A stretch of 63,875 nt of DNA, the filler included, from Blastocystis sp. subtype 4 (lineage: Eukaryota): the NCBI RefSeq assembly GCF_000743755.1. It is 51 parts of 51 records of this genome, joined end to end, with 100 filler letters (N's around TTAATTAATTAA, not from the genome) between each part and the next. Parts side by side here need not be neighbours in the genome. Positions count along the whole stretch, not along the records: positions 14,106 to 15,208 come from NW_014568593.1; positions 15,309 to 16,410 come from NW_014568592.1; positions 16,511 to 17,658 come from NW_014568590.1; positions 17,759 to 18,850 come from NW_014568589.1; positions 18,951 to 20,042 come from NW_014568588.1; positions 20,143 to 21,230 come from NW_014568587.1; positions 21,331 to 22,418 come from NW_014568586.1; positions 22,519 to 23,604 come from NW_014568585.1; 43 more parts are not named here. The stretch is one strand, 5' to 3'. The notes below the pieces were generated by a model. It had not been told where the DNA came from. It was given only the letters and a program-made list of their open reading frames with translations, and searched no databases. Shown piece after piece: positions 1-63,875 of this stretch. Numbering within the stretch: the stretch's first letter is position 1; each line of letters begins with the position of its first letter. A program made the translations under genes and the position numbers.

Positions 1-404
1 AGCATCTTCTACAGAACCCAATGCCTGTTCTTGTTGAGTAATGACTCCTTGATACTTAGTAATCTTAGCCTTGTTATCACGAATACGAACAAGAAGAGCC
101 TTTAATGCTATACTTCAAAACAACAAACTAACTATACTTGGATCTTCGGTTCCCTTTCCTTGTTCACGTAATGCTTTTGCAGCTTTCGTATCTTCTTCAA
201 TCTTCTTAGATACATGAGCAATTCTACAATACAATGACATTATAGCATTTACTTCGTGTTCAAGTCTGCAATAGTGCTTTGAATAGTCGACATAGCCTTT
301 GTAGACTTCTCTTCCGACTCCGTTATCTGATTCTCTTGCTCCCTTTCCTTTTGCTTCGTACTTTCTGAAGAATCCTTCTTAACTCCCAAAAAGCGCTTCC
401 ACAT
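1..404 (-). CDS. Snf7/ESCRT-III (CHMP4/Vps32-like) protein, 5' part of one tandem copy
   Basis: ATG at 404 (MWKRFLGVKK...), ~30-nt GT-AG introns, basic helical N-terminus; 1-340 is repeated at 832-1160. Confidence 0.65.
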
Positions 405-465
405 AGTTACAACTCAACAATGAAAGAAAATATACATCATCGTTCTTTATTTATTAACAAACATA

Positions 466-1160
466 CTACAGAAGCTCTAGTTGTCTAGCCAATTCATCGT
501 CTTCATTCACTTCAGGAACAGGGGCAGCAGGGAATTGGTATGTAGGAACATCAGGTAGTACACCAAGCTTCTTCTTGTTGATATCATTAGCGATTTCTAA
601 ATCTAATCCTTCCATCAGTTCATCAAGTCCTTCAACATCTTCTTCAGCTTGTTGAGTGAATAGATCAGATACTTCTTTGATTCGATCACGATGTTCACTG
701 ATTTCATCCATCAAATCAGCTACTTCATCAGCATTTCTAAGACTCAAGTTCAAAACTCTCTTCTACGCAACACAAGCAGCAAGTGCATCACGTGTACTTT
801 TCATAATGACTGACATTTCTTGTACAAAGAGAGCATCTTCTACAGAACCCAATGCCTGTTCTTGTTGAGTAATGACTCCTTGATACTTAGTAATCTTAGC
901 CTTGTTATCACGAATACGAACAAGAAGAGCTATACTTCAAAACAACAAACTAACTATACTTGGATCTTCGGTTCCCTTTCCTTGTTCACGTAATGCTTTT
1001 GCAGCTTTCGTATCTTCTTCAATCTTCTTAGATACATGAGCAATTCTACAATACAGTGACATTATAGCATTTACTTCGTGTTCAAGTCTGCAATAGTGCT
1101 TTGAATAGTCGACATAGCCTTTGTAGACTTCTCTTCCGACTCCGTTATCTGATTCTCTTG
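466..1160 (-). CDS. Snf7/ESCRT-III protein, 3' part of a second tandem copy
   Basis: ADEVADLMDEISEHRDRIKEVSDLF...LPDVP...EDDELARQLELL* fits the Snf7 acidic half and MIM-like tail; TGTTTGTT at 456-463 just past the stop. Confidence 0.7.
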
Positions 1161-1260
1161 NNNNNNNNNNNNNNNNNNNNNNNNNNNNNNNNNNNNNNNN
1201 NNNNTTAATTAATTAANNNNNNNNNNNNNNNNNNNNNNNNNNNNNNNNNNNNNNNNNNNN
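1161..1260. other. Artificial contig-joining spacer (N44-TTAATTAATTAA-N44), repeated about 50 times through the window
   Basis: Identical 100-nt spacer with a six-frame-stop core between all contigs; ORFs ending in XXXLIN run into it. Confidence 0.98.
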
Positions 1261-1800
1261 ACGCGAATAGAATATGATCCTAGAGTGATCGATTTCCATT
1301 GATTATCATTGAATGAATTGGCATTCCAGAGAGAATGATAACTATCACTGTATCTCCAATTATCATTCTTATTGATAGGAGAATAGAGAGCAAATTGATA
1401 ACTCTCTTGACTTCCTCGAATCATAGTGTTCTTGAAGATAGTATTATCATTGATATCATTCATTGAGATCCATCCACCTCCATACCATCCATTACTAGCT
1501 GAATCTTTCATGATAAGAGTGTAAATATGATTAGAAGAAGCATTCAAACAGACTTCATACACATATTGTTTATTGTTTGAGAATGAAGGAGAAGTGAATA
1601 GAGTAGATGATCCAGATACAATCTCAAAGGACTCTCGATTAGGATAAGTGCCAGTATACTTAGTGATCTTAACATAATCCTGACTAGATGAGCATTGAAT
1701 AGAGTATGAAAGGATAACTAGAAATGAGAGTAGAATGAAGAATGAAACAGAATGTGAAGAATAGAATGAGATGATTGATACTATAATCAACAACAATCAT
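1261..1800 (-). CDS. Variable surface protein family, N-terminal module (hydrophobic leader + beta-sandwich), partial
   Basis: FFILLSFLVILSYSIQCSS..YVKITK..ESFEIVSGS..YEVCLNASSNHIYTL..YSPINKND; paralogs at 15903, 24891, 45917; true start unresolved (likely intron). Confidence 0.7.
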
Positions 1801-1831
1801 ATCAAATAAATAATGTTATAAGAAACAGACA

Positions 1832-2385
1832 TTACTTAATGTATGATACCAACTTATGTGATTGAAAGTGATTGACATGAATTGTGAGATATGAATAGAA
1901 TTGATATGGTATGAGAGTGTAAATATAAATGGAAATAAGAAATGAATGATATGAGTAATGAATGATGAAAATGATATTCCCGTGATTGTATTCAGTAATA
2001 TTGAATAGGAATGAAGAGATGATAGTAGAATAGTGAGATATGAATGAAAGTGAATGTGGATTGAAATGAATGAAATGGGCTAATGTGGAAGGGCGTAATT
2101 GGGGATCCGAATTGTGGTATTGCTGAAATGAGAGATTGCTGAATTGAATCGATTCCCGTGAATCAGTTTTAGGTAACAGTGAATGAAATACAGTTATATT
2201 CATATCGAATAGGATTAATGAGTGATAATAAGAGAATGAAAGTGGATAATGTTGAATCAATATCAAAGAAGATGAATGGAGTAGATTGGAGAATGAAGTG
2301 GAAAGAGTACTTGAAAGAGAGTGTATTGAATAGTAATAAGAATTGTATGTTGAATTTGAATGTTGATAAAGAAGAAATGAGAGGA
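1832..2385 (-). promoter_or_regulatory. Conserved upstream region of the variable surface protein family
   Basis: Near-identical non-coding block at 15309-15900 and 25426-26009, partial at 46410-46620; carries repeated CACGGGAAT. Confidence 0.5.
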
Positions 2386-2559
2386 NNNNNNNNNNNNNNN
2401 NNNNNNNNNNNNNNNNNNNNNNNNNNNNNTTAATTAATTAANNNNNNNNNNNNNNNNNNNNNNNNNNNNNNNNNNNNNNNNNNNNTCAACTCTCCACATG
2501 AAAGGATGACTAGATAGCATCATCAATGAGTTTCGATGAGATGATTGGTTTCTTCGATT

Positions 2560-2774
2560 CTTGATGGTTATGGAGGATAATCAACGATGATATGGATGAA
2601 GTGAGAGAAGTGTTAACAGAGTTGATGGTTATCATTTGTGAATGATGTGATTTGTAGCAGAGTTATGAACGATTAGAAGATGCCTTGTCTAGTTTGCTTG
2701 ATTTGAGTCTAGAACGAGGAAGCAAAGACAATATGAGTGTGTTGGTTGTACTCTTGAATCAACCTCCTTTGTAA
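2560..2774 (+). pseudogene. PP2C-family phosphatase C-terminal remnant
   Basis: LSSLLDLSLERGSKDNMSVLVVLL is the PP2C RGSxDNxS motif; upstream part is disrupted. Confidence 0.55.
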
Positions 2775-3125
2775 GAAATCGAATTCAAGATGAGAACTAG
2801 GATTGATTCTGTGAAAGTGGAAGCACAATAAGAAAAGGATCGACTGAAGAGAGAGGAAGAGGAACAAAGCGAAGAGAATTGAAGAAGAACAGAGAATGGA
2901 TAATGATAAGGAGATTTCTCTTGTTTGTTGAAGATCATTTGAATCTGAGAATCAGGTTACAACTCATGACTTCGAACAAAGAGACTATCTGAATCAACTA
3001 GACATAAGAACTTCGGCTTCGAATAAATGATTCAAGAGCAACAGCATCTACATCTTATCTCCAAATGTTAATCAGACTCGTTGCATTCAATTCATAAACA
3101 CTAGCAAATTGATAATCACCACTGC

Positions 3126-3663
3126 TAGATATCAACTAAAGTGAGAACTGGAATATCTACTCTCAACTCAATTCATTACTCATACTCTCCAAAACAACAG
3201 ATCCAATATACCTGAAACAATTGGAAGGAATATGCATTGAAATAAGATGACTCAGATCTAATCATCATTCTTGCTTTTATTCATCACTCTTCATTGTTAG
3301 AGTGTTTCGATAATTGAAAGGAGCTGTGTTATTCGATTTACGATCATCTCCTCCATCTCCCTGAAATGCTCCTTCTAACAGATACATGGATTCAAATCTT
3401 GGTAGATCTGACTATTACTCCTTCATTCAATCATTACTCTCAAATTGAACTGAATGACAATATCTGAATGAATAACTAGCAAAAGACACTGATTCAAGTG
3501 AAAGTAGATCTGATTATTACTCATTCATTCAATCATTACTCTCAAATCGAACTGAATCACAATGACCAAATGAATAGCTTCCAATAGATATGGATTCAAG
3601 TGAAGGCAAGTCTTTCAATCATTTCTCACACTCATTCTCACCAATCAAATCAACATCATAAGC
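3126..3663 (-). pseudogene. LRR protein fragment, one repeat per exon
   Basis: Spliced reading LPSLESISIGSYSF..VRFE/NLLSLESVSF../NLPRFESMYL..YRNTLTMK/NLSHL..; ~30-nt phase-1 introns; early stop. Confidence 0.6.
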
Positions 3664-3763
3664 NNNNNNNNNNNNNNNNNNNNNNNNNNNNNNNNNNNNN
3701 NNNNNNNTTAATTAATTAANNNNNNNNNNNNNNNNNNNNNNNNNNNNNNNNNNNNNNNNNNNN

Positions 3764-4877
3764 TCAAATCATGAAGAGATCATTCAATTCAATGGATTCT
3801 TATCTCTATTGGCTGGAATGAGTTCAACCAACAATTGCTTCGTTTATCCTTATAATGTTACTACCTTTTCCAATAACTTCTCTAATCCTAGTGATGCTGT
3901 TAATAGGAGTACAGTTTGGGCAAGCAGTTGGAATCTTTGTAGTTCAACCATATTTGATTTCTCTGGTTCTTCTATTCCACTCATCAATTCTTATCGACTG
4001 TTCTCTTGGGATGTTTCATCAGCTCCCTCTTCATTCTCTATTGAAGGATCTGTATCAACTGATGACTCTTGGAACATGATTCTCTCTCCATTCAATGTTG
4101 GCTATACCGCATATGAATGGAAACAGTTTGATCTTGTTTCTCTTCCTCACAGATATCCTCTTCTTCGATTCACTCCTCATTCATCTTATGGTGGTAATAG
4201 ATTTGAACTGAATGAACTACAATTCCTTGTTTGTAATCGTCCTTCTGTGAGTAGTATTGAGTATCCTGAAACAGAATACTCATTCTACAAGGATTATCAG
4301 ATCTCTATTAGTCCGATTCAATATGGATACAGTGATTGTTCGATTCAGCCTTCACTTCCTGATGGAATGAGTATTGATTCCAACACTTGTATCATCTCTG
4401 GTGTATCTCATTCTCTCGGTTCACAACAGTATACTGTCACATCAACAATGATCACTCCTCCTATTCAATCTATTCTCAATCTCACATTCATTCAATGCTC
4501 TGGAAGTGTCTACAGAATTGACATGGTTTTTGACAGTCTTAGGAATGATCAATTCACTATTCGTGATACATCTGATGAAAGTATCCTCTATCAGATTCAA
4601 GCAGATCCTGGGGAATCAATTAAAATGAAGACTCATTATCTGTGTATCACTGTTGATCGATTTGATGTCACCTTCATATGCCGTGGAATGTATTCTGATT
4701 CGTATTATTCCATGTATTTGATACTTCCTGATGGTGAACAGGAAATGGTTCTGAAAGGACGATATGATGCTTATCAGTATAATGTTCATCATCATTATGT
4801 TCGTCGTCCTTCTATCAATCATTCAGAACAATGGTATTATAAGATGGGTGAAGTGCCTACCAATTGGTTTGGTGATG
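3764..4877 (+). CDS. Variable surface protein family, hypervariable central module (F5/8-discoidin-like + He_PIG-type Ig + beta-sandwich), partial, copy 1
   Basis: Open across the contig; Ig motif SIQPSLPDGMSIDSNTCIISG..YTVT; constant ends LAGMxSTNNCFVYPY and RRPSINHSEQWYYKMG shared by 9 contigs. Confidence 0.75.
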
Positions 4878-5036
4878 NNNNNNNNNNNNNNNNNNNNNNN
4901 NNNNNNNNNNNNNNNNNNNNNTTAATTAATTAANNNNNNNNNNNNNNNNNNNNNNNNNNNNNNNNNNNNNNNNNNNNTCCTATATGGGATATAACAAGAA
5001 ACAGACTACTAATAAAAAAACCATTACACAACTCTC

Positions 5037-6048
5037 TTAAGGACGATACTCTCCAGTCACAACAGCATGATCACGTTCATAAGGTTCCAATGTCAATTGT
5101 TCCAGTGGCTTGAACTTCTCCTCCCTCATCTTCTGTACCTCTGCAGCAAACACAGCTTCAGCAGAAGCAGTCGAATCAATACAGGAAGCCTTAATTGAAA
5201 TAACACAGTGACCTCCATTCTTCAGGAAATACTTGGCATTGATTCCCACAATACGAGCTTGATCAGGCTGAGCCACATCCGCAAAGATGGTATCAACCAT
5301 TCCTACCAACATACGATACTTCAAGGGATGACGAGCATCTTCAATGATTGGTACAATGTTTGGACGTGTCTTTGCCACATTTATCAGATCTCGACCCGGT
5401 CGGTGAGCAAACTCCACAGCATACACGAGACCAGTCTATCCTTCACTTCCACTCAATTCCATCTACAGGTCCAACAAGATCAGACACATGAGATACAGTA
5501 GTTCCCGAAGCAGCTCCCAGATACAACACTTTGCTTCCTGGACCCATGAAAATATCGCCAATACCTCCCTATTCCATCACTCTAATCTTTATCACCTACG
5601 ACAATTGCAGCGCCTAACTTGGAACGGAAAGGATTCCATTGTCGATATTCCTTCTTCTCTCCGATCGTTCCCTACATCTCATCGACCTATCCAAGGGCTA
5701 ACCGGGACATCTACAGAGATCTTCTTCTCTCCATACACAGTCTTTCCAGGAGCGAAGTTCAGTGTGCACAAGACATCTTCCTTAGAAGAGTGAGCGATGT
5801 AAACTCCACGGAATCTAACCGTTAACGCTCCAAACACAGAATCTACTTGTGAGACTCTATTGTCACTTTCGTTCCTCCTTTCATTCCTCCACGACCTCCA
5901 CGATTACCTCCTCTCGCTCCTCCTCTGCCACCACGTCCACCTCCTCTGCCACCACGATCTCCTCCTTTTCCTCCACGTCCACCTCCTCGGGCACCTCCAC
6001 GTCCACCTCGACTTCCTCCAAACCCGCCTCTTCCTCGAGATCCGTCAT
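5037..6048 (-). CDS. FBL: Fibrillarin (rRNA 2'-O-methyltransferase), first exon missing
   Basis: RGG/GAR N-terminus; [51 protein letters not shown]; short introns. Confidence 0.97.
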
Positions 6049-6190
6049 CTACAAGATGTGAGTCATTCTGAAAAGTGCAATGGCCATTTGNNNNNNNNNN
6101 NNNNNNNNNNNNNNNNNNNNNNNNNNNNNNNNNNTTAATTAATTAANNNNNNNNNNNNNNNNNNNNNNNNNNNNNNNNNNNNNNNNNNNN

Positions 6191-7303
6191 ATCATCACCA
6201 AACCAATTGTTAGGCACTTCACCCATCTTATAATACCATTGTTCTGAATGATTGATAGAAGGACGACGAACATAATGATGATGAACATTGCCTTGATAGG
6301 TATCATATCGACCCTTCAGAACCATCTCCTCTTCACCATCAGCTAACATAGAATACATGTAATAATATGAACCAGAAGACCAAGCAGAAGAGGTAGAAGC
6401 AAAGGTAACATCAAATCGATCAACAGTGATACACAGATAATGAGCTTCTAATCCAATTGATCCTTGAGAATGACCAGGTTGAATCTGATAGATAATACTC
6501 TCATTAGATGTATCACGAATAGTGAATTGATCATATCCATAACGAATAATCATTTGAGTTCTGTAGACACTTCCAGAACAGTGAATGAATGTGAGATTGA
6601 GAATAGATTGAATGGGAGGAGTGACCATTGTTGATGTAACAGTATACTGTTGTGAACCGAAAGAATGAGATACACCAGAGATGATACAAGTGTTGGGATC
6701 AATACTCATTCCATCAGGAAGTGAAGGCTGAATCGAACAATCACTGTATCCATATTGAATCGGACTAATAGAGATCTGTTCATAATCCTTGTAGAATGAG
6801 TATTCTGTTTCAGGATACTCAATACTACTCACAGGACGATTACAAACAAGGAATTGAAGTTCATTCAGTTCAATATTATCACCATAAGATGAATGAATAG
6901 TGAATCGAAGAAGAGGATATCTGTGAGGAAGAGAAACAAGATCAAACTGTTTCCATTCATACCATGTGTAACCAACATTGGATGGAGAGAGAATCATGTT
7001 CCAAGAGTCATCAGTTGATACAGATCCCTCAATAGAGAATGAAGGAGGATAAGGATAATAGTAAAGATTGCCGTAATTCCATATTCGATAAGAATTGATG
7101 AGTGGAATAGAAGAACCAGAGAAATCAAACGTCATAGAACCTGGAAACGAAGAAGTTGATGCATCTGAATAGTAGTCCCAATCAACAGTATAACTAGGAT
7201 CATCGAAGTCAGTAGAAGAGGCAGTAACAGGATAAGGATAAACGAAGCAATTGTTGGTTGAGTTCATTCCAGCCAATAGAGATAAGAATCCATTGAATTG
7301 AAT
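6191..7303 (-). CDS. Variable surface protein central module, copy 2, partial
   Basis: Open ORF homologous to 3764-4877 with different variable windows. Confidence 0.75.
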
Positions 7304-7403
7304 NNNNNNNNNNNNNNNNNNNNNNNNNNNNNNNNNNNNNNNNNNNNTTAATTAATTAANNNNNNNNNNNNNNNNNNNNNNNNNNNNNNNNNNNNNNNNN
7401 NNN

Positions 7404-8514
7404 CACTTGACACATCACTCTGTATCACCTTCCAATCTGTGTATTCAATCTGGAAAGGGAAATACGTTGAGAACACACTTGATACATAGATCGGTTTGTA
7501 ATCCTGTCTATTCATTGTCATCATATCCAACTCCATCTCTCCATAATCAACAGTCAAAGTGTAACCAGTTCCAACTGACCAACCATCTCCATATGAATTG
7601 GCTCCTTGGAATGTGTATATTCCATTATTCAAACAGAAATCAACATAGTAATAAGCATTATATACAGGGAATGAAGACACTGACTGAAGAACAGTTCCTG
7701 AGGTTCCTCTTCCTTCATAATGAGTTATATTGAGGAGAATAATCAGTTCTGATACGAACAGTCATCAATCCCTTGCCTCCAGTACAATTCACTACAGTGA
7801 ATAATAAGATGCCAGTCACATTTCCTCCAGTCATCTTAGTAGCAGTGATGGTGTAGGTTGTAACAACACTTACAACTGTAGGAGTACCTGAAATCCAACC
7901 AGAAAAAGGATCCAACACAATGCCAGCAGGAAGAGAAGGATTGATTCTGAAGTTCATGTAACGATCTCCATTCTGAGGAATCACTTCAGACATCTCAACA
8001 TATTTGAATACAGTGACTGGATCATAGGTGAAGTTAGGAATATCAGCCAACACATTATCAGCAAACAGATCCAGAGAAGAATCACCAGTACCAAAGTTCT
8101 CAAACTTGAATTGATTGTAAGGAGTATTGTTAGGGAAATAGATTCTTCTCTTCTGACCAGCAGTAGAATAAGTGAGACCAGTTACATTGGTCAGAAGTGT
8201 CCATTCATCTGTATCTGAGTTACGACCATACAGTCATCACTGTATGATGATGATACGGAATAATGGTTCTGAATCTGAACAGAACTGATCCATTCACGAC
8301 GATTGTTTGATAGAGTCAAAGTCAGAGAATTGGCAGCACAGGATGAAGAGTAGAGGATAGATCCATAAAACATATCGAAAGGGCTATCTGCAGTTCCAGC
8401 TATACCTGTCATTGAAGCAGTGAATTCCCAGATATGAGATTCAGATTGTTCTGATGACATCAAACGAACCATTGTATCGAAATAGGATGTGAGTTGAGTA
8501 TCATCAATAGCAAC
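7404..8514 (-). pseudogene. Variable surface protein, second discoidin-like + Ig module, with deletions and frameshifts
   Basis: SEQSESHIWEFTASM..REWISSVQIQN..LPAGIVLDPFSGWISGTP..; split over three ORFs; paralogs at 29679 and 37895. Confidence 0.65.
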
Positions 8515-8614
8515 NNNNNNNNNNNNNNNNNNNNNNNNNNNNNNNNNNNNNNNNNNNNTTAATTAATTAANNNNNNNNNNNNNNNNNNNNNNNNNNNNNN
8601 NNNNNNNNNNNNNN

Positions 8615-9716
8615 AATTGGTAGGCACTTCACCCATCTTATAATACCATTGTTCTGAATGATTGATAGAAGGACGACGAACATAATGATGATGAACATTG
8701 CCTTGATTCGCATAATATCCATCTTTCAGAACCATCTCCTCTTCACCATCAGGCAACAAAGAATACATTCGATAATAGGAGCTAGAGTAAAAATGAGATG
8801 AGAAGGTGAGATCAAATCGATCAACAGTGATACACAGATAATGAGTCTCTAATCCAACTGATTCTTGAGAATGACCTGGTTGAATCTGATAGAGAATACT
8901 CTCATTGGATGTGTCACGAATAGTGATTTGATCATTTCCAGAACTGTCAAGAATAATCTGATCAATTCTATAGACACTTCCAGAACAGTGAATGAATGTG
9001 AGATTGAGAATAGATTGAATGGGAGGAGTGATCATTGTTGATGTGACAGTATACTGTTGTGAACCAAGAGAATGAGATACACCAGAGATGATACAAGTGT
9101 TGGGATCAATACTCATTCCATCAGGAAGTGAAGGCTGAATCGAACAATCACTGTATCCATATTGAATCGGACTGATAGAGATCTGTTCATAATCCTTGTA
9201 GAATGAGTATTCTGTTTCAGGATACTCAATACTACTCACAGAAGGACGATTACAAACAAGGAATTGAAGTTTTGATAAGGCAGCAGGACCATTGTAAGAT
9301 GAATGAGCAGTGAATCGAAGAAGAGGATATCTGTGAGGAAGAGAAACAAGATCAAACTGGTTCCATTCCTCATATGATGTGTAACCAACATTGGATGGAG
9401 AGAGAATCATGTTCCAAAAGTCATCAGTTGATACAGATCCTTCAATAGAGAATGAAGAAGGCGGAGGATAATAGTAAAGATCACCAACATGCCATATTCG
9501 AAATGAATTGATGAGTGGAATAGAAGAACCAGAGAAATCAAACATCATTGAACTAGGAAGATTCCAGGAGGATGCAAAGAGATCACAGCTCCAATCAACA
9601 GTATAACTAGGACGAGTGAAGTCAGTAGAAGAGACAGTAACAGGATAAGGATAAACGAAGCAATTGTTGGTTGAAGTCATTCCAGCCAATAGAGATAAGA
9701 ATCCATTGAATTGAAT
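8615..9716 (-). CDS. Variable surface protein central module, copy 3, partial
   Basis: Open ORF homologous to 3764-4877. Confidence 0.75.
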
Positions 9717-9816
9717 NNNNNNNNNNNNNNNNNNNNNNNNNNNNNNNNNNNNNNNNNNNNTTAATTAATTAANNNNNNNNNNNNNNNNNNNNNNNNNNNN
9801 NNNNNNNNNNNNNNNN

Positions 9817-10653
9817 GCTGCTTGTACACGAGTCTTGATTACATCCATTGGAGTCACTATCACTCATTCAATCATCATATTCCCACTCAAGAAGGCTGAA
9901 GTCATTCCAGCTCCACATCCAGCTAACAGAAGTCCTGAAAGAGAACATGATCCATTAAAAGGAGTAAACAGATCCACAAGAGCATGGTTTAAAGGGAAGA
10001 AGATCATGAAGTATGGAATATCACGCATCAAAGTGATTGAACTTCCCTTGTACATTCCTTTCAAACCCAATTCACGAATCACTACAATCAACAACACACT
10101 CTCATCTCATACCTCCTCCAATATTCTTTCGTTCAGCAACAGGAAGAGAAGATTGAATTTGAAGACGAATCTTTGTGATCTCCATTGGATTCGAAGCAAT
10201 CACTTGAACACAACCAGCTCCTGCTCCTGCAAGCATACCTCTGAACAAAGAAACATGACCATTCTCATCAGCTAACCAGTCACGGAACAGATCATTGCTT
10301 GCAAGCTTCAAAGCTTGAACAGGAAAGATACCAATCAAATTAGCACCCATTCCACTGAATAATGAGATGATAAACACAATGATACCGATACAAACCAGAA
10401 ACACCTTCTTTTGAAACGATGCCTTTAAAGGCTTGAATTGGATTCTTGTANACTCTCACTTGCATGGTGGTCTTAATCATATCCAAAGGATACACAATCG
10501 ATGTTGCCAACACTCCTGATGTTCCACCAACAAGAAGCTTCTGCGAAAACGTCACCTAAAATCAAGAATAAAGTCGAAGAATACCTTGCGTTCACTATTC
10601 AGTGACTGTACAGAGTTCAATTGCAAGTCTTTATCATACTTCTCCGATAACAT
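9817..10653 (-). CDS. Mitochondrial carrier family (SLC25; glutamate/aspartate-carrier-like), 3' truncated
   Basis: Carrier signatures YPLDMIKTTMQ, NPMEITKIRLQ and TPMDVIKTRVQ; RDIPYFMIFFP; short introns; ATG at 10653. Confidence 0.9.
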
Positions 10654-11814
10654 TAGGAATAACTAACAAAGAATGAACAGCCAGTGGTATATGATAGAAC
10701 CGCGGTTATCTTTCTAATTTACCCATATTCTTCATAGACCCCCACTCCGAACTTGTACGGCCATCAGTTTTGATATCCATGCCAATTTTTGATGATTGTA
10801 TGAGACCTATATTCATGAGAATAATATTCACAGGAGAATGAGAAGATCAAACGATTGTGAAGTCAAACTGAAGGCAAGAATAAAAATGCAGACGACAATA
10901 AAAAACAAAAATAATGATAACTGGGATACGCCATATCTTTCTGCTAATGATGTTGGAAAATCATTGCAGTTGAAAAGGATAGTATAAACAAACAATAGAT
11001 TCCTCTCTGCTACTTCGATAAATGGGTAGAACAAGTGGAATTCCAGTAAGACATCTAACAATCACTTCTAACCATCAATATCAACGCATGAAGATAATAG
11101 TATACATATCTACCCATTAGAACAATCTGGATGAATTGAGATAGTAGAATTGATCTTCCTGCTAAAACACTTCCTAGTGCATTTGTATTTGAATTCAATT
11201 CTCTCCAGCAACTACACCAGAACAAAAGAGCAAGAAGTCGAGAAACAGCTAACGAGAAGACAAAGTGAGAAGTAAAAGACTCAATCTCACCCTTCTACAA
11301 CTCATCTATAATCAGAAATACAACTCGAGAACGAGAGAATAAAAGGAGTTGAGGATAGATTGCAAAAGCTTCTACATAGTGTGAGAAACTCCACAGAATA
11401 TCCAGAATAGGTTGTTGTGACAAACCAGGATGAACCAACTATACTAAATAGAGAAAGAAATAACTACAAGGGCATAACCAAAGAGAAGTACTAGAAAGAA
11501 AGAGATTGATTTGAAGGCAGTTGAAGGATTATGACCTGCAAAAGGATCCTTCAAATCAAATAAAACTTGTAGTAACTACGATATATGAATAATAAGNNNN
11601 NNNNNNNNNNNNNNNNNNNNNNNNNNNNNNNNNNNNNNNNTTAATTAATTAANNNNNNNNNNNNNNNNNNNNNNNNNNNNNNNNNNNNNNNNNNNNCCTT
11701 CTGATAAGAAGAATGATGATTTTGATGAATTGAATTAGTGTATATTGTTGTTTGATGTTTCTTTTGATCACTTGAATGACATCATGTAACTCTTCTCATA
11801 ATAACAAACACATA

Positions 11815-12658
11815 ACAAATGCTTTTCAATAGCATTCTTCATTTCACGGATATACTGTTTTATATCCGAAGCGCCAAAGATTGCTGAGCCGGATACTAAC
11901 ACGTTAGCTCCTTTGCTCGCACACAATTCTGCATTCTTTACAGACACACCACCATCAACCTCAATGTAAATTGACGAAGACAACGCCCTTATCTGAGCCA
12001 CCTTATCCAAGCACGATTCCATGAACTTCTGACCTCCAAATCCAGGCTCTACAGTCATTACCAACACCATATCCCTAGAATGAAAGTGTGATATCATACC
12101 TACAGAAGGGGAATAAACTCCTTTATGGCATCAACAGATGTCTTTGGCTTAATTGTCATAGCACACAACATTCCAGCTTCATGGACTTGACGGATAATAT
12201 CTCTTGGGTCTTCTAATGGTTATAAGATCTAACAAAACAAACTCGCTGCCTCCACATGGAAATTGAACATATTAGCTCCTGCTTCCTTTAAAGGAATAAT
12301 ATACTTCTCAGGGTTCTCAACCATCAAATGACAGTCCATGAAGTCGCTATAAATTACACAAACAATCAACTTCCACGATAAATGCTTGCGTAGTGACTTC
12401 ACTACAGGAGCTCCAATAGTAAGATTCGGAACAAAATGACCGTCCTACAGGTAATTCGGAGATAGGGGAAACACACCATAATATCAACGTGGAGCCAGTC
12501 AGCACCATTCTAATGATAATAAGGCCACTAAACTACAACAGCTATGAGCATTCGACAATCTCGTTCAAGATTGGAAAAATCAGCGCTAAGAATACTCGGA
12601 GAAATAATACTAAGGATAAAAATCCAAATGGAGAGTGATACGGCTTTAAAGAATCCAT
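11815..12658 (-). CDS. RPE: Ribulose-phosphate 3-epimerase; stop predicted to be completed by polyadenylation
   Basis: Spliced [69 protein letters not shown] at 11815 lies 4 nt before TGTTTGTT. Confidence 0.95.
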
Positions 12659-12901
12659 ATGAATTGAAAAAATGTGTAAGAAAAAGTGGAAAGATTCCAC
12701 TTGAAGAGTTACATGATGTCATTCAAGTGATCAAAAGAAACATCAAACAACAATATACACTAATTCAATTCATCAAAATCATCATTCTTCTTATCAGAAG
12801 GNNNNNNNNNNNNNNNNNNNNNNNNNNNNNNNNNNNNNNNNNNNNTTAATTAATTAANNNNNNNNNNNNNNNNNNNNNNNNNNNNNNNNNNNNNNNNNNN
12901 N

Positions 12902-14005
12902 TTGTTCTGAATGATTGATAGAAGGACGACGAACATAATGATGATGAATATTGCCTTGATTTGCATCATATCGTCCTTTCAGAACCATTTCCTCTTCACC
13001 ATCAGGCAACATAGCATACATGTAATAATATGAACCAGAGTACCAATAAGATGAATCAGAATCAAAGGTAACATCAAATCGATCAACAGTGATACAGAGA
13101 TAATGAGTCCAATCAGTATTGGAAGGATGCGTGTGACCTGATTGAACTTCATAAATGAGTTCATCATTAGATGTATCACGAATTCGGAAGAATTCAGTTT
13201 GAGGAATGGTCTTGTAAGATCGCACAATCTTGTAATAGGTACCAACACACTCAGTGAAAGCAAGATTAATGGTGGCATGAACTGAAACGGCTTCTATATG
13301 AGCTGTTACCTGATAGGTAGTTAATGGAGATGCCACATTCGATCTTCCAGAGATGATACAACTAGTGGAATCAATACTTACACCATCAGGAAGAGCAGGT
13401 GAGATTGAACAACCAGAATATCCAAATGAGCTGGGAGAAATGTTGACTTCATCATAGTATCTCAAATAGGAATACTGTGTCTCAGGATAATCGATTACAG
13501 TTGGTACAGGACGATTACAGATAAGGAACTGAAGTTCATATAGAGCAATAGGCCGAACTTGTGATGATTCAGCCGTCAACTTTAAGAAACGATACTCTGG
13601 AATGGCAGTCACCATATCCCATTGTTTCCATTCACTTGCAGTATAAATGGCTCCAGATATAGAAGCCACCATCTCCCAATTCGATGAAGTGAGCATAGCT
13701 CCTTCTAGAGTGAATACACTAGGTCCTTGTATGCTATATGTATATGGCCAGATTCGGAAAGAGTTGAAGATGGATTTAAGAGATCCCGTGAATTCAAATG
13801 TGATTGAACCTGGAGGATAATAACTCTGAGCAGCAGAGTTTCTGGTCCATGATAGAGCATTTCCAGGATTAAAGAATCCAGTATTAGCAATAGCAGAGAC
13901 ATCATAATAAACGAAGCAATTGTTGGTTGAACTCATTCCAGCCAATAGAGATAAGAATCCATTGAATTGAATGATCTCTTCATGATTTGAATCTGTGAAA
14001 TGGAC
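12902..14005 (-). CDS. Variable surface protein central module, copy 4 (divergent subfamily), partial
   Basis: Same constant ends but a diverged interior (VFTLEGA, IDYPETQYS, ISPALPDGVSIDSTSCIISG). Confidence 0.75.
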
Positions 14006-14105
14006 NNNNNNNNNNNNNNNNNNNNNNNNNNNNNNNNNNNNNNNNNNNNTTAATTAATTAANNNNNNNNNNNNNNNNNNNNNNNNNNNNNNNNNNNNNNN
14101 NNNNN

Positions 14106-15209
14106 TCAGAGGTGTTGAATATGAATTGTTGAATGAAGTGATTATTGGTGAGAATAGTCTGAGTTCATTGAGTCATTCGTGAGGAATTGAGTGTTGATTG
14201 ATGATTAGATACACAGTGAATAATCGTAATACCTTGTTGAGTATTCCTTGGGATGTAACTGCACTGACTGTAACTGCCAATTCATGTAATGATAATACCA
14301 TAAATGTGGTTGATTTGAGTTCATTCAAGTTTCTTCGAAGGGTTGTAATTGGTAAAGACTGTTTCAAGTATGTTCAGTTATTGTCGATAGTGGGACTCAA
14401 TTGGCTTGAATCAGTCAGTATTGGCACTTACAGTTTTTGGGTTGGTAGTAGTTCTTCTTTGAAGGACAGTGAGTTGAAGATTGTGAATTGTCCACAATTG
14501 AAGAGTTTGAATATCGGAGGTCGTTCATTTGATCGATACAATGGATTTGAATTGTCTCAGTTGCCTCAACTGAAATCTGTTGTAATAGATAGTGATTTTA
14601 GTTTTCGATATGTTCCTAATGTGGTATTCAGAGGTATGAATGATGGAAGAGATGGATTGTAGACTTGCCATCATTGGAGACTATTGATTTAGGATCTAAT
14701 GCCTTCCAGAATACAGAATATGTAGTATTTGAAAGTATGTGATAATAGGAATTGAACATATCAGATCTTCCTAAGTTGACAGTGTTACAGTTAGGGAATT
14801 ATTGTTTGGTTGGTTCGACTTCTACAAAGACAACTGACATTAGTCCCTATTACTATAAGAATACTCTTATCATGAGGAGTATGTATGTTAACAGTTCTAA
14901 TCATCAGATCTACCATCTTTGACAACATTAAGCATTAGATATGATAGTGTATTTGGGAATATGGGTTTTGTAACATTAGAAAGTATCACATTTGGAAGTA
15001 TCAAACAATAGATGTTCGATCACCTCTCACTATTGAAGGATCTAGTTCTTATCATTTCCAATACACTCACACTCTTGAAGTGAATAGTTGATGATTGGAT
15101 TGTTGATTGAGATGTAGATGCATCTAGTCTTGCTCAGTTGATATCATCCAGAAGTGTTTATGTGAAAGCAACAGGTGAAGTGATTGATCTCAGTTCAATT
15201 CCATTATCN
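14106..15209 (+). CDS. Variable LRR protein family A, partial
   Basis: LxxLxIGxxSF repeats; spliced through 29-31-nt introns; the ORF-track Met lies inside an intron; paralogs at 26110, 43652, 53335. Confidence 0.8.
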
Positions 15210-15308
15210 NNNNNNNNNNNNNNNNNNNNNNNNNNNNNNNNNNNNNNNNNNNTTAATTAATTAANNNNNNNNNNNNNNNNNNNNNNNNNNNNNNNNNNNN
15301 NNNNNNNN

Positions 15309-15900
15309 ATACACTCTCTTTCAAGTACTCTTTCCACTTCATTCTCCATTCTACTCCATTCATCTTCTTTGATATTGATTCAACATTATCTACTTTCATT
15401 CTCTTATTATCACTCATTAATCCTCGAATATGATCTATCTGTTCAACATTACCTGTTGCTAATTCACGGGAATCAATTCAATTCATCAATCTCTCATTTC
15501 AGCAATACCAGAAATACTCCATAATTTGATATCATTCAAACCGCGGGAATCATCTCTATTCTCATATCATATCAATACTAATTCTGTCATCATTCATACC
15601 ACAATTCGGATCTCCAATTACGCCATTCCACATTAGCCCATTTCATTCATTTCACTCCACTTCACTTACATTCATATCTCACTATTCTACTATATTCTAC
15701 TATCATCTCTTCATTCCTATTCAGTATTACTGAATACAATCACGGGAATATCAATCTCATCATTCATTACTCATATCATTCATTTCTTATTTCCATTTAT
15801 ATCTACACTCTCATATCATATCACATGTCAATCACTGTCAATCACATAAGTTGGTATCGTACATTAAGTAATGTCTGTTTCTTACAACATTATTTATTTG
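15309..15900 (+). promoter_or_regulatory. Conserved upstream region of the variable surface protein family
   Basis: Reverse-complement match to 1832-2385 and 25426-26009; C(A/G)CGGGAAT at 15465, 15542 and 15741. Confidence 0.5.
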
Positions 15901-15902
15901 AT

Positions 15903-16410
15903 ATGATTGTTGTTGATTGTAGTATCAATCATCTCATTCTATTCTTCACATTCTGTTTCATTCTTCATTCTACTCTCATTTCTAGTTATCCTTTCTTACT
16001 CTATTCAATGTTCATCTAATCAACATTATGTTAAGATCACTAAGATGACTACATATTATGCTTCTGAAGAGTCATTTGAGATTGTTTCTGGTTCTTCTGT
16101 TCTGTTCACTTCTCCTTCATTCGATGATGATCAACAATATGTGTATGAAGTCTGTTTGAATGCTTCTTCTAATCATATCTTCAATCTCGTTATGAGGGAT
16201 TCAAATGGTGATTATTGGTCTTCAGGTGCTTGGATTGAGATAGAAGGAATGAATGGAAACATTGTGTACAAGGGAATGATGACTGAAGGGAGGGTTCAAA
16301 CAGAACAGTTTTCTTTGTATTCTCCTATCAACAAGAATGATAGTTGGAAGTACACAAACAGTGTTTCAGACAATTGGAAGGATGTGAGTTATTCAGATGT
16401 TGATTGGAGT
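15903..16410 (+). CDS. Variable surface protein N-terminal module, partial
   Basis: Homolog of 1261-1800. Confidence 0.7.
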
Positions 16411-16510
16411 NNNNNNNNNNNNNNNNNNNNNNNNNNNNNNNNNNNNNNNNNNNNTTAATTAATTAANNNNNNNNNNNNNNNNNNNNNNNNNNNNNNNNNN
16501 NNNNNNNNNN

Positions 16511-17658
16511 GGGAATGATCCTCTAGCAGCCTGAGACCAACCTGATGTATCATCACCAAACCAATTGGTAGGCACTTCACCCATCTTATAATACCATTGT
16601 TCTGAATCCTTGATAGAAGGACGACGAACATAATGATGTTGAACATTACTTTCATAACCATCACATCGTCCTTTCAGAACAATCTCCTCTTCACCATCAG
16701 GCAACAGAACATACAATCGATAATAGGAATCGTAATAAGAATAAAATGAGAAGGTGAGATCAAATCGATCTACAGTAATACACAGATAATGAGTTTCTAA
16801 TCCAACTGATTCTTTAGAATGATCTGTTTGAATGTGAAAGAGGATACTCTCATTGGATGTATCACGAATAGTGATATGCTCACTCCCGTAACCATAATAT
16901 AGAGCCATGTCAATTCTGTAGACACTTCCATAACATTGAATGAATGTGAGATTGAGAATAGATTGAATGGGAGGAGTGACCATTGTTGATGTGACAGTAT
17001 ACTGTTGTGAACCGAGAGAATGAGATACACCAGAGATGATACAAGTGTTGGGATCAATACTCATTCCATCAGGAAGTGAAGGCTGAATCGAACAATCACT
17101 GTATCCATATTGAATCGGACTAATAGAAATCTGTTCATAATCCTTGTAGAATGAGTATTCTGTTTCAAGATACTCAATACTACTCACAGAAGGACGATTA
17201 CAAACAAGAAATTGAAGCTGTGATAAGCGAACTGCATCAGGATAGAATAATGAATGAATAGTGAATCGAAGAAGAGGATATCTGTGAGGAAGAGAAACAA
17301 GATCAAACTGTTTCCATTCAATTGATGTGTAAACAACATTGGATGGAGAGAGAATCATGTTCCAAGAGTCATCAGTTGATACAGATCCTTCAATAGAGAA
17401 TGAAGAAGGGTCACCGTAAGTCCATATTCGATAAGAATTGATGAGTGGGACAGAAGAATCAGAGAAATCAAACATCATCGAACTCGGTAGATTCGTGGCC
17501 ATTCCAGATGTCTCACGGTATCTCCAATCAATAATAGAACTAGGATCATAAAAGTCTGAAGAAGAGGCAGTAACATTATAAGGATAAACGAAGCAATTGT
17601 TGGTTGAAGTCATTCCAGCCAATAGAGATAAGAATCCATTGAATTGAATGATCTCTTC
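16511..17658 (-). CDS. Variable surface protein central module, copy 5, partial
   Basis: Open ORF homologous to 3764-4877. Confidence 0.75.
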
Positions 17659-17758
17659 NNNNNNNNNNNNNNNNNNNNNNNNNNNNNNNNNNNNNNNNNN
17701 NNTTAATTAATTAANNNNNNNNNNNNNNNNNNNNNNNNNNNNNNNNNNNNNNNNNNNN

Positions 17759-18850
17759 ACCCATCTTATAATACCATTGTTCTGAATGATTGATAGAAGG
17801 ACGACGAACATAATGATGATGAACATTATTCTGATCAGCATCATATCGTCCTTTCACTACCATCTCCTCTTCGCCATCAGGTAACACAGCATACATGTAA
17901 TAATATGAACCAGGAGACCAATAGGTAGAAGTGGAATAGAAGGTGACATCAAATCGATCAACATTGATACACAGATAATGAATCCACTTAACAAGCTTAG
18001 GATGTGAATGACCTGAATTGATCTGATAGATAATACTCTCATTAGATGTATCACGAATACTGAAATACTCTTTCCAAGGATAGTCCATATATGTTCGTTC
18101 AATCCTATAGACGCTTCCAGAACAGTGAATGAATGTGAGATTGAGAATAGATTGAATGGGAGGAGTGACCATTGTTGATGTGACAGTATACTGTTGTGAA
18201 CCAAGAGAATGAGATACACCAGAGATGATACAAGTGTTGGGATCAATACTCATTCCATCAGGAAGTGAAGGCTGAATCGAACAATCACTGAATCCATATT
18301 GAATCGGACTAATAGAGATATAATAATCCTTGTAGAATGAGTATTCTGTTTCAGGATACTCAATACTACTCACAGAACGATTACAAATAAGGAACTGAAG
18401 TCTTGATAAGCTAACATTATCACCATAGTAAGGGGAATGAACAGTGAATCGAAGAAGAGGATATCTGTGAGGAAGAGAAACAAGATCAAACTGATTCCAC
18501 TCAGCTGTTGTGTAACCAACATTGAATGGAGAGAGAATCATGTTCCAAGAGTCATCAGTTGATACAGATCCTTCAATAGAGAATGAAGAAGGAGAAAGCT
18601 GAGGATAATTAGAAGGCCATAATCGATAAGAATTGATGAGTGGAATAGAAGAACCAGAGAAATCAAACATCATCCAACTAGGTAGATTCTCAATATACGT
18701 ATATGAACGATAACTCCAATCAACAACACCACTAGGATCATCTATGTCAGTAGAAGAGGCAGTAACATTATAAGGATAAACGAAGCAATTGTTGGTTGAA
18801 GTCATTCCAGCCAATAGAGATAAGAATCCATTGAATTGAATGATCTCTTC
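17759..18850 (-). CDS. Variable surface protein central module, copy 6, partial
   Basis: Open ORF homologous to 3764-4877. Confidence 0.75.
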
Positions 18851-18950
18851 NNNNNNNNNNNNNNNNNNNNNNNNNNNNNNNNNNNNNNNNNNNNTTAATT
18901 AATTAANNNNNNNNNNNNNNNNNNNNNNNNNNNNNNNNNNNNNNNNNNNN

Positions 18951-19934
18951 GTGTTACAAATGATCCAGTAGAAGAAACAGAGAATAAAGGAAGAGCATAC
19001 AAATCATTGAATGGTGTAGGAGGATTTCGAACTCAAGCAGTTAGTTGTGATAAGTTGCGTGCTGTTAGAACAAAGAGATTGGCATTGTAGCATGATATTG
19101 TTTTGTTGTTGTTTGACTTTGTGTGTTCGTTTAGTCATTTGAACATGCCAGGAGTTCGTATGAGTGATTTGCGTTCGGTTCAGTTTGATGTGTGTGATGG
19201 TGATGATGAAGTAGTATCAATCGCTTCAGACATCTATACCAACATCCGTTTGAGTGTGAACGGAAGGTTTAAGTTAAACAGCATTAACTGGAAGGTTTAA
19301 GGTGCTATGCAGTTGCTCCGCAACTCGCTGATAAGTTGATGTTAGATTCTTTTCATTTTGAATCGATTAATCAATTCACCGTATTCACTTTGTATATGTA
19401 AGGAACAAACAAGTGAATACGGTGAATTCACCAATGATTGATGGATTTCTCAAAGATCGACAACCAAACCACTATAAAGGGTGTCGATATTATGGTCTGG
19501 GTGTCGATAATTGTTGAATAAACGATCTAAAAGAATGGTTGGTGAATAGTTTTATGGGGATTTTAGTGTTTTCTGGGTGTCGATGATGAGGCTAGCGTGT
19601 CGATAATTATGAAAATGATCTTAGAAAAGTGAAAAGAATTGGAGTATTCACCAATTCACTTCATTTCTCAAAAGTCTTTAAAGATCGACACCCAAACCCA
19701 TTTATCGATACCCAGATAACAATCATGGTATTATTGAGACATTACTTACAAACCATCTCCCGTATTTCTATTCAGTTATCTGAACATCAAAAATAGACCA
19801 TATTTTTGCACAGATTTAGCGGTTGTTCGTCACCCTGTTTACTTAACCATTTTTGCACATATTTATTGCGTCAGCTCAAGGAGGTGTGGCACTTGCGCCT
19901 CGCCCTCCGCAGAGCACGCATGGACTCAGGGCTC
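18951..19934 (+). mobile_element. Terminal segment of an unclassified element: ORF end, small ORF (MPGVRMSDLRS..), iteron-like repeats and GC-hairpin terminus
   Basis: Small ORF also at 29480-29578 (-); 19838-19934 matches 55343-55441 and 57790-57888 with unrelated flanks beyond ...CAGGSCTC. Confidence 0.55.
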
Positions 19935-20142
19935 TCAGAATACCATCATTGTTTTGTTGATTCATTCTCTGTGGAGGAATGGCTTCAGGGTTTAATTGAA
20001 TTGGAGAATTTGAGTTCATTGTTTCTTCTGCATTCTCAGATGNNNNNNNNNNNNNNNNNNNNNNNNNNNNNNNNNNNNNNNNNNNNTTAATTAATTAANN
20101 NNNNNNNNNNNNNNNNNNNNNNNNNNNNNNNNNNNNNNNNNN

Positions 20143-21230
20143 AGATTCAAATCATGAAGAGATCATTCAATTCAATGGATTCTTATCTCTATTGGCTGGA
20201 ATGACTTCAACCAACAATTGCTTCGTTTATCCTTATCCTATTACTGCCTCTTCTACTGACTTTGATGATCCTAGTCGTGCTATTGATTGGAATAATAATT
20301 GGTCTATGTATCCAAAAAGTGTTCCAGGTTCAATGATGTTTGATTTCTCTGGTTCTTCTATTCCACTCATCAATTCTTATCGAATGAAGTTGTCTGGTCA
20401 GGGTTTTAAAGTATTCACTCTAGAAGGAGCCATCTCCACTACTTCAACATGGGTAACATTGAATTCTAAAGCCATTAACACAGATAGTGGATGGAATCAG
20501 TGGAATGTAGTGAATCCATCACAGTATCCATTGTTGAAGTTCACTGTTCAATCATCTGGTGGACTATATGAAATGCAGTTTCTTATCTGTAATCGTCTTT
20601 CTCAAGCGATCGATTATCCTGAGACACAGTATTCGTTTTTTTGTTACTATGAACAAGTCAACATTGCTCCCATTTCAATTGATTTCTTTGGTTGTTCAAT
20701 CTCACCTGCTCTTCCTGATGGAATGAGTATTGATCCCAACACTTGTATTATTTCTGGAACATCGACTGTTGCATCTCCGATGACTTCCTATCATGTAACA
20801 GCTCAAAAAGGAATAACTCAGATTCAAACATCCATCAGTATTGCTTTCACCGAATGTACTGGTGCCTATTACAAGATTGTTCGAACTTACAAGACTAGTC
20901 CTCAGGACGAGTATTTCCGAATTCGTGATTTATCCAATGATGACATTCTTTTTGAGGTTCAATCTGGTCATTCACATCCTACCAATACTGATTGGACATA
21001 TTATCTCTGTATCAATGTTGATCGATTTGATGTTTCATTCTATTCCACTTCTACCTATTGGTCATCTGGCTCCTATTTCTATTTGTATCACATGTTGCCT
21101 GAAGGAGAAGAGGAGATGGTTGTGAAAGGACGATATGATGCAAATCAAGGTAATACTCATATCCATTATGTTCGTCGTCCTTCTATCAATCATTCAGAAC
21201 AGTGGTATTATAAGATGGGTGAAGTGCCTA
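20143..21230 (+). CDS. Variable surface protein central module, copy 7 (chimeric), partial
   Basis: 5' end matches the main subfamily; the remainder resembles 12902-14005. Confidence 0.75.
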
Positions 21231-21534
21231 NNNNNNNNNNNNNNNNNNNNNNNNNNNNNNNNNNNNNNNNNNNNTTAATTAATTAANNNNNNNNNNNNNN
21301 NNNNNNNNNNNNNNNNNNNNNNNNNNNNNNGGAAATGATTAAAGTATATTCATAACTGGGTCTCAATAGTTAATGGTGACAGGAATGAGAGAATAGAAAC
21401 TCTCTTAATACAATAAGAATGTATCTGATGCTGAAAGCCTCATATCATTGGATAAACAAATCAGCTTTCAGTAGATGATTCATTTTAGTCTTTATTATAT
21501 CGTATGTAATGTTTGAGTAAGATAATAGAGATAG

Positions 21535-22325
21535 ATGGAAGAATTGAAAAGGGTTCAAGAGGAACTTGTGTTTGCTAAAGCAGATGCCAAAGTACTGAAA
21601 CAGAAACTGGAGATGACAGAAGGACAGTTCAATCAACTAGCAACTGAATATGCCACTTTCAGATACAGTGTTAGTCAAAGTGATTGGCAAAGAACAATCA
21701 ATGAAAAAGATGCTATGATTACATATCTTCAAAACAAGCTTCAGAGTGCAGAGGATGAAGTGAACGCATTCTTACAGAGAAGACAAGCAATGCATGATGA
21801 AGAGATAAGGAAGAAGACAAAAGAAATAGCGGATTTACGATCAAAACAATTGGATCAACAAATTAGAGACAAAGAAGATCATTTCAATCAACTATCACAG
21901 AAAGATGATGAGATCTTGCTAATATCCAAGAAGAACTGAGGAAGGTGAAGAAAGAGGCCAAATTGAGTCTACACAATGCTAACGACAAAGCATTAAACAA
22001 GGAACTACAATTGGCTGATAATCTCACCAAATTCAAACGCGTTACATGGTCTCTACTTGAAAAGGTATTGATCTCATATGAGAATACAATGCTCTATATT
22101 GATAATGTTGAGAATGCTGTGAAAGATTGTCAGATAATTGTTAATACATTGATGGATGATACAGGAAATCTAATCAAGACAAGATTTGATCGAGTACCTG
22201 TTCCTAATGTTAAGGAAAGTCAAGTTAGTGTGAAACAATTCAAGAATAAGTACCTGAAAGATATTGATCAAGAGGTTCAAATGATGAAGAGTAAGTATCA
22301 AAGTGAATTCAGTTCTACTAATTAA
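21535..22325 (+). CDS. Intronless coiled-coil protein, frameshifted near 21915 (pseudogene or sequence error)
   Basis: Heptad E/K/Q-rich ORFs 21535-21939 and 21945-22325; the alternate frame continues QEELRKVKKEAK. Confidence 0.45.
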
Positions 22326-22721
22326 TCCCAATAGAATTTCACTTTGATTGTTTTGTATGTTCTTCCATGTGTATTTGATCCTGCTATACGATCATGTTGA
22401 TTCAATACCTTCTTCACANNNNNNNNNNNNNNNNNNNNNNNNNNNNNNNNNNNNNNNNNNNNTTAATTAATTAANNNNNNNNNNNNNNNNNNNNNNNNNN
22501 NNNNNNNNNNNNNNNNNNTCATTAACTGAATGAAGTCAGTTGTGATTGTGGGATCCCAAATCTGAGTATTCTTAGTTATCTAATGAGTATTGATGGATAC
22601 TAGAAACAAAATCTGTGTTTACTGATAATGATTGTTCGTATAGAATCAATTGAATCGAGTTCTTTTCCTCCTAACAGCTTCTTCTCTCTAAACTCTCAAC
22701 AAACATATAGCAAGCTCAAAA

Positions 22722-23604
22722 TCAATCAATGTTAACAGTACGGGTAAGATCAGGTCGTGCTGCTCGCCAAGCACACAACAATCGTTCAGGGAGTAGTTCC
22801 TCTTCCTTACATTCGATAACCAGCGCAAGATCGACAACAATCTTCTTGGCCTGTTTCAGACCCATCTCCACAGACTATTCATCATTTCCTTCCACAAAAC
22901 GTACATTCGAAATGAACTTATCAGCAGTTACATCAATCATTTGTTCACAGTATCCCTCACCACGATATGTGTACTGAGGCAACTTGTGACCAATGATTGT
23001 AGGCACATTTCCAATCAGTTTGCGGACAAACCAAGGTCCTGTTGGGCAACGAGCAATCATCTTCAGACGATCATTTCGGAACTTATCATCTTCCTCCAGA
23101 TATCGTTTCCAAAGAGCAGCCACATGAGGAGAAATCTCTTCAAGATTCTCAGGAACCTCGAAATAACTGAGCATACTCACATAAGTTCCCTTGTACTTCA
23201 CCTAGATATGAAATCAATCCTTCAACAATACCATGATGTTGTAAACATAAATGAAACCCTTGTATCCCTGAGCACGAAGCTTCTGAACCAGAGATACTGG
23301 ACGCTGACTAAAGTGATTCATCTTTGTCTTGGAATTGACCAATTCACAACACAGACATTTGAACACACATTCCTCTGACATAATCTTCTTTCTGTCCTTC
23401 AGATAATTCGGTCCACGGATCTTGAATTCTCTCCTGTCAATCCTATCCAACAATCCTCTCCTTTCACTGGATCATCTGCCTATTCATCATCATTCCATCA
23501 GATATTCACAATCTTCCAATGTGTGGGATACTTCTCCAAGTCGAAATAGGATTTGGGATAAACACCAGAGCCAATGTCCACAGGAGATAGTTCAGTACTA
23601 GTCT
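22722..23604 (-). CDS. EDR2 C-terminal (DUF1336) domain protein, 5' truncated
   Basis: FKIRGPNYLKDRKK..RLKMIARC..GPWFVR..PTIIG..DLALVIE..EELPERLL; short introns; TGTTTGTT downstream of the stop. Confidence 0.8.
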
Positions 23605-23704
23605 NNNNNNNNNNNNNNNNNNNNNNNNNNNNNNNNNNNNNNNNNNNNTTAATTAATTAANNNNNNNNNNNNNNNNNNNNNNNNNNNNNNNNNNNNNNNN
23701 NNNN

Positions 23705-24790
23705 CCAACCTGATGTATCATCACCAAACCAATTGGTAGGCACTTCACCCATCTTATAATACCATTGTTCTGAATGATTGATAGAAGGACGACGAACATA
23801 ATGGATATGAGTATTACCTTGATTCGCATCATATTTTCCTTTCAGAACCATCTCTTGCTCACCATCAGGTAGCAAAAAGTACATTTGATAATGAATAATA
23901 CTAACAGCTTGGTATGTGAAGGTGACATCAAATCGATCTACAGTGATACAAAGATAATGAGTCTCAAATCCACTTGATCCCTGAGAATGACCTGGTTGAA
24001 TCTGATAGAGAATACTATCATCAGATGTGTCACGAATAGTGATTTGATCATTTCCTGAACTGTCAAGAATTACCTGATCAATCTTATAGACGCTTCCAGA
24101 ACATTGAATGAAAGTGAGATTGAGAATAGATTGAATGGGAGGAGTGACCATTGTTGATGTGACAGTATACTGTTGTGAACCGAGAGAATGAGATACACCA
24201 GAGATGATACAAATCACTGTATCCATATTGAATCGGACTAATAGAGATCTGTTCATAATCCTTGTAGAATGAGTATTCTGTTTCAAGATACTCAATACTA
24301 CTCACAGGACGATTACAAACAAGGAATTGAAGTTCATTCAGTTCAAATCTATTACCACCATAAGATGAATGAATAGTGAATCGAAGAAGAGGATATCTGT
24401 GAAGAGAAACAAGATCAAACTGTTTCCATTCATATGATGATGTATAACCAACATTGGATGGAGAGAGAATCATGTTCCAAGAGTCATCAGTTGATACAGA
24501 TCCTTCAATAGAGAATGAAGAAGGAGATAATGTAGCATCCCCAGAGAACAATCGATAAGAATTGATGAGTGGAATAGAAGAACCAGAGAAATCAAACATC
24601 ATTGAAAGTGGGAGAATCGTTGACATACCTGTACAATCCCAATCAACAGCATAACTAGGATCATAAAAGTCTGAAGAATAGGCAGTAACATGATAAGGAT
24701 AAACGAAGCAATTGTTGGTTGAGTTCATTCCAGCCAATAGAGATAAGAATCCATTGAATTGAATGATCTCTTCATGATTTGAATCTGTGA
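23705..24790 (-). pseudogene. Variable surface protein central module, copy 8, with a 50-nt frameshifting deletion in the Ig domain
   Basis: Homolog split into ORFs 24084-24737 and 23657-24295; deletion junction near 24212. Confidence 0.7.
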
Positions 24791-24890
24791 NNNNNNNNNN
24801 NNNNNNNNNNNNNNNNNNNNNNNNNNNNNNNNNNTTAATTAATTAANNNNNNNNNNNNNNNNNNNNNNNNNNNNNNNNNNNNNNNNNNNN

Positions 24891-25387
24891 GATTATCATT
24901 GAATGAATTGGTATTCCAAAGAGAATGATAACTATCACTGTATCTCCAAGTATCATTCTTATTGATAGGAGAATACAAACCAAATTGATTACTCTCTTCA
25001 CTTCCTCGAACCATAGTGTTCTTGAAGATAGTATTATCATTGATATCATTCATTGAGATCCATCCACTCTGCCATCCATCACCATATGAATCTTTCATGA
25101 TAAGAGTGTAGATATGATTAGAAGAAGCACTCAAACAGACTTCATACACATGGACTTGATTGTTTGAGAATGAAGGAGAAGAGAATAGAACAGAAGAACC
25201 AGAAACAATCTCAAATGACTCTTCAGAAGCCCAATTACCAGTCTTCTTAGTGATCTTAACATAATGTTGATTAGATGAACATTGAATAGAGTAAGAAAGG
25301 ATAACTATAAATGAGAGTAGAATGAAGAATGAAACAGAATGTGAAGAATAGAATGAGATGATTGATACTACAATCAACAACAATCAT
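24891..25387 (-). CDS. Variable surface protein N-terminal module, partial
   Basis: Homolog of 1261-1800. Confidence 0.7.
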
Positions 25388-26109
25388 ATGAAACAATTAG
25401 TGATGAAGAAATAAATGGATGAGAATTAATGAAATGATAACAAATTGATGTGATTGGGAGTGAGTGAGAAAGTGATTGACATGAATTGTGAGATATGAAT
25501 AGAATTGATATGGTATGAGAGTGTAGATATAAATGGAAATAAGAAATGAATGATATGAGTAATGAATGATGAGAATGACATTCCCGTGATTGTATTCAGT
25601 AATATTGAATAGGAATGAAGAGATGATAGTAGAATATAGTAGAATAGTGAGATATGAATGAAAGTGAATGTTGATTGAAATGAATGAAATGGGCTAATGT
25701 GGAATGGCGTATTTGGGGATCCGAATTGTGGTACGAATGATGACAGAATTAGTAATGATATGAGAATAGAGATGATTCCCACGGTTTGAATGATATCAAA
25801 TTATGGAGTATTTGTGGTATTGCTGAAATGAGTGATTGATGAATTGAATTGATTCCCGTGAATGAGTAACAAGGTAATGTTGAACAGAAAGATCATATTG
25901 ATTTCTTGATTGATGATAAGAGAATGAAAGTAGATAATGTTGAATCAATATCAAAGAAGATGAATGGAGTAGAATGGAGAATGAAGTGGAAAGAGTACTT
26001 GAAAGAGAGNNNNNNNNNNNNNNNNNNNNNNNNNNNNNNNNNNNNNNNNNNNNTTAATTAATTAANNNNNNNNNNNNNNNNNNNNNNNNNNNNNNNNNNN
26101 NNNNNNNNN

Positions 26110-27193
26110 ACTTGAGAATAATCCTCAAACCTCAGATCCTCAACTGATAATGGAATTGAACTGAGATCAATCACTTCACCTGTTGCTTTCACATAAACAC
26201 TTTTGGATAATATCAACTGAGCAAGACTAGATGCATCTACATATCAATCAACAATACAATCATCAACTATTCACTTCAACAGTATGAGTGTATTGGAAAT
26301 GATAAGAACCATAGTCTTCAATAGTGAGAGGTGATCTAACATCTATTGTTTGATAGTTCCAAATGTGATACTTTCTAACCTTACAAAACCCATATTCTCA
26401 AACACATCATCACTAATGCTTAATGTTCCCAAAGATGGTAGATCTGATGATTAGAACTGTTAACATACATACTCCTCATGATAAGAGTATTCTTATAGTA
26501 ATAGGGAATTACATCAATTGTCTTTGTAGAAGTCGAACCAACCAAGCTCTCTCGCTGTAATCGTAACACTGTCAACTTAGGAAGATCTGATATGTTCAAT
26601 TCCTATTACCACATACTTTCAAATACTACATATTCTGCATTCCTGAAGACATAAGATTCTAAATTGATGCTTCCCAATGATGGCAAGTCTACAATCCATC
26701 TCTTTCATCATTCATACCTCTGAATACTGCATTACGAGCATATTGAAAACCATGTCCATAACCATAACTACTAGCTATTGTTACAGATATCAGTTGAGAT
26801 AACTGAGACAATTCAAATCCATTGTATCGACCAAATGAACGACCTCCAATACTCAAACTCTTCAATTGTGGACAATTCACAATCTTGAACTCACTGCCCT
26901 CCCATAATGAACCGTCACTCCCAAAACTGTATTCACCAATCCTGACTGATTCAAGCCAATTGAGTCCCACTATCGAGAATAACTGAACATACTGGAAACA
27001 GCTGTTACCAATCACAACACTTCGAAGAAACTTGAATGAACTCAAATCAACCACATATATGTTATTATCATTACATGAACTGGCAGTTACAGTTAGTGCA
27101 GTTACATACCAAGGAATACTCAACAAGGTATTGCGATTATTCACTGTGTATCTAGTCATCAATCAACACTCAATTCCTCACGAATGACTCAAT
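26110..27193 (-). CDS. Variable LRR protein family A, partial
   Basis: Homolog of 14106-15209 with the same intron positions. Confidence 0.8.
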
Positions 27194-27293
27194 NNNNNNN
27201 NNNNNNNNNNNNNNNNNNNNNNNNNNNNNNNNNNNNNTTAATTAATTAANNNNNNNNNNNNNNNNNNNNNNNNNNNNNNNNNNNNNNNNNNNN

Positions 27294-28375
27294 GATTCAA
27301 CAGAAGTAGATATCTCCTTCATTTGATCGATTCTTGATATCCAGAATGCTGGTGGATGTAAGGACAATGAGCGTTCAGAAGGAGTAACGTGACTGTTGAA
27401 AATGATGTAGTATTCAAGAGCATCAGCATCTCAATCATTATCAATTTAATATATCATACTTGAACTGTTCAAAACATTCACTTCACTGAATGAGTTTTCA
27501 TTTTTCATTATACCAAAAGAATAAGTATTTCTCAATTGCATTCCTTCTGAAGTGAGTGATGGAATATCTAATTCAAATCCAATCATCAATCATCACTNNN
27601 NNNNATCACTTTCCCTATATAACTGAAGTTGCAACTTCCTTTGAAAAGAGTTAGAGAAGGAAGATCTGATCATCAGTATCATTATTATTCATACTCTTCA
27701 TTATCAATACATTCGATTCAATAGTATTGGTTTCACCTTGAAGAGCTCCCTCACTTAGAGTGATGGATTGAAGTTGATTCAGATCTCATTCATCATTCAT
27801 TCAATCATTCATACTCTCAAATACTATCCTATGACACTTCATGAATGCATGACGATCCAATTGAATAGATATGAGAGAAGGAAGATTCTTCAATTCAAAT
27901 GATTCATACCAATAGAATGAACCACGTCCAATATGGATATCTTTCAATTGATCGTCTTCTCATTGACAATTTTCAACCATNNNNNNNNNNNNNNNNNNNN
28001 NGAAGGAAGATTCTTCAATTCAAATGATTCATACCATCTGAATGACCAATATCCAATATGGATTTGTTTCAATTGATCACAATTCATTATTACACATGAG
28101 CTTCCTCTACTATTCTCATCATCGAGAGTAAAGCTCCCCTCTTCAATGATCAAACTCTCCAATTCATTCAATCCATCAATCACAAATCGATCATCTACTT
28201 CCGTAAAACAACCATCTCCAATCTCAATTCGTTTTAATGATATCAATAAATTGTTCAATATCAATGATGATATATCAGGATTGAAATGATCAGCAATAAT
28301 CAGAGATTCAACACAACTAGTAACAATCAATTCACAATCATCAATCCATTTCATTCTCATATCATCATTAACATC
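27294..28375 (-). CDS. Variable LRR protein family B, partial
   Basis: LISLKRIEIG..CF..IDGLNELESLII..IMNCDQL..ELKNLP repeats; internal N gaps; paralogs at 31083 and 47039. Confidence 0.7.
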
Positions 28376-29260
28376 NNNNNNNNNNNNNNNNNNNNNNNNN
28401 NNNNNNNNNNNNNNNNNNNTTAATTAATTAANNNNNNNNNNNNNNNNNNNNNNNNNNNNNNNNNNNNNNNNNNNNCAGGAAGAACGAAGATAGCTGTCAA
28501 AGATAGTTTCAATGGTCTTCTTCGAAATCATGATTACATTCCTTCAAGGAATAGAACAATGGCTTCTGAAGATGTGATTCGAATTGCTCATTTCAGACGA
28601 TATAAGGTCAATGGACATCCTGTTTACAACAACTATTCATTCATCTTTACAAAACCACTTCAGATGGCAATTCAACTTCTTCATTGATTGGGTTATTTAT
28701 TCTCTTTACATCCAATAGTATTCTGTTTCTTTGTTAGTTTCTTGATACACTCACATTTCACAGTATCTCTTCAAAACAGATTCAGATTGTATCATCAATC
28801 TTCCTCGTCTCAATTCAATTTCATCAATCTTCCTCGTCTCAATTCAATTATTGAAGGATTGAAAGGAGACTATGTTGGAGATTGTTTGAATGGAAGCACT
28901 TACAACTATCGGAATTCAAGTCGAAAGAACTATGTACCCAAATCACTGATAGGAACAATGACAAGAATCGCATACTATTCATAAGACGATAGTGATTATT
29001 CCTGTTGATCACATTATATTCATTTGGAATTGATTCCTATTCAATCCTTCCACTTATGAGAATGAATAATAACAAATGATCTACAATCATCAATAATGAT
29101 CTCTCTTCAGTCATAATCATTAAGTGTGATTGACAAACATATGATATGGAGTATAATCACATAGAATACCATTCAATTCAAAATGATAGTTGAAGTGAGC
29201 GTCTCGAGGTTATCTTAGATGGTGAAGCGCTTCTTTCATATCCTTCACTACAACAGTCGT

Positions 29261-29578
29261 AAGCCCTGAGGCCAAGTGCAGTGGTAGAACAAAAGTGTGA
29301 ACAAGTATAATGCAACGTTTACTGAGTGACAGGTATGGATTATAGTACTGCTAACAAAACAATCTTTCAACCAAAGGCTATACTACCAAACAAGTGATAG
29401 ATACAAGTCAGATATGGTAGCTACCATATAGAGCCAGAATATACACCTTCTCATCAATACTCAATACCAAATACTTGTTGATGTAGATGTCTGAAGCGAT
29501 TGATACTACTTCATCATCACCATCACACACATCAAACTGAACCGAACGCAAATCACTCATACGAACTCCTGGCATGTT
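29261..29578 (-). mobile_element. Variant or deleted copy of the element end seen at 18951-19934
   Basis: About 95 nt match the MPGVRMSDL ORF start; ends in GCACTTGGCCTCAGGGCTT but lacks the long hairpin. Confidence 0.45.
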
Positions 29579-29678
29579 NNNNNNNNNNNNNNNNNNNNNN
29601 NNNNNNNNNNNNNNNNNNNNNNTTAATTAATTAANNNNNNNNNNNNNNNNNNNNNNNNNNNNNNNNNNNNNNNNNNNN

Positions 29679-30756
29679 GATCGGTTTTGTTCCACTACTC
29701 ATTTCCATGATATCCAATTCCATCTCTCCAACATCAACAGTTAGAGTATATCCAGATCCTGCACTCCATCCATCTCCCCATGAATCAGCTCCTTCAAATG
29801 TGTATATTCCATTATCCAAACAGAAATCAACATAGTAATAAGCACTTGCTACAGGAAATGGAGATACTGACTGAAGAACAGTTCCTGAAGTTCCTCTTCC
29901 TTCATACAGTTTCCATGAATTCTCACTCTTATAATAATCAGCATAGAAACGAACAGTCATCAATCCTCGAGTACCAGAACATATAGTCACTTCAAATGAG
30001 ATAGTAACAGTCACATCTCCTCCACTAATCTTAGTAGCAGTGATGGTATAGATTTGAGCACTACTCTCATCAGTGGCAGTACCTGAAATCCAACCAGTAT
30101 AAGGATCCAACACAATACCATCAGGAAGAGAAGGATTAATTCTGAAGTTCATGTAACCATCATTATTCTGAGGAATCACTTCAGCCATTTCAATATACCT
30201 GTACACAGTGACTGAAGAATCATAAGTGAAGTTAGGAATATCAGCCATCACATTATCAGCAAACAGATCCAGAGATTGAACATACCAAGTACAAGAAGAA
30301 GAATCACCAGTACCAAAGTTCTCAAACTTGAATTGATTATAAGGAGTATTGTTAGAGAAGTAGATTCTTCTCTTCTGACCAGAGTGTCCATTCATCTGTT
30401 CCCAAGTTACGACCATACAAATTGAATTGAGCAGCCTTATTATTGCTGTATGTTGTTGTATAGTAGTTCTGAATCTGAACAGAACTGATCCATTCACGAC
30501 GATTGTTTGATAGAGTCAAAGTCAGAGCATTCTCAGTACAGGAATAGTAATAGATATTGGTTCCATAATACATATCAAATGGATAAGTGGCAGTTCCATA
30601 CATACCAGATAATGAAGCAGTGAATTCCCAGATATGAGATTCAGATTGTTCTGATGCCATCAAACGAACAACTGCATCGAAATAGGATGTGGTGTAACTG
30701 TCAGCAATAGCAACAATAGCAATAGCAATCGTGTTACTTCCAGATTGAAGGAATGT
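29679..30756 (-). pseudogene. Variable surface protein second module, frameshifted by a deletion near 30383
   Basis: Homolog of 7404-8514; LPDGIVLDPYTGWISGT Ig motif. Confidence 0.65.
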
Positions 30757-31082
30757 NNNNNNNNNNNNNNNNNNNNNNNNNNNNNNNNNNNNNNNNNNNN
30801 TTAATTAATTAANNNNNNNNNNNNNNNNNNNNNNNNNNNNNNNNNNNNNNNNNNNNCTACTCGAGATGTTGCTAGTAATCTGAAGAATGAAGCGATTGAT
30901 CAAGTGAATGGTACAGGAAGTGTATTTGGAGGTGGATCTGTTGTTTCAAGTGTAGTTTGTCATCCTGTTAACTGCTCATCATTTAGTGTTAGAAAGTATG
31001 TTTTACTTTGTTCAGACCATTTGACTGATTACTTAACCATCCTTGCATCGATTATTAACAAACACTTTAGTATTCCCCTCAT

Positions 31083-31930
31083 TTACAGATAATCACTCTT
31101 CTGTCGAATGAATCGATCAAGTGAATTGGCATCTCAATCAATAGCAATCAATCAATCATACTTGAACTATGCAATTCTTGAACATTATTGAATGGTATGA
31201 TATATTCCTTTCTTAACTGAATTCCTTCTTCAGTGAGTAGCATAATGTCTATGTCAAATGCAACCATCATTCATCACCATTACCTATATACCTGAAATTC
31301 GAACCCTCTCCTTTGAATACAGATAGAGAAGGGAGATCTCATCAATCAATCATCATCATTCATACTCTTCATTTTCAATTCATTCGATTCAGTAGTAGCA
31401 GAATCACAATCAAGAGCCTCTAATCCAAGGGTGATAGATCCAAGTCGAGTCAGATCTCATTCATCATTCATTCAATCATTCATACTCTCAAATACTATCC
31501 TATGACACAACTGGAATACAAAGCCGTCCAATTGAATGAATATGAGAGAAGGAAGATTCTTCAATTCAAGTGATTCATACTCATAGAATGAGCCCATTCC
31601 AGTGTGGATTTCTCTCAGTTTATCACAATTCATTATCAAGCATTTGCTTCCTTCTCGATTATTCTCATCGAAACAGAAGCTATCATGTCTAATGATGATA
31701 GTCTCCAATTCATTTAATCCATCAATCTCAAATCGACTCACTTTCTTGAAACAATCATTTCCAATCTCAATTCGTTTCAATGATATCAATGAATTGTTCA
31801 ATATCAATGATGATATATCAGGATTGAAACCATAACCAATAATCAGAGATTCAACACAACTAGTAACAATCAATTCACAATCATCAATCCATTTCATTCT
31901 CATATCATCATTAACATCAATAATAACATC
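31083..31930 (-). CDS. Variable LRR protein family B, 3' part
   Basis: LRR repeats, phase-1 introns, ends ..LDRFIRQKSDYL*; TGTTTGTT downstream. Confidence 0.75.
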
Positions 31931-32030
31931 NNNNNNNNNNNNNNNNNNNNNNNNNNNNNNNNNNNNNNNNNNNNTTAATTAATTAANNNNNNNNNNNNNN
32001 NNNNNNNNNNNNNNNNNNNNNNNNNNNNNN

Positions 32031-32069
32031 ACCAATCCTTGGAAGAAGCATGGAAACATTCCTCTGTAA
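32031..32069 (+). CDS. PCCB: Propionyl-CoA carboxylase beta chain, extreme C-terminus
   Basis: TNPWKKHGNIPL* is the characteristic PCC-beta C-terminus; TGTTTGTT at 32081; only 12 residues visible. Confidence 0.65.
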   Translation, partial: TNPWKKHGNIPL

Positions 32070-32128
32070 GGACTTTAGTATGTTTGTTTGATCACTTCAC
32101 AAACAAATGGCAATATACAAACAAAGAC

Positions 32129-32827
32129 TCAAGGCTCTTCAGGACCCTCGGCAGCAAAAGAAGTACTGGAAGCAGCAGGGGCAGCAGAAGTATCATTAGA
32201 AGTCTGTTCCATCGAAGCTTTAATGTCCTGACCCAACTTCTTCATATTCTCTTTCGCCTTCTCTAACGCTGGGGCTGACTTCTCCTTCATCTTCTGGGCT
32301 CCTTCCTTCATTGCAGCGCCAGTCTTCTTCGCACCCTCAGCCATCTTCTGGCCAAATTCGGATTCCCTCACCTTCTGAGCTCCCTCCTTCATTGCAGCTC
32401 CTGTTTTCTTCGCACCTTCCTTGATGGCAGCACCAGTTTTTCGGCTTCCCTCAGCCACTTTCTGCGCAAACTCCGTCTGCTTGAACTTGTCGACTTCTGC
32501 AACCGTCTTTTTTCCAAACTACAATGACATACATCCATTCTCCCTTACTTCTGTCTCCTTAAACTTCTCATTAGCCTTAGATGCTCCACTCTTCACAGCA
32601 CCCCAACCTTTTTTGAAGAAACCCCCAACGAGACCTGCACCCTTCTTCAAGGACTTCATCGCCTCACTGTCCTCTTTCTTCTCCTCAACAACGACCTCTT
32701 CAGGCTCCTCAGTAACACTAATAGCATGACCATCAGGAAGAAACACATACACAAAGTCATTTGTCTCCACAATCTCCTGCTTCTCAGATACAGAATCTCC
32801 TAAGTCAATCAAATCGTCGCTTGACAT
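32129..32827 (-). CDS. LEA-like repetitive helical protein
   Basis: 11-residue-type repeats MAEGAKKTGAA/MKEGAQK; ATG at 32827; short introns. Confidence 0.5.
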
Positions 32828-33203
32828 TTCCTGTGCTTTCGTATGAGGAATTAATCTCATGTGGGAGTTTCAACGATAGGCAGTTTCACCAATCACTGGA
32901 AAAGGTCGAATTACACAGTTCCGTGAAGAATAAACCAATCAGGAAAGTAATGTAATTAAAACAAACAAAATGCCATCCGTCAAGGCTCAATCCAGGAGAT
33001 TTTTACTTGAAGGAGTTTCCGCAACGACCACAAGTGTTACGATCATGATGCTTAGCCATGAAGACACCAGCTCCACAGACAGGGCACTCACGTCGCAGAC
33101 GAGNNNNNNNNNNNNNNNNNNNNNNNNNNNNNNNNNNNNNNNNNNNNTTAATTAATTAANNNNNNNNNNNNNNNNNNNNNNNNNNNNNNNNNNNNNNNNN
33201 NNN

Positions 33204-33263
33204 ATGACTTAGCTTCCTAGATCAGACGGGTTAGGGCGCTTTCCACTAGATATGACCGTTCTT
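33204..33263 (-). rRNA. 5S rRNA, 5' half (cut by contig end)
   Basis: Identical to 46660-46719; about 40 nt of upstream flank is also conserved. Confidence 0.8.
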
Positions 33264-33599
33264 GTTTTTATTTCTTTCACTAACCCTTTTCAACAACACA
33301 TTTTTATCCTCACATCATCAATGATAATAGCATTCATAAGAAACAATCATTCTTTTATATGAATGTTATTTCCTGATTTAGTCTCGTTATCAGTCTTCAA
33401 TCCATGGAGTATGAAACATAGTCGATTGCTTCATTCCGAATGTGAAAAAGAGTAGTAATAAGAGAATCCTTCTAGAGACAATCCCCTATATGCTATGGGG
33501 ATGAGGTGATGTGTATCCTTAGGAGTACAATAATGTTGAAAAATAATGAAGATAATTGATTAAAGAGTGGACTTTCATAAAGGATAGAATATTGATTGC

Positions 33600-34274
33600 A
33601 GGCATACATCTCCATGCCTGCAAATATGCCATATGATTGATGTAACAACCAAGTCATCTGAGCCAGACTCAATGCCCTCCCATCGTTATCTGTGAACAGT
33701 CAGAGTCACAGGAACAGGAATTTGCGACTTTGTTAGAGAAATCCAGTCTAATTCACAACACTCAAGATTGTCACTAACTTCTGTTTATCATCAGGATGGG
33801 AAAGAAGAAACAGTAGGATAACCTAGAATGTTGAGTGAGTTCCATTTGCTTCCAACAAGATTCTCAACATTCCATTCGATGAATGATCCAACTCTGTTAG
33901 GCAGCTTACCTGTAGTGTAAGGATCAAGATCCATGATTCCGGCAAGAGTACCTGAAGTGGGATTTGTAGATTCAAGTGAAGAATAGGAATCAACAATAGT
34001 AGAACAGTCTTCAACTCCAAATACTCCAGTAGCATCAAACACAACACCATCAGAAGAAGAACCACTCAAACCACGATGAATCTCAAAACTGAATACATTA
34101 ATGCCTTCTTGAATTCCAGATGTTGACAGAATCACATGGAACTTCGAGAAGGAAGTAGAATCATGATCAGTCATCGATAGACTCAAAGAATCGAAATCAT
34201 CTTCAAGATTGAATCGAGCAACCAGATTTCCATTCAGATAAGCAGCCACTCCTCCAGAATACTTCACTCGAACA
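33600..34274 (-). pseudogene. Variable surface protein third module, degenerate
   Basis: KYSGGVAAYLNG..VFDATGVFGVEDCSTIVDSYSSL homologous to 55542-56558; stops and frameshifts in the 3' part. Confidence 0.6.
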
Positions 34275-34374
34275 NNNNNNNNNNNNNNNNNNNNNNNNNN
34301 NNNNNNNNNNNNNNNNNNTTAATTAATTAANNNNNNNNNNNNNNNNNNNNNNNNNNNNNNNNNNNNNNNNNNNN

Positions 34375-34525
34375 TGATTTCATTATCAAATGATGTGTAT
34401 GTGTATGTGTTGATAATCCCATTACTCTTAACAATAATCTGATCTGCATTCTTGTATACAATTCCTGAAGCAGATGTATCAACTGCTCGTATCTTTCCAT
34501 CCTGATTTAAGTAGAGGATACTCAT
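34375..34525 (-). CDS. Hypothetical intronless protein, N-terminal fragment
   Basis: MSILYLNQDGKIRAVD..; preceded by a TAGAAACAT..GTTT motif also found upstream of the 35316 ORF. Confidence 0.35.
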
Positions 34526-35040
34526 TTTACTTATTCGAAGAATAAGAAAACATGTTTCTACTTAATAAAAAGCCAAATCACTATTTGCTACTTTTACTTT
34601 GTAAAAGGAAACATGTTTCTACTATGTAAAGGCAAAATGGATCGATATGGGGAAATGGAAAATCGACTAAATCAACCCGTCACCTTTCATTTAAAAAGGC
34701 CCATAAATAAGCTTGATCATGGGGTGAAAAAGTGACGGAGTGACGGGTGACGCATGAATTTTATAAAACTCTTTCAAAATGGTAAAATGGAAAGGTATAA
34801 ATGGGTCGATTTTCCATTTTGACATATTTTGTAAAACTTTTCAAAACTACCCGTCACCCGTCACTCCGTCACTCTTCCCTATGATTTGGCTAGATTATCT
34901 AGATGTTTTAGCTATATTATTTAGGAAAGGTGACGGGTGAATTGTTGGTGATTTTCCATTTCCCCATTTTGCAAAATCACCTCCACCCGATTTTCCATTT
35001 TGACCAAAGTGAATAATCAAATGAATAATCAGCCATACAG

Positions 35041-35316
35041 CTATAAACGCTCAATCAAATAGTGTTTTACATATCCATTCACTTCTTGTAGGCTAATGCC
35101 TGATGTATGGATGATATCTGATACAAGATTGCTCTTCTTAAGGAATGTAATTGTGTTCTTGGATAACGAGAACTTCTGTGTTCCTGTCTGATCATTTACT
35201 TTGGTTGTGAAGTACCGGTACACACGGAAATAGCCTTCATGTTGATTGAGGTAATCTATCATGTCAGATTCCAATGTGAATCGCTTCTCAATAGGGATTG
35301 CACCAGTTGAATTCAT
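35041..35316 (-). CDS. Hypothetical small intronless protein between inverted repeats
   Basis: ORF MNSTGAIPIEKRF..; start at 35316 inferred from AAAATG context and the shared upstream motif. Confidence 0.4.
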   Translation of the reverse strand: MNSTGAIPIEKRFTLESDMIDYLNQHEGYFRVYRYFTTKVNDQTGTQKFSLSKNTITFLKKSNLVSDIIHTSGISLQEVNGYVKHYLIERL

Positions 35317-35595
35317 TTTTCTTACTAAGTAAAAAGGAAACATTTATGTTTCTATGGAGAAATAATCAGATGGAGGGTGAAAGGGATGAATGGGTTGATT
35401 TTCCAAATTAGCAACTTGATTTTGCAAAATGGATTGATTTTCCAAAATAGCAAAATGGAAAATCATCAACAATTCACCCGTCACCTTTCCTAAATNNNNN
35501 NNNNNNNNNNNNNNNNNNNNNNNNNNNNNNNNNNNNNNNTTAATTAATTAANNNNNNNNNNNNNNNNNNNNNNNNNNNNNNNNNNNNNNNNNNNN

Positions 35596-36650
35596 TTTCA
35601 TCAAACAGATATGCACAAACATCTTGTTTAATATGCATCAAATAATCAATGAATGGTATCAAATCTCTTTCATCTTCATGTTCAGCATGAAATACCTTAT
35701 ATTCTGTTTTCACATTATCAATCTTTGATACAGTAACACATGATAATAGAATAGGTTTATGTTGTTTGTCCTTATCAATACAACATTCAAAATCTGCATA
35801 TACAACTACAGGAACAGGCATTGTATATCTTTGATTTTGCCATTTCAAATATGTATTACTATCACCCAATATGTATCGTTCTTCTTCAGGTACTTCATCT
35901 CCATGCATTTTGATTTCATGAACAATTGTGTATTTCTTAGCAGCAGAGAAATCACACCAACGACATTTACACAATCTAGCTGTATTACGTTGAACATTAT
36001 CCTTACTACGATACAAATGTTGTTTNAACTTACTCATATCCTTAATCAACACAAAATGTTTCACCTTCAAATGTTCATCATTCAAGATACAAAGATTCAC
36101 TTCTTGTTTAATATCAATTCTTTGATTCTTCTTAACAGGATATACACATTCTACAACCATCTTTTCAAGATTCTTCTCATCCATACTCTTCATATCAAAT
36201 CCATCAAACATTCTCATTTCATAACAGTTGATATAAACATTCAGTAGATTCTCCAATTCCTCGAATTTCTCTACACATTCTATGAATGGTTGATTATCAG
36301 CAATATTCATAGCATTCTCAATTTCAAGTATTGTATGTCCAAATACAGGATTCTTGATTGGTTTGTTCCAATACTTACTATAACCTGATACTCTTGTAGT
36401 ATTACAATTCTTGATAATCGATGAACCATTATAAGCAAGTATCAAACATCGTTGTAAACAACGATTATCATTGATACAAGGATTAACAACACATTCACCA
36501 AGAATAGCAGGAGTTTTAATACCAGCTCCAACATATACCTTTAAAGGCAACAGATTCATTTGTACACCTAGATTTCCAACATATCGCCATCCAGAACCCA
36601 TCATTTCAATTCCTTCAATTGCTTCTTCATAGAACTTAAGGAAACATTTG
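35596..36650 (-). CDS. Protein-primed family B DNA polymerase, N-terminal/exonuclease region (Polinton/Maverick/adintovirus type), partial
   Basis: Ordered motifs GSGW..PL..P....N...DNRC, HFVLIKDMS, CxxC..H Zn finger, PVVVYADFEC (Exo I); open across the contig, intronless, AT-rich. Confidence 0.8.
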
Positions 36651-37894
36651 NNNNNNNNNNNNNNNNNNNNNNNNNNNNNNNNNNNNNNNNNNNNTTAATT
36701 AATTAANNNNNNNNNNNNNNNNNNNNNNNNNNNNNNNNNNNNNNNNNNNNCTCACTCAAAAAGTCGTCAAGAATCAACTGGACATCAGGAAAGGCTTCAG
36801 ATCAATCTGACTTTCATTCCTTACCTTCACTACAATTCTCTGTTCCTGCGATTTTCTACGAATAACCGCCATTCTCAATACTCACTTTAAGACCTGAGAT
36901 TATGGGTTTCCAACTGCCCTTGAGACAGTCACCCTGAATAATCACATCATACAAAGCATCCAGAGCAGTGGCCTGAGACAAGCGGTTAGCAAGGAGACTG
37001 TTTACAACCTTCAACAGGTCAGGCACCACAGAAACAAAGGAGGAGGTCTCAGCAGGATGATCATTGATCTGTTGGAGGACACTGGAAATGAAAAGGAAGA
37101 TGGGTTGAGTGAGTCCAGGTAAGGAGGCATGATGTCTGAGAGCTGATGGGACCTCCGCAAGTAATTGAGTGATTGAAGCGATATGAGATTCGATATCAGC
37201 AACACGAGGAGTAATGATACATAAGAGATGAAGTAAACCAGAAGCAGATTGACAAGGAGATCCTTTCGATTTGAGTGAAATTGAGTTCTCAAGACCATAT
37301 TCCTCACAAATGACTACTCATTATNNNNNNNNNNNNTTTCCATTCTTCAATCAATCGACTTCGACCATTCATAATCTCACTATGAATTCCCCGACGAGCT
37401 GTTTCAATCAAAACTTCAACCACTTCATTCACTAATCATTACTCCTTTCTCTCTTCCTCACATCCTTTCACAGAATATCCTTCACAAATCTTCATCAATG
37501 AAGCAGTCTGTTCATCGATAATCTCATACTCTGCACACACAATAGGAGAAGAAGGAGACATCTATTCATGATTCCTTCTTCTCTCTCTCACATAATGGTT
37601 ATCATTATCTTTACCAGGTATGTATTCTTCAATCACTTCTAGTGTGGCTTCTACTAGTCTCCATACACCTGTCATTCCTTCTCCATTCCCTGCACACACT
37701 ACAGATAGAGACTCAATTGCTGCTAGATTCTTATAACTGAAAACAGTCTCAGCAGAACGTTTCTTGGCTTCCTGTGCAGGAATCTCAGGAAGAGNNNNNN
37801 NNNNNNNNNNNNNNNNNNNNNNNNNNNNNNNNNNNNNNTTAATTAATTAANNNNNNNNNNNNNNNNNNNNNNNNNNNNNNNNNNNNNNNNNNNN

Positions 37895-39182
37895 CATTCC
37901 TTCAATCTGGAAGTAACACGATTGCTATTGCTATTGTTGCTATTGCTGACAGTTACACCACATCCTATTTCGATGCAGTTGTTCGTTTGATGTGATCAGA
38001 ACAATCTGAATCTCATATCTGGGAATACACTTCAAGTATGTCTGGAATCAGTGGTTATTCCATATATCCTTTTGATATGTATTATGATACTCGTGTTTCT
38101 TCATCCAGTTGTGAATCTAAGAATCTTATAGTTACATTTTCTAATGATCGTGGTGAATGGATCAGTTCTGTAGAGATTCAAAGCTCTTATTATTCTGGCA
38201 GCTATCAATATGTGGTTACTGAATTCGTTCTGTATGGTCGTAACTCAGATACAGATGAATGGACACTTCTAACAAATGTAACTGGTCTCACTTATTCAAC
38301 AATGGTTCACAGAAGACGAATCTACTTCCCTAAGAATACTCCTTACAATCAATTCAAGTTTGAGAAGTTCAGTTCAGGGAATCGTTCGTCATGTTCATGG
38401 GTGATTCAATCTGTGGATCTGTTTGCTGATAATGTGTTGGTTGATATTCCTAACTTCACTTATGATTCTTCAATGACTATATTCAAGGATATGAAGATGA
38501 CCGAAGTGGCTCATGGGTGATTTGTTTGCTGATAATGTGTTGGTTGATATCCCTAACTTCACTTATGATTCTTCAATGACTATATTCAAGGATATGAAGA
38601 TGACCGAAGTGGCTCCTCAGAACACAGAGGAGTATCTCGATTTCCGAATCTCTCCTGTACTTCCTTCTGGTATTGTGTTAGATGCTAACACTGGTTGGAT
38701 TTCAGGTACTCCTACAGTTGTGAGTACTACTCAAACCTACACAATCACTGGTACTAAGATGAGTGGAGGAGATGTGAGTGCCACCTTAACACNAATACTC
38801 CTTACAATCAATTGAAGTTTGAGAAGTTCAGTTCAGGGAATCGTTCGTCATGTTCATGGGTGATTCAATCTGTGGATTTGTTTGCTGATAATGTGTTGGT
38901 TGATATTCCTAACTTCACTTATGATTCTTCAATCAGTGTATACAAGGATATGAAGATGACCGAAGTGGCTCCTCAGAACACAGAGGAGTATCTCGATTTC
39001 CGAATCTCTCCTGTACTTCCTGCTGGTATTGTGTTAGATGCTAACACTGGTTGGATTTCAGGTACTCCTACAGTTGTGAGTGGTACTCAAACCTACACAA
39101 TCACTGGTACTAAGATGAGTGGAGGAGATGTGAGTGCCACCTTAACACTTACTGTAGTGACTTGCTCTGGAGATAAAGGAAT
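37895..39182 (+). pseudogene. Variable surface protein second module with a premature stop and internal duplications
   Basis: TGA at 37993 where a paralog has TCA; DLFADNVLVDIPNFTYD occurs three times. Confidence 0.65.
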
Positions 39183-39282
39183 NNNNNNNNNNNNNNNNNN
39201 NNNNNNNNNNNNNNNNNNNNNNNNNNTTAATTAATTAANNNNNNNNNNNNNNNNNNNNNNNNNNNNNNNNNNNNNNNNNNNN

Positions 39283-40320
39283 TCACAGATTCAAATCATG
39301 AAGAGATCATTCAATTCAATGGATTCTTATCTCTATTGGCTGGAATGAACTCAACCAACAATTGCTTCGTTTATCCTAATAATATTGATGGTCCTGGTGA
39401 TGCTATTAATTGGGACATATCTGGAGCTGGCATTTGGAGTCAACCTATATCATTCATATTTAATTTCTCTGGTTCTTCTATTCCACTCATCAATTCTTAT
39501 CGATTCTACTATTGGGATGCTACATTATCTCCTTCTTCATTCTCTATTGAAGGATCTGTATCAACTGATGACTCTTGGAACATGATTCTCTCTCCATTCA
39601 ATGTTGCTTACACAGGAGATGGATGGAAACAGTTTGATCTTGTTTCTCTTCCTCACAGATATCCTCTTCTTCGATTCACTGCTCATTCATCTTATAGTGG
39701 TTATGTTCTCTTATCAGAACTTCAGTTCCTTGTTTGTAATCGTCCTGTGAGTAGTATTGAGTATCCTGAAACAGAATACTCATTCTACAAGGGTTATCAT
39801 ACCTCTGTTAGTCCGATTCAATATGGATACAGTGATTGTTCGATTCAGCCTTCACTTCCTGATGGAATGAGTATTGATCCCACCACTTGTATCATCTCTG
39901 GTGTATACTGTCACATCAACAATGGTCACTCCTCCTATTCAATCTATTCTCAATCTCACATTCATTCAATGTTCTGGAACTGTCTATAGGATTGATCAGA
40001 TTATTCGTTATGAATATGATCAAATCACTATTCGTGATTCATCCAATGAGAGTATCCTCTATCAGATTCAAGCTGACCATTCTCAGGGATCAAATGGATT
40101 TGAGAGTCATTATCTCTGTATCACTGTCGATCGATTTGATGTCACATTCTCATCTTATTCTTACTCTAGCTCTTATTATCGAATGCATTCTTTGTTGCCT
40201 GATGGTGAAGAGGAGATGGTTGTGAAAGGACGATATGATGCTGATCAGAATAATGTTCATCATCATTATGTTCGTCGTCCTTCTATCAATCATTCAGAAC
40301 AATGGTATTATAAGATGGGT
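39283..40320 (+). pseudogene. Variable surface protein central module, copy 9, with a 26-nt frameshifting deletion
   Basis: Homolog of 3764-4877; deletion between GTAT repeats at about 39903. Confidence 0.7.
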
Positions 40321-40420
40321 NNNNNNNNNNNNNNNNNNNNNNNNNNNNNNNNNNNNNNNNNNNNTTAATTAATTAANNNNNNNNNNNNNNNNNNNNNNNN
40401 NNNNNNNNNNNNNNNNNNNN

Positions 40421-42141
40421 GTTATCTTGATACTTGGTCGATCTCTCCTGCTCTGCCTAATAATCTGGTGTTTGATACTACTACTGGTGTCATTAGTGGT
40501 CGTCTTCAGAATGAAATGAGTGGGGTCCAATTCACTGTGACTGCTTCTAGTAGTTATGGAAGTATTACTGAAACAATTACTATTTCTTCTGTGATTGTGA
40601 ATTGTGAAGCAACTGATGTTTATCCTGCTACAAATCATGGAGACTATGCTATTACTAGTTGTCCTCAGTATTACATTGGTTATGGAATGAGTCAGTGCTT
40701 GGGAGGTGTATTTGAGGAACTTGATTTGACACATTGTGCTGTACGTGAAGCCACTATCTTCACTTATGCCATGTCTTCTCTGTCTGTAAAGACAGGTGTG
40801 GCGATAGAGCCCATGACATTGATGGTGGATTCTTTGTTCACTGGTTTCACAATCTCTCCAGATCTGCCTAATGGTCTGATGTTCTCAGAGGATGGTTCGA
40901 TCTCTGGAACTGCTACTGAACCTTCTACTGTCACTGTGTACACGATTAGTGGTATTAGTGCTGGTGGTAATAAGGAAACAACGTTGAGCATTGAAGTGAT
41001 TGATTACAGTTGTGCTGCTCTGGATTCTTTCTCTGCTGCTGCTAATGGAGCCACATCCTCTTCTACTACAGAGTGTCCTGCATATATGCATGGTACTGCT
41101 ACTCGTCTGTGTACAAATGGTGTGTTTGGACCTATCAATACCTCGAACTGTGTGTATGATGATATCACAGGATTCCACTATACTCCTAGTACCATTAGTG
41201 TGACTTCAGGTGAGGGTATTGTATCTTCAGATCCTGAGTATACTGGTTATGCCAGTTCGTTTATGGCTGTGGGTTCTTTGCCTTCTGGTTTGACTCTGAC
41301 TTCGACTGGTGTTATTGTGGGTGTTCTAAAGGAGACTGGTTCTTTCACCATCACAGTGAGAGCTAGCAATGAGAATTCTCAAGTCACAACCAATCTGGTC
41401 ATCACTGTATCTGCTGTTTCGTGTACTGGTGTGAATGGTATCACTGTTGCCAATGGAGATAGATTGATGGTACAGTGTCCTACAGATATGGAGGGAGAGG
41501 CTTTCCGAACTTGTACAAATGGTGTATTGAGTAGTGTGGATGTGAGTGGTTGTACTTACATGGTACCTAGCAATTTGACTTATGCAACTACTGTCTTTGT
41601 GATGACTACTGAGCATTCTTATGTGATTCCTCGTCCTGGTGTTGAGCATGTTGTGTCTGAATTCTCTGTGGAACCTGAACTTCCTAGTGGTTTGGTTCTT
41701 GAGACTAATGGACGTATTCAAGGTACTCCTACTACTGCTACTGCTACTGCCGATTATGTGGTGACTGCTAGTAATGAGAAAGGAAGTTGTACAGCCACTT
41801 TAACGATTACAGTTGAGTTGCCCAAGTGTGATGCCATGAAAGATTTCCCTGCTACAACAGTTGGTGAGAGTTACACTCTGGATTGTACAACGATTGAAGG
41901 TTATAAGGGAACGAGTACACGTACTTGTGTTGAGGCTGGAATTGGTCTGGCAAAGTGGGATAAACCTTCTTTCTGTATTGAGAGCAAGATGGATTTGTCC
42001 TTCGTGATCGGGATCATTCTGATTATTGTTGGTATGATCATAGTAGTACTGACAGTAATCTCAGTAAGCAAGACAAACAATGTGTCGCCACATCCTGTTT
42101 ATGTGTATGATCTAGTGTATCATATGGAAATACCAATGTAG
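40421..42141 (+). CDS. Surface protein C-terminal stalk: alternating He_PIG-type Ig and Cys-rich repeats, then a transmembrane helix (type I membrane protein), partial
   Basis: LPxGLxxxxxGxIxGTP Ig repeats, CPxxxxGxxxRxCxNG repeats, TM FVIGIILIIVGMIIVVLTVISV. Confidence 0.8.
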
Positions 42142-42506
42142 TTATAGTTGATACACCTTCTTATGAACTAACGTCTATTAGGTGATTTCTGTTCAGAATA
42201 CTAATAGTAATAACAAACATAACAAAGGACAAAACCATACCACGAAACTCTAATACACCCTTTGACTCTATCATTATACCTCTTCCTGATTAGGATTCAA
42301 TAAACTCTCTTGTTCTTGTTCCTGTTCCTGATCAACATTCCACTGATCATATAGATTCTTTATTTGTGTTCTATTAGTTAGTACTCCATATCATACCCAC
42401 ATAAGTNNNNNNNNNNNNNNNNNNNNNNNNNNNNNNNNNNNNNNNNNNNNTTAATTAATTAANNNNNNNNNNNNNNNNNNNNNNNNNNNNNNNNNNNNNN
42501 NNNNNN

Positions 42507-43551
42507 AATCTATCTCCATTGGCAACAGTGATACCATTCACACCAGTACACGAAACAGCAGATACAGTGATGACCAGATTGGTTGTGACTTGAGAATTCT
42601 CATTGATAGCTCTCACTGTGATGGTGAAAGAACCAGTCTCCTTTAGAACACCCACAATAACACCAGTTGAAGTCAGAGTCAAACCAGAAGGCAAAGAACC
42701 CACAGCCATAAACGAACTGGCATAACCAGTATACTCAGGATCTGAAGATACAATACCCTCACCTGAAGTCACACTAATGGTACTAGGAGTATAGTGGAAT
42801 CCTGTGATATCATCATACACACAGTTCGAGGTATTGATAGGTCCAAACACACCATTCGTACACAGACGAGTAGCAGTACCATGCATATATGTAGGACACT
42901 CTGTAGTAGAAGAGGATGTAGCTCCATTAGCAGCAGCAGGGAAAGAATCCAGAGCAGCACAACTGTAATCAATCACTTCAATGCTCAACGTTGTTTCCTT
43001 ATTACCACCAGCACTAATACCACTAATCGTGTACACAGTGACAGTAGAAGGTTCAGTAGCAGTTCCAGAGATCGAACCATCCTCTGAGAACATCAGACCA
43101 TTAGGCAGATCTGGAGAGATTGTGAAACCAGTGAACAAAGAATCCACCATCAATGTCATTGGCTCTATCGTCACACCTATCTTTACAGACAGAGAAGACA
43201 TGGCATAAGTGAAGATAGTGGCTTCACGTACAACACAATGTGTCAGATCAAGTTCCTCAAACACACCTCCCAAGCACTGACTCATTCCATAACTAATGTA
43301 ATACTGAGGACAACTAGTAATAGCATACTCTCCATGATTTGTAGCAGGATAAACATCAGTTGCTTCACAATTCACAATCACAGAAGAAATGATAATCGCT
43401 GCACTCATACTTCCATAACTACTAGAAGCAGTCACAGTGAATTTGACTTCATTCATTTCATTCTGAAGACGACCACTAATGACACCAGTAGTAGTATCAA
43501 ACACCAGATTATTAGGCAGAGCAGGAGAGATCGACCAAGTATCAAGATAAC
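42507..43551 (-). CDS. Near-identical paralog or allele of the 40421 stalk, partial
   Basis: Same start point and only scattered substitutions relative to 40421-41465. Confidence 0.8.
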
Positions 43552-43651
43552 NNNNNNNNNNNNNNNNNNNNNNNNNNNNNNNNNNNNNNNNNNNNTTAAT
43601 TAATTAANNNNNNNNNNNNNNNNNNNNNNNNNNNNNNNNNNNNNNNNNNNN

Positions 43652-44684
43652 AATAGTCTGAGTTCATTGAGTCATTCGTGAGGAATTGAGTGTTAATTGA
43701 TGACTAGATACACAGTGAATAATCGCAATACCTTGTTGAGTATTCCTTGGTATGTAACTGTACTGACTGTAACTGACAATTCATGTAATGAAGATAACAT
43801 TAATGTAGTTGATTTGAGTTCATTCAAGTTTCTTCGAAGTGTTGTGATTGGTAATAACTGTTTCCATTATGTGCAGGTGTTCTCGATAGTTGGACTCAAT
43901 TGGCTTGAATCAGTCAGTATTGGTTATAGAAGTTTTGATAGCAGTACTTTGGTGGATGGAAGTCAGTTCAAGATTGTGAATTGTCCACAATTGAAGAGTT
44001 TGAGTATTGGTGGTTGGTCGTTTGGTCGATACAATGGATTTGAATTGTCTCAATTGCCTCAACTGAAATCTGTAGTAGTGAGTCATTATAATAATGGTTA
44101 TGGGACTTATTATGGTTCTTTTGTTTATACTCGTAATGCAGTATTCAGAGGTATGAATGATGGAAGAGATGGATTGTAGACCTGCCATCATTGGAGACTA
44201 TTGATCTAGGAAATGATGTCTTCCAGAATGCAGAATATGTAGTATTTGAAAGTATGTGGTAATAGGAATTGAACATATCAGATCTTCCTAAGTTGACAGT
44301 GTTACGATTACGGAGTTATTGCTTGGTTGGTTCGACTTCTACAAAGACAACTGATGTAATTCCCTATTACTATAAGAATACTCTTATCATGAGGAGCATG
44401 TATGTTAACAGTTCTAATCATCAGATCTACCATCTTTGACAATAAGCATTAGTGCTGATGTGTTTGAGAATATGGGTTTTGTAAGGTTAGAAAGTATCAC
44501 ATTTGGAACTATCAAACAATAGATGTTAGATCACCTCTCCCTTTCAGTATTGAAAATTCTAACCCATTCCAATACACTCACACTCTTGAAGTGAATAGTT
44601 GATGATTGTATTGTTGATTCAGATGTAGATGCATCTAGTCTTGCTCAGTTGATATCATCCAGAAGTGTTTATGTGAAAGCAACA
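43652..44684 (+). CDS. Variable LRR protein family A, partial
   Basis: Homolog of 14106-15209. Confidence 0.8.
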
Positions 44685-44784
44685 NNNNNNNNNNNNNNNN
44701 NNNNNNNNNNNNNNNNNNNNNNNNNNNNTTAATTAATTAANNNNNNNNNNNNNNNNNNNNNNNNNNNNNNNNNNNNNNNNNNNN

Positions 44785-45816
44785 CTATCGATTTCAATTC
44801 TTTCATTTCTTATCAATCTGGCATTTCTACTGATAATCCTTGTTCTGTTTATCCTCATTCTATCTCTTCTTCTGGTTCCATGACTAATCCTTCATATGCG
44901 TTTGATTACAGTTGGAATTATCGTGCATATATCTCTTCTTCTTCTCTTCCTGCCTATGTGATTGGTTCATTTGGAACTATCATTCCTCTTATCAATTCTA
45001 TTCGATTATATACTCTTGATTATCCAGATCAATCTCCATCTTCATTCATTGTGTCAGGAAGTGATTCTGATTCTTCTTGGACTACTCTATTGACTCAATC
45101 TGGTCAGACTTATAATCGATACTCATGGAAACAATGGTCATTGAATTCTCCTTCACAATTCTGTCAATTCTGTTAAATCAACTGATTATGCCTTTATCTA
45201 TGAACTTCAATTCATGACATGTAATCAACCAAGTACTCTTTCTCTTCCTCAATCTTCCTATTCATTCTACGTATGCGATTCACTTATGCTGACAATTGAT
45301 ATGAATGGAATCACAAACTGTATGATATCTCCTTCTCTTCCTCAAGGACTCATTCTCAATCCTTCTTCTTGTACTATCTCTGGATCTCTCTCTTCCTCCT
45401 ATTCATCTCTTCATACAATCACTGCTATATCTGGATTTAACACTTTCATCCGTATTGTATCAATTGAGATTGTTTCTCTCATCTCATATCCTCAAACCAA
45501 TCTCATCATTGGTCAAGGAGTTCCATTCTCTATCACTCCCAATCTCACCAAAGTCTCTACTATTTCCATTGTCTCAGGATCACTTCCTATTGGTCTATCT
45601 ATCAATCCATCAACTGGAGTCATCAATTCCTTCTAAGTCAGTATCAGCTCAATCAGTCACAATCGAAGCAGTGAATGGAACAGCAATTGAAACTGTTGTT
45701 CTTTCATTCACTGTTCAATTCATTCCTTCATCTGATTTCATAGCATCTTCAGATTGGGATTCAATTCCTCTCAATGTCCAATCTCTCATCTTTGATTCAA
45801 ACAGTTTCCCCGATAT
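44785..45816 (+). pseudogene. Divergent family member: discoidin-like + two Ig repeats + start of an LRR-like region, frameshifted
   Basis: IIPLINSIRLY..PSSFIVSG; SPSLPQGLILNPSSCTISG; SGSLPIGLSINPSTGVI; ends DWDSIPLNVQSLIFDSNSFP. Confidence 0.55.
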
Positions 45817-45916
45817 NNNNNNNNNNNNNNNNNNNNNNNNNNNNNNNNNNNNNNNNNNNNTTAATTAATTAANNNNNNNNNNNNNNNNNNNNNNNNNNNN
45901 NNNNNNNNNNNNNNNN

Positions 45917-46409
45917 ATAACTCACATCCTTCCAATTGTCTGAAACACTGTTTGTGTACTTCCAACTATCATTCTTGTTGATAGGAGAATACAGAGAGAA
46001 CTGTTCTGTTTGAACACTATCTTCAGCCATCATTCCCTTGTACACAATGTTTCCATTCATTCCTTCTATCTCAATCCAAGCACCAACAGACCATGAATAA
46101 CCACCAGAATCCTTCATAACAAGAGTGAATATGTGATTAGAAGAAGCATTCAAACAGACTTCATACACATATTCTTGATTGTCTAAGAATGAAGAAGAAG
46201 TGAATAGAACAGAAGAACCAGACACAATCTCAAAGGACTCTTGAAAAGCATCATAATCGCCAGTTTTCTTAGTAATCTTAACATAATCTTGATTAGATGA
46301 ACATTGAATAGAGTGAGAAAGGATAACTAGAAATGAGAGTAGAATCAAGAATGAAACAGAATGTGAAGAATAGAATGAGATGATTGATACTACAATCAAC
46401 AACAATCAT
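45917..46409 (-). CDS. Variable surface protein N-terminal module, partial
   Basis: Homolog of 1261-1800. Confidence 0.7.
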
Positions 46410-46659
46410 AACAAATAGGGGTGAAGAAATAAACGGATGAGAATTAATGAAATGATAACTAATTGATGTGATTGGGACTGAGAAAGATTATAAGATATGA
46501 ATAGAATAGATATGACATGAGAGTGTAGATACAAATGGAAATAATAGATGTATGTAATGGTGAATGAATGATGATAATGATATCCCCGTGATTGTATTCA
46601 GTAATAATGATGATGAATGAAATGTGTTGTTGAAAGGGGTTAGTGATAGAAATAAAAAC

Positions 46660-46778
46660 AAGAACGGTCATATCTAGTGGAAAGCGCCCTAACCCGTCTG
46701 ATCTAGGAAGCTAAGTCATTACGAGTTGAGTTAGTACCAGTGTGGGGGACCCGCTGAGAAGTCTCAATGCTGTTCTTT
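46660..46778 (+). rRNA. 5S rRNA gene
   Basis: About 119 nt; helix I AAGAACGGT/GCTGTTCTT; conserved CCCGTCTGATCT, GAAGCTAAG and GTTAGTAC..TGGGGGACC motifs; T-run terminator. Confidence 0.88.
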
Positions 46779-47038
46779 TCTCCTTATTCTATCAATATTG
46801 GAATGAGTGTCATCACTCTACTGTTGAACTAAAAGGGTAGTAAACGCGTTGAGGTTGGCTTAGAACTCACTCCATACTGAGAAACAGGAATAAGATCATA
46901 AATAACAACAACATTGGTATTCATTTCTCTAATTCATTNNNNNNNNNNNNNNNNNNNNNNNNNNNNNNNNNNNNNNNNNNNNTTAATTAATTAANNNNNN
47001 NNNNNNNNNNNNNNNNNNNNNNNNNNNNNNNNNNNNNN

Positions 47039-48069
47039 GAAAGATGAAGTATTGTGGTTGTTATTATGATGGATTGAAGAATGGATATGGATTATTGTAT
47101 GATCGAAATGGAATGATTGAATATGAAGGACTATTCAGAGATGATGTTGTTATTGATGTTAATGATGATATGAGAATGAAATGGATTAATGATTGTGAAT
47201 TGATTGTTACTAGTTGTATTGAATCTCTGATTATTGATGATCATTTCAATCGACCTGATATATCATCATTGATACTGAACAATTCATTGATATCATTGAA
47301 ACGAATTGACATTGGAAAGGGTTGTTTTACGGAAATAGATCGATTTGTGATTGATGGATTGAATGAATTGGAGAGTTTGATCATTGAAGAGGGGAGCTTT
47401 ACTCTCCATGATGAGAATAGTAGAGGAAGCTCATGTTTGATAATGAATTGTGATCAATTGAGTGAAATCCATATTGAAGATTGGTCATTCTATTGGTATG
47501 AATCATTTGAATGTAAGAATCTTCCTTCTCTTATATCTATTCAATTGGATAAGAGCGTATTCTATTGGTGTCATGGGGTAGTATTTGATAGTTTGAATGA
47601 TTGACTAATTGATGAATGAGATCTGGTTCGACTTCAATCCATCACTCTTGGAACATGGGCACTTGATGGTGATGAATATAGTGTTGAATCAAATGAATTG
47701 ATAATGAAGAGTATGAATGATGATAATTGATTGATGAGATCTTCCTTCTCTATCACTGATTAAAGGAAACTATGGTAATTTCTGTCGTATAGGCAAAGTT
47801 CAATTGGAAAGTAATGATTGATGATTGTATTTGAATTAGACATTTCATCACTGAGTGAAGAAGGAATTGAGATGGAATACAGAGATAAACCATTTGAAGG
47901 GGTAAGAGAATTGCATAGTTCAAGTATGATTGATTGATTGTTAATGAATGAGATGCTGATTGTCTTGATAGATTCATTCGGCAGCAAAATGAGTATCTAC
48001 TGGTGATAGATGAAGAATACGATTCTAGTAAAGCAAAACGATTTGAATATGCAAATGCACATGATTTGA
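47039..48069 (+). CDS. MORN-like repeat + LRR protein family B, partial
   Basis: KYCGCYYDGLKNGYGLLYDRNGMIEYEGLF (MORN-like) followed by family B LRRs with phase-1 introns. Confidence 0.7.
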
Positions 48070-48169
48070 NNNNNNNNNNNNNNNNNNNNNNNNNNNNNNN
48101 NNNNNNNNNNNNNTTAATTAATTAANNNNNNNNNNNNNNNNNNNNNNNNNNNNNNNNNNNNNNNNNNNN

Positions 48170-49887
48170 CGACGAATTGCGAAAGGAACGCAAAGAACAT
48201 AGAGACCAATTAAAGCAATTGGAATACACATGAGAAGAGTAACAGCATGATAAGAATATTCTGGTTTCAATTGATACAACCACCCTGATAGCAAAGGACC
48301 AAGGAATGCACCCAGACCATACATTCCAGACATAACACAATAGAGGCCAGCAGGATTCTTTGTGAAGAGAATGACAGCAAGAGCACATCATCTAATGCTC
48401 CCAAAATATTCGTTCCAATAAACTGGGTGATCATAATTAACCAGAATTTGTCAGTGAAAGCAGTACCAACACAACCCAAAATGGAAATCACGAAAGAGAG
48501 AACAAATGGAATCTTGAATCCAACATATTGAATCATAATTGCAGTTAAACAGGCCCAAATGAGATATGAGAATTGACCCATACTTTCGAGGGCTCCATAC
48601 TCTACATATGAGATCTGTTTTCATGAGAGGATACGTTACAGACCTCATCGTGTCTGCAAGTCCATTAGCTATCACACACAAAAAAAGAGTAATCGTGAGA
48701 AGCCAGAAGGCAGTCTTCGATATAGTGTTCTCTTCTGAAGGGACAGCTACTTTAGTTTCAGTGTTGTTATTACTGGACTCGACAGGAGCAATAGTTTGAC
48801 GTATTTTCACTCATGAAGACAAAATCGATTCTTTACGGAGCGCAAAATACCTTTTTGAACCAGGGGATCCAATGGATTCAATTAATAATATTGTTACTAG
48901 CTACTGATTGGATGATATGGAACCGGCGTTATGGCCAGATTAGAATAGAGAGTCTAGAAGAATGGAGGAATATACGAAATTGGAAGTAGATGAAATAAGG
49001 AGTTGGATAGTTCTTAATGGAAATGGACTGTGAAGAGAGAAGCAACTCAAGTCTTGAGAAGAAATTGGATTCAAAGAAGATAAACGAAGTTAAAAAACAA
49101 CAATTCTATTAGTTTACATCAAATTAGTGGTTGTAGGAAAGAAGCAGAGTAGGTCTTAAACAAATACTATAAACTTCACCATTTAACAAAGCTTCTTGTT
49201 CTTTCTTTTCCTTTCTTCTTGTTAAGATATGGAAATAGATGAACATCAACAAACCCAGAAGACCTCCAGGTACAGACATCCAATAAGCATATTGAGGTCC
49301 ATAACGCTCATTCATTACTCCCAATCCATATTGAATAACCATTCCAACCAAAGACTGAAGAGGCAATAAACAAGCCACAGGAATTGAAGATTCCTTTCCC
49401 CAATAATGTGTGTATGCGATAATAAATGTAGGCCAGAATAAGGAAACAAAGAATCCTAAGAAAGGAAGAATGTAGATTCCCGTTTTGCCTGCTAAGAAAC
49501 CAATCACATAGATGAGAGTACCAATTGGAATGATGATATATTCCATTTTGAATGGTCCTACTCGATCTGTGATGAAACCACCAACNNAAGCAGAAGTAGA
49601 AGCGAGAATTGAGAGCAGCTCCATCTTCATCTGTTAGATGAAGAACATCTTTCACATACATTGTACCCCAACTCAAAGTACCACGTTCTGCTGTAGCCAT
49701 GAAGTTTAACATGATAGCACAATACCAAATGAGAGGAGAACGCAAACAAGACCAAACGTTAATGGAACTGTTTGGTTTTGTTTGAGGACGACGAATTGCG
49801 AAAGGAACGCAAAGAACATAGAGACCAATTAAAGCAATTGGAATACACATGAGAAGAGTAACAGCATGATAAGAATATTCTGGTTTC
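48170..49887 (-). CDS. MFS transporter; contig holds the 3' half of one tandem copy (49171-49887) and the 5' half of the next (48170-48810), with frameshifts
   Basis: Multiple TM helices, GGFITDRVG motif A, YGLGAFLGPLLSG; 48170-48268 equals 49789-49887. Confidence 0.75.
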
Positions 49888-49987
49888 NNNNNNNNNNNNN
49901 NNNNNNNNNNNNNNNNNNNNNNNNNNNNNNNTTAATTAATTAANNNNNNNNNNNNNNNNNNNNNNNNNNNNNNNNNNNNNNNNNNNN

Positions 49988-50902
49988 TTGATGCCATTTC
50001 CCTTAGGAAGAGAGACCATGGGTTCAGCTCCCTCACCAATCACGAACACATTGGAGAGACGAGTGGCGAACTCATGTCCAGCAGCATCTCTCACATGGAC
50101 AATATCGAAGGAACCGAAGTGGCGATCACGACGAACAATCACACCCACACGTCCAGTGTTGTGTCCCTTTGTGATGAAACACAGATTACCAGCTTCGAAC
50201 TTCACATGACCCACAATCTTGTTCGTTCGCAGATCAACCTTCACCGTATCGTTCACCTTCACCATAGGATCAGGATAACGAATAGTGCGAGCATCATGAG
50301 TCACAATGAAAGGAATCTTCTTAGACGACAGTTGACGCTTCACAACCTTGCACAGCTTGAACTACACATTATCACTCTCAATCATACACACTCCAGCCTC
50401 CTTCTCGTCAATGCGGTGGAGAACGAAACGACCCTTCACATCATACAACAGACGGAAGCGATCGCTAGAACCTTCCAGAGTCACAACATCTACAGTCTCA
50501 ACAACACTACACACACCTTACCCATGAAACCAGCAGGGAAAGTAGAGTCAGTACGCACCTTTCCGTCCACCTTCACAAGACGCTGCATGCAAATCATCTT
50601 CACCTCGTGATTTGTCAGAGCATACTTCAGACGGTTACGGATGATCAGAAGAAGAGGAAGACACTCTCTCATCTTATGAGGACCACAACTGGGATGAGGA
50701 GCCCACACACCTCCCATCTTGTTAAGCATCCAGTGCTTAGGGGCATTCAAACGCTTCAAATGCTTCTTAGGGCCGCGAGTCTACAGAGATATTACAAATG
50801 AAGTTCAAGAGTCTAGGAAACCCAACTTCCTTGAAAGCAATCACAATCACATTCATGGATTTGGGACAAACGTATCAGGAGTAGAAGACACAAACATACC
50901 AT
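49988..50902 (-). CDS. RPS4: 40S ribosomal protein S4 (eS4), 3' truncated
   Basis: [58 protein letters not shown] alone before a 119-nt intron. Confidence 0.97.
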
Positions 50903-51109
50903 ATTGGAGTAAGAATTCTGCTCTTGGAATTGTGAAGCAGAGAATCGAATTGATACACCTTGATTGATAATAAGCCTACAATTTTTAGAGATTAGTCATT
51001 TTACCCCTTNNNNNNNNNNNNNNNNNNNNNNNNNNNNNNNNNNNNNNNNNNNNTTAATTAATTAANNNNNNNNNNNNNNNNNNNNNNNNNNNNNNNNNNN
51101 NNNNNNNNN

Positions 51110-51472
51110 GAACCTTCTTTCCAGTGCTTTCATCTCCAGTCAAAACCTTTACCAGATTCTCAGGAGATACTTCTGTCTTCTCATAATCCACAACAACACC
51201 AGCATAGATATCACGAGCATCATCACCAGGGAAAGGATTGAACTGATCATAAGGAACATCGTTGAACATCAGTAATAATGTGGTCAGGATCAATACCTCC
51301 ACCCTTCACAATCTGATAAGCGTGCGAACTATAGAATGAGAAATATGAATAAAATGTACATATCAGCATGATGACGGTAATTGCTGTAACCTTCAGATCC
51401 ACACACCAACACAATCCAGTTAGTAGCTGAGGCCAATGCCAATACCAGCAAAGCAATTGAAAGGGATTTCAT
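51110..51472 (-). CDS. LGMN: Legumain (C13 asparaginyl endopeptidase), N-terminal part, with a frameshift and small deletion
   Basis: Signal peptide, NWIVLVCGSEGYSNYRHHADI.HAYQIV, NPFPG, DIYAGVVVDY..VSPEN. Confidence 0.85.
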
Positions 51473-53334
51473 AGTCTACAAAAGAATGAGCAATAGTATC
51501 GAGAATTGCTCAACGGATGGTAGTATCGGAACACTTCATCGCCGAAAATAGTCTTGAAAAGTGGAAGTACTGGTGACACACTCCCTCTGATGAGGATACG
51601 AACACTCTTTTTCACAACTAATTATTCTGCGGATTTAAAGCAGGGTATCCTATAGTCATTTTATAAGGAGTTCTTTCGCATGGTCCAAATTAGCTGCTCG
51701 AGAATGGTAATAAGAGACTATTCAATAATGTAATCCATTTTTGAGAGCCCCTTGCATAGGAGCAACTGGATATTAAACGACATGATCTAATAAACCATAA
51801 GTCAGAGTACCGATCTTATAGTTCCAAGTGAATGACAACTATCACCTCCAATCTGTCATACTATTACAAGTTACTAATAGAATATGATATATAATAGAGT
51901 GGAGGGTATGGTAGTATATTGCATAGTATGAATACATATTCTATCACAAGTACTTCATAAAGTAGGATTGAATCTATTACTGTACTTATGAGGGTTTGAT
52001 GGAATTGTGAATGTGAACAAACAGATCAATGAAGTGGTTCAATTCCAAATGCATATCCAGCAATTCCTCCATAATTGGCATTCGTTTCAGAAGAAGTCAT
52101 TGGAAGTCTGAGTTGGATAGGTTCACNNNNNNNNNNNNNNNNNNNNNNNNNNNNNNNNNNNNNNNNNNNNTTAATTAATTAANNNNNNNNNNNNNNNNNN
52201 NNNNNNNNNNNNNNNNNNNNNNNNNNGAATGAATATAGGATTAATGAAAGTGTCAAAAAGAGATTGAATGAATCTAGTCTTTGAATGAGTAATAGTAGTG
52301 ATATTGAATACTGTTGTTTGAATGATAGCAATTATGAGGTTTCTTTCTTGGATTGATAGTGAAAGCAACATGATTCTTCACTGTCTATTCTGAAACAATC
52401 CATTTCTCTTAGTATCAACTGATTGAATGAATACAAGAATGTATGTCCAAAGAATCCAGAATCTGTTTCAGAATAGAGAGAATGCATTTGAATACTCTGT
52501 CATTGTTAGATGGATTCTTGGTGACTATTAGATGCCTCTGTGTTAAAGAGGAGAGTGTATTGAATATTCTACACATCTGCTGTTACTACTTCATAATTCA
52601 TGTTCTTAAGATGATTTTGAGCCACAGTAGAATCAAGAATGATTGTTCCATTTTCTAGTCCACTCTTCTATTATTGTATTCATGAGATCATCCAGTTTAT
52701 CCATTTTGATATGATGCAGAATCCTTCAATCAATCCTCTTCCTATCTGTATTTGTAGTTCAATGAGAGGAGGATTCATTTGTGATTTGACTCTTCTTGTT
52801 TGTTCTATTCATGATTCTCAAATTGAATAGAAGATGAGAGAATCGTTGAATAAGAGTTCTTTGATCTAATATCAATGAAATGAACTGTTATCATTCTATC
52901 AGTTTTCACAGATTCATTGTAACTCTATTCAAATAGAACTAGAAACGATAACACTAGGTGTTGACTGATAGTATGAGATGGAATATTGGTTTATTAGAAT
53001 GAAATCAAGAACTGAATCTCGATATTGGATTGAATTCTATCATTATGAACAATGGTTGATTGATAATGATCTATTGAATTCAAGAGAATGTTATTGTTTG
53101 ACTCATAAGATATGTGATGAATACTTGATTGGATTGAGTGAATATGTTCTAGAGATACAAGAGGAATACAGTGAAATCCAAAGTGTCTAGATTGATTCAG
53201 TGTTTCAGAAGTGCTGTTAGTGGCAGTAAGTTGGNNNNNNNNNNNNNNNNNNNNNNNNNNNNNNNNNNNNNNNNNNNNTTAATTAATTAANNNNNNNNNN
53301 NNNNNNNNNNNNNNNNNNNNNNNNNNNNNNNNNN

Positions 53335-54240
53335 GTTGAATGAAGTGATTATTGGTGAGAATAGTCTGAGTTCATTGAGTCATTCGTGAGGAATTGAGTG
53401 TTGATTGATGACTAGATACACAGTGAATAATCGTAATACCTTGTTGAGTATTCCTTGGTATGTAACTGCACTGACTGTAACTGCCAATTCATGTAATGAA
53501 GATACCATTAATGTGGTTGATTTGAGTTCATTCAAGTTTCTTCGAAGTGTTGTGATTGGTAATGAATGTTTCAAGTATGTTCGGATATTGTCGATAGTTG
53601 GACTCAATTGGCTTGAATCAGTCAGTATTGGTTATAGAAGTTTTGGGAGTGATGGTTCATTATTGGTGGGCAGTGAGTTCAAGATTGTGAATTGTCCACA
53701 ATTGAAGAGTTTGAGTATTGGATATCGTTCATTTGGTCGATACAATGGATTTGAATTGTGTCAGTTACCTCAACTGAAATCTGTTGTAATAGATAATAGT
53801 GCTGATGGTTTTTGTTTTCGATATGCTCGTAAAGCAGTATTCAGAGGTATGAATGATGGAAGAGATGGATTGTAGACTTGCCATCATTGGAGACTATTGA
53901 TCTAGGATCTTATGCCTTCCAGAATGCAGAATATGTGGTATTTGAAAGTATGTGATAATAGGAATTGAACATATCAGATCTTCCTAAGTTGACAGTGTTA
54001 CGATTAAAGCACTTGTGTATGGAGGGTTCGACTTCTACAAAGACAACTGATGTAATTCCCTATTACTATAAGAATACTCTTATCATGAGGAGTATGTATG
54101 TTAAGAGTTCTTATCATCAGATCTACCATCTTTGAGGACACTAAGCATTAGTAGTGGAGTATTTGGGAATATGGGTTTTGTAAGGTTAGAAAGTATCACA
54201 TTTGAAACTATCAAACAATAGATATTAGATCACCTCTCAA
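53335..54240 (+). CDS. Variable LRR protein family A, partial; homology breaks at about 54241
   Basis: Homolog of 14106-15209. Confidence 0.78.
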
Positions 54241-55074
54241 TAGTAGTAGTGTTTTGACGCATGTTACGTATTTTTATTATCCAGACAAACCGTCGCAAAC
54301 ATGGGCCTCCAACCCTGGGTAGCTATACACGCTTAACCNNNNNNNNNNNNNNNNNNNNNNNNNNNNNNNNNNNNNNNNNNNNTTAATTAATTAANNNNNN
54401 NNNNNNNNNNNNNNNNNNNNNNNNNNNNNNNNNNNNNNACCTCCCCCATTTTCACTAAATTCCCCTTAACGAATCTATAACTAATTTTTACCAAACCAGC
54501 CTACCCTACTCAATCCAACCTACATTAAGCAACCACTCTCCCCTCTACTAACATTAATCAACTAGTATCTTTACCCCTTAATCCCCTTTATACATCAACA
54601 ACGTATATTTGAAGTCTGTTTGATTGTTTCTTCTGATCACATATTAGTAGTAGCAACTGCACACTTGGCCTCTGGCCTTTGTAGGAACTATCTTCTCATC
54701 ATTCTGGTATTCATCATCTATTCTCATTCACACAATGTCTGTTTGAGAACGGTGTCTCATCCACATACTCGGTCATCATTAGGACCTAACTTATGAATGT
54801 GAAATGCTACCATTCTCACCCAAACTTCGTGTTGTCAGGGTATATCGTTCATTTCATGAGAAGTCACCCTACTATTCTTTAACAGGAATAGTGTTTGGAT
54901 TCATGAACTCTCAACCAATCACTCGAGACTGGGACCACTCGGGAACTAGTCCAAGGCCTTAATGGTATGAACGTTAAGTGCCCTCTACGGCATCTAAGTA
55001 GTGTTTATCAACAACCCTAACAATCCATGTATTCATTATCAACAATCATTTCAGCATTCCCCTTAATTCACAGT

Positions 55075-55342
55075 TAACCACTATTCTGTCGAATGAACCG
55101 ATCAAGACAATCAGCATCTCAATCATTATCAATCAATCAATCATACTTGAACTATCCAACTCATCCACATTCTCGAATGCACAACTATCCATCTGAATTT
55201 CATCTAGAGTAAGTGATGGAATGTCTAATTCAAATTCAATCATCAATCATTACTATCCAATTCCACTTTCCTTATTTGGATGAAATTGTAATCATCTCCT
55301 TTAAATGAAGATAGAGAAGGAAGATCTCATCAATCAATTATC
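55075..55342 (-). pseudogene. LRR family B 3' exons, interrupted by an element end inside an intron
   Basis: Matches 47722-47985 and 31090-31350; the intron 3' half GATAATTGATTGATGAG abuts the element end. Confidence 0.6.
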
Positions 55343-55441
55343 GAGGCCTGAGGCCGTGCGTGCTCTGCGGAGGGCGCGGCGCAAGCGCCGCACCTCCTTG
55401 AGCTGACGCTCAAAAAGGAGTGCAAAATGGTTAAGTAAATA
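55343..55441 (-). mobile_element. Element terminus with long GC hairpin
   Basis: Matches 19838-19934 and 57790-57888; hairpin 55358-55409. Confidence 0.6.
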
Positions 55442-55541
55442 NNNNNNNNNNNNNNNNNNNNNNNNNNNNNNNNNNNNNNNNNNNNTTAATTAATTAANNN
55501 NNNNNNNNNNNNNNNNNNNNNNNNNNNNNNNNNNNNNNNNN

Positions 55542-56558
55542 ACTCCAGTTGAAGCATCAACAGTGAGACCAGCAGGCAGAGATCCTGAGAACACAGACAC
55601 AACAGCTGTTCTCTGAAGTGTGGGAGTCAATGAGAAGGATAATCCCTCACCAATGATGAAGCTTGTTTGAGGGAAGAAGATATACTCTGGAATTACCTCA
55701 ATTGATATCTGGACTGAAGTACTTCCAGCTGCATTTCTAGCAGTTATGGAGTAAGTGACAGACAAAGAGGCTGTTGTTGGAATTCCAGAAATCTCTCCTG
55801 TAGTAGAGCTCAAAGACAATCCAGCTGGAAGAGACTGGGAACTGATCTCCCAGTTGGTAGCAATGTNTAATGGAATACCAGTAGATACAGTCTGACCAAT
55901 CACAAATACGAATCCTGTTGAGGAATAACGAACATTCTCAGGTGGCAATAGTACACAATGAGTAGTCACTTCAGGACCCAAAGATCCATTTCTACACTCA
56001 CGATATGAATAACCACGATATCCATATCCACAATTCTTCACAGACATCTCACCTTCATTCACAGAAGGATATGCTCCTTCTCCAGCACATATTGCTCCCA
56101 CAGGCTTACAATAAGCCATATGAATCGAAGCCAGCGACATGGAATCACTTCCAACCTTGGTAATCTCCCATCGATACTTTCTGAATGTTGACATTGAGAT
56201 AGACACAGGGATTTGAGGTTTTGTTCGAGAAGTGATTGTTGTGTTCTCCAAATCCAAAATCATGACTGGTTCCTCAGCAGTATTGTTAGGATGATAATAA
56301 CCATTGATAGTGAAACCCCAAGAGATATTAGTAAAACCAACCATGTTGAATGAGTTCCATTTGCTTCCAACCAGATTCTCAACAGTCCATTCAATATAGG
56401 TTCCAATCGTATTTGGAACAGTATCAGTAGTGTAAGGATTCAGATCCATGACTTTGGCCACGGCAGTGTGAGACAACCTATTTGACGATAGTGAAGAATA
56501 AGAATCAACAACAGTAGAACAGTCTTCAACTCCAAATACTCCAGTAGCATCAAACACA
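55542..56558 (-). CDS. Variable surface protein third module + Cys-rich repeat + Ig repeats, partial
   Basis: Open ORF; CAGEGAYPSVNEGE..CGYGYRG..RECRNG; LPAGLSLSSTTGEISGIP. Confidence 0.75.
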
Positions 56559-56658
56559 NNNNNNNNNNNNNNNNNNNNNNNNNNNNNNNNNNNNNNNNNN
56601 NNTTAATTAATTAANNNNNNNNNNNNNNNNNNNNNNNNNNNNNNNNNNNNNNNNNNNN

Positions 56659-57689
56659 TCTCTATGAAGACTTCGGATACTCGAACAGACACAAACCAAT
56701 ACCAACACAAATCCAACATCACAACCTCAACTCATCCCACTTCATTCCTACCATTCATACTCACTACCATAATCTCAGTAGAATTCACTCCAGATCAATC
56801 ACACCTGAACATCTACTCAATCACAGACCACAAGCAACAGTACCATCAATCACAGAATACTCGATATAATCACCATCAAATTCAGGACTAATCGAGAAGA
56901 GACTCTTGATTCCTGTGTAATACACATCCACACAATAGTGAACTACTGTTCCGAGAATACCAGTTGTGAACGACAGAGGGAAGCTTTCATTACTCACTGC
57001 ATTCTCTGCTTTCATCACCACATTCTGATCTCTCATTCATTGAGAACGAGATCCAGAAATCATTCCATTCACTCAATCCAAACTCAAACCAGCACGCAAT
57101 TCACCTGATTCAATCGAATAGACACGAACATCTCCACTCATCAAAGGAGTATCTGAGAATGAATGGGATCGACGCAGAATGTAGGTTGATTGAGGATAGG
57201 AGAAGGCACAGAGAGGAAGGAGAACAGTGAATCTCAGAACAACCTTCTGACTGGCTCCATCACTCTGACCATTGACAGTCACACACTGCGAACAAACCCT
57301 TTCTGTTGGAGTTCCACAAATGACTCCAGTTCAACCATCAACAGTCACACCAGCAGGCAGAGATCCTGAGAACACAGACACAACAGCTCTTCTCTCAAGT
57401 GTGGGAGTCAATGAGAAGGATAATCCCTCACCAATGATCAAACTAGTTTGAGGGAAGAAGATATACTCTGGAATCACTTCGAGTGATACTTCACCTGAGG
57501 CAGATCCAACATCATTTTTAGCAGTTATAGAGTAAGTGACAGACAAAGAAGCCCTTGTGGGAATTCCACAAATCTCTCCTGTACTACAGCTCAAAGACAA
57601 TCCAGCTCGAACAGACTCCGAACTCATCTCCCACTTCCTACCAATGTTTCTGACTAATGGAATACCACTACATACAGTCTGACCAATCA
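56659..57689 (-). pseudogene. Ig-repeat stalk copy riddled with coding-strand C-to-G substitutions
   Basis: 57323-57689 aligns to 55542-55902; TCA-to-TGA stops and P-to-R, S-to-C, T-to-R, Q-to-E changes. Confidence 0.75.
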
Positions 57690-57789
57690 NNNNNNNNNNN
57701 NNNNNNNNNNNNNNNNNNNNNNNNNNNNNNNNNTTAATTAATTAANNNNNNNNNNNNNNNNNNNNNNNNNNNNNNNNNNNNNNNNNNNN

Positions 57790-57888
57790 CATTTTCTTTT
57801 ACCATTAAGCATACAATTCTTGCGTCAGCACAAGGAGGTGCGGCGCTTGCGCCGCTGCCTCCGCTGTGCACGCTTGGCCTCAGGCCTC
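57790..57888 (+). mobile_element. Element terminus with long GC hairpin (variant)
   Basis: Same terminus as 55343-55441 with a compensatory GCAC/GTGC stem change. Confidence 0.6.
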
Positions 57889-60229
57889 TATGTGATATCT
57901 TCATGTTGTGGAAAGATGATTGTGGGAATGAGACATCTTGAATTCATTGCTTATAATGAGAGTGTAAGTATTGGAGTATCAATATGGTCTTTCATTCCTA
58001 TTCTTTACACATTGATCCAGTTTCAATAATTCTCAACCTTTGAAACAAGAATATGGCAGATTATGGACAAGAATAGGTAAATGATAGAAATCATGTAGTC
58101 CAGATAATCAAGGAAATGGATTCTTTATGGATAATATCAATACAGAGGTTATCCATGTTTGGGAAGAAGATGGTACCGAATAGCGCTTCTTTCTTCGTAA
58201 CGACATATTGTGTGGAAATAATGAACTCTATGATGTACTGTTAATGTGAGGATGCATATCGATAAACAGGATTCTTGATACTACATAGGTGAGATAGAAC
58301 TGAAATGCAAATGATGGGAATAGGAAAGGATGTAGATAACAGGATAATATCACAATCTAATCACAAACACTTTGTGGATAGTACTGATATGAAGATTTTG
58401 GATGTTGTTTCTGGGTTTTGTACTAATTGCCATTGAAGGAAATCAATTACTCTGGTTGATGAATTGTTATACACTTAGTACTCTGATACTATTACTATCA
58501 AACAAAAACATAGTATGTAAGAAAAATGGAATGCTTAGCTATACTTAAGAATCTGGTAAGTAATCTAGTCATTACAAAGAATTCACTACAATCAACCTTT
58601 CAACATGTTATCAAAACAATAGCACAATACATTCAATCATTCATATAACGATAGATCTCCTTATCAATTAGTGATTCATGAGATNAATCTTGATCAATGA
58701 AGTACCGAGTAACTCTGATCTTTCCTTCTGTTATTGTACAATCAATTCTTTAAACATATTCAACAACTGTTGGATCAACAAACGAAAAGTGAAATGCTGA
58801 ATGTTGAATTAGACGAACTATTATTATGATCTTAGTACAATAGATACAGGAAATAATACTATTATTGATAATGACATAAAGATAAGATCAATTCTCTCAA
58901 ATTGTGAGTAGTTCATGAGGAGGAGATTCAATTCCATCTTCAAATACAACAGGAAGCTTGTTTTGTTTTTGGTGATAGCATTATATCTTTCTTTCTTTCA
59001 ATCCTTGAGGAAAGCATATGATCTGATCATCATTCCTCTTCAATCTCGAACAACTGATGTTTCTTTTATTCTGTACCTCTGGATTATCATAACAAATAGA
59101 AATACGTATTCAATCGATGATGAACAATATGTTTGCAGTAAGAGAAAGGATAATGTCACTTCTCATCTTCTAACCAGTGAAATATCATTATCTTTCTTAT
59201 CAATAGCCCACAAATACTCATTATCCAATACTATCATTGTGAGTATAAAGAGTCTTTCAATCAATTGTACTCAAGGTGAAACATGCAAGGAATACACAGT
59301 TCTCACTCTATTAGCTATGTATCGAAGACTCTATGGAATCAATGTGGTTGTGTTCACCAATGATACCAATACTATTCAAGTATCAAAGGNNNNNNNNNNN
59401 NNNNNNNNNNNNNNNNNNNNNNNNNNNNNNNNNTTAATTAATTAANNNNNNNNNNNNNNNNNNNNNNNNNNNNNNNNNNNNNNNNNNNNTACAATAATCA
59501 ATAATTGAAAATGAGAATGAAGATTCAGATAAGGAACACACAAATACTCCATTCCACTTCCATAAGGGATTGTAGGATAATTCTTGTTGTTGATTGTTCG
59601 AAATGAGAAATGCTTTCCAAATCTATGATAACAATCCAATTCCACTTCACATTCATCACAAATTCGATACTCAAGAGAAACAAAACTCAAGTATTGTTTT
59701 AATCACTCTCAACTCCTATCGGTCCTACAGTCTTTAGAACTACTCATTCTTGTTTATTACTGATATGTGATTCTAGAAACCAGTTTGAAGAATGATTTTG
59801 ATTAGTAGTCTTGATACATCAAAAGGGAATAATGATACACAACTAGTCATTTGTACTAAACTGTCATAGTATCTTCCATTTGTCAAAAGAGTATTAACAT
59901 CCATGTGATTATTATACTACAACCAGGTAGATGTGAAGAGTAATTGAATTAGCATTCTCTGAAAACAGTAGTGATATACATCAAGTACTGTTGTTTAAAT
60001 CCAGTACCTTGATTGTATCATAACAGTAATCCCGAATCAAGAAAGAATGTTAAGAATCAAACGAGAATGAAATGCTGAAAGAATTGAAAAGAAGAAAGAG
60101 ATACTGATTTGAGAGTGTTAGATGAAGATGATTGAAGATTGATAAGAGTATTGATGATAGAAGTGAATATGATAACATATGAATGAAATAAAGATGATTT
60201 GAAAGAGAATGAGAATATGAAAGATGAAG

Positions 60230-60660
60230 TAGATATGAATTGATTGTTTGTCTGAAGAAGAGTGTTTGAGATTGTGAATTGATATTGATTGAATAGATGT
60301 AATGATATAGAATCGATTGAGATAGAATATGAGAATGATGATGATTTGATGAGAATAGTATCATTCAGAACAACAATTTGAGATAATAATGATATGATAA
60401 TGATTGAATATGATGATTGAATAGAATGAATATGAATAGAAGATGAAATGATAAGAGCATGAGTAGAATGATAATGAGATAGTATTTGGAGATAGAATGA
60501 GTAGATTTGTTAATCAATAGCATTTGTGATGATGATAGTAATGATGATATGATGATAGAACTAGCGCTTAAGGAGCATGAAATGTGAAAGAATCATGAAT
60601 GAAACTCTTGTATGCTCAGTGATATTGATAATCAAAGTAGTCACACTGTTCAATTGACTG
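60230..60660. repeat. Dispersed non-coding repeat, second copy at about 61845-62272
   Basis: About 430 nt of high identity, very C-poor on the + strand. Confidence 0.7.
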
Positions 60661-61006
60661 ATATTCTAATCACATGATCTTTCATTCTTCATTCAATTAC
60701 TTATGTTTGAACACAGTATGATGTAACTGAGATTGAATTTGTATTTGATTGATATGAATCAATCTGATATGAATGAATTGAAACACATTCTTTAGTTCAG
60801 TTTCTAATGTTCCAAGTATTTCTCATTTGATGATATAGTTAATAATAGATAGATGATGATTGAACAAGAATTGAAAGGATATGAAATGAATATGAAAACA
60901 ATGTATNNNNNNNNNNNNNNNNNNNNNNNNNNNNNNNNNNNNNNNNNNNNTTAATTAATTAANNNNNNNNNNNNNNNNNNNNNNNNNNNNNNNNNNNNNN
61001 NNNNNN

Positions 61007-61672
61007 CATAATGATTTGTACTCCATATCCTGAATTGTATGAACTCTTTGATGAAGAGATTCAGAATGGAAGAGTGATATTGGTACATTTTGAATGGCCA
61101 ATACCTACCTTTGCATTGTCTCAAAGACAATATCAAGCAGCTTCAATGACTACTTGTTTTCATCGATATCGTCGAAATGTCAAGACTCTATTCTTTGTTG
61201 ATGTTGATGAATACATTCATAGTGTATCAAGTCCTTTCAATTTCAAACCAATTCTATCTTCATTGATTAATTCTGGTTATGATCGTGCACATGTAATGAA
61301 ATGAATATGATTTCAATGTAGATGTCAAACATATTTATGGTAGATGGAAACAATTCTTGTTTGAATCGAGAAGAACACTTTGTGAAGGGAGATCTATTCG
61401 ATGTATACAACTACCAAGTGATGGTCTCCAAAGATCATAGGAAAAAGAATGTTATGTTTTCTTCATTTGATGGAACGATTGGAGTTCATAATGGCTGTTG
61501 TGGAGGAAAGACTACTCATATTCATTATGACATATTGAGAGTTGGTCACTTCAAGAGATTCACATCAAAACAATCAGGTGTGAAGAATGATTCAATGACA
61601 ATGTATTCTGAATCTCAAAAGGAGAATATGAAGAAGATTGTATCTCGTCATCCACATTTGTTTATGATCTAA
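61007..61672 (+). CDS. Glycosyltransferase family 92-like protein, C-terminal part
   Basis: Q..SMTTCFHRYR...LFFVDVDEYI motif, GVHN, ILRVGHFK; intron at about 61293-61321. Confidence 0.6.
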
Positions 61673-62703
61673 TCTGTTTCTTTTCCTGATTCAATTCCCT
61701 TCACATGATATTAAGAATGTGTTGACATTGAGAAAAAGGCAAATGAAGGTAACGATACACTTATTTTAGAATAGAATTGATATCTTGAATTTATTTGAAA
61801 GAGAATGAGAGTGAAATAGAATAAGGAAATAGAAGTGAATTTAATATATGAATTGATTGTTTGTCTGAAGAAGAGTGTTTGAAATTGTGAATTGATATTG
61901 ATTGAATAGATGTAATGATATAGAATCGATTGAGATAGAATATGAGAATGATGATGATTTGATGAGAATAGTATCATTCAGAACAACAAATTTGAGATAA
62001 TAATGATATGAGAATGATTGAATAGAATGATTGAATAGAATGAATATGAATAGAAGATGAAATGATAAGAGAATGAGTAGAATGAGAATGAGATAGAATT
62101 TGGAGATAGAATGAGTAGATTTGTTAATCAATGGCATTTGTGATGATGATAGTAATGATGATATGATGATAGGACTAGCGCTTAAGGAGCATGAAATGTG
62201 AAAGAATCATGAATGAAACTCTTGAATGCTCAGTGATATTGATAATCAAAGTCATCACACTGTTGAGTTGACTATTTCCCCGTTTTGATCTTCTAATCAT
62301 GTGATTCATCTTGCTTCTCAATAATCATCTCATTTCTGTTGATCTGAATACAGATTGTTGATAATGGATATCAATTAGAATGTAGATTGAATACTAAGAA
62401 TGAGTGACAACACAATCATCAATGAGGAGACACTCTATAGTGATAGTTATGATTTCAATAGAATGAATACAAGCATTCTAACATCCTTTCACTCTAATGG
62501 TTCTTCTATGTTGTTCAATCAAAGGAATTCACTTTTGTTGATTGGGTTATGATCTCTATTCTATTGTCTATTCCATTTGGAACTCATTATCCAGAATTGA
62601 ATANNNNNNNNNNNNNNNNNNNNNNNNNNNNNNNNNNNNNNNNNNNNTTAATTAATTAANNNNNNNNNNNNNNNNNNNNNNNNNNNNNNNNNNNNNNNNN
62701 NNN

Positions 62704-63400
62704 TCAAGCATTCGTAGTCTCTTACATTCATATCCTCTAATGTAATTGTTGTGAATCATTATGAGTGAAGGAGATACTTCATCCCATGAATACTGATGAG
62801 AACGAAAGAAGATACCACCATTCATGAATAATGAATTGGGTAATAGAACTGGAGTCAGATTGAATGCCTTGTATGACTCTATCATTCCATGTTGATCTCC
62901 TTTCTTTGTCATGTTAACAACTTGAAGAGAATGATCAAGGAGATCAATAGAGAGAGGAGTAGGTTTAATGAAGAAGAAACCAGTACAGATTGAACCATCT
63001 TGTTGGAAGATGATTGAAGTAGTATTGATTGAATGTAGATAATGAAATGGATTCTGGAATAGAATGATATCAGAATCTGAATAGAGAACAAAGTCAATAG
63101 ATATCGAACAACAGTGAACTTGAATGAAGCAACAACACTGAATTGTTTGGATCCTTGAGTAATGAAATCTAATGGTTTATCATAACCAAATTGATTATAA
63201 AGTGCCACTGGAATCTGATGAGAATGGAAGAACTAATTGAGAATGAAGATTCAATGACTACTTGATATGAGATAACATCATGAACAACAACAAAGAAGTA
63301 TAAGAATCATTCTAGAATCATATGTTTGAATTCTGTATATTACTCCCTCTAATGATAGACCAGTTGATCATAACATTTGATTGATATCAAAGTATTATCC
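62704..63400 (-). pseudogene. Nucleotide-diphospho-sugar transferase (GT77-like), frameshifted
   Basis: LYSDSDIILFQNPF (DxD), GDQ, LLPNSLFMNG, MIHNNY..K..R motifs across frames. Confidence 0.6.
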
Positions 63401-63704
63401 ATTTCCATATGAATGTGAATTTGTCTTCTCTTTCTCATTGTCATTCTATCAGTTATCACAGATTCATTGTAACAGTAGAAATGGATAGAATCAACAGAAA
63501 TGATTGAAAGAAATGAATAGATAGTTGATGAGATTCTATTGACAATAGAATAAGAGAAGAATGATACTAAGTGTTGAAGATGAAAGAAATGATAGTATGA
63601 GATGGATTATTGGTTTATCAGAATGAAATCAAGAACTGAATATCGATATTGGAATGAATTCAATCAATATGAACACTGGTTGATTGATAATGATCTATTG
63701 AATT

Positions 63705-63875
63705 CAAGCATTGATAGATAATCATCGAAACTGTAGTTTCCATTTGGTATAACCACATTGCTAATTACACTATCACCATCACTCACTACTACCTTGTTAT
63801 TCGTATCATTGACTGGATATTGTTTGACAATGTTAATACCACCCATTTGATCATCTTCGATTCCTAGAATGTTCT
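63705..63875 (-). CDS. Possible Polinton/NCLDV-type minor capsid (penton)-like fragment
   Basis: NNKVVV..V.IPNGNYSFDDYL resembles the IPxGxY motif of single jelly-roll minor capsids; short match only. Confidence 0.3.

What the first reader, a model, noticed from the sequence alone, without database searches (positions are those of the whole stretch)
3764..40320. Antibody-like repertoire: nine paralogs of one surface-protein module with near-identical frameworks and short hypervariable windows
Seen: nine contigs (3764, 6191, 8615, 12902, 16511, 17759, 20143, 23705, 39283) begin and end in the same constant sequences (IQFNGFLSLLAGMxSTNNCFVY ... RRPSINHSEQ). In seven of them the framework blocks are almost identical even at synonymous sites (e.g. 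tctctattgaaggatctgtatcaactgatgac). Short windows between them differ completely in sequence and length. After INSYR they read LFSWDVSSA, IWNYGNLYYYPY, IWHVGDLYYYPP, IWTYGD, LWPSNYPQLS, LFSGDATLS and FYYWDATLS. Other such windows follow NCFVYP, GYT, HSS, VYR and FDVTF, and are rich in Tyr/Ser/Trp/Gly/Asp like antibody CDRs. The Ig spacer domain between them is nearly invariant. Established: Ig-like-domain surface proteins are reported from Blastocystis. Inference: this is a diversified ligand-binding or antigenic-variation repertoire whose constant flanks collapsed in assembly; I know of no description of such a system in this lineage.
Basis: partly seen in the sequence, partly recalled or inferred. 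Interest (0 to 1): 0.9.

Follow-up and report, generated by a model that had tools for sequence, protein, structure and literature searches.

The report
Loop-shuffling surface receptor repertoire in Blastocystis
A common gut protist (Blastocystis subtype 4) carries many copies of a predicted surface protein whose scaffold is almost identical between copies while the predicted outward-facing binding loops differ and turn up in new combinations between strains, likely an undescribed system for varying what the cell binds or how antibodies see it.

Summary
Observation confirmed. The nine contigs encode one module of a Blastocystis ST4 He_PIG-family protein (1,400-2,200 aa); 22 of 51 window contigs belong to the family. 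The variable domain is not Ig-like: the model matches CBM32/discoidin/F-lectin folds (Z 16.3). In seven copies all 8 loops of one topological parity are variable (identity 0.21-0.64), while the 6 alternate loops (0.79-0.96; exact p=1/3003) and the Ig spacer (0.95) are nearly fixed. Stable paralogs lack this pattern. Synonymous divergence is as high as nonsynonymous in the loops (dS 0.47, dN 0.46; Ig dS 0.04), there is no A or C/G bias, PHI p=0.0002, and identical loops recur in new combinations in other strains. So old loop variants are likely shuffled by gene conversion, not hypermutated. The long-read axenic isolate BT1 has at least 11 such gene models on 11 contigs, many near contig ends: paralogs, not only a strain mix. 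Tempering: BT1 shows only four loop sets, dN/dS is about 1, the Tyr/Ser/Trp richness is inherited, two copies are frameshifted, and switching and ligands are untested. The family is known as adhesin candidates; this organisation was not found in print, nor earlier in this scan.

The parts
3764..4877 (+). Variable-class module copy (CBM32-like domain about 3833-4237, He_PIG spacer about 4235-4495, second beta-sandwich about 4496-4804, constant flanks); open frame
3851..3946 (+). Variable window A-L0/L1 of copy 3764 (loop after the helix of the CBM32-like fold)
4004..4030 (+). Variable window A-L2 (after INSYR) of copy 3764
4085..4114 (+). Variable window A-L3 of copy 3764
4178..4213 (+). Variable window A-L4 of copy 3764
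4520..4549 (+). Variable window C-L1 of copy 3764
4601..4627 (+). Variable window C-L2 of copy 3764
4670..4699 (+). Variable window C-L3 of copy 3764
4763..4783 (+). Variable window C-L4 of copy 3764
6191..7303 (-). Variable-class module copy; open frame; query of the second structure model
8615..9716 (-). Variable-class module copy; open frame; A-L1 identical to four BT1 genes that carry a different A-L2
12902..14005 (-). Stable-class module (74% to ST4 P0001) between the same constant flanks; open frame
16511..17658 (-). Variable-class module copy; open frame; 157 nt shared at 100% with L005
17759..18850 (-). Variable-class module copy; open frame; A-L2 and A-L3 identical to P0044, which carries a different A-L1
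20143..21230 (+). Chimeric module: variable-class to INSYR, stable-class after; A-L1 also in L002, C-L1 also in L001
23705..24790 (-). Variable-class copy with a 50-nt frameshifting deletion in the Ig spacer (about 24212); second sandwich identical to BT1 P0020/P0069
39283..40320 (+). Variable-class copy with a 26-nt frameshifting deletion between 4-nt direct repeats in the Ig spacer (about 39903)
1261..2385 (-). 5' end of a variable-class gene: upstream DNA, hydrophobic leader and N-terminal sandwich with variable loops
15309..16410 (+). 5' end of a variable-class gene, second variant
24891..26009 (-). 5' end of a variable-class gene, third variant (mosaic of the two types)
45917..46938 (-). 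5' end of a variable-class gene, fourth variant
7404..8514 (-). Second module of a family gene
29679..30756 (-). Second module of a family gene (90% to BT1 P0010 over 235 aa)
37895..39182 (+). Second module of a family gene, with internally repeated pieces
33204..34274 (-). Third module of a family gene
55542..56558 (-). Third module and Ig repeats of a P0026-type family gene
56659..57689 (-). Ig-repeat tail of a P0026-type family gene
44785..45816 (+). Variant CBM32-like domain, Ig pieces and start of the P0068/P0069-type tail

Best explanation
These contigs are copies of one module of a Blastocystis ST4 multigene family of predicted surface proteins, whose outward loops on a predicted CBM32/discoidin-like domain and a neighbouring beta-sandwich are likely shuffled between copies by gene conversion, giving a combinatorial set of predicted binding surfaces. 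Steps. (1) Shown: near-identical frameworks and flanks, variable loops of one parity, and loop sequences recurring in different combinations across assemblies. (2) Inferred: ectopic homologous recombination between copies, many near contig ends in BT1, uses the constant blocks as homology, homogenises the scaffold and swaps short loop tracts. (3) Inferred: the loop variants are old and are kept apart by selection for novelty (balancing or frequency-dependent), which is why synonymous sites in loops are 6-13 times more diverged than in the CBM32-like framework and Ig spacer. (4) Inferred: the selecting agent is host secretory antibody and/or varied glycan or bacterial ligands; immune evasion by a lectin-like adhesin is my first choice, about 55 to 45 over ligand diversification. 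Broken copies would act as donors.
For: Parity test: 8 of 8 top loops 0.21-0.64, 6 of 6 bottom loops 0.79-0.96, p=1/3003; in 12 stable paralogs the means are 0.52 and 0.60 and the CBM32-like bottom loops are 0.26-0.46, so bottom loops tolerate change yet are fixed in the variable class. Fold: AF2 mean pLDDT 79.9; VIA Z 16.3, rmsd 2.1, 128 aligned to NanJ CBM32 2v72, and Z 13.3 to fucolectin 3cqo; in that fold the termini leave the bottom and the ligand loops sit on top (PMC5712786 passages). dS: loops 0.47, Ig 0.036, CBM32-like framework 0.073, flanks 0.020; among same-amino-acid codons 185 of 897 differ in loops against 38 of 1535 in Ig. PHI p=0.0002 on 135 informative sites, and the nearest neighbour changes from loop to loop. 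Of 17 sequence pairs sharing an A-L1 or A-L2 type, 4 share both (18 sequences). Mosaics occur in independent assemblies: L001, L002, P0037, P0044, P0062. Paralogy: 11 variable-class BT1 gene models on 11 contigs; locus tags place 7 of the 10 on large contigs within 36 genes of a contig boundary. The downstream constant domain is 89-100% identical (median 95%) among 20 BT1 paralogs against a median 52% among 7 paralogs from other subtypes. Three of 7 WR1 stable-class N-terminal regions are 100% identical to a BT1 gene, while none of the 7 window copies exceeds 86% to any of 27 BT1 proteins fetched.
Against: Loop dN/dS is 0.98 (CI 0.74-1.31), so positive selection is not demonstrated; only close gap-free loop pairs lean above 1 (1.27, 34 non-independent pairs, untested). 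The 11 BT1 models carry only 4 loop sets, though 4 of them were fetched because they are at least 90% like the others. The window is a short-read assembly of unknown clonality, and identical runs of up to 121 nt in the Ig spacer could let an assembler mis-join the two domains. Only 1 of 11 BT1 variable-class models reaches a C-terminal transmembrane helix, against 13 of 15 others, so surface display is shown by prediction for one only. The fold of the second sandwich was not named, and parity rests on strand order, not on coordinates. No ligand, antibody or expression-switch data.
Confidence: 0.65

Rival explanations
1. Classical antigenic variation: most variable-class copies are silent or truncated donors that convert one or a few full-length expression sites during infection, as for TprK, VlsE or Msp2.
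For: 10 of 11 BT1 variable-class models lack a C-terminal TM; 2 of 9 window copies and L002 are frameshifted, L006 is truncated; constant blocks flank discrete variable windows.
Against: The copies are long genes with leader and upstream DNA, not short cassettes; truncation may come from gene-model or polishing errors in repeats; BT1 holds several near-identical copies of each loop set, more like duplication than an archive; contigs of one RNA library hold pieces of several variants (bulk sample, transcription not proven).
Confidence: 0.15
2. Neutral subtelomeric churn: a redundant subfamily under relaxed selection, homogenised by conversion, with change piling up where it is tolerated.
For: dN/dS near 1 in loops and 0.7-0.8 (wide CI) in frameworks; frameshifted and truncated copies; other repeated families in the window also vary.
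Against: Neutral conversion would not spare exactly the 8 top loops while fixing bottom loops that are variable in stable paralogs; loop length changes are in frame (30 gap-polymorphic codon columns); 7 of 9 frames are open.
Confidence: 0.1
3. Assembly artefact or mixture of strains: alleles of a few polymorphic genes from several strains, mis-joined through identical blocks.
For: Fragmented short-read assembly of unknown origin; identical runs of 48-121 nt between copies; the 23705 deletion was not seen in 4 of 4 runs laid.
Against: An axenic long-read isolate has 11 copies on 11 contigs with the same loop pattern; A-L1 and A-L2 are about 60 nt apart, inside one read, and still reassort.
Confidence: 0.05
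4. Targeted hypermutation of the loops (DGR-like or deaminase-like).
For: Sharp peaks of nucleotide diversity (up to 0.59 against 0.00-0.04 per 30 nt) with dN about equal to dS.
Against: Variable columns are not biased to A (A 0.71, C 0.71, G 0.82, T 0.59) and are not transition-rich; whole loops recur letter for letter in other strains; loop lengths vary.
Confidence: 0.05

Closest known systems
Blastocystis IPR008009 (He_PIG, PF05345) 'adhesive candidate' proteins, 26 genes in ST7 (PMC3129679, passages)
   Same: Same Pfam domain above cut-off and same genus; homologs are annotated as hypothetical or cadherin-domain proteins.
   Different: The passages seen describe no CBM32-like domains, no variable subfamily, no loop-restricted diversity and no mosaicism.
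Treponema pallidum TprK (PMC10063172, abstract); also VlsE, Msp2, VSG and ves1 mosaics (search listings)
   Same: Discrete exposed variable regions in a fixed scaffold, reassorted by segmental gene conversion.
   Different: TprK has one expression site, 53 short silent cassettes and proven in-host switching. Here the copies are gene-sized, and neither an expression site nor switching is shown.
F-type lectins: eel isoforms with 'CDR1-5' loops and oyster bindin (PMC5712786, passages)
   Same: Same fold class (Z 13.3), variation in the top loops round the ligand pocket, diversity through recombination.
   Different: Eel F-lectins keep a His/Arg/Arg fucose triad and bindin recombines in an intron under positive selection. 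Here no conserved triad is seen, the module has no intron, and three sandwich types of a large membrane-protein family vary.
Entamoeba Gal/GalNAc lectin complex genes (PMC3125142, abstract and section titles)
   Same: Gut protist surface lectin family with gene conversion and unusually high dS.
   Different: Different fold and a small family; no loop-by-loop combinatorial pattern is stated in the abstract.
Bacterial CBM32 / F5/8 type C modules (2v72, 4lks, 1eut)
   Same: Fold, Z 15.6-16.3, rmsd 2.1-2.6.
   Different: 12-17% identity, no Pfam F5/8 hit, ligand residues not conserved; sugar binding is untested.

Membership tests
Blastocystis He_PIG (PF05345/IPR008009) surface-protein family | He_PIG domain above Pfam cut-off | tested here: met
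   5 of 5 copies scanned, 27.1-34.8 bits against cut-off 24
Blastocystis He_PIG (PF05345/IPR008009) surface-protein family | Whole-module homology to Blastocystis proteins | tested here: met
   All named full-coverage hits are Blastocystis ST4, BT1 or WR1; ST3 orthologs of other members by cluster
Blastocystis He_PIG (PF05345/IPR008009) surface-protein family | Type I membrane topology (leader, C-terminal TM) | tested here: inconclusive
   13 of 15 other BT1 models but 1 of 11 variable-class models have a C-terminal hydrophobic helix; window contigs are too short
CBM32 / F5-8 type C / discoidin fold | Galactose-binding-domain-like jelly-roll fold | tested here: met
   VIA Z 16.3, rmsd 2.1, 128 aligned to 2v72; predicted model
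CBM32 / F5-8 type C / discoidin fold | Sequence match to Pfam F5_F8_type_C or to solved CBM32 sequences | tested here: not met
   No such Pfam hit at E<=1; no PDB sequence hit in this domain at E<=10
CBM32 / F5-8 type C / discoidin fold | Carbohydrate binding | not testable with these tools
   The fold is shared with non-lectins such as DOC/APC10 and muskelin
Antigenic variation by segmental gene conversion (TprK, VlsE, Msp2, VSG) | Discrete variable regions in a conserved scaffold | tested here: met
Antigenic variation by segmental gene conversion (TprK, VlsE, Msp2, VSG) | Mosaic reuse of variable segments | tested here: met
   PHI p=0.0002; loop table
Antigenic variation by segmental gene conversion (TprK, VlsE, Msp2, VSG) | Silent donor archive and a single expression site | tested here: inconclusive
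   Many truncated or frameshifted copies, but no genome or expression data
Antigenic variation by segmental gene conversion (TprK, VlsE, Msp2, VSG) | Switching within an infection under antibody pressure | not testable with these tools
   Only contigs of public runs were laid
Diversity-generating retroelement targets | Adenine-specific variation with constant length | tested here: not met
   No A bias; loop lengths vary
Immunoglobulin V-type antigen receptors | Variable loops on an Ig V-set domain made by somatic rearrangement or deaminase hypermutation | tested here: not met
   The variable domain is CBM32-like and the Ig-like domain is the invariant part; no C/G or transition bias

The most novel reading that the evidence does not exclude
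Blastocystis ST4 has a true antigenic-variation or adaptive-adhesin system, the first in a stramenopile: a chromosome-end archive of mostly non-functional donors feeds CDR-like loop tracts into expressed lectin-fold surface receptors during colonisation, generating new antibody-escaping or ligand-tuned variants within a host.
Probability: 0.2. Interest if true: 0.9.

Novelty: new variant of a known kind. Interest (0 to 1): 0.72.

Why it matters
Blastocystis colonises about a billion people (PMC5608401 abstract) and ST4 is among the common human subtypes. How it persists, and why adhesion differs between isolates of one subtype, are open questions (listing of PMC4031124). A loop-shuffling receptor family gives named genes and exact windows with which to test antibody escape, adhesion specificity and strain typing. 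It also shows a CBM32/discoidin fold used as a natural variable-loop scaffold, with stable paralogs in the same genome as built-in controls. Short-read assemblies shred these loci, which may be why they were missed.

Tried and rejected
No whole genome is held for this window, so a genome-wide copy count was impossible. Positive selection: NG86 gives 0.98 in loops; IQ-TREE codon runs printed no omega, so they were not used. DGR-like and deaminase-like mutagenesis were rejected on base spectrum. 'CDR-like composition' as evidence of convergence was rejected because stable paralogs have it too. Intron explanation of the two deletions: 50 and 26 nt do not fit the 30-nt introns of ST4, and the 26-nt loss is not the GT..AG stretch at that site. 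The 23705 deletion was not seen in 4 of 4 runs laid; contigs show presence only, so it may be strain-private or an assembly error. Contig depths were not used as copy numbers. The second sandwich got no fold name: the CBM32-like domain filled both VIA lists, Pfam gave only a sub-threshold DUF7045 hit, and Atlas hits were 0.80 hypothetical clusters. A PDB sequence search gave one weak hit. Variable-class marks were absent from 143 new 50%-cluster representatives, 43 of which span the module at 24-38% identity; clustering hides recent paralogs, so this does not show that other subtypes lack their own variable class. Literature: 9 searches found no description of this organisation. Two look-ups of earlier scan findings gave nothing on this DNA or family. 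No complex prediction was run: no binding partner is claimed.
Full report
What the window is. It is 51 contigs of about 1-2 kb joined by artificial spacers; no whole genome is held for it. Its proteins match Blastocystis subtype 4: every named full-coverage homolog is from ST4 strains WR1 (JH06_) or BT1 (WA171_), and the constant flanks match theirs almost letter for letter.

Observation. The nine contigs are mutually homologous and hit nothing else in the window by blastn. Seven translate without stops; 23705 and 39283 carry 50-nt and 26-nt deletions in the Ig spacer that shift the frame. Seven share one framework (variable class). 12902 is a different, stable-class module with the same flanks, and 20143 switches from variable-class to stable-class just after INSYR. 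Thirteen further contigs encode other parts of the family, so 22 of 51 belong to it. Four of them hold the N-terminal sandwich, which shows the same loop-restricted, mosaic variation.

Anatomy. Full-length relatives are 1,400-1,700 aa proteins with a leader, three He_PIG domains, a C-terminal hydrophobic helix and a basic tail. The window module reads: end of a constant domain, domain A (about 130 aa), He_PIG spacer (5 of 5 scanned pass cut-off), domain C (about 105 aa), start of another constant domain. A first model from 7 rows had pLDDT 64.7, a second from 43 rows 79.9. The fold also covers non-lectins, so sugar binding is inferred only. Domain C is an eight-strand beta domain that I could not name.

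Where the variation sits. With strands taken from the second model, loops alternate between the two ends of each sandwich. In the 7 variable copies the 8 loops of one parity have mean pairwise identity 0.21-0.64 and the 6 of the other 0.79-0.96; 1 of 3003 relabellings is as extreme. The variable parity lies opposite the end where the chain leaves for the Ig spacer. In the F-type lectin fold the termini leave the bottom and the ligand loops ('CDR1-5') sit on top (PMC5712786, passages). I had no coordinates, so 'one face' rests on topology. Control: 12 stable-class paralogs give 0.52 (top) and 0.60 (bottom), with A-domain bottom loops at 0.26-0.46 and the Ig spacer at 0.53 against 0.95 in the variable class. 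Bottom loops therefore tolerate change but are fixed in this subfamily. In domain C the top loops are comparatively conserved in the stable class (0.61-0.68) and freed in the variable class. The Tyr/Ser/Trp/Gly/Asp share (0.50 against 0.33) is the same in stable-class loops (0.47), so it is inherited.

How the variation arises. NG86 on the 7 copies gives: loops dS 0.47, dN 0.46 (ratio 0.98, bootstrap 0.74-1.31); A framework dS 0.073; Ig 0.036; flanks 0.020; C framework dS 0.29, ratio 0.41. Among codons for the same amino acid, 185 of 897 differ in loops, 43 of 1136 in the A framework, 38 of 1535 in Ig, 0 of 819 in flanks and 194 of 1091 in the C framework. So loops (and domain C as a whole) are old and the scaffold is young. 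That is the mark of conversion that homogenises constant blocks while divergent loop tracts persist. Gap-free close loop pairs lean nonsynonymous (1.27; 34 non-independent pairs), distant ones do not (0.99, 0.75), so positive selection is plausible but not shown. Variable columns show no adenine or C/G bias. A PHI-type test gives p=0.0002 (windows 5 and 10) and 0.003 (window 20), and the nearest neighbour changes by loop. Across 20 sequences from the window, BT1, ENA proteins and metagenome loci, A-L1 falls into 10 types (18 sequences) and A-L2 into 13 (18); of 17 pairs sharing either type, 4 share both. Examples: 8615 shares A-L1 but not A-L2 with four BT1 genes; P0044 shares A-L2 and A-L3 but not A-L1 with 17759; L002 joins the A-L1 of 20143 to the A-L2 of BT1 P0033 and the A-L4 of P0006; L001 crosses to a stable-class second half inside the Ig spacer; domain C of 23705 equals that of BT1 P0020/P0069 behind a different domain A. 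A-L1 and A-L2 are about 60 nt apart, so mis-assembly is a poor explanation there. Joins across the Ig spacer (identical runs up to 121 nt) are less safe.

Paralogs or strains. BT1 is an axenic ST4 culture assembled from Nanopore reads into 34 scaffolds and reported diploid (PMC10690189 v2, parts 2-3 and passages). Among 27 BT1 proteins fetched, 11 are variable-class, on 11 contigs of different length. If locus tags run in order along contigs, 7 of the 10 on large contigs lie within 36 genes of a contig boundary (tags 426|428, 4727|4763, 5151|5182, 2301|2335, 4317|4333). That suggests chromosome ends, or that the assembly breaks at these repeats. The downstream constant domain is 89-100% identical among 20 BT1 paralogs against a median 52% among 7 from other subtypes, so ST4 homogenises this family. 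Three of 7 WR1 stable-class N-terminal regions are 100% identical to a BT1 gene (the other four found no counterpart in my partial set), and two ST3 members are 99% identical between metagenome proteins and strain DL. No window variable copy exceeds 86% to any BT1 protein fetched.

Against my reading. The 11 BT1 models carry only 4 loop sets; my sample is biased to near-identical cluster members and is a lower bound. Only P0068 reaches a transmembrane helix, through a Pro/Thr-rich stretch, an LRR-like region and Ig repeats; 13 of 15 other BT1 models do. The rest may be pseudogenes, donors or annotation errors. The clonality of the window's sample is unknown. Contigs of one RNA library (X15) hold pieces of several variants, which does not prove transcription. 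Pieces of the 23705 domain C occur in other runs (298 nt with 5 differences in X1, 151 nt with none in X6), while the contigs crossing the deletion site in X1, X6 and X8 keep the 50 nt.

Comparison with what is known. The family is known as 26 IPR008009 'adhesive candidate' genes in ST7 (PMC3129679, passages). PMC5608401 (passages) and PMC10690189 v2 do not use the terms antigenic, Ig-like or cadherin for it. Version 1 of that preprint contains 'cadherin-like' once, 'immunoglobulin' once and 'cell surface' five times (listings only); I could not read it or its supplements, and it may mention an expansion. Nine searches found no account of loop-restricted mosaic diversity in Blastocystis. It works like TprK-type segmental conversion (abstract) and like F-lectin or bindin loop diversification (passages), and resembles the Entamoeba lectin conversions (abstract). 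It is not shown to be a member of the expression-site systems, and it fails the DGR and antibody tests. That var and VSG families are subtelomeric and recombine ectopically is taken from search listings and general knowledge.

Verdict. The feature is real and not explained by chance or by a strain mixture alone. It is best read as a conversion-shuffled, probably chromosome-end repertoire of surface binding modules in Blastocystis ST4: a new variant of a known kind. Interest 0.72. True in-host antigenic variation: probability 0.2, interest 0.9.

Noticed in passing
window 14106-15208, 26110-27193, 43652-44684, 53335-54338: Four copies of an LRR-like module with fixed framework and variable positions and loop lengths at the repeats: a possible second repertoire-like family (weak LRR_EndoS hit, E 0.0012).
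   Followed up: partly
window 27294-28375, 30857-31930, 47039-48069; L001:1-1700: Three copies of a MORN-repeat plus LRR-like gene that vary in the repeats; in L001 it lies head-to-head upstream of a variable-class gene, so the multi-copy block is larger than the gene.
   Followed up: partly
L006:1-4251: A variable-class gene truncated just after the first loop sits tail-to-tail with the 3' part of another family gene.
   Followed up: partly
window 35596-36650, minus strand: Open frame of about 350 aa with a VVVYADFEC motif that recalls protein-primed/Polinton-like DNA polymerase regions (recalled, not tested).
   Followed up: no
window 40421-42406 and 42507-43551: Two near-identical copies of the C-terminal part of another He_PIG/Cys-repeat membrane protein; alleles or recent duplicates.
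   Followed up: no
window 1-1160; 11697-12801; 37895-39182: Contig 1 repeats part of itself, contig 11697 begins and ends in an inverted repeat, and 37895 repeats internal pieces: likely assembly artefacts or local duplications.
   Followed up: no
P0069 (BT1): A variable-class gene model ends in a papain-family protease domain (Pfam E 1e-5) instead of a TM: a fusion or a merged gene model.
   Followed up: no
window 59490-60906 and 61007-62603; 52227-53234 and 62704-63875; 18951-20042 and 28476-29578: Further pairs of contigs with shared repeated DNA unrelated to the family.
   Followed up: no

What the first reader, a model, noticed from the sequence alone, without database searches (positions are those of the whole stretch)
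14106..54240. VLR-like variable LRR family: introns conserved, exonic loops hypervariable, one CDR3-like insert
Seen: four family A copies (14106, 26110, 43652, 53335) have near-identical introns (gtatgaatgatggaagagatggattgtag is identical in three and differs by one base in the fourth). Residues after each IG vary (KD/NS/NN/NE; TY/EY/YR/YR; GR/GR/GW/YR). One loop varies in length and sequence: DSDFSF, ASSYGYGHGF, SHYNNGYGTYYGSF, DNSADGFCF. Introns being more conserved than adjacent codons implies diversifying selection or targeted diversification. The layout parallels lamprey VLRs (variable LRR face plus protruding insert), by analogy only.
Basis: partly seen in the sequence, partly recalled or inferred. 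Interest (0 to 1): 0.8.

Follow-up and report, generated by a model that had tools for sequence, protein, structure and literature searches.

The report
Variable-tip surface LRR family in Blastocystis
The four pieces are the variable tips of a gene family, present in at least eleven copies in the gut protist Blastocystis subtype 4, predicted to make long cell-surface rods with a nearly identical stalk and a tip whose binding loops were likely diversified by selection and by swapping DNA between copies; they are inherited variants, not antibody-like receptors shown to be assembled in each cell.

Summary
The sequence details are confirmed; the interpretation needs revising. The window is not a gene cluster but size-sorted ~1 kb contigs joined by linkers. 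The four copies are distal fragments of a 2,133-aa, predicted type II membrane LRR protein of Blastocystis ST4. A long-read ST4 assembly carries at least 11 copies on 10 contigs, with stalks 98-99.8% identical and tips about 77-85% identical. Variable residues share one loop face, not the VLR-type beta-sheet face. Introns are not specially conserved: they equal framework silent sites (8/102 vs 5/62), while silent changes pile up beside loops (18/46), which points to block exchange between copies. Each window variant recurs letter for letter elsewhere (long-read strain, or 10-18 metagenome contigs), so the repertoire is inherited, and the 'CDR3' loop is a fixed vocabulary of about 17 words. Over 100 mosaic variants in metagenomes may be real recombinants or assembler chimeras; this is unresolved. 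It is not a VLR. It works like plant type I resistance-gene families. My searches found no description of it in Blastocystis.

The parts
14106..15208 (+). Copy A: distal fragment (7 exon pieces, 6 introns) of the LRR surface-protein gene; equals the BT1 copy P0001
   Evidence: 252/254 aa; P0001's model runs into intron 5 at its end
14209..14633 (+). Copy A main variable exon (five LRR turns)
14588..14605 (+). Copy A long-loop word DSDFSF
14634..14662 (+).
   Evidence: splicing inferred from frame and GT-AG, not shown by RNA
26110..27193 (-). Copy B: distal fragment; equals the BT1 copy P0181; its main exon also stands on 14 ENA contigs
   Evidence: 296/301 aa; P0181's model sets one intron boundary differently
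26746..26775 (-). Copy B long-loop word ASSYGYGHGF (main exon 26718-27151; intron 26689-26717)
43652..44684 (+). Copy C: distal fragment; main exon 43708-44150 recurs exactly on 18 ENA contigs; intron 44396-44424 is GC-AG
44081..44122 (+). Copy C long-loop word SHYNNGYGTYYGSF
53335..54238 (+). Copy D: distal fragment; main exon 53416-53846 recurs exactly on 10 ENA contigs
53792..53818 (+). Copy D long-loop word DNSADGFCF
54238..54338 (.). ~100-bp repeated element that cuts copy D off (insertion, deletion junction or misjoin); 90% identical to L013:11413-11512

Best explanation
The four contigs are the variable distal ends of an inherited, dispersed multigene family of Blastocystis ST4 (at least 11 copies) that is predicted to encode 2,100-residue type II membrane LRR rods, whose stalk, framework and introns are likely kept uniform by gene conversion between copies while selection likely preserves and reshuffles different loop blocks on one face of the tip to give a panel of binding specificities. 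Shown: multi-copy state, near-identical stalk, loop-confined variation, recurrence of the variants, a site class with omega>1, and incompatible site patterns. Predicted: topology (one hydrophobic helix at 122-152, 11 K/R before it and 2 after) and fold. Inferred: gene conversion as the mechanism. Inferred: adhesion or recognition (gut bacteria, their glycans or mucus) rather than antibody escape, because 1,400 invariant extracellular residues would remain exposed. Expression and ligand were not shown.
For: Organism and copy number: BT1 (ST4, long-read) proteins of this gene lie on 10 different contigs, two copies on one of them. Six BT1 stalk segments are 407-414/415 identical. Full gene model on L013: 18 exons, 2,133 aa, variable exon starting at residue 1584. 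Among 15 loci with the start codon, upstream DNA diverges at 456, 703, 891 and 1691 bp, i.e. several full-length loci. Diversity is 0-0.002 in most windows of the first 5.2 kb (a few up to 0.014), 0.05-0.10 at 6.0-7.0 kb and 0.06 at 7.5-8.0 kb. Inherited repertoire: 4 of 4 window variants and 5 of 7 BT1 variants recur exactly in other records, the latter on 12-22 ENA contigs. Each loop has 15-19 words seen twice or more among 119 of 120 listed variants. Selection. One face: entropy 0.86 in the strand1-to-strand2 loop vs 0.26, 0.38 and 0.14 elsewhere; Y/W/G/S/D/N make up 53% of variable vs 36% of conserved positions. Block exchange: silent changes at invariant codons beside loops 18/46 vs 5/62 further away; informative sites split 15/10/10 over the three possible trees; 33-67% of site pairs beyond 3 aa are four-gamete incompatible among the 7 long-read variants.
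Against: Incompatibility does not fall at short distance in the strict set (0.42 vs 0.46, p=0.31), and the runs test on the four copies is not significant (p=0.10), so recurrent substitution could mimic conversion. 42% of amino-acid-changing codon pairs differ at 2-3 bases (115/272), which inflates site-model omega. No expression evidence: the long pieces listed for the one RNA run laid (X20) ran without gaps through predicted introns, and BT1 gene models are fragmentary. The transmembrane start was seen only in collapsed metagenome contigs, not checked in BT1. BT1 is not described as clonal (10.64898/2026.10.19.760120, passages), so some copies may be haplotypes or strains. Structure output gave secondary structure only, so 'one face' rests on repeat register.
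Confidence: 0.65

Rival explanations
1. Active antigenic-variation or receptor-diversification system: one or a few copies are expressed and are continually patched by short-tract gene conversion from the other copies, as in Borrelia vlsE or Anaplasma msp2 (recalled), so new mosaics arise within a host.
For: 118 distinct five-loop combinations among 119 variants, built from a small vocabulary; linkage 0.5-0.9 within loops and at most 0.3 between them. 19 of 21 metagenome loci are mosaics of recurrent variants, one matches exactly and one (L022) is a divergent relative. 18 of 18 complete CDS are distinct and intact. L024 and L025 carry pseudogene tracts inside intact context. BT1 variant P0164 has no exact match among the listed records.
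Against: Whole exons recur unchanged on 10-24 contigs and in a long-read strain. BT1 copies carry the stalk on 8 of 10 contigs, so they are not bare cassettes. Short-read assemblers are expected to splice such near-identical copies in the ~40-nt conserved spacers. The substitution spectrum is ordinary (kappa about 2; no deaminase or adenine-only bias).
Confidence: 0.2
2. Immune-evasion by birth-and-death: a family of antigenically different surface coats selected by host IgA, with no special binding role.
For: Positive selection on exposed loops; gut habitat; a second surface-type family in the window shows the same signature.
Against: Variation is confined to one face of the last quarter of the protein; the stalk is 98-99.8% identical, and the variable residues have a paratope-like composition.
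Confidence: 0.1
3. The four contigs are alleles of one locus from a mixed-strain or heterozygous sample, under balancing selection.
For: All 26 close metagenome loci share the same flanks; Blastocystis is diploid (PMC10690189, passage), and single-host cultures can hold several strains (10.64898/2026.10.19.760120, passages).
Against: A and B sit on different contigs of one long-read assembly that has at least 11 copies; upstream contexts differ.
Confidence: 0.05

Closest known systems
Plant type I NBS-LRR resistance genes (lettuce RGC2, rice Pi2/9)
   Same: Multi-copy LRR genes with frequent sequence exchange, diversifying selection and LRR units giving discordant trees (PMC3782705 and PMC3492116, passages). 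That their introns are more uniform than their exons is recalled, not seen in a call.
   Different: No NB-ARC domain matched by Pfam in the parts scanned; predicted extracellular type II membrane rod; copies dispersed over 10 contigs rather than clustered; variation on a loop face.
Lamprey and hagfish variable lymphocyte receptors
   Same: LRR solenoid with a variable surface and a length-variable loop.
   Different: VLRs use an incomplete germline gene, flanking cassettes, somatic assembly by cytidine deaminases, a concave beta-strand binding face and an LRRCT loop (PMC12264053, passages). Here the genes are complete, the variants inherited, the variation off the strand face, and the long loop is internal.
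BspA-like (LRR_5) surface proteins of Trichomonas, Entamoeba, Histomonas
   Same: Expanded surface LRR families of gut or mucosal protists (recalled; listings); P0181 just passes the LRR_5 cut-off (27.9 vs 27.7 bits).
   Different: Match is marginal, and LRR_8 fits P0001 better (60.8 bits); TpLRR structure is not a good fold match; near-identical stalk with a variable tip.
Ectocarpus ROCO LRR genes (stramenopile)
   Same: LRR diversifying selection, exon-level repeats and a proposed adaptive-like repertoire in a stramenopile (PMC3341825, abstract and outline).
   Different: ROCO GTPases with one repeat per exon and exon shuffling; here five turns share one exon and exchange is sub-exonic.
Segmental gene-conversion antigens (Borrelia vlsE, Anaplasma msp2; recalled)
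   Same: Variants look like patchworks of a limited set of blocks.
   Different: No single expression site or truncated cassette archive was shown; whole variants are stable across hosts.

Membership tests
Variable lymphocyte receptor (VLR) | Incomplete germline gene plus flanking LRR donor cassettes | tested here: not met
   Complete 2,133-aa frame on L013; BT1 copies carry stalk and tip
Variable lymphocyte receptor (VLR) | Somatic assembly giving a non-inherited repertoire | tested here: not met
   4 of 4 window variants recur exactly in other records; extra somatic mosaics not excluded
Variable lymphocyte receptor (VLR) | Hypervariable concave beta-strand face | tested here: not met
   Entropy 0.26 on the main strands vs 0.86 in the following loop
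Variable lymphocyte receptor (VLR) | Signal peptide, LRRNT/LRRCT caps with the protruding loop in LRRCT, C-terminal stalk | tested here: not met
   N-terminal membrane helix, none at the C-terminus; the long loop lies inside the repeat array
Variable lymphocyte receptor (VLR) | AID/APOBEC deaminase dependence | not testable with these tools
   No genome held; spectrum among intact copies shows no deaminase bias
LRR solenoid protein | Tandem ~24-aa repeats folding as a parallel beta solenoid | tested here: met
   Pfam LRR_8 60.8 bits on P0001; model pLDDT 81 with two strands per turn; the listed Foldseek hits of the 686-aa model are LRR proteins, but TM-scores are only 0.14-0.30; the 147-aa model had no hit at E<=0.001
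BspA/TpLRR family | Clear LRR_5 repeats and TpLRR fold | tested here: inconclusive
   27.9 bits vs cut-off 27.7 for P0181 only; TpLRR 6mlx E=1.2
Type I-like rapidly evolving multigene family | Multiple paralogs | tested here: met
   At least 11 copies on 10 BT1 contigs
Type I-like rapidly evolving multigene family | Diversifying selection on exposed repeat residues | tested here: met
   with the multi-nucleotide caveat
Type I-like rapidly evolving multigene family | Sequence exchange between paralogs | tested here: inconclusive
   Incompatible sites and shared blocks; distance-decay test not significant in the strict set (p=0.31)
Expression-site/cassette antigenic variation | One expressed locus, silent donors, new mosaics within a clone | not testable with these tools
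   No raw reads or spliced RNA obtained; metagenome mosaics may be chimeras

The most novel reading that the evidence does not exclude
Blastocystis ST4 runs a live combinatorial receptor system: 15-20 dispersed, near-identical LRR rod genes exchange single loop blocks by short gene conversion within hosts, producing the 100-plus mosaic tips seen in gut metagenomes, while a strand-specific C-to-G mutator acting on the same tip region retires copies (or triggers the conversion). This would be an antibody-like diversification system in a single-celled gut eukaryote.
Probability: 0.15. Interest if true: 0.88.

Novelty: new member of a known kind. Interest (0 to 1): 0.52.

Why it matters
How Blastocystis attaches to or recognises anything in the gut is largely open (own knowledge). 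This gives a concrete, testable candidate: a defined panel of tip variants on a constant stalk, in a subtype described as practically clonal in humans (PMC12418315, passage). It also shows that short-read assemblies collapse these genes and leave the informative domains in the unplaced tail. If the mosaics prove real, it would be a new diversification system.

Tried and rejected
Single hypervariable locus: my first reading; dropped. Truncated silent donors plus one expression site: not supported, as BT1 copies carry the stalk. Special intron conservation: rejected. Deaminase or retroelement-type mutagenesis of intact copies: spectrum unremarkable. Metagenome mosaics as proof of ongoing diversification: not accepted, because assembler chimeras fit equally. 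Expression: runs X1, X5, X8 and X20 are contigs only; no intron-skipping joint was listed, which is no evidence either way. Runs with a small share of words were not used for habitat. Rows dropped: 8 of 26 loci lacking a complete, stop-free region plus L021-L024 and L026, in all 12 of 26, were left out of the 18-CDS set; 37 gapped or indel-adjacent codons of 247 were left out of site models; only the best 120 of 349 protein hits were listed, 119 parsed; cluster listings show at most 15 members each; 5 of 9 contigs were used in the putative-Ig control. No own genome. The wide structural search and the representatives search never ran, so the LRR subclass and distant relatives stay open. Three look-ups of earlier findings returned nothing. 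Literature searches listed no paper on this family; two Blastocystis genome papers have 0 main-text hits for 'leucine' or 'LRR'. Their supplements were not read and may list these genes.
Full report
1. The window. It consists of about 50 pieces of 1.0-2.0 kb, mostly in falling size, separated by 100-bp N linkers; GC is 34%. It is the unplaced tail of a short-read assembly, so neighbourhood within it means nothing. Introns of 29-31 nt and a protein of Blastocystis sp. BT1 matching copy A identify the organism as Blastocystis; BT1 is ST4, assembled from long reads, with a diploid signal (PMC10690189, passages).

2. Observation. All quoted motifs and residues are present. Pairwise intron divergence is 0.028-0.041, dN 0.10-0.13 and dS 0.13-0.19. 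The contrast is not intron versus exon but loop versus everything else: in the four copies, silent sites away from variable codons segregate at 5/62, intron cores at 8/102 (p=1.0), and silent sites at invariant codons directly beside variable ones at 18/46 (p=1e-5). In the 18-sequence set the figures are 7/50, 8/102 and 13/45.

3. The whole gene. A metagenome scan gave 29 loci, 26 of them close, all sharing flanks. On L013 the gene has 18 exons and 2,133 codons: a short basic N-terminus, one hydrophobic segment (windows 122-152; 11 K/R before, 2 after), then LRR-like repeats to the end. That predicts a type II membrane rod. The window's fragments correspond to roughly residues 1560-1890. Diversity is near zero over the first 5.2 kb and peaks at 0.05-0.10 over the window's region, with a second peak near the C-terminus.

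4. Paralogs, not alleles. The shared flanks first suggested one locus. BT1 protein records refute this: pieces of the gene lie on 10 contigs of different length, two copies on one contig, and six stalk segments are 407-414/415 identical. A matches the copy on one contig and B the copy on another. Upstream DNA of 15 loci diverges at four breakpoints. The metagenome contigs are therefore collapsed repeats.

5. A fixed repertoire. For the main exon, B, C and D recur exactly on 14, 18 and 10 ENA contigs, and 5 of 7 BT1 variants on 12-22 contigs. Among 119 parsed variants each loop has 15-19 words seen at least twice, and 89-98% of sub-loop words are reused; the 'CDR3-like' loop has 17 recurrent words and 13 singletons. 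This fits some 15-20 inherited variants and not junctional diversity.

6. Mosaics. 118 of the 119 variants have a unique five-loop combination (they are representatives of 90% clusters, which favours uniqueness), and only 1 of 21 metagenome loci equals a recurrent variant; 117 of 251 other sequences can be tiled wholly from the 24 trusted ones. Assembler chimeras and real recombinants both predict this, and I could not separate them. Among long-read and recurrent variants alone, blocks are shared with changing partners and 40-55% of site pairs are incompatible (11 sequences), the three trees of A-D get 15/10/10 sites, and silent changes hug the loops. Historical exchange is thus likely, although the distance-decay test (p=0.31) and the runs test (p=0.10) are not significant.

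7. Selection and structure. My own M1a/M2a implementation on 210 codons gave p=7.9e-8 for the four copies on one tree, 2.5e-4 with per-repeat trees (omega2 about 7 on 6% of sites), and 4e-22 for 18 sequences, some probably chimeric. Multi-base codon changes (115/272) inflate such tests. The model of exon C (pLDDT 81) has two strands per turn; variable positions lie in the loop from the main strand to the second (entropy 0.86; 30 of 66 positions high) rather than on the main strands (0.26), second strands (0.38) or return loop (0.14). They share a face by repeat register, but not the face VLRs use (PMC12264053, passages). Fold searches return LRR proteins at low TM-score; Pfam gives LRR_8 and a marginal LRR_5.

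8. Control. Five contigs of a putative-Ig-domain family in the same window also favour M2a (p 6e-11; 1e-4 segmented). The tail of this assembly is enriched in variable domains of collapsed surface-protein families.

9. Mechanism. Most likely, ectopic gene conversion homogenises stalk, framework and introns across dispersed copies, while selection keeps distinct loop blocks and occasionally recombines them, as described for plant type I resistance genes (PMC3782705, PMC3492116, passages). A constant stalk with a variable, Tyr/Gly/Asp/Asn-rich face at the distal end fits a panel of adhesins or receptors better than antibody escape. Ligand, expression and localisation are untested.

10. Oddity. 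L025 carries a 350-bp tract in which 31 of 39 coding-strand C are G and no G is C, with stops. A version with many of the same C-to-G changes appears in 4 of 4 laid runs, so such damaged copies seem widespread. The cause is unexplained.

11. Novelty and verdict. Six searches listed no description of this family; supplements were not read. The feature is real, not a VLR, and a new member of a known evolutionary kind. Interest 0.52; 15% chance of a live diversification system.

Noticed in passing
L025:5354-5700; end of L024; runs X1, X5, X8, X20 on L013:5995-7455: Damaged copy of the tip region with strand-specific C-to-G change (31 of 39 C, 0 G-to-C) and stop codons; similar version in 4 of 4 laid runs. 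The stalk's coding strand is also very C-poor (1-10% C in most windows).
   Followed up: partly
window 3764-4877, 6191-7303, 8615-9716, 12902-14005, 16511-17658, 17759-18850, 20143-21230, 23705-24790, 39283-40320: Putative Ig-domain (He_PIG) family, nine contigs, with aromatic-rich variable loops and a positive-selection signal in the five tested; two contigs have stops in every frame.
   Followed up: partly
window 27294-28375, 30857-31930, 47039-48069, 54439-55441: A second LRR family with short introns; three of the contigs match P0001 at 35-44%, copies 66-92% identical in DNA.
   Followed up: no
window 54238-54338; L013:11413-11512 and 9104-9192: ~100-bp repeated element, possibly a transposon end, cutting copy D and present downstream of several loci.
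   Followed up: partly
window 44396-44424: GC-AG intron in copy C where the other copies have GT-AG.
   Followed up: no
L013:5006-5969; P0181 C-terminus: Copy-number variation of a 93-aa stalk module (5' part 1,489 vs 1,582 aa) and of one 24-aa repeat near the C-terminus.
   Followed up: no
L022:2357-2785: More divergent relative (78-89% DNA identity in the main exon), perhaps another ST4 clade or an older paralog.
   Followed up: no
window 40421-41465 vs 42507-43551: Two 97.6% identical contigs of a long He_PIG protein.
   Followed up: no

What the first reader, a model, noticed from the sequence alone, without database searches (positions are those of the whole stretch)
35596..36650. Endogenous Polinton/Maverick-type virus: protein-primed PolB fragment
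Seen: an intronless AT-rich frame open across the whole contig, in a genome whose genes are otherwise dense with 30-nt introns. Established: the motif order GSGW ... N.D..C ... HF.LIKD ... CxxC/H finger ... PVVVYADFE is typical of the N-terminal and Exo I part of Polinton/adintovirus pPolB. Inference: an endogenous (or co-sequenced) polintovirus; the intact frame suggests it is recent. I do not know whether such elements are documented for this lineage.
Basis: partly seen in the sequence, partly recalled or inferred. Interest (0 to 1): 0.7.

Follow-up and report, generated by a model that had tools for sequence, protein, structure and literature searches.

The report
Integrated DNA virus of gut Blastocystis
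This is a piece of the DNA-copying gene of an already catalogued virus (Blastocystis MELD virus, a Polinton) that sits at several places in the chromosomes of a common gut protist, and whose particle-maturing protease is likely made only by slipping out of frame from the gene before it.

Summary
Confirmed. The 1,055-bp contig is a 351-codon open frame on the minus strand, 98-99% identical to residues 307-657 of a 1,602-aa protein-primed PolB. It spans the end of the predicted terminal-protein domain, an OTU-fold protease with Cys/His, a C2H2-like finger and Exo I. Near-identical (about 99%) gut-metagenome contigs give the element: rve integrase, double-jelly-roll capsid, ATPase, adenain-like protease and an (AGT)3 end. 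Its capsid is letter for letter that of the GenBank 'Blastocystis MELD virus' (Starrett 2021), so the virus is already known. It is endogenous: another contig of this window joins its terminus to an intron-bearing Blastocystis ST4 gene, three metagenome contigs show other junctions, and strain BT1 has at least four capsid-gene copies. This addresses the host doubt raised in a 2026 review. One point was not found in the papers searched. The ST4 protease frame has no ATG and lies -1 to the upstream core gene behind a CG-A8-G run invariant in 5 of 5 lineages, which predicts a core-protease fusion by slippage. Target-site duplication, virions and expression were not shown.

The parts
35596..36650 (-). 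Internal fragment (aa 307-657 of 1,602) of the protein-primed DNA polymerase B of Blastocystis MELD virus; the whole contig is one open frame
36587..36598 (-). GSGW loop after a helix; its Ser is the predicted priming (linking) residue at the end of the terminal-protein domain (inferred)
   Evidence: GSG invariant in 15 of 15 rows; model helix 2-12 then loop, pLDDT below 50 there; position rule from 10.1101/2024.03.18.585575 section 6
36029..36511 (-). vOTU-like cysteine protease domain (model aa 47-207), predicted catalytic Cys64 (36458-36460) and His198 (36056-36058)
   Evidence: VIA: 17 of the top 18 rows titled OTU, the other 'ubiquitin protease', best Z 7.3, rmsd 3.1, 106 aligned; Cys and His in 15 of 15 rows
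35903..35965 (-). CxxC...HxxxxH C2H2-like zinc finger
   Evidence: sequence; weak Pfam zf-C2H2_16 E 0.074
35786..35800 (-). Exo I motif YADFE of the proofreading exonuclease (motif name recalled)
   Evidence: shared with animal Polinton PolBs
54242..54338 (+). Terminus of the same element, starting (AGT)3; first 97 bp of the predicted terminal inverted repeat, on a separate contig (44)
   Evidence: 98-100% to the element's left end in L001, L003, L004; TIR inferred from the contig fork
53335..54241 (+). Host flank of the insertion: Blastocystis leucine-rich-repeat gene with 29-30-nt introns
   Evidence: only hit Blastocystis sp. BT1 WA171_000753, 78%, E 6.5e-88; 4 intron-like units

Best explanation
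The contig is an internal piece of the protein-primed DNA polymerase gene of Blastocystis MELD virus, a Polinton/Maverick-type DNA virus of about 22 kb that is integrated at several chromosomal sites in Blastocystis subtype 4. How it likely works. The rve integrase likely inserts the linear, inverted-repeat-bounded genome into host DNA (junctions shown, enzyme activity inferred). The PolB likely primes replication on the Ser of the GSGW loop in its own terminal-protein domain. The OTU protease encoded here would then cut that domain off the polymerase (inferred from Krupovic et al. 2024). The ATPase would package DNA into double-jelly-roll capsids, and the adenain-like protease would mature them by cutting the GG-A-repeat core protein. 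That protease is predicted to be made as a core-protease fusion through a one-base slip on a conserved CG-A8-G run, more likely polymerase slippage than a structured ribosomal frameshift.
For: Identity. The fragment is 98.3-99.1% identical to 14 of 14 full-length cluster members read, including a Blastocystis BT1 (ST4) protein. BFVD best hits are MELD-virus and adintovirus PolBs, E 5e-38 and 9e-10. Full-length PolB carries DANNLY, KLLANSIYG and GQDTDS. Same virus as the deposited one. The L003 capsid is the exact sequence of DAC81490.1; core 336/338 and protease 174/176 identical to DAC81488.1 and DAC81487.1. Gene set. rve E 4.7e-11; capsid model matches iridovirus, Sputnik, PRD1 and mavirus MCPs, best E 5.7e-10; ATPase homologue with weak Pox_A32 E 0.0035. 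Integration. Four different flanks join at the same (AGT)3 base; the window's flank is an intron-bearing ST4 gene. BT1 has 3 exact capsid accessions and 1 partial, plus consecutive PolB, integrase and core locus tags, with listed longest contigs of 0.88-2.05 Mb. TIR. In run X1 a 223-bp contig starts exactly at the terminus and forks into two interiors; a 23-kb relative ends in an 85-bp inverted overlap. Recoding. No Met in 168 codons of the ST4 protease frame. A 12-nt block is invariant in 5 of 5 lineages at 64% mean column identity, it is the only A8 run in the ST4 element held, and the -1 phase is kept through length changes.
Against: The PolB fragment and the terminus are on separate contigs here, so the link between them rests on other assemblies. 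The PolB of the deposited Blastocystis MELD virus was not among the 15 listed members (40 read of 1,031). OTU fold scores are modest (Foldseek best E 0.068; Z below 8), and Cys-His geometry was not measured. The target-site duplication and the ST4 right end were not seen. Damage exists: of 6 near-identical loci, L002 has a split PolB, L005 a foreign N-terminus and L006 lacks about 260 bp of the left end (some may be assembly errors). A minority core variant of 315 aa, including one BT1 copy, ends as if one A of the run were missing. No stimulatory RNA structure follows the run (z -1.0 to +1.2). Virions and transcription are not shown.
Confidence: 0.93

Rival explanations
1. The fragment comes from a free (episomal or co-sequenced) linear virus genome rather than from an integrated copy.
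For: Many relatives assemble as 20-23-kb contigs without flanks. In X1 the TIR contig begins exactly at the terminus, which free ends would also give. This contig has no flank.
Against: The same assembly has a host junction (contig 44). BT1 carries several copies with Mb-sized contigs listed. Collapsed multi-copy proviruses give the same contig pattern. The two states can coexist.
Confidence: 0.12
2. The copy sampled here is a decaying relic, and its intact frame reflects collapsed short-read assembly.
For: 3 of 6 near-identical loci are damaged. BT1 has a partial PolB and a partial capsid. The contig is only 1 kb.
Against: Versus L003, L004 and L006 keep all 11 tested genes full length and stop-free, and L001 the 8 it fully holds. 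Differences lean synonymous, e.g. 10 synonymous to 2 non-synonymous for L001/L003, though one pair is 3 to 7. The family is recent whichever copy this is.
Confidence: 0.25
3. The protease is expressed without recoding, from a non-AUG (TTG) start, its own promoter or a spliced mRNA, and the A8 run only encodes a lysine-rich localisation signal.
For: 4 of 5 lineages have an in-frame Met at the protease core. Gene callers give 139-aa forms starting at Leu. No downstream RNA structure. AAA AAA AAG is the commonest KKK coding in these genomes, 4 of 14, though these 4 are likely the sites themselves.
Against: ST4 has no Met at all. Protease-frame residues upstream of the Met are conserved (K..L....T[YH]GY). 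The nucleotides, including the CG before the run, are invariant. A -1 frame this long occurs in at most 1% of control positions in 4 of 5 loci, 15% in the GC-richer L012. The lineages share ancestry, so these are not independent trials.
Confidence: 0.25
4. The contig is a contaminant from a bacterium, a phage or an animal Polinton.
For: One relative sits in a Lachnospiraceae MAG.
Against: That contig is a whole 23-kb element bounded by an inverted repeat, so mis-binning is likely (inference). The terminus has no exact match in GTDB genomes or IMG/VR. The PolB groups in a long-stem clade (SH-aLRT 100) with ST4, ST1-cluster and MELD-virus proteins, apart from animal Polintons at 28-36% identity.
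Confidence: 0.02

Closest known systems
Blastocystis MELD virus (GenBank TPA, DAC81487-DAC81490; Starrett et al. 2021, PMC8502044)
   Same: Capsid 100%, core 99%, adenain 99% identical to the element carrying this PolB; described there as Alpha-adintovirus-like PolB plus integrase with divergent virion proteins.
   Different: In the passages read, the paper gives no subtype, junction or copy number for it. Its adenain is deposited as 'partial', a stop-to-stop frame with no start; here it is explained as a predicted slippage fusion.
MELD virus sp. PolB DAD57283 / A0A8S5L5J7
   Same: Same clade, same domain order.
   Different: 55% identical over the fragment; 1,762 aa; different gene order in its relative L007.
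Polintons/Mavericks of animals (Alpha adintoviruses)
   Same: pPolB with TP-vOTU-Exo-Palm order, rve integrase, ATPase, adenain, DJR capsid, (AGT)n end (PMC8097293; 10.1101/2024.03.18.585575).
   Different: PolB core only 28-36% identical. Longer PolB (1,602 aa versus about 900-1,500). Capsid not recognised by Pfam. Protease lacks its own start.
Predicted Hexon-Adenain (-1 frameshift) fusions in adintoviruses (Buck et al. 2024 preprint, PMC11071296)
   Same: Protease predicted to be made by -1 recoding from an upstream virion gene.
   Different: Here the partner is the core protein, not the hexon; the site is a conserved G-A8 run with no downstream structure, and the case rests on cross-lineage conservation rather than a KnotInFrame prediction.

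Membership tests
Polinton/Maverick (polintovirus) | [quoted passage not shown] | tested here: met
   Full-length 99% homologue with Exo I and Pol A/B/C motifs (motif names recalled); BFVD hits to MELD/adintovirus PolB; DNA_pol_B_2 only in 1 of 10 relatives; TPR1/TPR2 not examined
Polinton/Maverick (polintovirus) | TP-vOTU N-terminal extension with intact Cys/His | tested here: met
   OTU fold at aa 47-207; Cys/His in 15 of 15 rows; TP part truncated, low pLDDT, inferred only
Polinton/Maverick (polintovirus) | Retrovirus-like (rve) integrase | tested here: met
   PF00665 E 4.7e-11 in L003; not in the window itself
Polinton/Maverick (polintovirus) | Double jelly-roll major capsid protein | tested here: met
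   Model (pLDDT 59) matches DJR MCPs, 133 matches at E<=0.001, best 5.7e-10
Polinton/Maverick (polintovirus) | Single jelly-roll minor capsid protein | not tested
   Candidates (369-aa and 182-aa ORFs) had no informative Pfam hit; no fold jobs left
Polinton/Maverick (polintovirus) | A32/FtsK packaging ATPase | tested here: met
   ST4 C-terminal part 71% identical to a full-length relative; relatives weakly hit Pox_A32, E 0.0035 and 0.015; ST4 N-terminus lies beyond the DNA held
Polinton/Maverick (polintovirus) | Adenain-like cysteine protease | tested here: met
   H..D..Q..C frame (motif order recalled), 99% to deposited 'adenain, partial'; no Pfam hit
Polinton/Maverick (polintovirus) | Terminal inverted repeats with (AGT)n/(AG)n ends | tested here: inconclusive
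   (AGT)3 left end shown at 4 junctions; TIR of about 223-260 bp inferred from contig forks; right end of the ST4 element not held
Polinton/Maverick (polintovirus) | 6-bp target-site duplication | not testable with these tools
   Only left junctions were available; the records could not be searched further
Blastocystis MELD virus (same species) | Near-identical virion proteins | tested here: met
   100%, 99%, 99%
Blastocystis MELD virus (same species) | Near-identical PolB | tested here: inconclusive
   The deposited PolB did not appear among the 15 listed of 40 read (1,031 members)
Programmed -1 ribosomal frameshift | X_XXY_YYZ heptamer in frame | tested here: met
   A_AAA_AAG in the core frame in 5 of 5 lineages
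Programmed -1 ribosomal frameshift | Downstream stimulatory hairpin/pseudoknot | tested here: not met
   MFE z between -1.0 and +1.2 for 50 and 80 nt in 5 of 5; pseudoknots not modelled

The most novel reading that the evidence does not exclude
Blastocystis ST4 carries a currently mobile, particle-forming DNA virus as a multi-copy provirus, one member of a genus-wide Polinton lineage, and it makes its maturation protease only as a core-protease fusion through slippage on an invariant CG-A8-G run, a Gag-Pro-like dosing strategy in a DNA virus. It would be the first DNA virus of the commonest human gut protist that can be tested in culture.
Probability: 0.35. Interest if true: 0.65.

Novelty: already known. 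Interest (0 to 1): 0.4.

Why it matters
The virus sequence is already in GenBank, so the finding as given is not new. Two things are added. First, a 2026 review (PMC12835684) calls the source of the Starrett Blastocystis viral genomes unclear; host-virus junctions in an intron-bearing ST4 gene and several BT1 copies tie this virus to ST4 chromosomes. That makes the old question of virus-like particles in Blastocystis testable in a cultured strain. Second, the start-less 'partial' adenain has a concrete and cheap-to-test explanation: a conserved slippage site fusing it to the core protein, which would set the protease-to-core ratio in the particle.

Tried and rejected
Pfam on the fragment: no DNA_pol_B_2. 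PDB sequence search with the PolB profile: 0 hits. IMG/VR scans with the fragment, the PolB alignment, the terminus and the capsid alignment: nothing. GTDB scan with the terminus: nothing. No whole genome is held for the window, so copy number in this assembly is open. The HMMER representative search never ran, so distant relatives were sampled only by word search. The atlas look-ups for the KilA-N and protease proteins did not complete. RNA-labelled run X17 covers 16 of 30 bins as contigs, which does not show transcription. Read depths are no copy numbers. Window contigs 16 and 29 were tested as parts of the element: only short matches (71 bp at 90% to variant L009; 24 bp), so not assigned. 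L029 (E 6e-4, 43 aa) was dropped as chance. The PolB tree is the quick version, midpoint-rooted, 39 of the 120 listed proteins plus 2 cluster members included by choice, and is used only for the clade. Earlier-findings searches returned nothing. Literature: ten full-text searches found no paper on ST4 integration or a core-adenain fusion; the library lacks most subscription papers. In Bellas 2023 (PMC10120064), ten Blastocystis assemblies appear only in the table of screened genomes in the part held; that file is cut, so a detection cannot be excluded. The Starrett supplement held is cut and names no Blastocystis; its figure maps were not visible.

Full report
Observation. The window is a string of 51 short contigs separated by artificial spacers. 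The finding is contig 30. It is one stop-free frame of 351 codons on the minus strand with a single N, with a chance probability near 3e-15. Pfam gives only a weak C2H2 finger.

What the protein is. A search of longer proteins returned 10 hits among 649 candidates. The best is a 1,602-aa protein 99% identical over the whole fragment. Its cluster has 1,031 members; of 15 listed, two are Blastocystis sp. BT1 proteins on a 980-kb contig, and BT1 is subtype 4 (PMC10690189, passages). The full protein carries Exo I and polymerase motifs A, B and C (motif names recalled). DNA_pol_B_2 hits only 1 of 10 relatives. A model of the fragment built on a 15-row alignment (pLDDT 70) matches MELD-virus and adintovirus PolBs in BFVD (E 5e-38 and 9e-10). 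Residues 47-207 match OTU proteases. In VIA, 17 of the top 18 rows are titled OTU, best Z 7.3, rmsd 3.1, 106 aligned; Foldseek alone is weak, best E 0.068. Cys64 and His198 are kept in 15 of 15 rows, some of them near-duplicates. Krupovic et al. (10.1101/2024.03.18.585575; passages and sections 5 and 6) describe polinton pPolB as TP-vOTU-Exo-Palm, with a linking Ser or Tyr in a Gly/Pro loop after helix 2 of TP. The fragment starts with a helix followed by an invariant GSG. I infer that this Ser primes replication and that the OTU domain releases TP. Neither step is tested.

The element. One metagenome scan gave 27 loci, six at 97-100%; their DNA is 98.5-99.2% identical to the contig. L003 shows the gene set. 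It starts with three small ORFs, one of 163 aa resembling poxvirus-I3/DUF5871 clusters by atlas features (a lead only), then PolB and two small ORFs. Next come an rve integrase (E 4.7e-11), a 369-aa ORF and a 425-aa ORF that folds as a double jelly-roll capsid (best E 5.7e-10). The rest is an 868-aa ORF, a 338-aa protein with eight GG-A motifs, an adenain-like frame and a packaging ATPase cut by the locus end.

It is a known virus. The L003 capsid is the exact sequence of DAC81490.1, Blastocystis MELD virus (21.7-kb record listed for its adenain). The core and protease are 336/338 and 174/176 identical to DAC81488.1 and DAC81487.1. Starrett et al. 2021 (PMC8502044; passages and section 10) describe it in a few sentences. 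The deposited PolB itself was not among the members listed, so identity of this gene is by linkage. A quick tree of 39 PolB cores puts the ST4 protein, a second MELD virus and an ST1-containing cluster in one 26-row clade (SH-aLRT 100), apart from animal Polintons.

It is endogenous. Window contig 44 ends with the first 97 bp of the element (54242-54338). L001, L003 and L004 join the same (AGT)3 base to three other flanks. (AGT)2 is the commonest Maverick end in vertebrates (PMC8097293, passages). The window's flank is an LRR gene with four 29-30-nt intron-like units, and its only hit is a BT1 protein at 78%. BT1 holds three exact capsid accessions and one partial, and consecutive locus tags for PolB, integrase and core. 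In run X1 a 223-bp contig starts at the terminus and forks into two interiors, as a collapsed TIR would; X2 and X3 fork near 260 bp. The stretch is held at half its words or more by 16 of 24 listed runs, among them rat gut, mouse gut and wastewater metagenomes; 11 rows may be the source itself. Whether the four junctions are strain-specific or fixed is open: X12 carries the L003 junction too. No TSD could be read. Against uniform intactness, 3 of 6 near-identical loci are damaged. A 2026 review (PMC12835684, passages) calls the source of the Starrett genomes unclear; these junctions address that for ST4.

A predicted recoding site (outside the window, same element). The ST4 protease frame has no Met in 168 codons and is deposited as 'partial'. 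It lies -1 to the core gene and is open back across CG-A8-G, which reads A_AAA_AAG in the core frame, 84-96 nt before the core stop. The same 12 nt are invariant in 5 of 5 lineages that hold both genes (ST4, L007, L008, L012, L028) in an alignment of 64% mean column identity. The -1 phase is kept although the spacer to the protease core varies from 37 to 60 codons. It is the only run of eight A in the 16.4 kb of ST4 element held. Such an open -1 frame occurs at 0-1% of control positions in four loci and 15% in L012; the lineages are related, so this is not five independent trials. No stable structure follows the site, which favours RNA-polymerase slippage adding one A, as known from potyvirus and filovirus A-runs (recalled), over a structured ribosomal frameshift. 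Either route gives a core-protease fusion at low ratio. Against: 4 of 5 lineages have a Met at the protease core, and a minority 315-aa core variant ends as if one A were lost (inferred from the protein end). Buck et al. (PMC11071296, passages) mention predicted Hexon-Adenain frameshift fusions in adintoviruses; a core-adenain fusion was not found in one search. I put the fusion at about 0.7.

Verdict. The virus is already deposited, so novelty is low. The junction evidence, the domain reading and the predicted slippage fusion give moderate interest, 0.4.

Noticed in passing
L003:16839-17343 and equivalents in L004, L006, L007, L008, L012, L028: Invariant CG-A8-G run in the core gene with the start-less protease in the -1 frame: predicted core-protease fusion by slippage.
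   Followed up: yes
Proteins P0098 cluster (7 of 7 full-length checked) and P0099 cluster (3 of 3): Full-length PolB relatives that keep the OTU Cys/His but lose polymerase motif A, motif B and the GSG priming context; P0098 also loses Exo I and alters DTDS. Its full-length members sit on contigs of 6.0-6.6 kb, suggesting a small element with a dead polymerase.
   Followed up: partly
L008:8641-9522 and L012:933-1844: KilA-N genes (Pfam E 5e-10) in relatives of this virus, although the egovirus preprint (10.1101/2024.03.23.586382, passages) says KilA appears restricted to Parabasalia polintons. The hosts of these two contigs are not shown.
   Followed up: partly
window 34375-35495 (contig 29): A 320-bp imperfect palindrome and a 61-bp inverted repeat flanking a 100-aa ORF of no known family (35041-35343, minus); shares a 24-bp motif with the virus TIR. 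Possibly a small non-autonomous element.
   Followed up: partly
window 19370-19720 (contig 16): Imperfect palindromic repeats, with 71 bp 90% identical to the start of L009, an 89%-identical variant of the virus with a different left region.
   Followed up: partly
L028 / G001 contig C142: A whole 23-kb relative with 85-bp inverted ends sits in a Lachnospiraceae MAG of GTDB, likely mis-binned.
   Followed up: partly
L001, L003, L004 flanks and window contig 44: All four left junctions lie in or next to expanded MORN/LRR-type gene families, which may mean an insertion preference or only the abundance of these families.
   Followed up: no
window contigs 4, 6, 8, 11, 14, 15, 17, 20, 33, 34, 35, 46: Many paralogous fragments of large repeat-rich surface-protein-like genes, fragmented by the assembly (family not identified).
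   Followed up: no
L005:1-1500: PolB N-terminus replaced in frame by unrelated sequence; chimera or misassembly.
   Followed up: no

Follow-up and report, generated by a model that had tools for sequence, protein, structure and literature searches.

A precise hairpin-bearing element end in Blastocystis subtype 4, likely the terminal repeat of an endogenous Polinton-like virus

A Blastocystis MELD virus with PolB, an integrase and divergent virion genes has been reported (Starrett et al. 2021, PMC8502044). Mavirus carries an exonuclease-reduced pPolB, a separate SF3 helicase and an rve integrase (PMC11161782), and EMALEs insert with no sequence-specific target, generating duplications of mostly 3–5 bp within a range of 1–9 bp (PMC8547959). 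Target duplications measure 6 bp in Polintons (PMC8097293) and 4–6 bp in PLVs (PMC12220804). Polinton-like viruses swap replication and capsid modules by a mechanism that is open (bioRxiv 10.64898/2026.10.13.758929). SaPI origins consist of opposed short-repeat sets and an AT-rich core, with motif-specific binding by SF3 primase-helicases (PMC9371898), and Drosophila Vesanto virus offers a precedent for segmentation (PMC8363768).

Here, an element end was analyzed in a window of 63,875 nt, made up of 51 Blastocystis contigs of 1.0–2.0 kb each separated by N spacers, and in 14 metagenome loci (L series; several from low-coverage assemblies) recovered with a 22-nt hairpin pattern; rodent-gut runs with small word shares were excluded. 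This sequence very probably marks exactly where a multi-copy element of Blastocystis ST4 with an integrase, PolB, primase-helicase and penton ends, and it is likely the TIR of an endogenous Polinton-like (MELD) virus. The original prediction had left the element unclassified; its integrase, PolB and penton place it with the Polinton-like/MELD viruses, one of which is that reported from Blastocystis (PMC8502044). This assignment is operational, and the element is not a canonical Polinton, because its end motif fails and its duplication length is unsettled. The host is Blastocystis subtype 4 or a very close relative, since element proteins are annotated in the long-read assembly of Blastocystis sp. 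BT1, labelled ST4 in the supplement of PMC12129017, and in view of the word shares in rodent-gut runs, where at most 83% of the words of contig 18951–20042 are present. X1 may be close to the strain of the window itself.

The element shares with the Blastocystis MELD virus the host genus, the combination of PolB and integrase, and divergent virion genes, and the best viral fold match of its penton is a MELD virus protein; termini, hairpin, modules and primase-helicase do not appear in the accessible text of PMC8502044, the comparison being by description and the penton match 26% identical. With mavirus and EMALEs it has in common an rve integrase, a PolB with reduced exonuclease, an SF3 helicase, a penton fold, terminal repeats and insertion at no sequence-specific target (PMC8547959, PMC11161782). 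However, the helicase is separate there and AEP-fused here, no virophage capsid, ATPase or protease occurs among the loci, and the iteron-like modules present here are not reported in the accessible text of those two sources. Mavirus is the closest working model for the mechanism. Polintons/Mavericks likewise combine pPolB, rve integrase, penton and terminal repeats of several hundred bp, but their ends read AGTAGT or AGAGAG, that is (AGT)2 or (AG)3, whereas the present end reads GAGGCCT-GAGGCC; moreover, the 6-bp duplication was not seen here, and the gene adjacent to the end varies (PMC8097293). Polisuviruses resemble the element in having two replicase classes, one of them bracketed by repeats (some palindromic), HNH nearby and lone AEP elements (bioRxiv 10.64898/2026.10.13.758929); here, by contrast, the brackets are homologous modules of about 310 nt with switched motifs, which also make up part of the terminal arm and flank a capsid gene as well. 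SaPI origins show opposed short repeats, an AT-rich core, an SF3 primase-helicase and a family-specific motif, but belong to bacterial satellites with one origin downstream of rep, so that the likeness is architectural only (PMC9371898). Vesanto virus has inverted ends common to different cargo and divergent PolB homologues; it differs in being non-integrating, with segments of 3.3–5.8 kb and neither integrase nor penton reported in the accessible account (PMC8363768).

The Blastocystis MELD virus is thus already known, and in a literature search largely confined to papers outside subscription we found no description of these ends, their hairpin or the modules. The end would be a new type for Polinton-like viruses. 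Homologous palindromic modules with switched repeat motifs, placed at ends and between genes, represent a candidate swap mechanism. The insertions vary between strains, lie in regions of multigene surface-protein families of this widespread gut protist, and offer a reason why such regions break short-read assemblies. A viral contig set gave no match for the two end patterns, primase, penton, integrase or PolB, nor did a plasmid search; five bacterial genome-contig matches to a 21-nt pattern contained no hairpin and were dismissed as chance.

Exact ends, hairpin and insertion sites

As originally predicted, the window contains three copies of a 52-nt hairpin, each beside a 13-nt end motif, and two hairpin-less remnants; a truncated subterminal piece was also found:

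55343..55441, minus strand: element end, commonest type; hairpin 55358–55409, end motif 55343–55355; within an LRR-gene family region
57790..57888, plus strand: element end, variant with a compensatory A-T pair; hairpin 57822–57873, end motif 57876–57888
19835..19934, plus strand: element end, decayed copy; hairpin 19868–19919, end motif 19922–19934
29261..29282, minus strand: end lacking the hairpin, at 215 nt from the 3' part of a penton
54657..54679, plus strand: short end remnant at the junction of two host sequences; weakest member
30955..31040, plus strand: truncated subterminal piece without hairpin; 87% over 88 nt

With up to two mismatches the end motif matched seven times against 0.64 expected, a number reached by none of 100 shuffles; the seven include two opposite-strand self-matches and so represent five places. 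The 55343 end is identical over 97 nt to the ends of L007 and L013. The tandem of this end had been likened to the slide-back repeats of protein-primed replicons; known slide-back jumps span 1–4 nt, which is below the 7-nt tandem seen here.

As DNA, two of the three hairpin copies fold well above shuffles (z-scores of -2.6 for the 55343 copy and -3.9 for the 57790 copy), whereas the 19838 copy does not (-0.5). The degeneracy ascribed to the latter was borne out for its end and extends to the apical stem, where three substitutions break two pairs. The 57790 copy does contain GCAC/GTGC in place of GCTC/GAGC, a compensatory pair from which selection on the structure had been deduced. Across six end types, counted with two non-homologous remnants left out, the outer stem is 100% paired and shows two double changes and two wobbles; this speaks for selection, but the pairing pattern was equalled or exceeded in 17 of 500 shuffles, so that covariation support for the outer stem is modest, consisting of two compensatory changes in six end types. 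In the outer and apical stems, four G-T wobbles lie on the strand that 3'-ends at the element end and one on the other strand, the latter belonging to the decayed 19838 copy. Wobbles and pairing together favour a single-strand structure, modestly but consistently.

The same wobbles favour the strand carried by outward transcripts, and RNA folds are stable (z of -3.0 and -3.7), as expected if the hairpin acted as RNA, being a terminator or insulator in transcripts running outward to either end. Nevertheless, its constant distance of 15 nt from the DNA terminus fits a DNA-end function, and Rfam returned nothing over the hairpin in the window or in L003, L007 and L009, which also sets aside a known stand-alone ncRNA; we regard an RNA role as rather unlikely. 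The sole Rfam match in the window is a 5S rRNA gene (46660–46778, plus strand, 87 bits) on a contig of the Ig-like surface-protein gene family.

The prediction of an element terminus is confirmed by an exact stop: all 14 metagenome loci terminate at the same base, GGCCTCAGGCCTC. The terminal sequence GAGGCCTGAGGCC is present in 16 of 16 intact ends of the commonest, HNH and 57790 types, duplicates of the window left out. Window and loci together gave 21 end matches with 15 distinct flanks, five of which recur across assemblies, in agreement with the unrelated flanks noted originally. Empty alleles or paralogues that start at the first flank base were found for four sites, those of 55343, L004, L009 and L013. 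For the L004 site the empty allele or paralogue is in L012 (99.3% over 300 nt), and paralogous empty sites exist for 55343. For the L013 site, the alignment of an X1 contig starts precisely at the first flank base, after 79 unaligned letters, and an X5 contig continues into the element end. The counterpart of the L009 site lies in the window:

59367..59389, plus strand: empty site or paralogue of the L009 insertion, inside a host ORF; overlap of only 23 nt

Segmental duplication is ruled out by the differing flanks and the empty sites. Several insertions sit in an LRR gene family, and about 25 contigs of the window carry Ig-like and leucine-rich-repeat genes that form large paralogous families.

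Whether the motif marks one end or both was answered by L003, which carries the end at both sides in inverted orientation; the end motif therefore marks both ends of the element, provided that L003 is not a chimera, which it may be. At the left of L003, 27 of the 28 terminal bases and the outer stem are retained, but the hairpin top is a different, longer one. Inverted arms also occur in L008 and L009, contigs that may be chimeric.

Palindromic modules and cargo

Inward of the end, 250–450 nt of shared sequence are followed by an imperfect palindrome of about 310 nt and then by varying cargo. The palindromic modules consist of opposed tandem 8–10-mers flanking an AT-rich core, with motifs GGAGTAGG in family A/B, GTGTAGTA in C, GTGTGGTA in F and GTGACGG in E. 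Families A/B, C, E and F align mutually; family D (GGGTGTCGAT) is laid out in the same way but does not align significantly with any of them. Complete palindromes are also found at internal positions, in the window and in L011 (363–733). Palindromes gave sub-threshold miRNA-precursor matches in Rfam, ascribed to their long stems. Arm and module features of the window are:

19719..19854, plus strand: subterminal sequence common to L007; 90% over 138 nt
19421..19730, unstranded: family D palindromic module; inverted sets of the GGGTGTCGAT repeat
34640..34974, unstranded: family E palindromic module with GTGACGG repeats; internal, genes X and Y on either side; another E module begins near 35424

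A conserved TATAACTGAATA box, single or as an inverted pair, is found in all end arms (e.g. near 19770), at the position where subterminal types switch. Another shared sequence, resembling AAAGTAAA-ATG, lies ahead of the penton, primase and W starts (L003, L008, L009, L013) and is also found at the inner edge of modules; possibly it is a viral promoter or start signal.

The search for encoded enzymes yielded an rve integrase and a PF03175 PolB. Nine end–gene junctions were measured, at 199–862 nt from the end. In L007, an intact rve integrase (PF00665, E 1e-9) lies 862 nt inside the end; its DDE residues are kept in 15 homologues, and it matches retroviral integrase structures. In L013, a 644-aa PolB adjoins the end (PF03175, E 2.4e-15 on the polymerase part; 30 of 30 atlas matches counted in its support), in line with the predicted protein-primed kind of element. 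Its motifs are degenerate (KTDS, no YG), a search for the exonuclease gave no match, and a single-sequence model was uninformative (pLDDT 34). PDB sequence searches with PolB and primase gave no match. A ~39-nt hairpin-forming segment is common to this PolB (L013 2700–2738) and the L008 primase ORF; the PolB copy contains an in-frame insertion of 9 codons that homologues of 72–84% identity lack, and in the L011 primase a frameshift lies beside such a segment.

L008 and L011 encode a 1003-aa AEP-SF3 primase-helicase (AEP, E 6e-6; SF3-type domain, E 1e-8), and L003 an HNH gene (E 1e-4). L009 encodes a 227-aa penton, truncated in L003, L010 and the window; its model (pLDDT 70) matches the mavirus penton (E 1.8e-5) and, as best viral fold match, the MELD virus protein (E 1.4e-18, 26% identical), and is a single jelly-roll penton. 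The ORFs of the 14 loci, which lack the middle of the element and include no complete copy flanked on both sides, contained no gene for a major capsid protein, packaging ATPase or protease. Purifying selection among close copies is weak (dN/dS 0.17–1.9, on few changes). Cargo genes in the window are:

18951..19300, plus strand: 3' part of the penton gene, at a distance of about 650 nt from the end, with single-depth contigs tiling the stretch between
29444..29578, minus strand: other penton copy, 3' part, from sequence comparison
21535..22379, plus strand: frameshifted copy of coiled-coil gene W and end of gene V; W and V precede PolB in L013
34375..34570, minus strand: gene X (98%); after the integrase in L007, after the palindromic module in the window
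35044..35343, minus strand: gene Y, 91–100 aa, between two E modules

The mechanism we infer comprises insertion, hairpin folding, origin and shuffling steps. The element's own rve integrase would recognise the GAGGCC end and insert the element. During strand-displacement replication or integration, the hairpin would fold on the 3'-ending single strand and might then help to present the end to the protein-primed PolB or the integrase, a candidate role to which we give an even chance. By analogy, the ~310-nt palindrome is a putative iteron-type origin for the AEP-SF3 primase-helicase, a proposal that we consider equally balanced. Since modules are repeated both at the ends and between genes, recombination among them would invert, swap or delete cassettes and give rise to mosaic elements and many short penton-only derivatives; that such module-driven shuffling is real we judge slightly favoured. 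As a whole (identity, roles of hairpin and origin, and shuffling), this best explanation is probable.

Gene order and the number of elements

The multi-gene element with mosaic, shuffled or deleted derivatives fits best and is favoured by the BT1 long-read locus tags. In BT1, integrase and gene W occur twice at a spacing of five loci (001059/001064, 004742/004737), which places the L007 and L013 ends in one element, and integrase and penton occur once at a spacing of four accessions. Relatives at 47–56% identity occur on many contigs of 27–29 kb, and penton and integrase clusters on contigs of matching sizes (27958 and 22381).

Two pairs of loci with the same flank, L003/L008 and L011/L013, hold different cargo inside, and therefore some short-read joins are probably chimeric. 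Together with the low-coverage origin of several loci and the missing duplication at the L003 ends, this could suggest one virus of fixed gene order with decayed copies, the varied joins being assembly chimeras across repeated modules. Against this stands the penton–D–end–flank path, which in X1 is tiled by contigs of depth 37–39 with no differences. Furthermore, penton 3' ends are found against four distinct arms, two alternative upstream neighbours exist for gene X and likewise for the V+PolB unit (the other one of the latter in X5), and the HNH end borders module B in L003 but module C in X1. A fixed order is unlikely.

Summed depth in X1, which is not copy number, is very uneven, at about 38 for single-copy sequence, 130 for W, 307 for V+PolB, about 1600 for the hairpin and about 7200 for the penton 3' part. 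The last 110 nt of the penton (19155–19265) reach about 4–5 times the summed depth of the hairpin, beyond two ends per copy. The unevenness would suit a segmented integrated virus, Vesanto-like but integrating, in which each gene or gene group formed its own unit of 2–12 kb between two ends and complemented the others in trans. Also in its favour, inverted copies of module C bracket the primase, which reaches an end from either side (L008, L011), the L009 penton lies between two end arms, the end-to-gene distance is 584–599 nt in four cases, and the BT1 annotation lists truncated pentons on several contigs. On the other hand, full palindromes are also internal, and short-read assemblers can therefore join any cassette to an end; the integrase–W and integrase–penton spacings in BT1 and the 27–29 kb contigs of relatives argue against separate units as well. 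We hold strict segmentation to be quite unlikely. A broader version appears no better than doubtful, namely a reassorting, partly segmented integrating Polinton-like virus of the commonest human-gut eukaryote, with cassettes for replicase, primase-helicase and capsid enclosed by common hairpin ends and exchangeable iteron-type origins, one integrase moving separate units and complementation in trans.

Target duplications and a second end family

Among the 15 flanks there was no 5-bp pair, one self-palindromic 6-mer and one 8-bp pair, the latter formed with L002:

57889..57896, plus strand: candidate target duplication of 8 bp; its reverse complement is in the L002 flank

The chance of this pair is 0.018 for that length, before allowing for the lengths tried. 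Sequence comparison of paralogues weakly backs the pairing: their alignment extends three codons past the junction, and 5 of 200 shuffles scored as high downstream. The L003 ends show no duplication, and flank symmetry as a gauge of duplication length was not significant (family-wise p 0.09–0.17). Flank position 7 is T in 12 of 13 intact ends and therefore there is some target preference.

The 8-bp pair could point to ends of a cut-and-paste transposon of hAT or Mutator type (8–11 bp duplication, long repeat-rich ends) with captured viral genes. MULEs do have long ends with subterminal repeats and duplicate 8–11 bp (PMC6446971), and L003 and L008 contain a hAT transposase 600 nt from the end, on its outer side. 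However, no hAT or Mutator transposase lies inside the ends in the 14 loci, an intact rve integrase does so at 862 nt, flank symmetry gives no support for 8 bp, and duplications of 1–9 bp also occur in mavirus-like elements (PMC8547959), making this reading highly improbable. The hAT-family transposase is in pieces (L003 3077–5000 and the L008 flank), around which no inverted ends with duplication were found. A Helitron, as originally argued, is dismissed by an end that reads CCTC rather than CTRR and is inverted at both sides and by the lack of a match to an HUH enzyme or Pif1 in the cargo; a CRESS/parvovirus origin was dropped, no Rep having been found.

The hairpin end had been proposed as possibly belonging to the element encoding the window's PolB. 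The PolB-like ORF at 35596–36650 (minus strand) is a 349-aa open frame with a C2H2 finger, and its designation as a putative PolB comes from motifs of the N-terminal and exonuclease regions of Polinton PolB. It gave no polymerase match in Pfam, PHROG or NCBIfam, has no similarity to the L013 PolB and is accompanied by neither module nor end; no link to the hairpin end emerged. A second end family, starting with AGTAGTAG, the usual Polinton motif, is represented in the window (54242–54338) and at four loci, L003 (~5330), L011, L012 (~2320) and L013. This AGTAGTAG-type end is a candidate partner of the PolB-like ORF, likelier than the hairpin end. In L012, D-type repeats lie about 350 nt inside it.

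Follow-up and report, generated by a model that had tools for sequence, protein, structure and literature searches.

Nearly pure, strand-coordinated C-to-G change in a He_PIG surface-protein pseudogene of Blastocystis with near-identical copies close to telomeres

Results

The window, that is, the whole 63,875-nt stretch of Blastocystis sp. subtype 4 DNA analysed here, consisted of 51 unrelated pieces of 1.0–2.0 kb, joined by spacers of the form N-TTAATTAATTAA-N, and was not contiguous DNA. Hence, the copy under study, which occupies the entire piece 56659–57689, and the paralog used for comparison, the preceding piece 55542–56558, are not genomic neighbours. The piece 56659–57689 (minus strand) was a fragment of a hypermutated He_PIG (putative Ig) surface-protein pseudogene from an ST4-like Blastocystis, matching residues 898–1241 of the protein P0002. 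A scan of metagenome contigs gave 37 loci (L numbers below), 26 of which aligned to this piece at at least 70% over at least 150 nt; these 26 represented 25 assembly prefixes, some of which may re-assemble one sample. Six stops had been created in the reference frame of the piece by C>G changes, and a 4-nt deletion near 56797 was common to L011, L029 and L037. The paralog (55542–56558, minus strand) was unmutated, with an open frame of 338 aa (P0001) assigned by Pfam to He_PIG, and its best relatives were proteins of Blastocystis BT1, which is subtype 4 (PMC12129017), at 87%, 79% and 74% identity. The full-length relatives had 1365–1580 aa and six He_PIG stretches, and the repeated domains and long membrane protein expected of He_PIG (PF05345) surface proteins were both found; P0003 carried a signal peptide and a C-terminal hydrophobic segment, as judged by eye. 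An adhesin role has been proposed for such He_PIG proteins in ST7 (PMC3129679).

Piece 37895–39182 (plus strand) held upstream sequence of a hypermutated copy of this kind and was 96–99% identical to L018/L014; relative to these loci about 355 nt of it were internally duplicated, either as a true tandem repeat or as an assembly effect. Telomere-associated sequence occupied 54439–54598 (minus strand) and was 96–98% identical to the DNA that separates the mutated locus from the telomere repeats (L016, L037, L033, L001 and L012). Nine N-terminal He_PIG paralog fragments, that at 3764–4877 (plus strand) and eight others at 6191, 8615, 12902, 16511, 17759, 20143, 23705 and 39283, served as controls; their best alignments were stop-free and their spectra near-symmetric. 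Variable fragments of this type (nine pieces across 3764–40320, plus those at 1261, 15309, 24891 and 45917) were 66–88% alike, with ends in common and many indels, and would represent a large, diversified family of surface proteins whose members assemble as separate pieces. The copies 40421–42406 and 42507–43551, 97.6% identical, belonged to a gene for a different Ig-like, cysteine-rich membrane protein. A 5S rRNA gene at 46660–46778 adjoined the 5' end of a He_PIG family member, and sequence related to this stretch was detected in piece 33204–34274 and in L031. A GC-rich element of ~100 nt with an apparent hairpin was found at 55340–55441, 19838–19934 and 57793–57891 (79–87% alike); these three had no match in Rfam at the gathering score, and the element is possibly an unannotated small RNA or an element end. 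Clear Pfam housekeeping fragments corresponded to fibrillarin (5037–5426), a mitochondrial carrier (10102–10404), ribulose-phosphate epimerase (11768–12097) and ribosomal S4 (49936–50343).

The alignment of 57323–57689 with 55543–55902 contained 45 substitutions, 23 of them G>C and one C>G on the plus strand (binomial p = 3e-6). A preliminary description of this DNA had put the G>C share at 22 of 27 after exclusion of a diverged block of ~90 nt; a share of 21/24 was obtained here without 57472–57557, the block edges being slightly different, and the stretch 57581–57689, described as holding G>C changes only, did so in 13 out of 13. The excluded block corresponded to different paralog backgrounds in the two window copies (57472–57557, minus strand; mixed substitution types, G>C in 2/21) and is likely a recombination patch from another paralog background, common to many contigs. 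The remainder of the piece, previously read as Ig repeats with P>R, S>C, T>R, S>stop and I>M changes, aligned to Blastocystis He_PIG proteins with 64–70% identity, and those changes were present. When the whole piece was compared with the intact locus L002, 126 substitutions were counted; on the coding strand 82 of the 247 C had become G, and the remaining counts were 9 C>T, 0 C>A, 1 G>C and 6 G>A. The densest tract lay at 56659–56858 (minus strand; 26/40 C read as G), which is the telomere-nearest end by homology to L016 and L014, and a second one, including the 13/13 stretch, at 57559–57689 (minus strand; 14/29).

On a close background, L018 against L013, the 387 C showed 89 C>G, 1 C>T and 2 C>A; non-C>G changes numbered 20 in 2624 sites, 9 changes fell on the 1580 A/T sites, and the C>G rate was ~86-fold above the mean of the other change types. 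Adjacent C sites had both changed 37 times, against 28 expected (p = 0.005). In L013 the Blastocystis locus was joined to bacterial-like DNA (1–2838) with two ORFs, one of 393 aa and one of 558 aa that resembled a kinase by eye. Strand-polarised spectra of other paralogs, part of a comparison that the preliminary description had proposed, were near-symmetric in the window and in the fetched sets. None of the other window paralog pairs came near this bias: the strongest was piece 37895–39182, with a weaker C>G excess (12:2 against piece 7404–8514 and 11:2 against piece 29679–30756), the 97.6% identical window pair had 2/25 changes at C/G, and among the distant paralogs L021/23/25/26 and L028/30/31/32 no pair exceeded 7 C>G and the changes were not asymmetric. 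Three more flagged window pairs (11:3 of 142, 8:2 of 174 and 7:1 of 107 changes) were dropped as cases of the same process, since C/G swaps made up less than 10% of their changes. A by-eye suspicion that piece 54439–55441 was also G>C-changed was discarded, the counts being 3:3 and 4:3 where paralogs exist.

About half of the mutated C had been described as TC, with no strict APOBEC motif, and this was borne out: 42 of the 82 changed C in the piece were TC, without enrichment (TC 42/126, non-TC 40/112; p = 0.79), and in L018 the values were 95/199 and 100/197. WRC was not enriched either (17/49 against 65/189 in the piece; 45/88 against 150/308 in L018), and no preference was observed among the 3' C of CC (37/75), TC (95/199) and the others (63/122). 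Enrichment of CC, CpG, TC and WRC was sought in the piece and in L018 and none was found, which ruled out methyl-CpG or TC/WRC targeting. In L018, C before A was mildly favoured (87/147 against 108/249; p = 0.003) and C after G was disfavoured (7/26 against 188/370; p = 0.024), these p values being uncorrected for multiple tests in a series of seven motifs and two sequences.

Synonymous, missense and stop-creating sites had been changed equally (9/26, 65/196 and 6/19), and in five near-full-length homologues the G-derived residues were found at 0, 2, 2, 2 and 2 of 91 positions. The equal rates among site classes and the clean intact proteins indicated neutral decay of the mutated copy, with no contribution from it to intact proteins. 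Selection for G-richness was ruled out by the frequencies of A>G (6/706) and T>G (1/874) against C>G (89/387), and hairpin-templated inversions were rejected because they also predict A/T swaps, none of which was seen.

Furthermore, the mutated copy was recovered from gut metagenome assemblies. L016 was 99.0% identical to the piece (6 substitutions and 4 gap columns in 1031 nt), and L017, L018, L033 and L037 were 98.3–98.8% identical. The 83 sites within the span of the piece constituted one shared G set, of which the 23 other mutated loci carried 11 to 82 sites, mostly in blocks, with 0–5 G outside the set, and the partly mutated loci had far fewer G/C switches than under independence. In 19 loci 94 switches were counted with two concordant sites on each side, 50 of them between sites less than 21 nt apart; they defined 36 breakpoints, some of which recurred in up to 7 loci. 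Such closely spaced and recurring breakpoints indicated that the switches were not plain graph-path chimeras. The intact L002, with 0 stops over P0003 residues 891–1572, had the same assembly prefix as the heavily mutated L018. The stop-free 118-aa part of the piece matched 22 protein clusters; the five inspected had 31–110 members, mostly stop-bounded fragments of 119 or 205 aa (ENA, JGI, Logan).

The C>G pattern thus is, at the level of assembled contigs, real and inherited. That base calling or assembly produced it is hardly credible, even if the window is built of short unplaced pieces and at least one fetched contig (L013) is chimeric: each of 82 G sites was also G in 5–21 other contigs of different assemblies, as differing block subsets; the spacing of the 50 out of 94 robust switches is under the path-switch limit for k of at least 21; and the neighbouring DNA on the same contigs and the other paralogs were unbiased. 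The artefact left open in the preliminary description is brought close to exclusion by this recurrence among assembled contigs, although artefacts may shape some of the mosaics. A read-quality artefact, guessed from the U-shaped G content of the piece, was rejected, as the same changes recur in metagenome contigs.

A single G set reshuffled in blocks points to few mutagenic episodes plus recombination and not to fresh mutation of each copy. Site-determined recurrence was discarded as the origin of the shared set, the context being too weak, and descent with recombination was preferred, with the caveat that one site was G on two backgrounds. More than one episode is likely, no single sign being decisive: outside the L016 set, 19 C>G were found against 9 C>T, 2 C>A and 7 G>C; the sparse downstream pattern of L001/L014 comprised 10/96 C, 9 of them in common with L018; and the downstream variant of the L012/L016 type differed from L005 by 19 C>G and 0 G>C.

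Near-identical copies of the mutated gene sit 2–3 kb from chromosome ends. Ten related loci reached a telomere-associated sequence of 500 nt and three reached telomere repeats: L014 (5300–5472), L005 (3985–4022) and L037 (at its end) finish in mixed TTAGGG/TTTAGGG on the coding strand, ~1.5 kb past the stop codon. It follows from this orientation of the repeats in homologous contigs that the telomeric G strand is the one mutated. As to the relation of the tracts to telomeres and transcription, which the preliminary description had suggested examining, gene and telomere were co-oriented in every contig. For the window piece the link is by homology, 56659–57689 itself being without telomere; in L016 the telomere-associated sequence starts 1.25 kb beyond the end of the piece. 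The S1 Text of PMC5608401 gives TTAGGG for ST1 and ST7, and no repeats in the then-available ST4 assembly.

C>G changes were sparsest towards the 5' side and most dense after the stop codon. In L018, placed on L014 columns, C read as G amounted to 10/61, 4/69, 6/57 and 19/54 over columns 400–1800, 6/48 to 21/43 mid-gene (columns 1500–3100) and 24/50 to 25/30 over columns 3100–4700; the lowest shares, 4/69–10/61, lie ~4–5 kb from the telomere repeats, and past the stop codon, through an ABC-transporter remnant, 97/133 C (73%) had changed to G. Six deletions of 3–15 nt, some between short repeats, were located in the densest tract (L018, L020), a seventh being set aside because it is also in L005; they are as lesion bypass by slippage would give. 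The ABC-transporter remnant followed mutated and intact copies alike (L003 2921–3457, L002 2188–2628), and in the telomeric copies it was cut where telomere-associated DNA begins, which suggests that a break may have been healed there. In L014, degenerate G-rich repeats at 4800–5300 made up the telomere-associated sequence, with 161 G to 16 C per 400 nt (4801–5200); such a sequence could be what prolonged C>G conversion finally leaves. The telomere-associated pattern gave 0 matches in each of the genome contig and viral contig collections, and no relatives of P0002 were found in the genome contig collection; the whole comparison samples one locus type.

Discussion

The reading that we favour, with a probability of about 55%, is that a chromosome end left its G strand exposed as ssDNA, that cytosines on this strand turned into abasic sites opposite which Rev1 placed C, and that recombination spread the resulting tracts. 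It builds on the spectrum, its strand, the telomere link in homologous contigs, the density rise, the lack of motif and selection, and the block mosaic, all of them observed directly. The telomeric G strand would have been exposed by end resection, break-induced replication (BIR) or a telomeric R-loop, and its cytosines lost through motif-free deamination and UNG or through a directly acting glycosylase; Rev1 would insert C opposite the abasic sites during fill-in, with extension by Pol zeta. After at least two such episodes, recombination among chromosome ends and paralogs would have broken the G haplotype up into blocks. It is the G strand that becomes exposed in resection, BIR, telomeric R-loops and lagging-strand synthesis alike. 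Exposure of this strand by resection and BIR has been described, as have deamination of ssDNA cytosine, its excision by UNG to an abasic site, insertion of C by Rev1 and extension by Pol zeta, the C>T:C>G ratio reflecting insertion by Pol delta or by Rev1 (PMC6765108, PMC11230362). In yeast, the C>G share, which depends on Rev1 insertion, climbs to roughly half where ssDNA is long and persists, at uncapped telomeres or during BIR (PMC6765108, PMC11230362). The Rev1 chemistry opposite abasic sites in ssDNA that the preliminary description had invoked is the best established fit to a polarised, clustered and motif-free C>G.

The repair list of Blastocystis (PMC5608401, S1 Text and S6 Data) includes Rev1, Pol zeta, Exo1, Mre11/Rad50 and TERT and is blank for apex1, ogg1, polB, polK, Rev7, XRCC1, LIG3, PARP and Ku; in the same source NHEJ is called absent and Rev7 is reported absent. 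REV1, polD1 and PCNA are ticked for the ST1 column only in S6 Data (PMC5608401), and since this holds for polD1 and PCNA too, the ST4 column of that table is taken as incomplete. UNG is listed for Blastocystis (PMC12134460). With APE1, Pol beta, XRCC1, LIG3, PARP, Pol kappa and Ku missing from the list, abasic sites would survive and Rev1 with Pol zeta would dominate, and we infer that the excess of C>G would result from inefficient repair of abasic sites combined with a scarcity of other bypass polymerases. Of the 68 window ORFs, 50 were searched, and none of these encoded a deaminase, a glycosylase or a Y-family polymerase.

Several observations count against this model. The C>G purity of at least 90% and the conversion of 73% of all C exceed what is seen in yeast and tumour clusters, where C>T is about equal to C>G; the profile within the piece is uneven and the gradient is not monotonic; L005, L014 and L001 reach the telomere side and are nearly unmutated in their last 700 nt; L003, L009 and L029 have G blocks followed by the ABC-transporter remnant and no telomere-associated DNA; and the window piece 54439–55441 shows no bias 630–900 nt inside its end. 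Polarity and gradient fit long ssDNA at chromosome ends and coincide with the direction of transcription, three contigs being without telomere DNA. The idea put forward earlier, of a mutator acting on the whole family as diversifier or RIP-like inactivator, was not supported: site classes were hit equally, intact proteins had 0–2 of the 91 G-derived residues, other paralogs were symmetric, and the changes were denser past the stop. What appears to be targeted is a position at the chromosome end and not the gene family.

The coding strand was mutated in all contigs, and G blocks occur in L003, L009, L029 and L027, contigs showing no telomere-associated DNA, as would be expected if R-loops exposed the non-template coding strand and an AID-like process diversified or eroded the surface family irrespective of telomeres. 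Nevertheless, Ig hypermutation peaks promoter-proximally, which is opposite to a 5' side that is sparsest and a region beyond the stop that is densest; given also that WRC motif and A:T changes are lacking and that intact genes and other paralogs are clean, we regard this origin as improbable. Even less credit can be given to damage of the other strand, by which guanines of the C-rich strand would be oxidised beyond 8-oxoG to G-pairing lesions and yield G>C. In its favour, S6 Data (PMC5608401) shows no ogg1 entry in any subtype, Blastocystis lives anaerobically, and from sequence alone either base of the pair could have been the damaged one. Against it, C>A, the equivalent of G>T, numbered 0–2 versus 80–111 C>G, and the 5' G of GG or GA was not preferred. 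Guanine oxidation normally yields G>T at equal or greater number, and at a resected chromosome end the C-rich strand is the one removed, not exposed.

Programmed C-to-G editing, in which a deaminase or cytosine glycosylase together with Rev1 inactivates chromosome-end repeats in a RIP-like manner and builds G-rich telomere-associated DNA, is unlikely as well, if less so than the two preceding explanations. A purity of at least 90% and saturation to 97/133 C are hard to reach via spontaneous damage, the telomere-associated DNA of L014 is nearly C-free on the mutated strand, and the signs of repeated episodes (the 19 sites outside the L016 set, the sparse L001/L014 pattern and the 19:0 variant) point the same way. 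However, the majority of duplicated copies show no such change, almost every G site falls within a single shared set, with new events rare, and the 50 window ORFs, a very small sample, held no candidate enzyme. Only slightly less doubtful is the more specific proposal of a natural, motif-free C-to-G editor of the chromosome-end G strand, whose deaminase or glycosylase would feed Rev1 where APE1, Pol beta and Ku are missing, killing genes within a few kb of the telomere and making G-rich telomere-associated DNA.

The preferred reading, Rev1 bypass of abasic sites on an exposed telomeric G strand, can be set beside several known systems. APOBEC kataegis and yeast ssDNA hypermutation share the strand-coordinated clusters at cytosine (82 C>G against 1 G>C here), the C>G change via abasic site and Rev1 that is proposed here, and the deletions and rearrangement alongside; in yeast uncapped-telomere and BIR hypermutation, which involves Ung1, Rev1 and Pol zeta, the mutated strand is the one left single at the end (PMC6765108, PMC11230362), as would hold in Blastocystis under this reading. 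The G-rich end strand recalls the GC skew of Encephalitozoon cuniculi chromosome ends, which is not traced to C>G changes in the account of PMC4704409. Blastocystis differs from kataegis and yeast in that TC/TCW is not followed, C>G makes up at least 90% instead of about half, up to 73% of C are changed, and the pattern is inherited and widespread in a natural population, with no known deaminase; the balance of C>T and C>G typical of kataegis is replaced by C>G:C>T ratios of 82:9 (piece against L002) and 89:1 (L018 against L013). AID somatic hypermutation also places Rev1-type C>G in a variable surface-protein gene, whereas here there is no WRC, no C>T or A:T phase, a gradient that climbs past the stop, and a dead gene. 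Fungal RIP resembles this case in the dense cytosine mutation of one type that fills a duplicated gene with stops, but the change here is a transversion, on one strand, without a CpA rule (a mild +1 A preference), most duplicates are spared, and instead of C>T on both strands C>T and G>A numbered 9 and 6 against 82 C>G. In the subtelomeric pseudogene mosaics of VSG and var, chromosome-end copies of surface families are block-shuffled as in an archive, and subtelomeric pseudogenes shuffled in blocks were found here too; the Blastocystis blocks differ in carrying one mutation type, with the G variants absent or nearly so (0–2/91) in intact proteins. Engineered C-to-G base editors, made of a deaminase and UNG, similarly reach high-purity C>G via an abasic intermediate, whereas the process in Blastocystis is natural, unguided and kilobases long.

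To our knowledge, clustered C>G has been seen in tumours, B cells and yeast with human deaminases, in each case accompanied by C>T and dependent on a motif. A full-text literature search, with most subscription journals outside its coverage, found no description of the pattern in Blastocystis or another natural population, and the main text of the long-read genome paper does not contain 'telomer', 'pseudogen' or 'mutation'. What is new here is a heritable, nearly pure, motif-free and near-saturating C>G in a very common human gut eukaryote. Comparisons of ST4 strains that include these repeats should be made with caution, as they would count hundreds of linked changes from few events. The locus provides a natural test of what sets the C>G:C>T ratio at abasic sites, may lead to a new cytosine-modifying enzyme of interest for base editing, and gives a specific way in which the G-rich skew of chromosome ends could arise.
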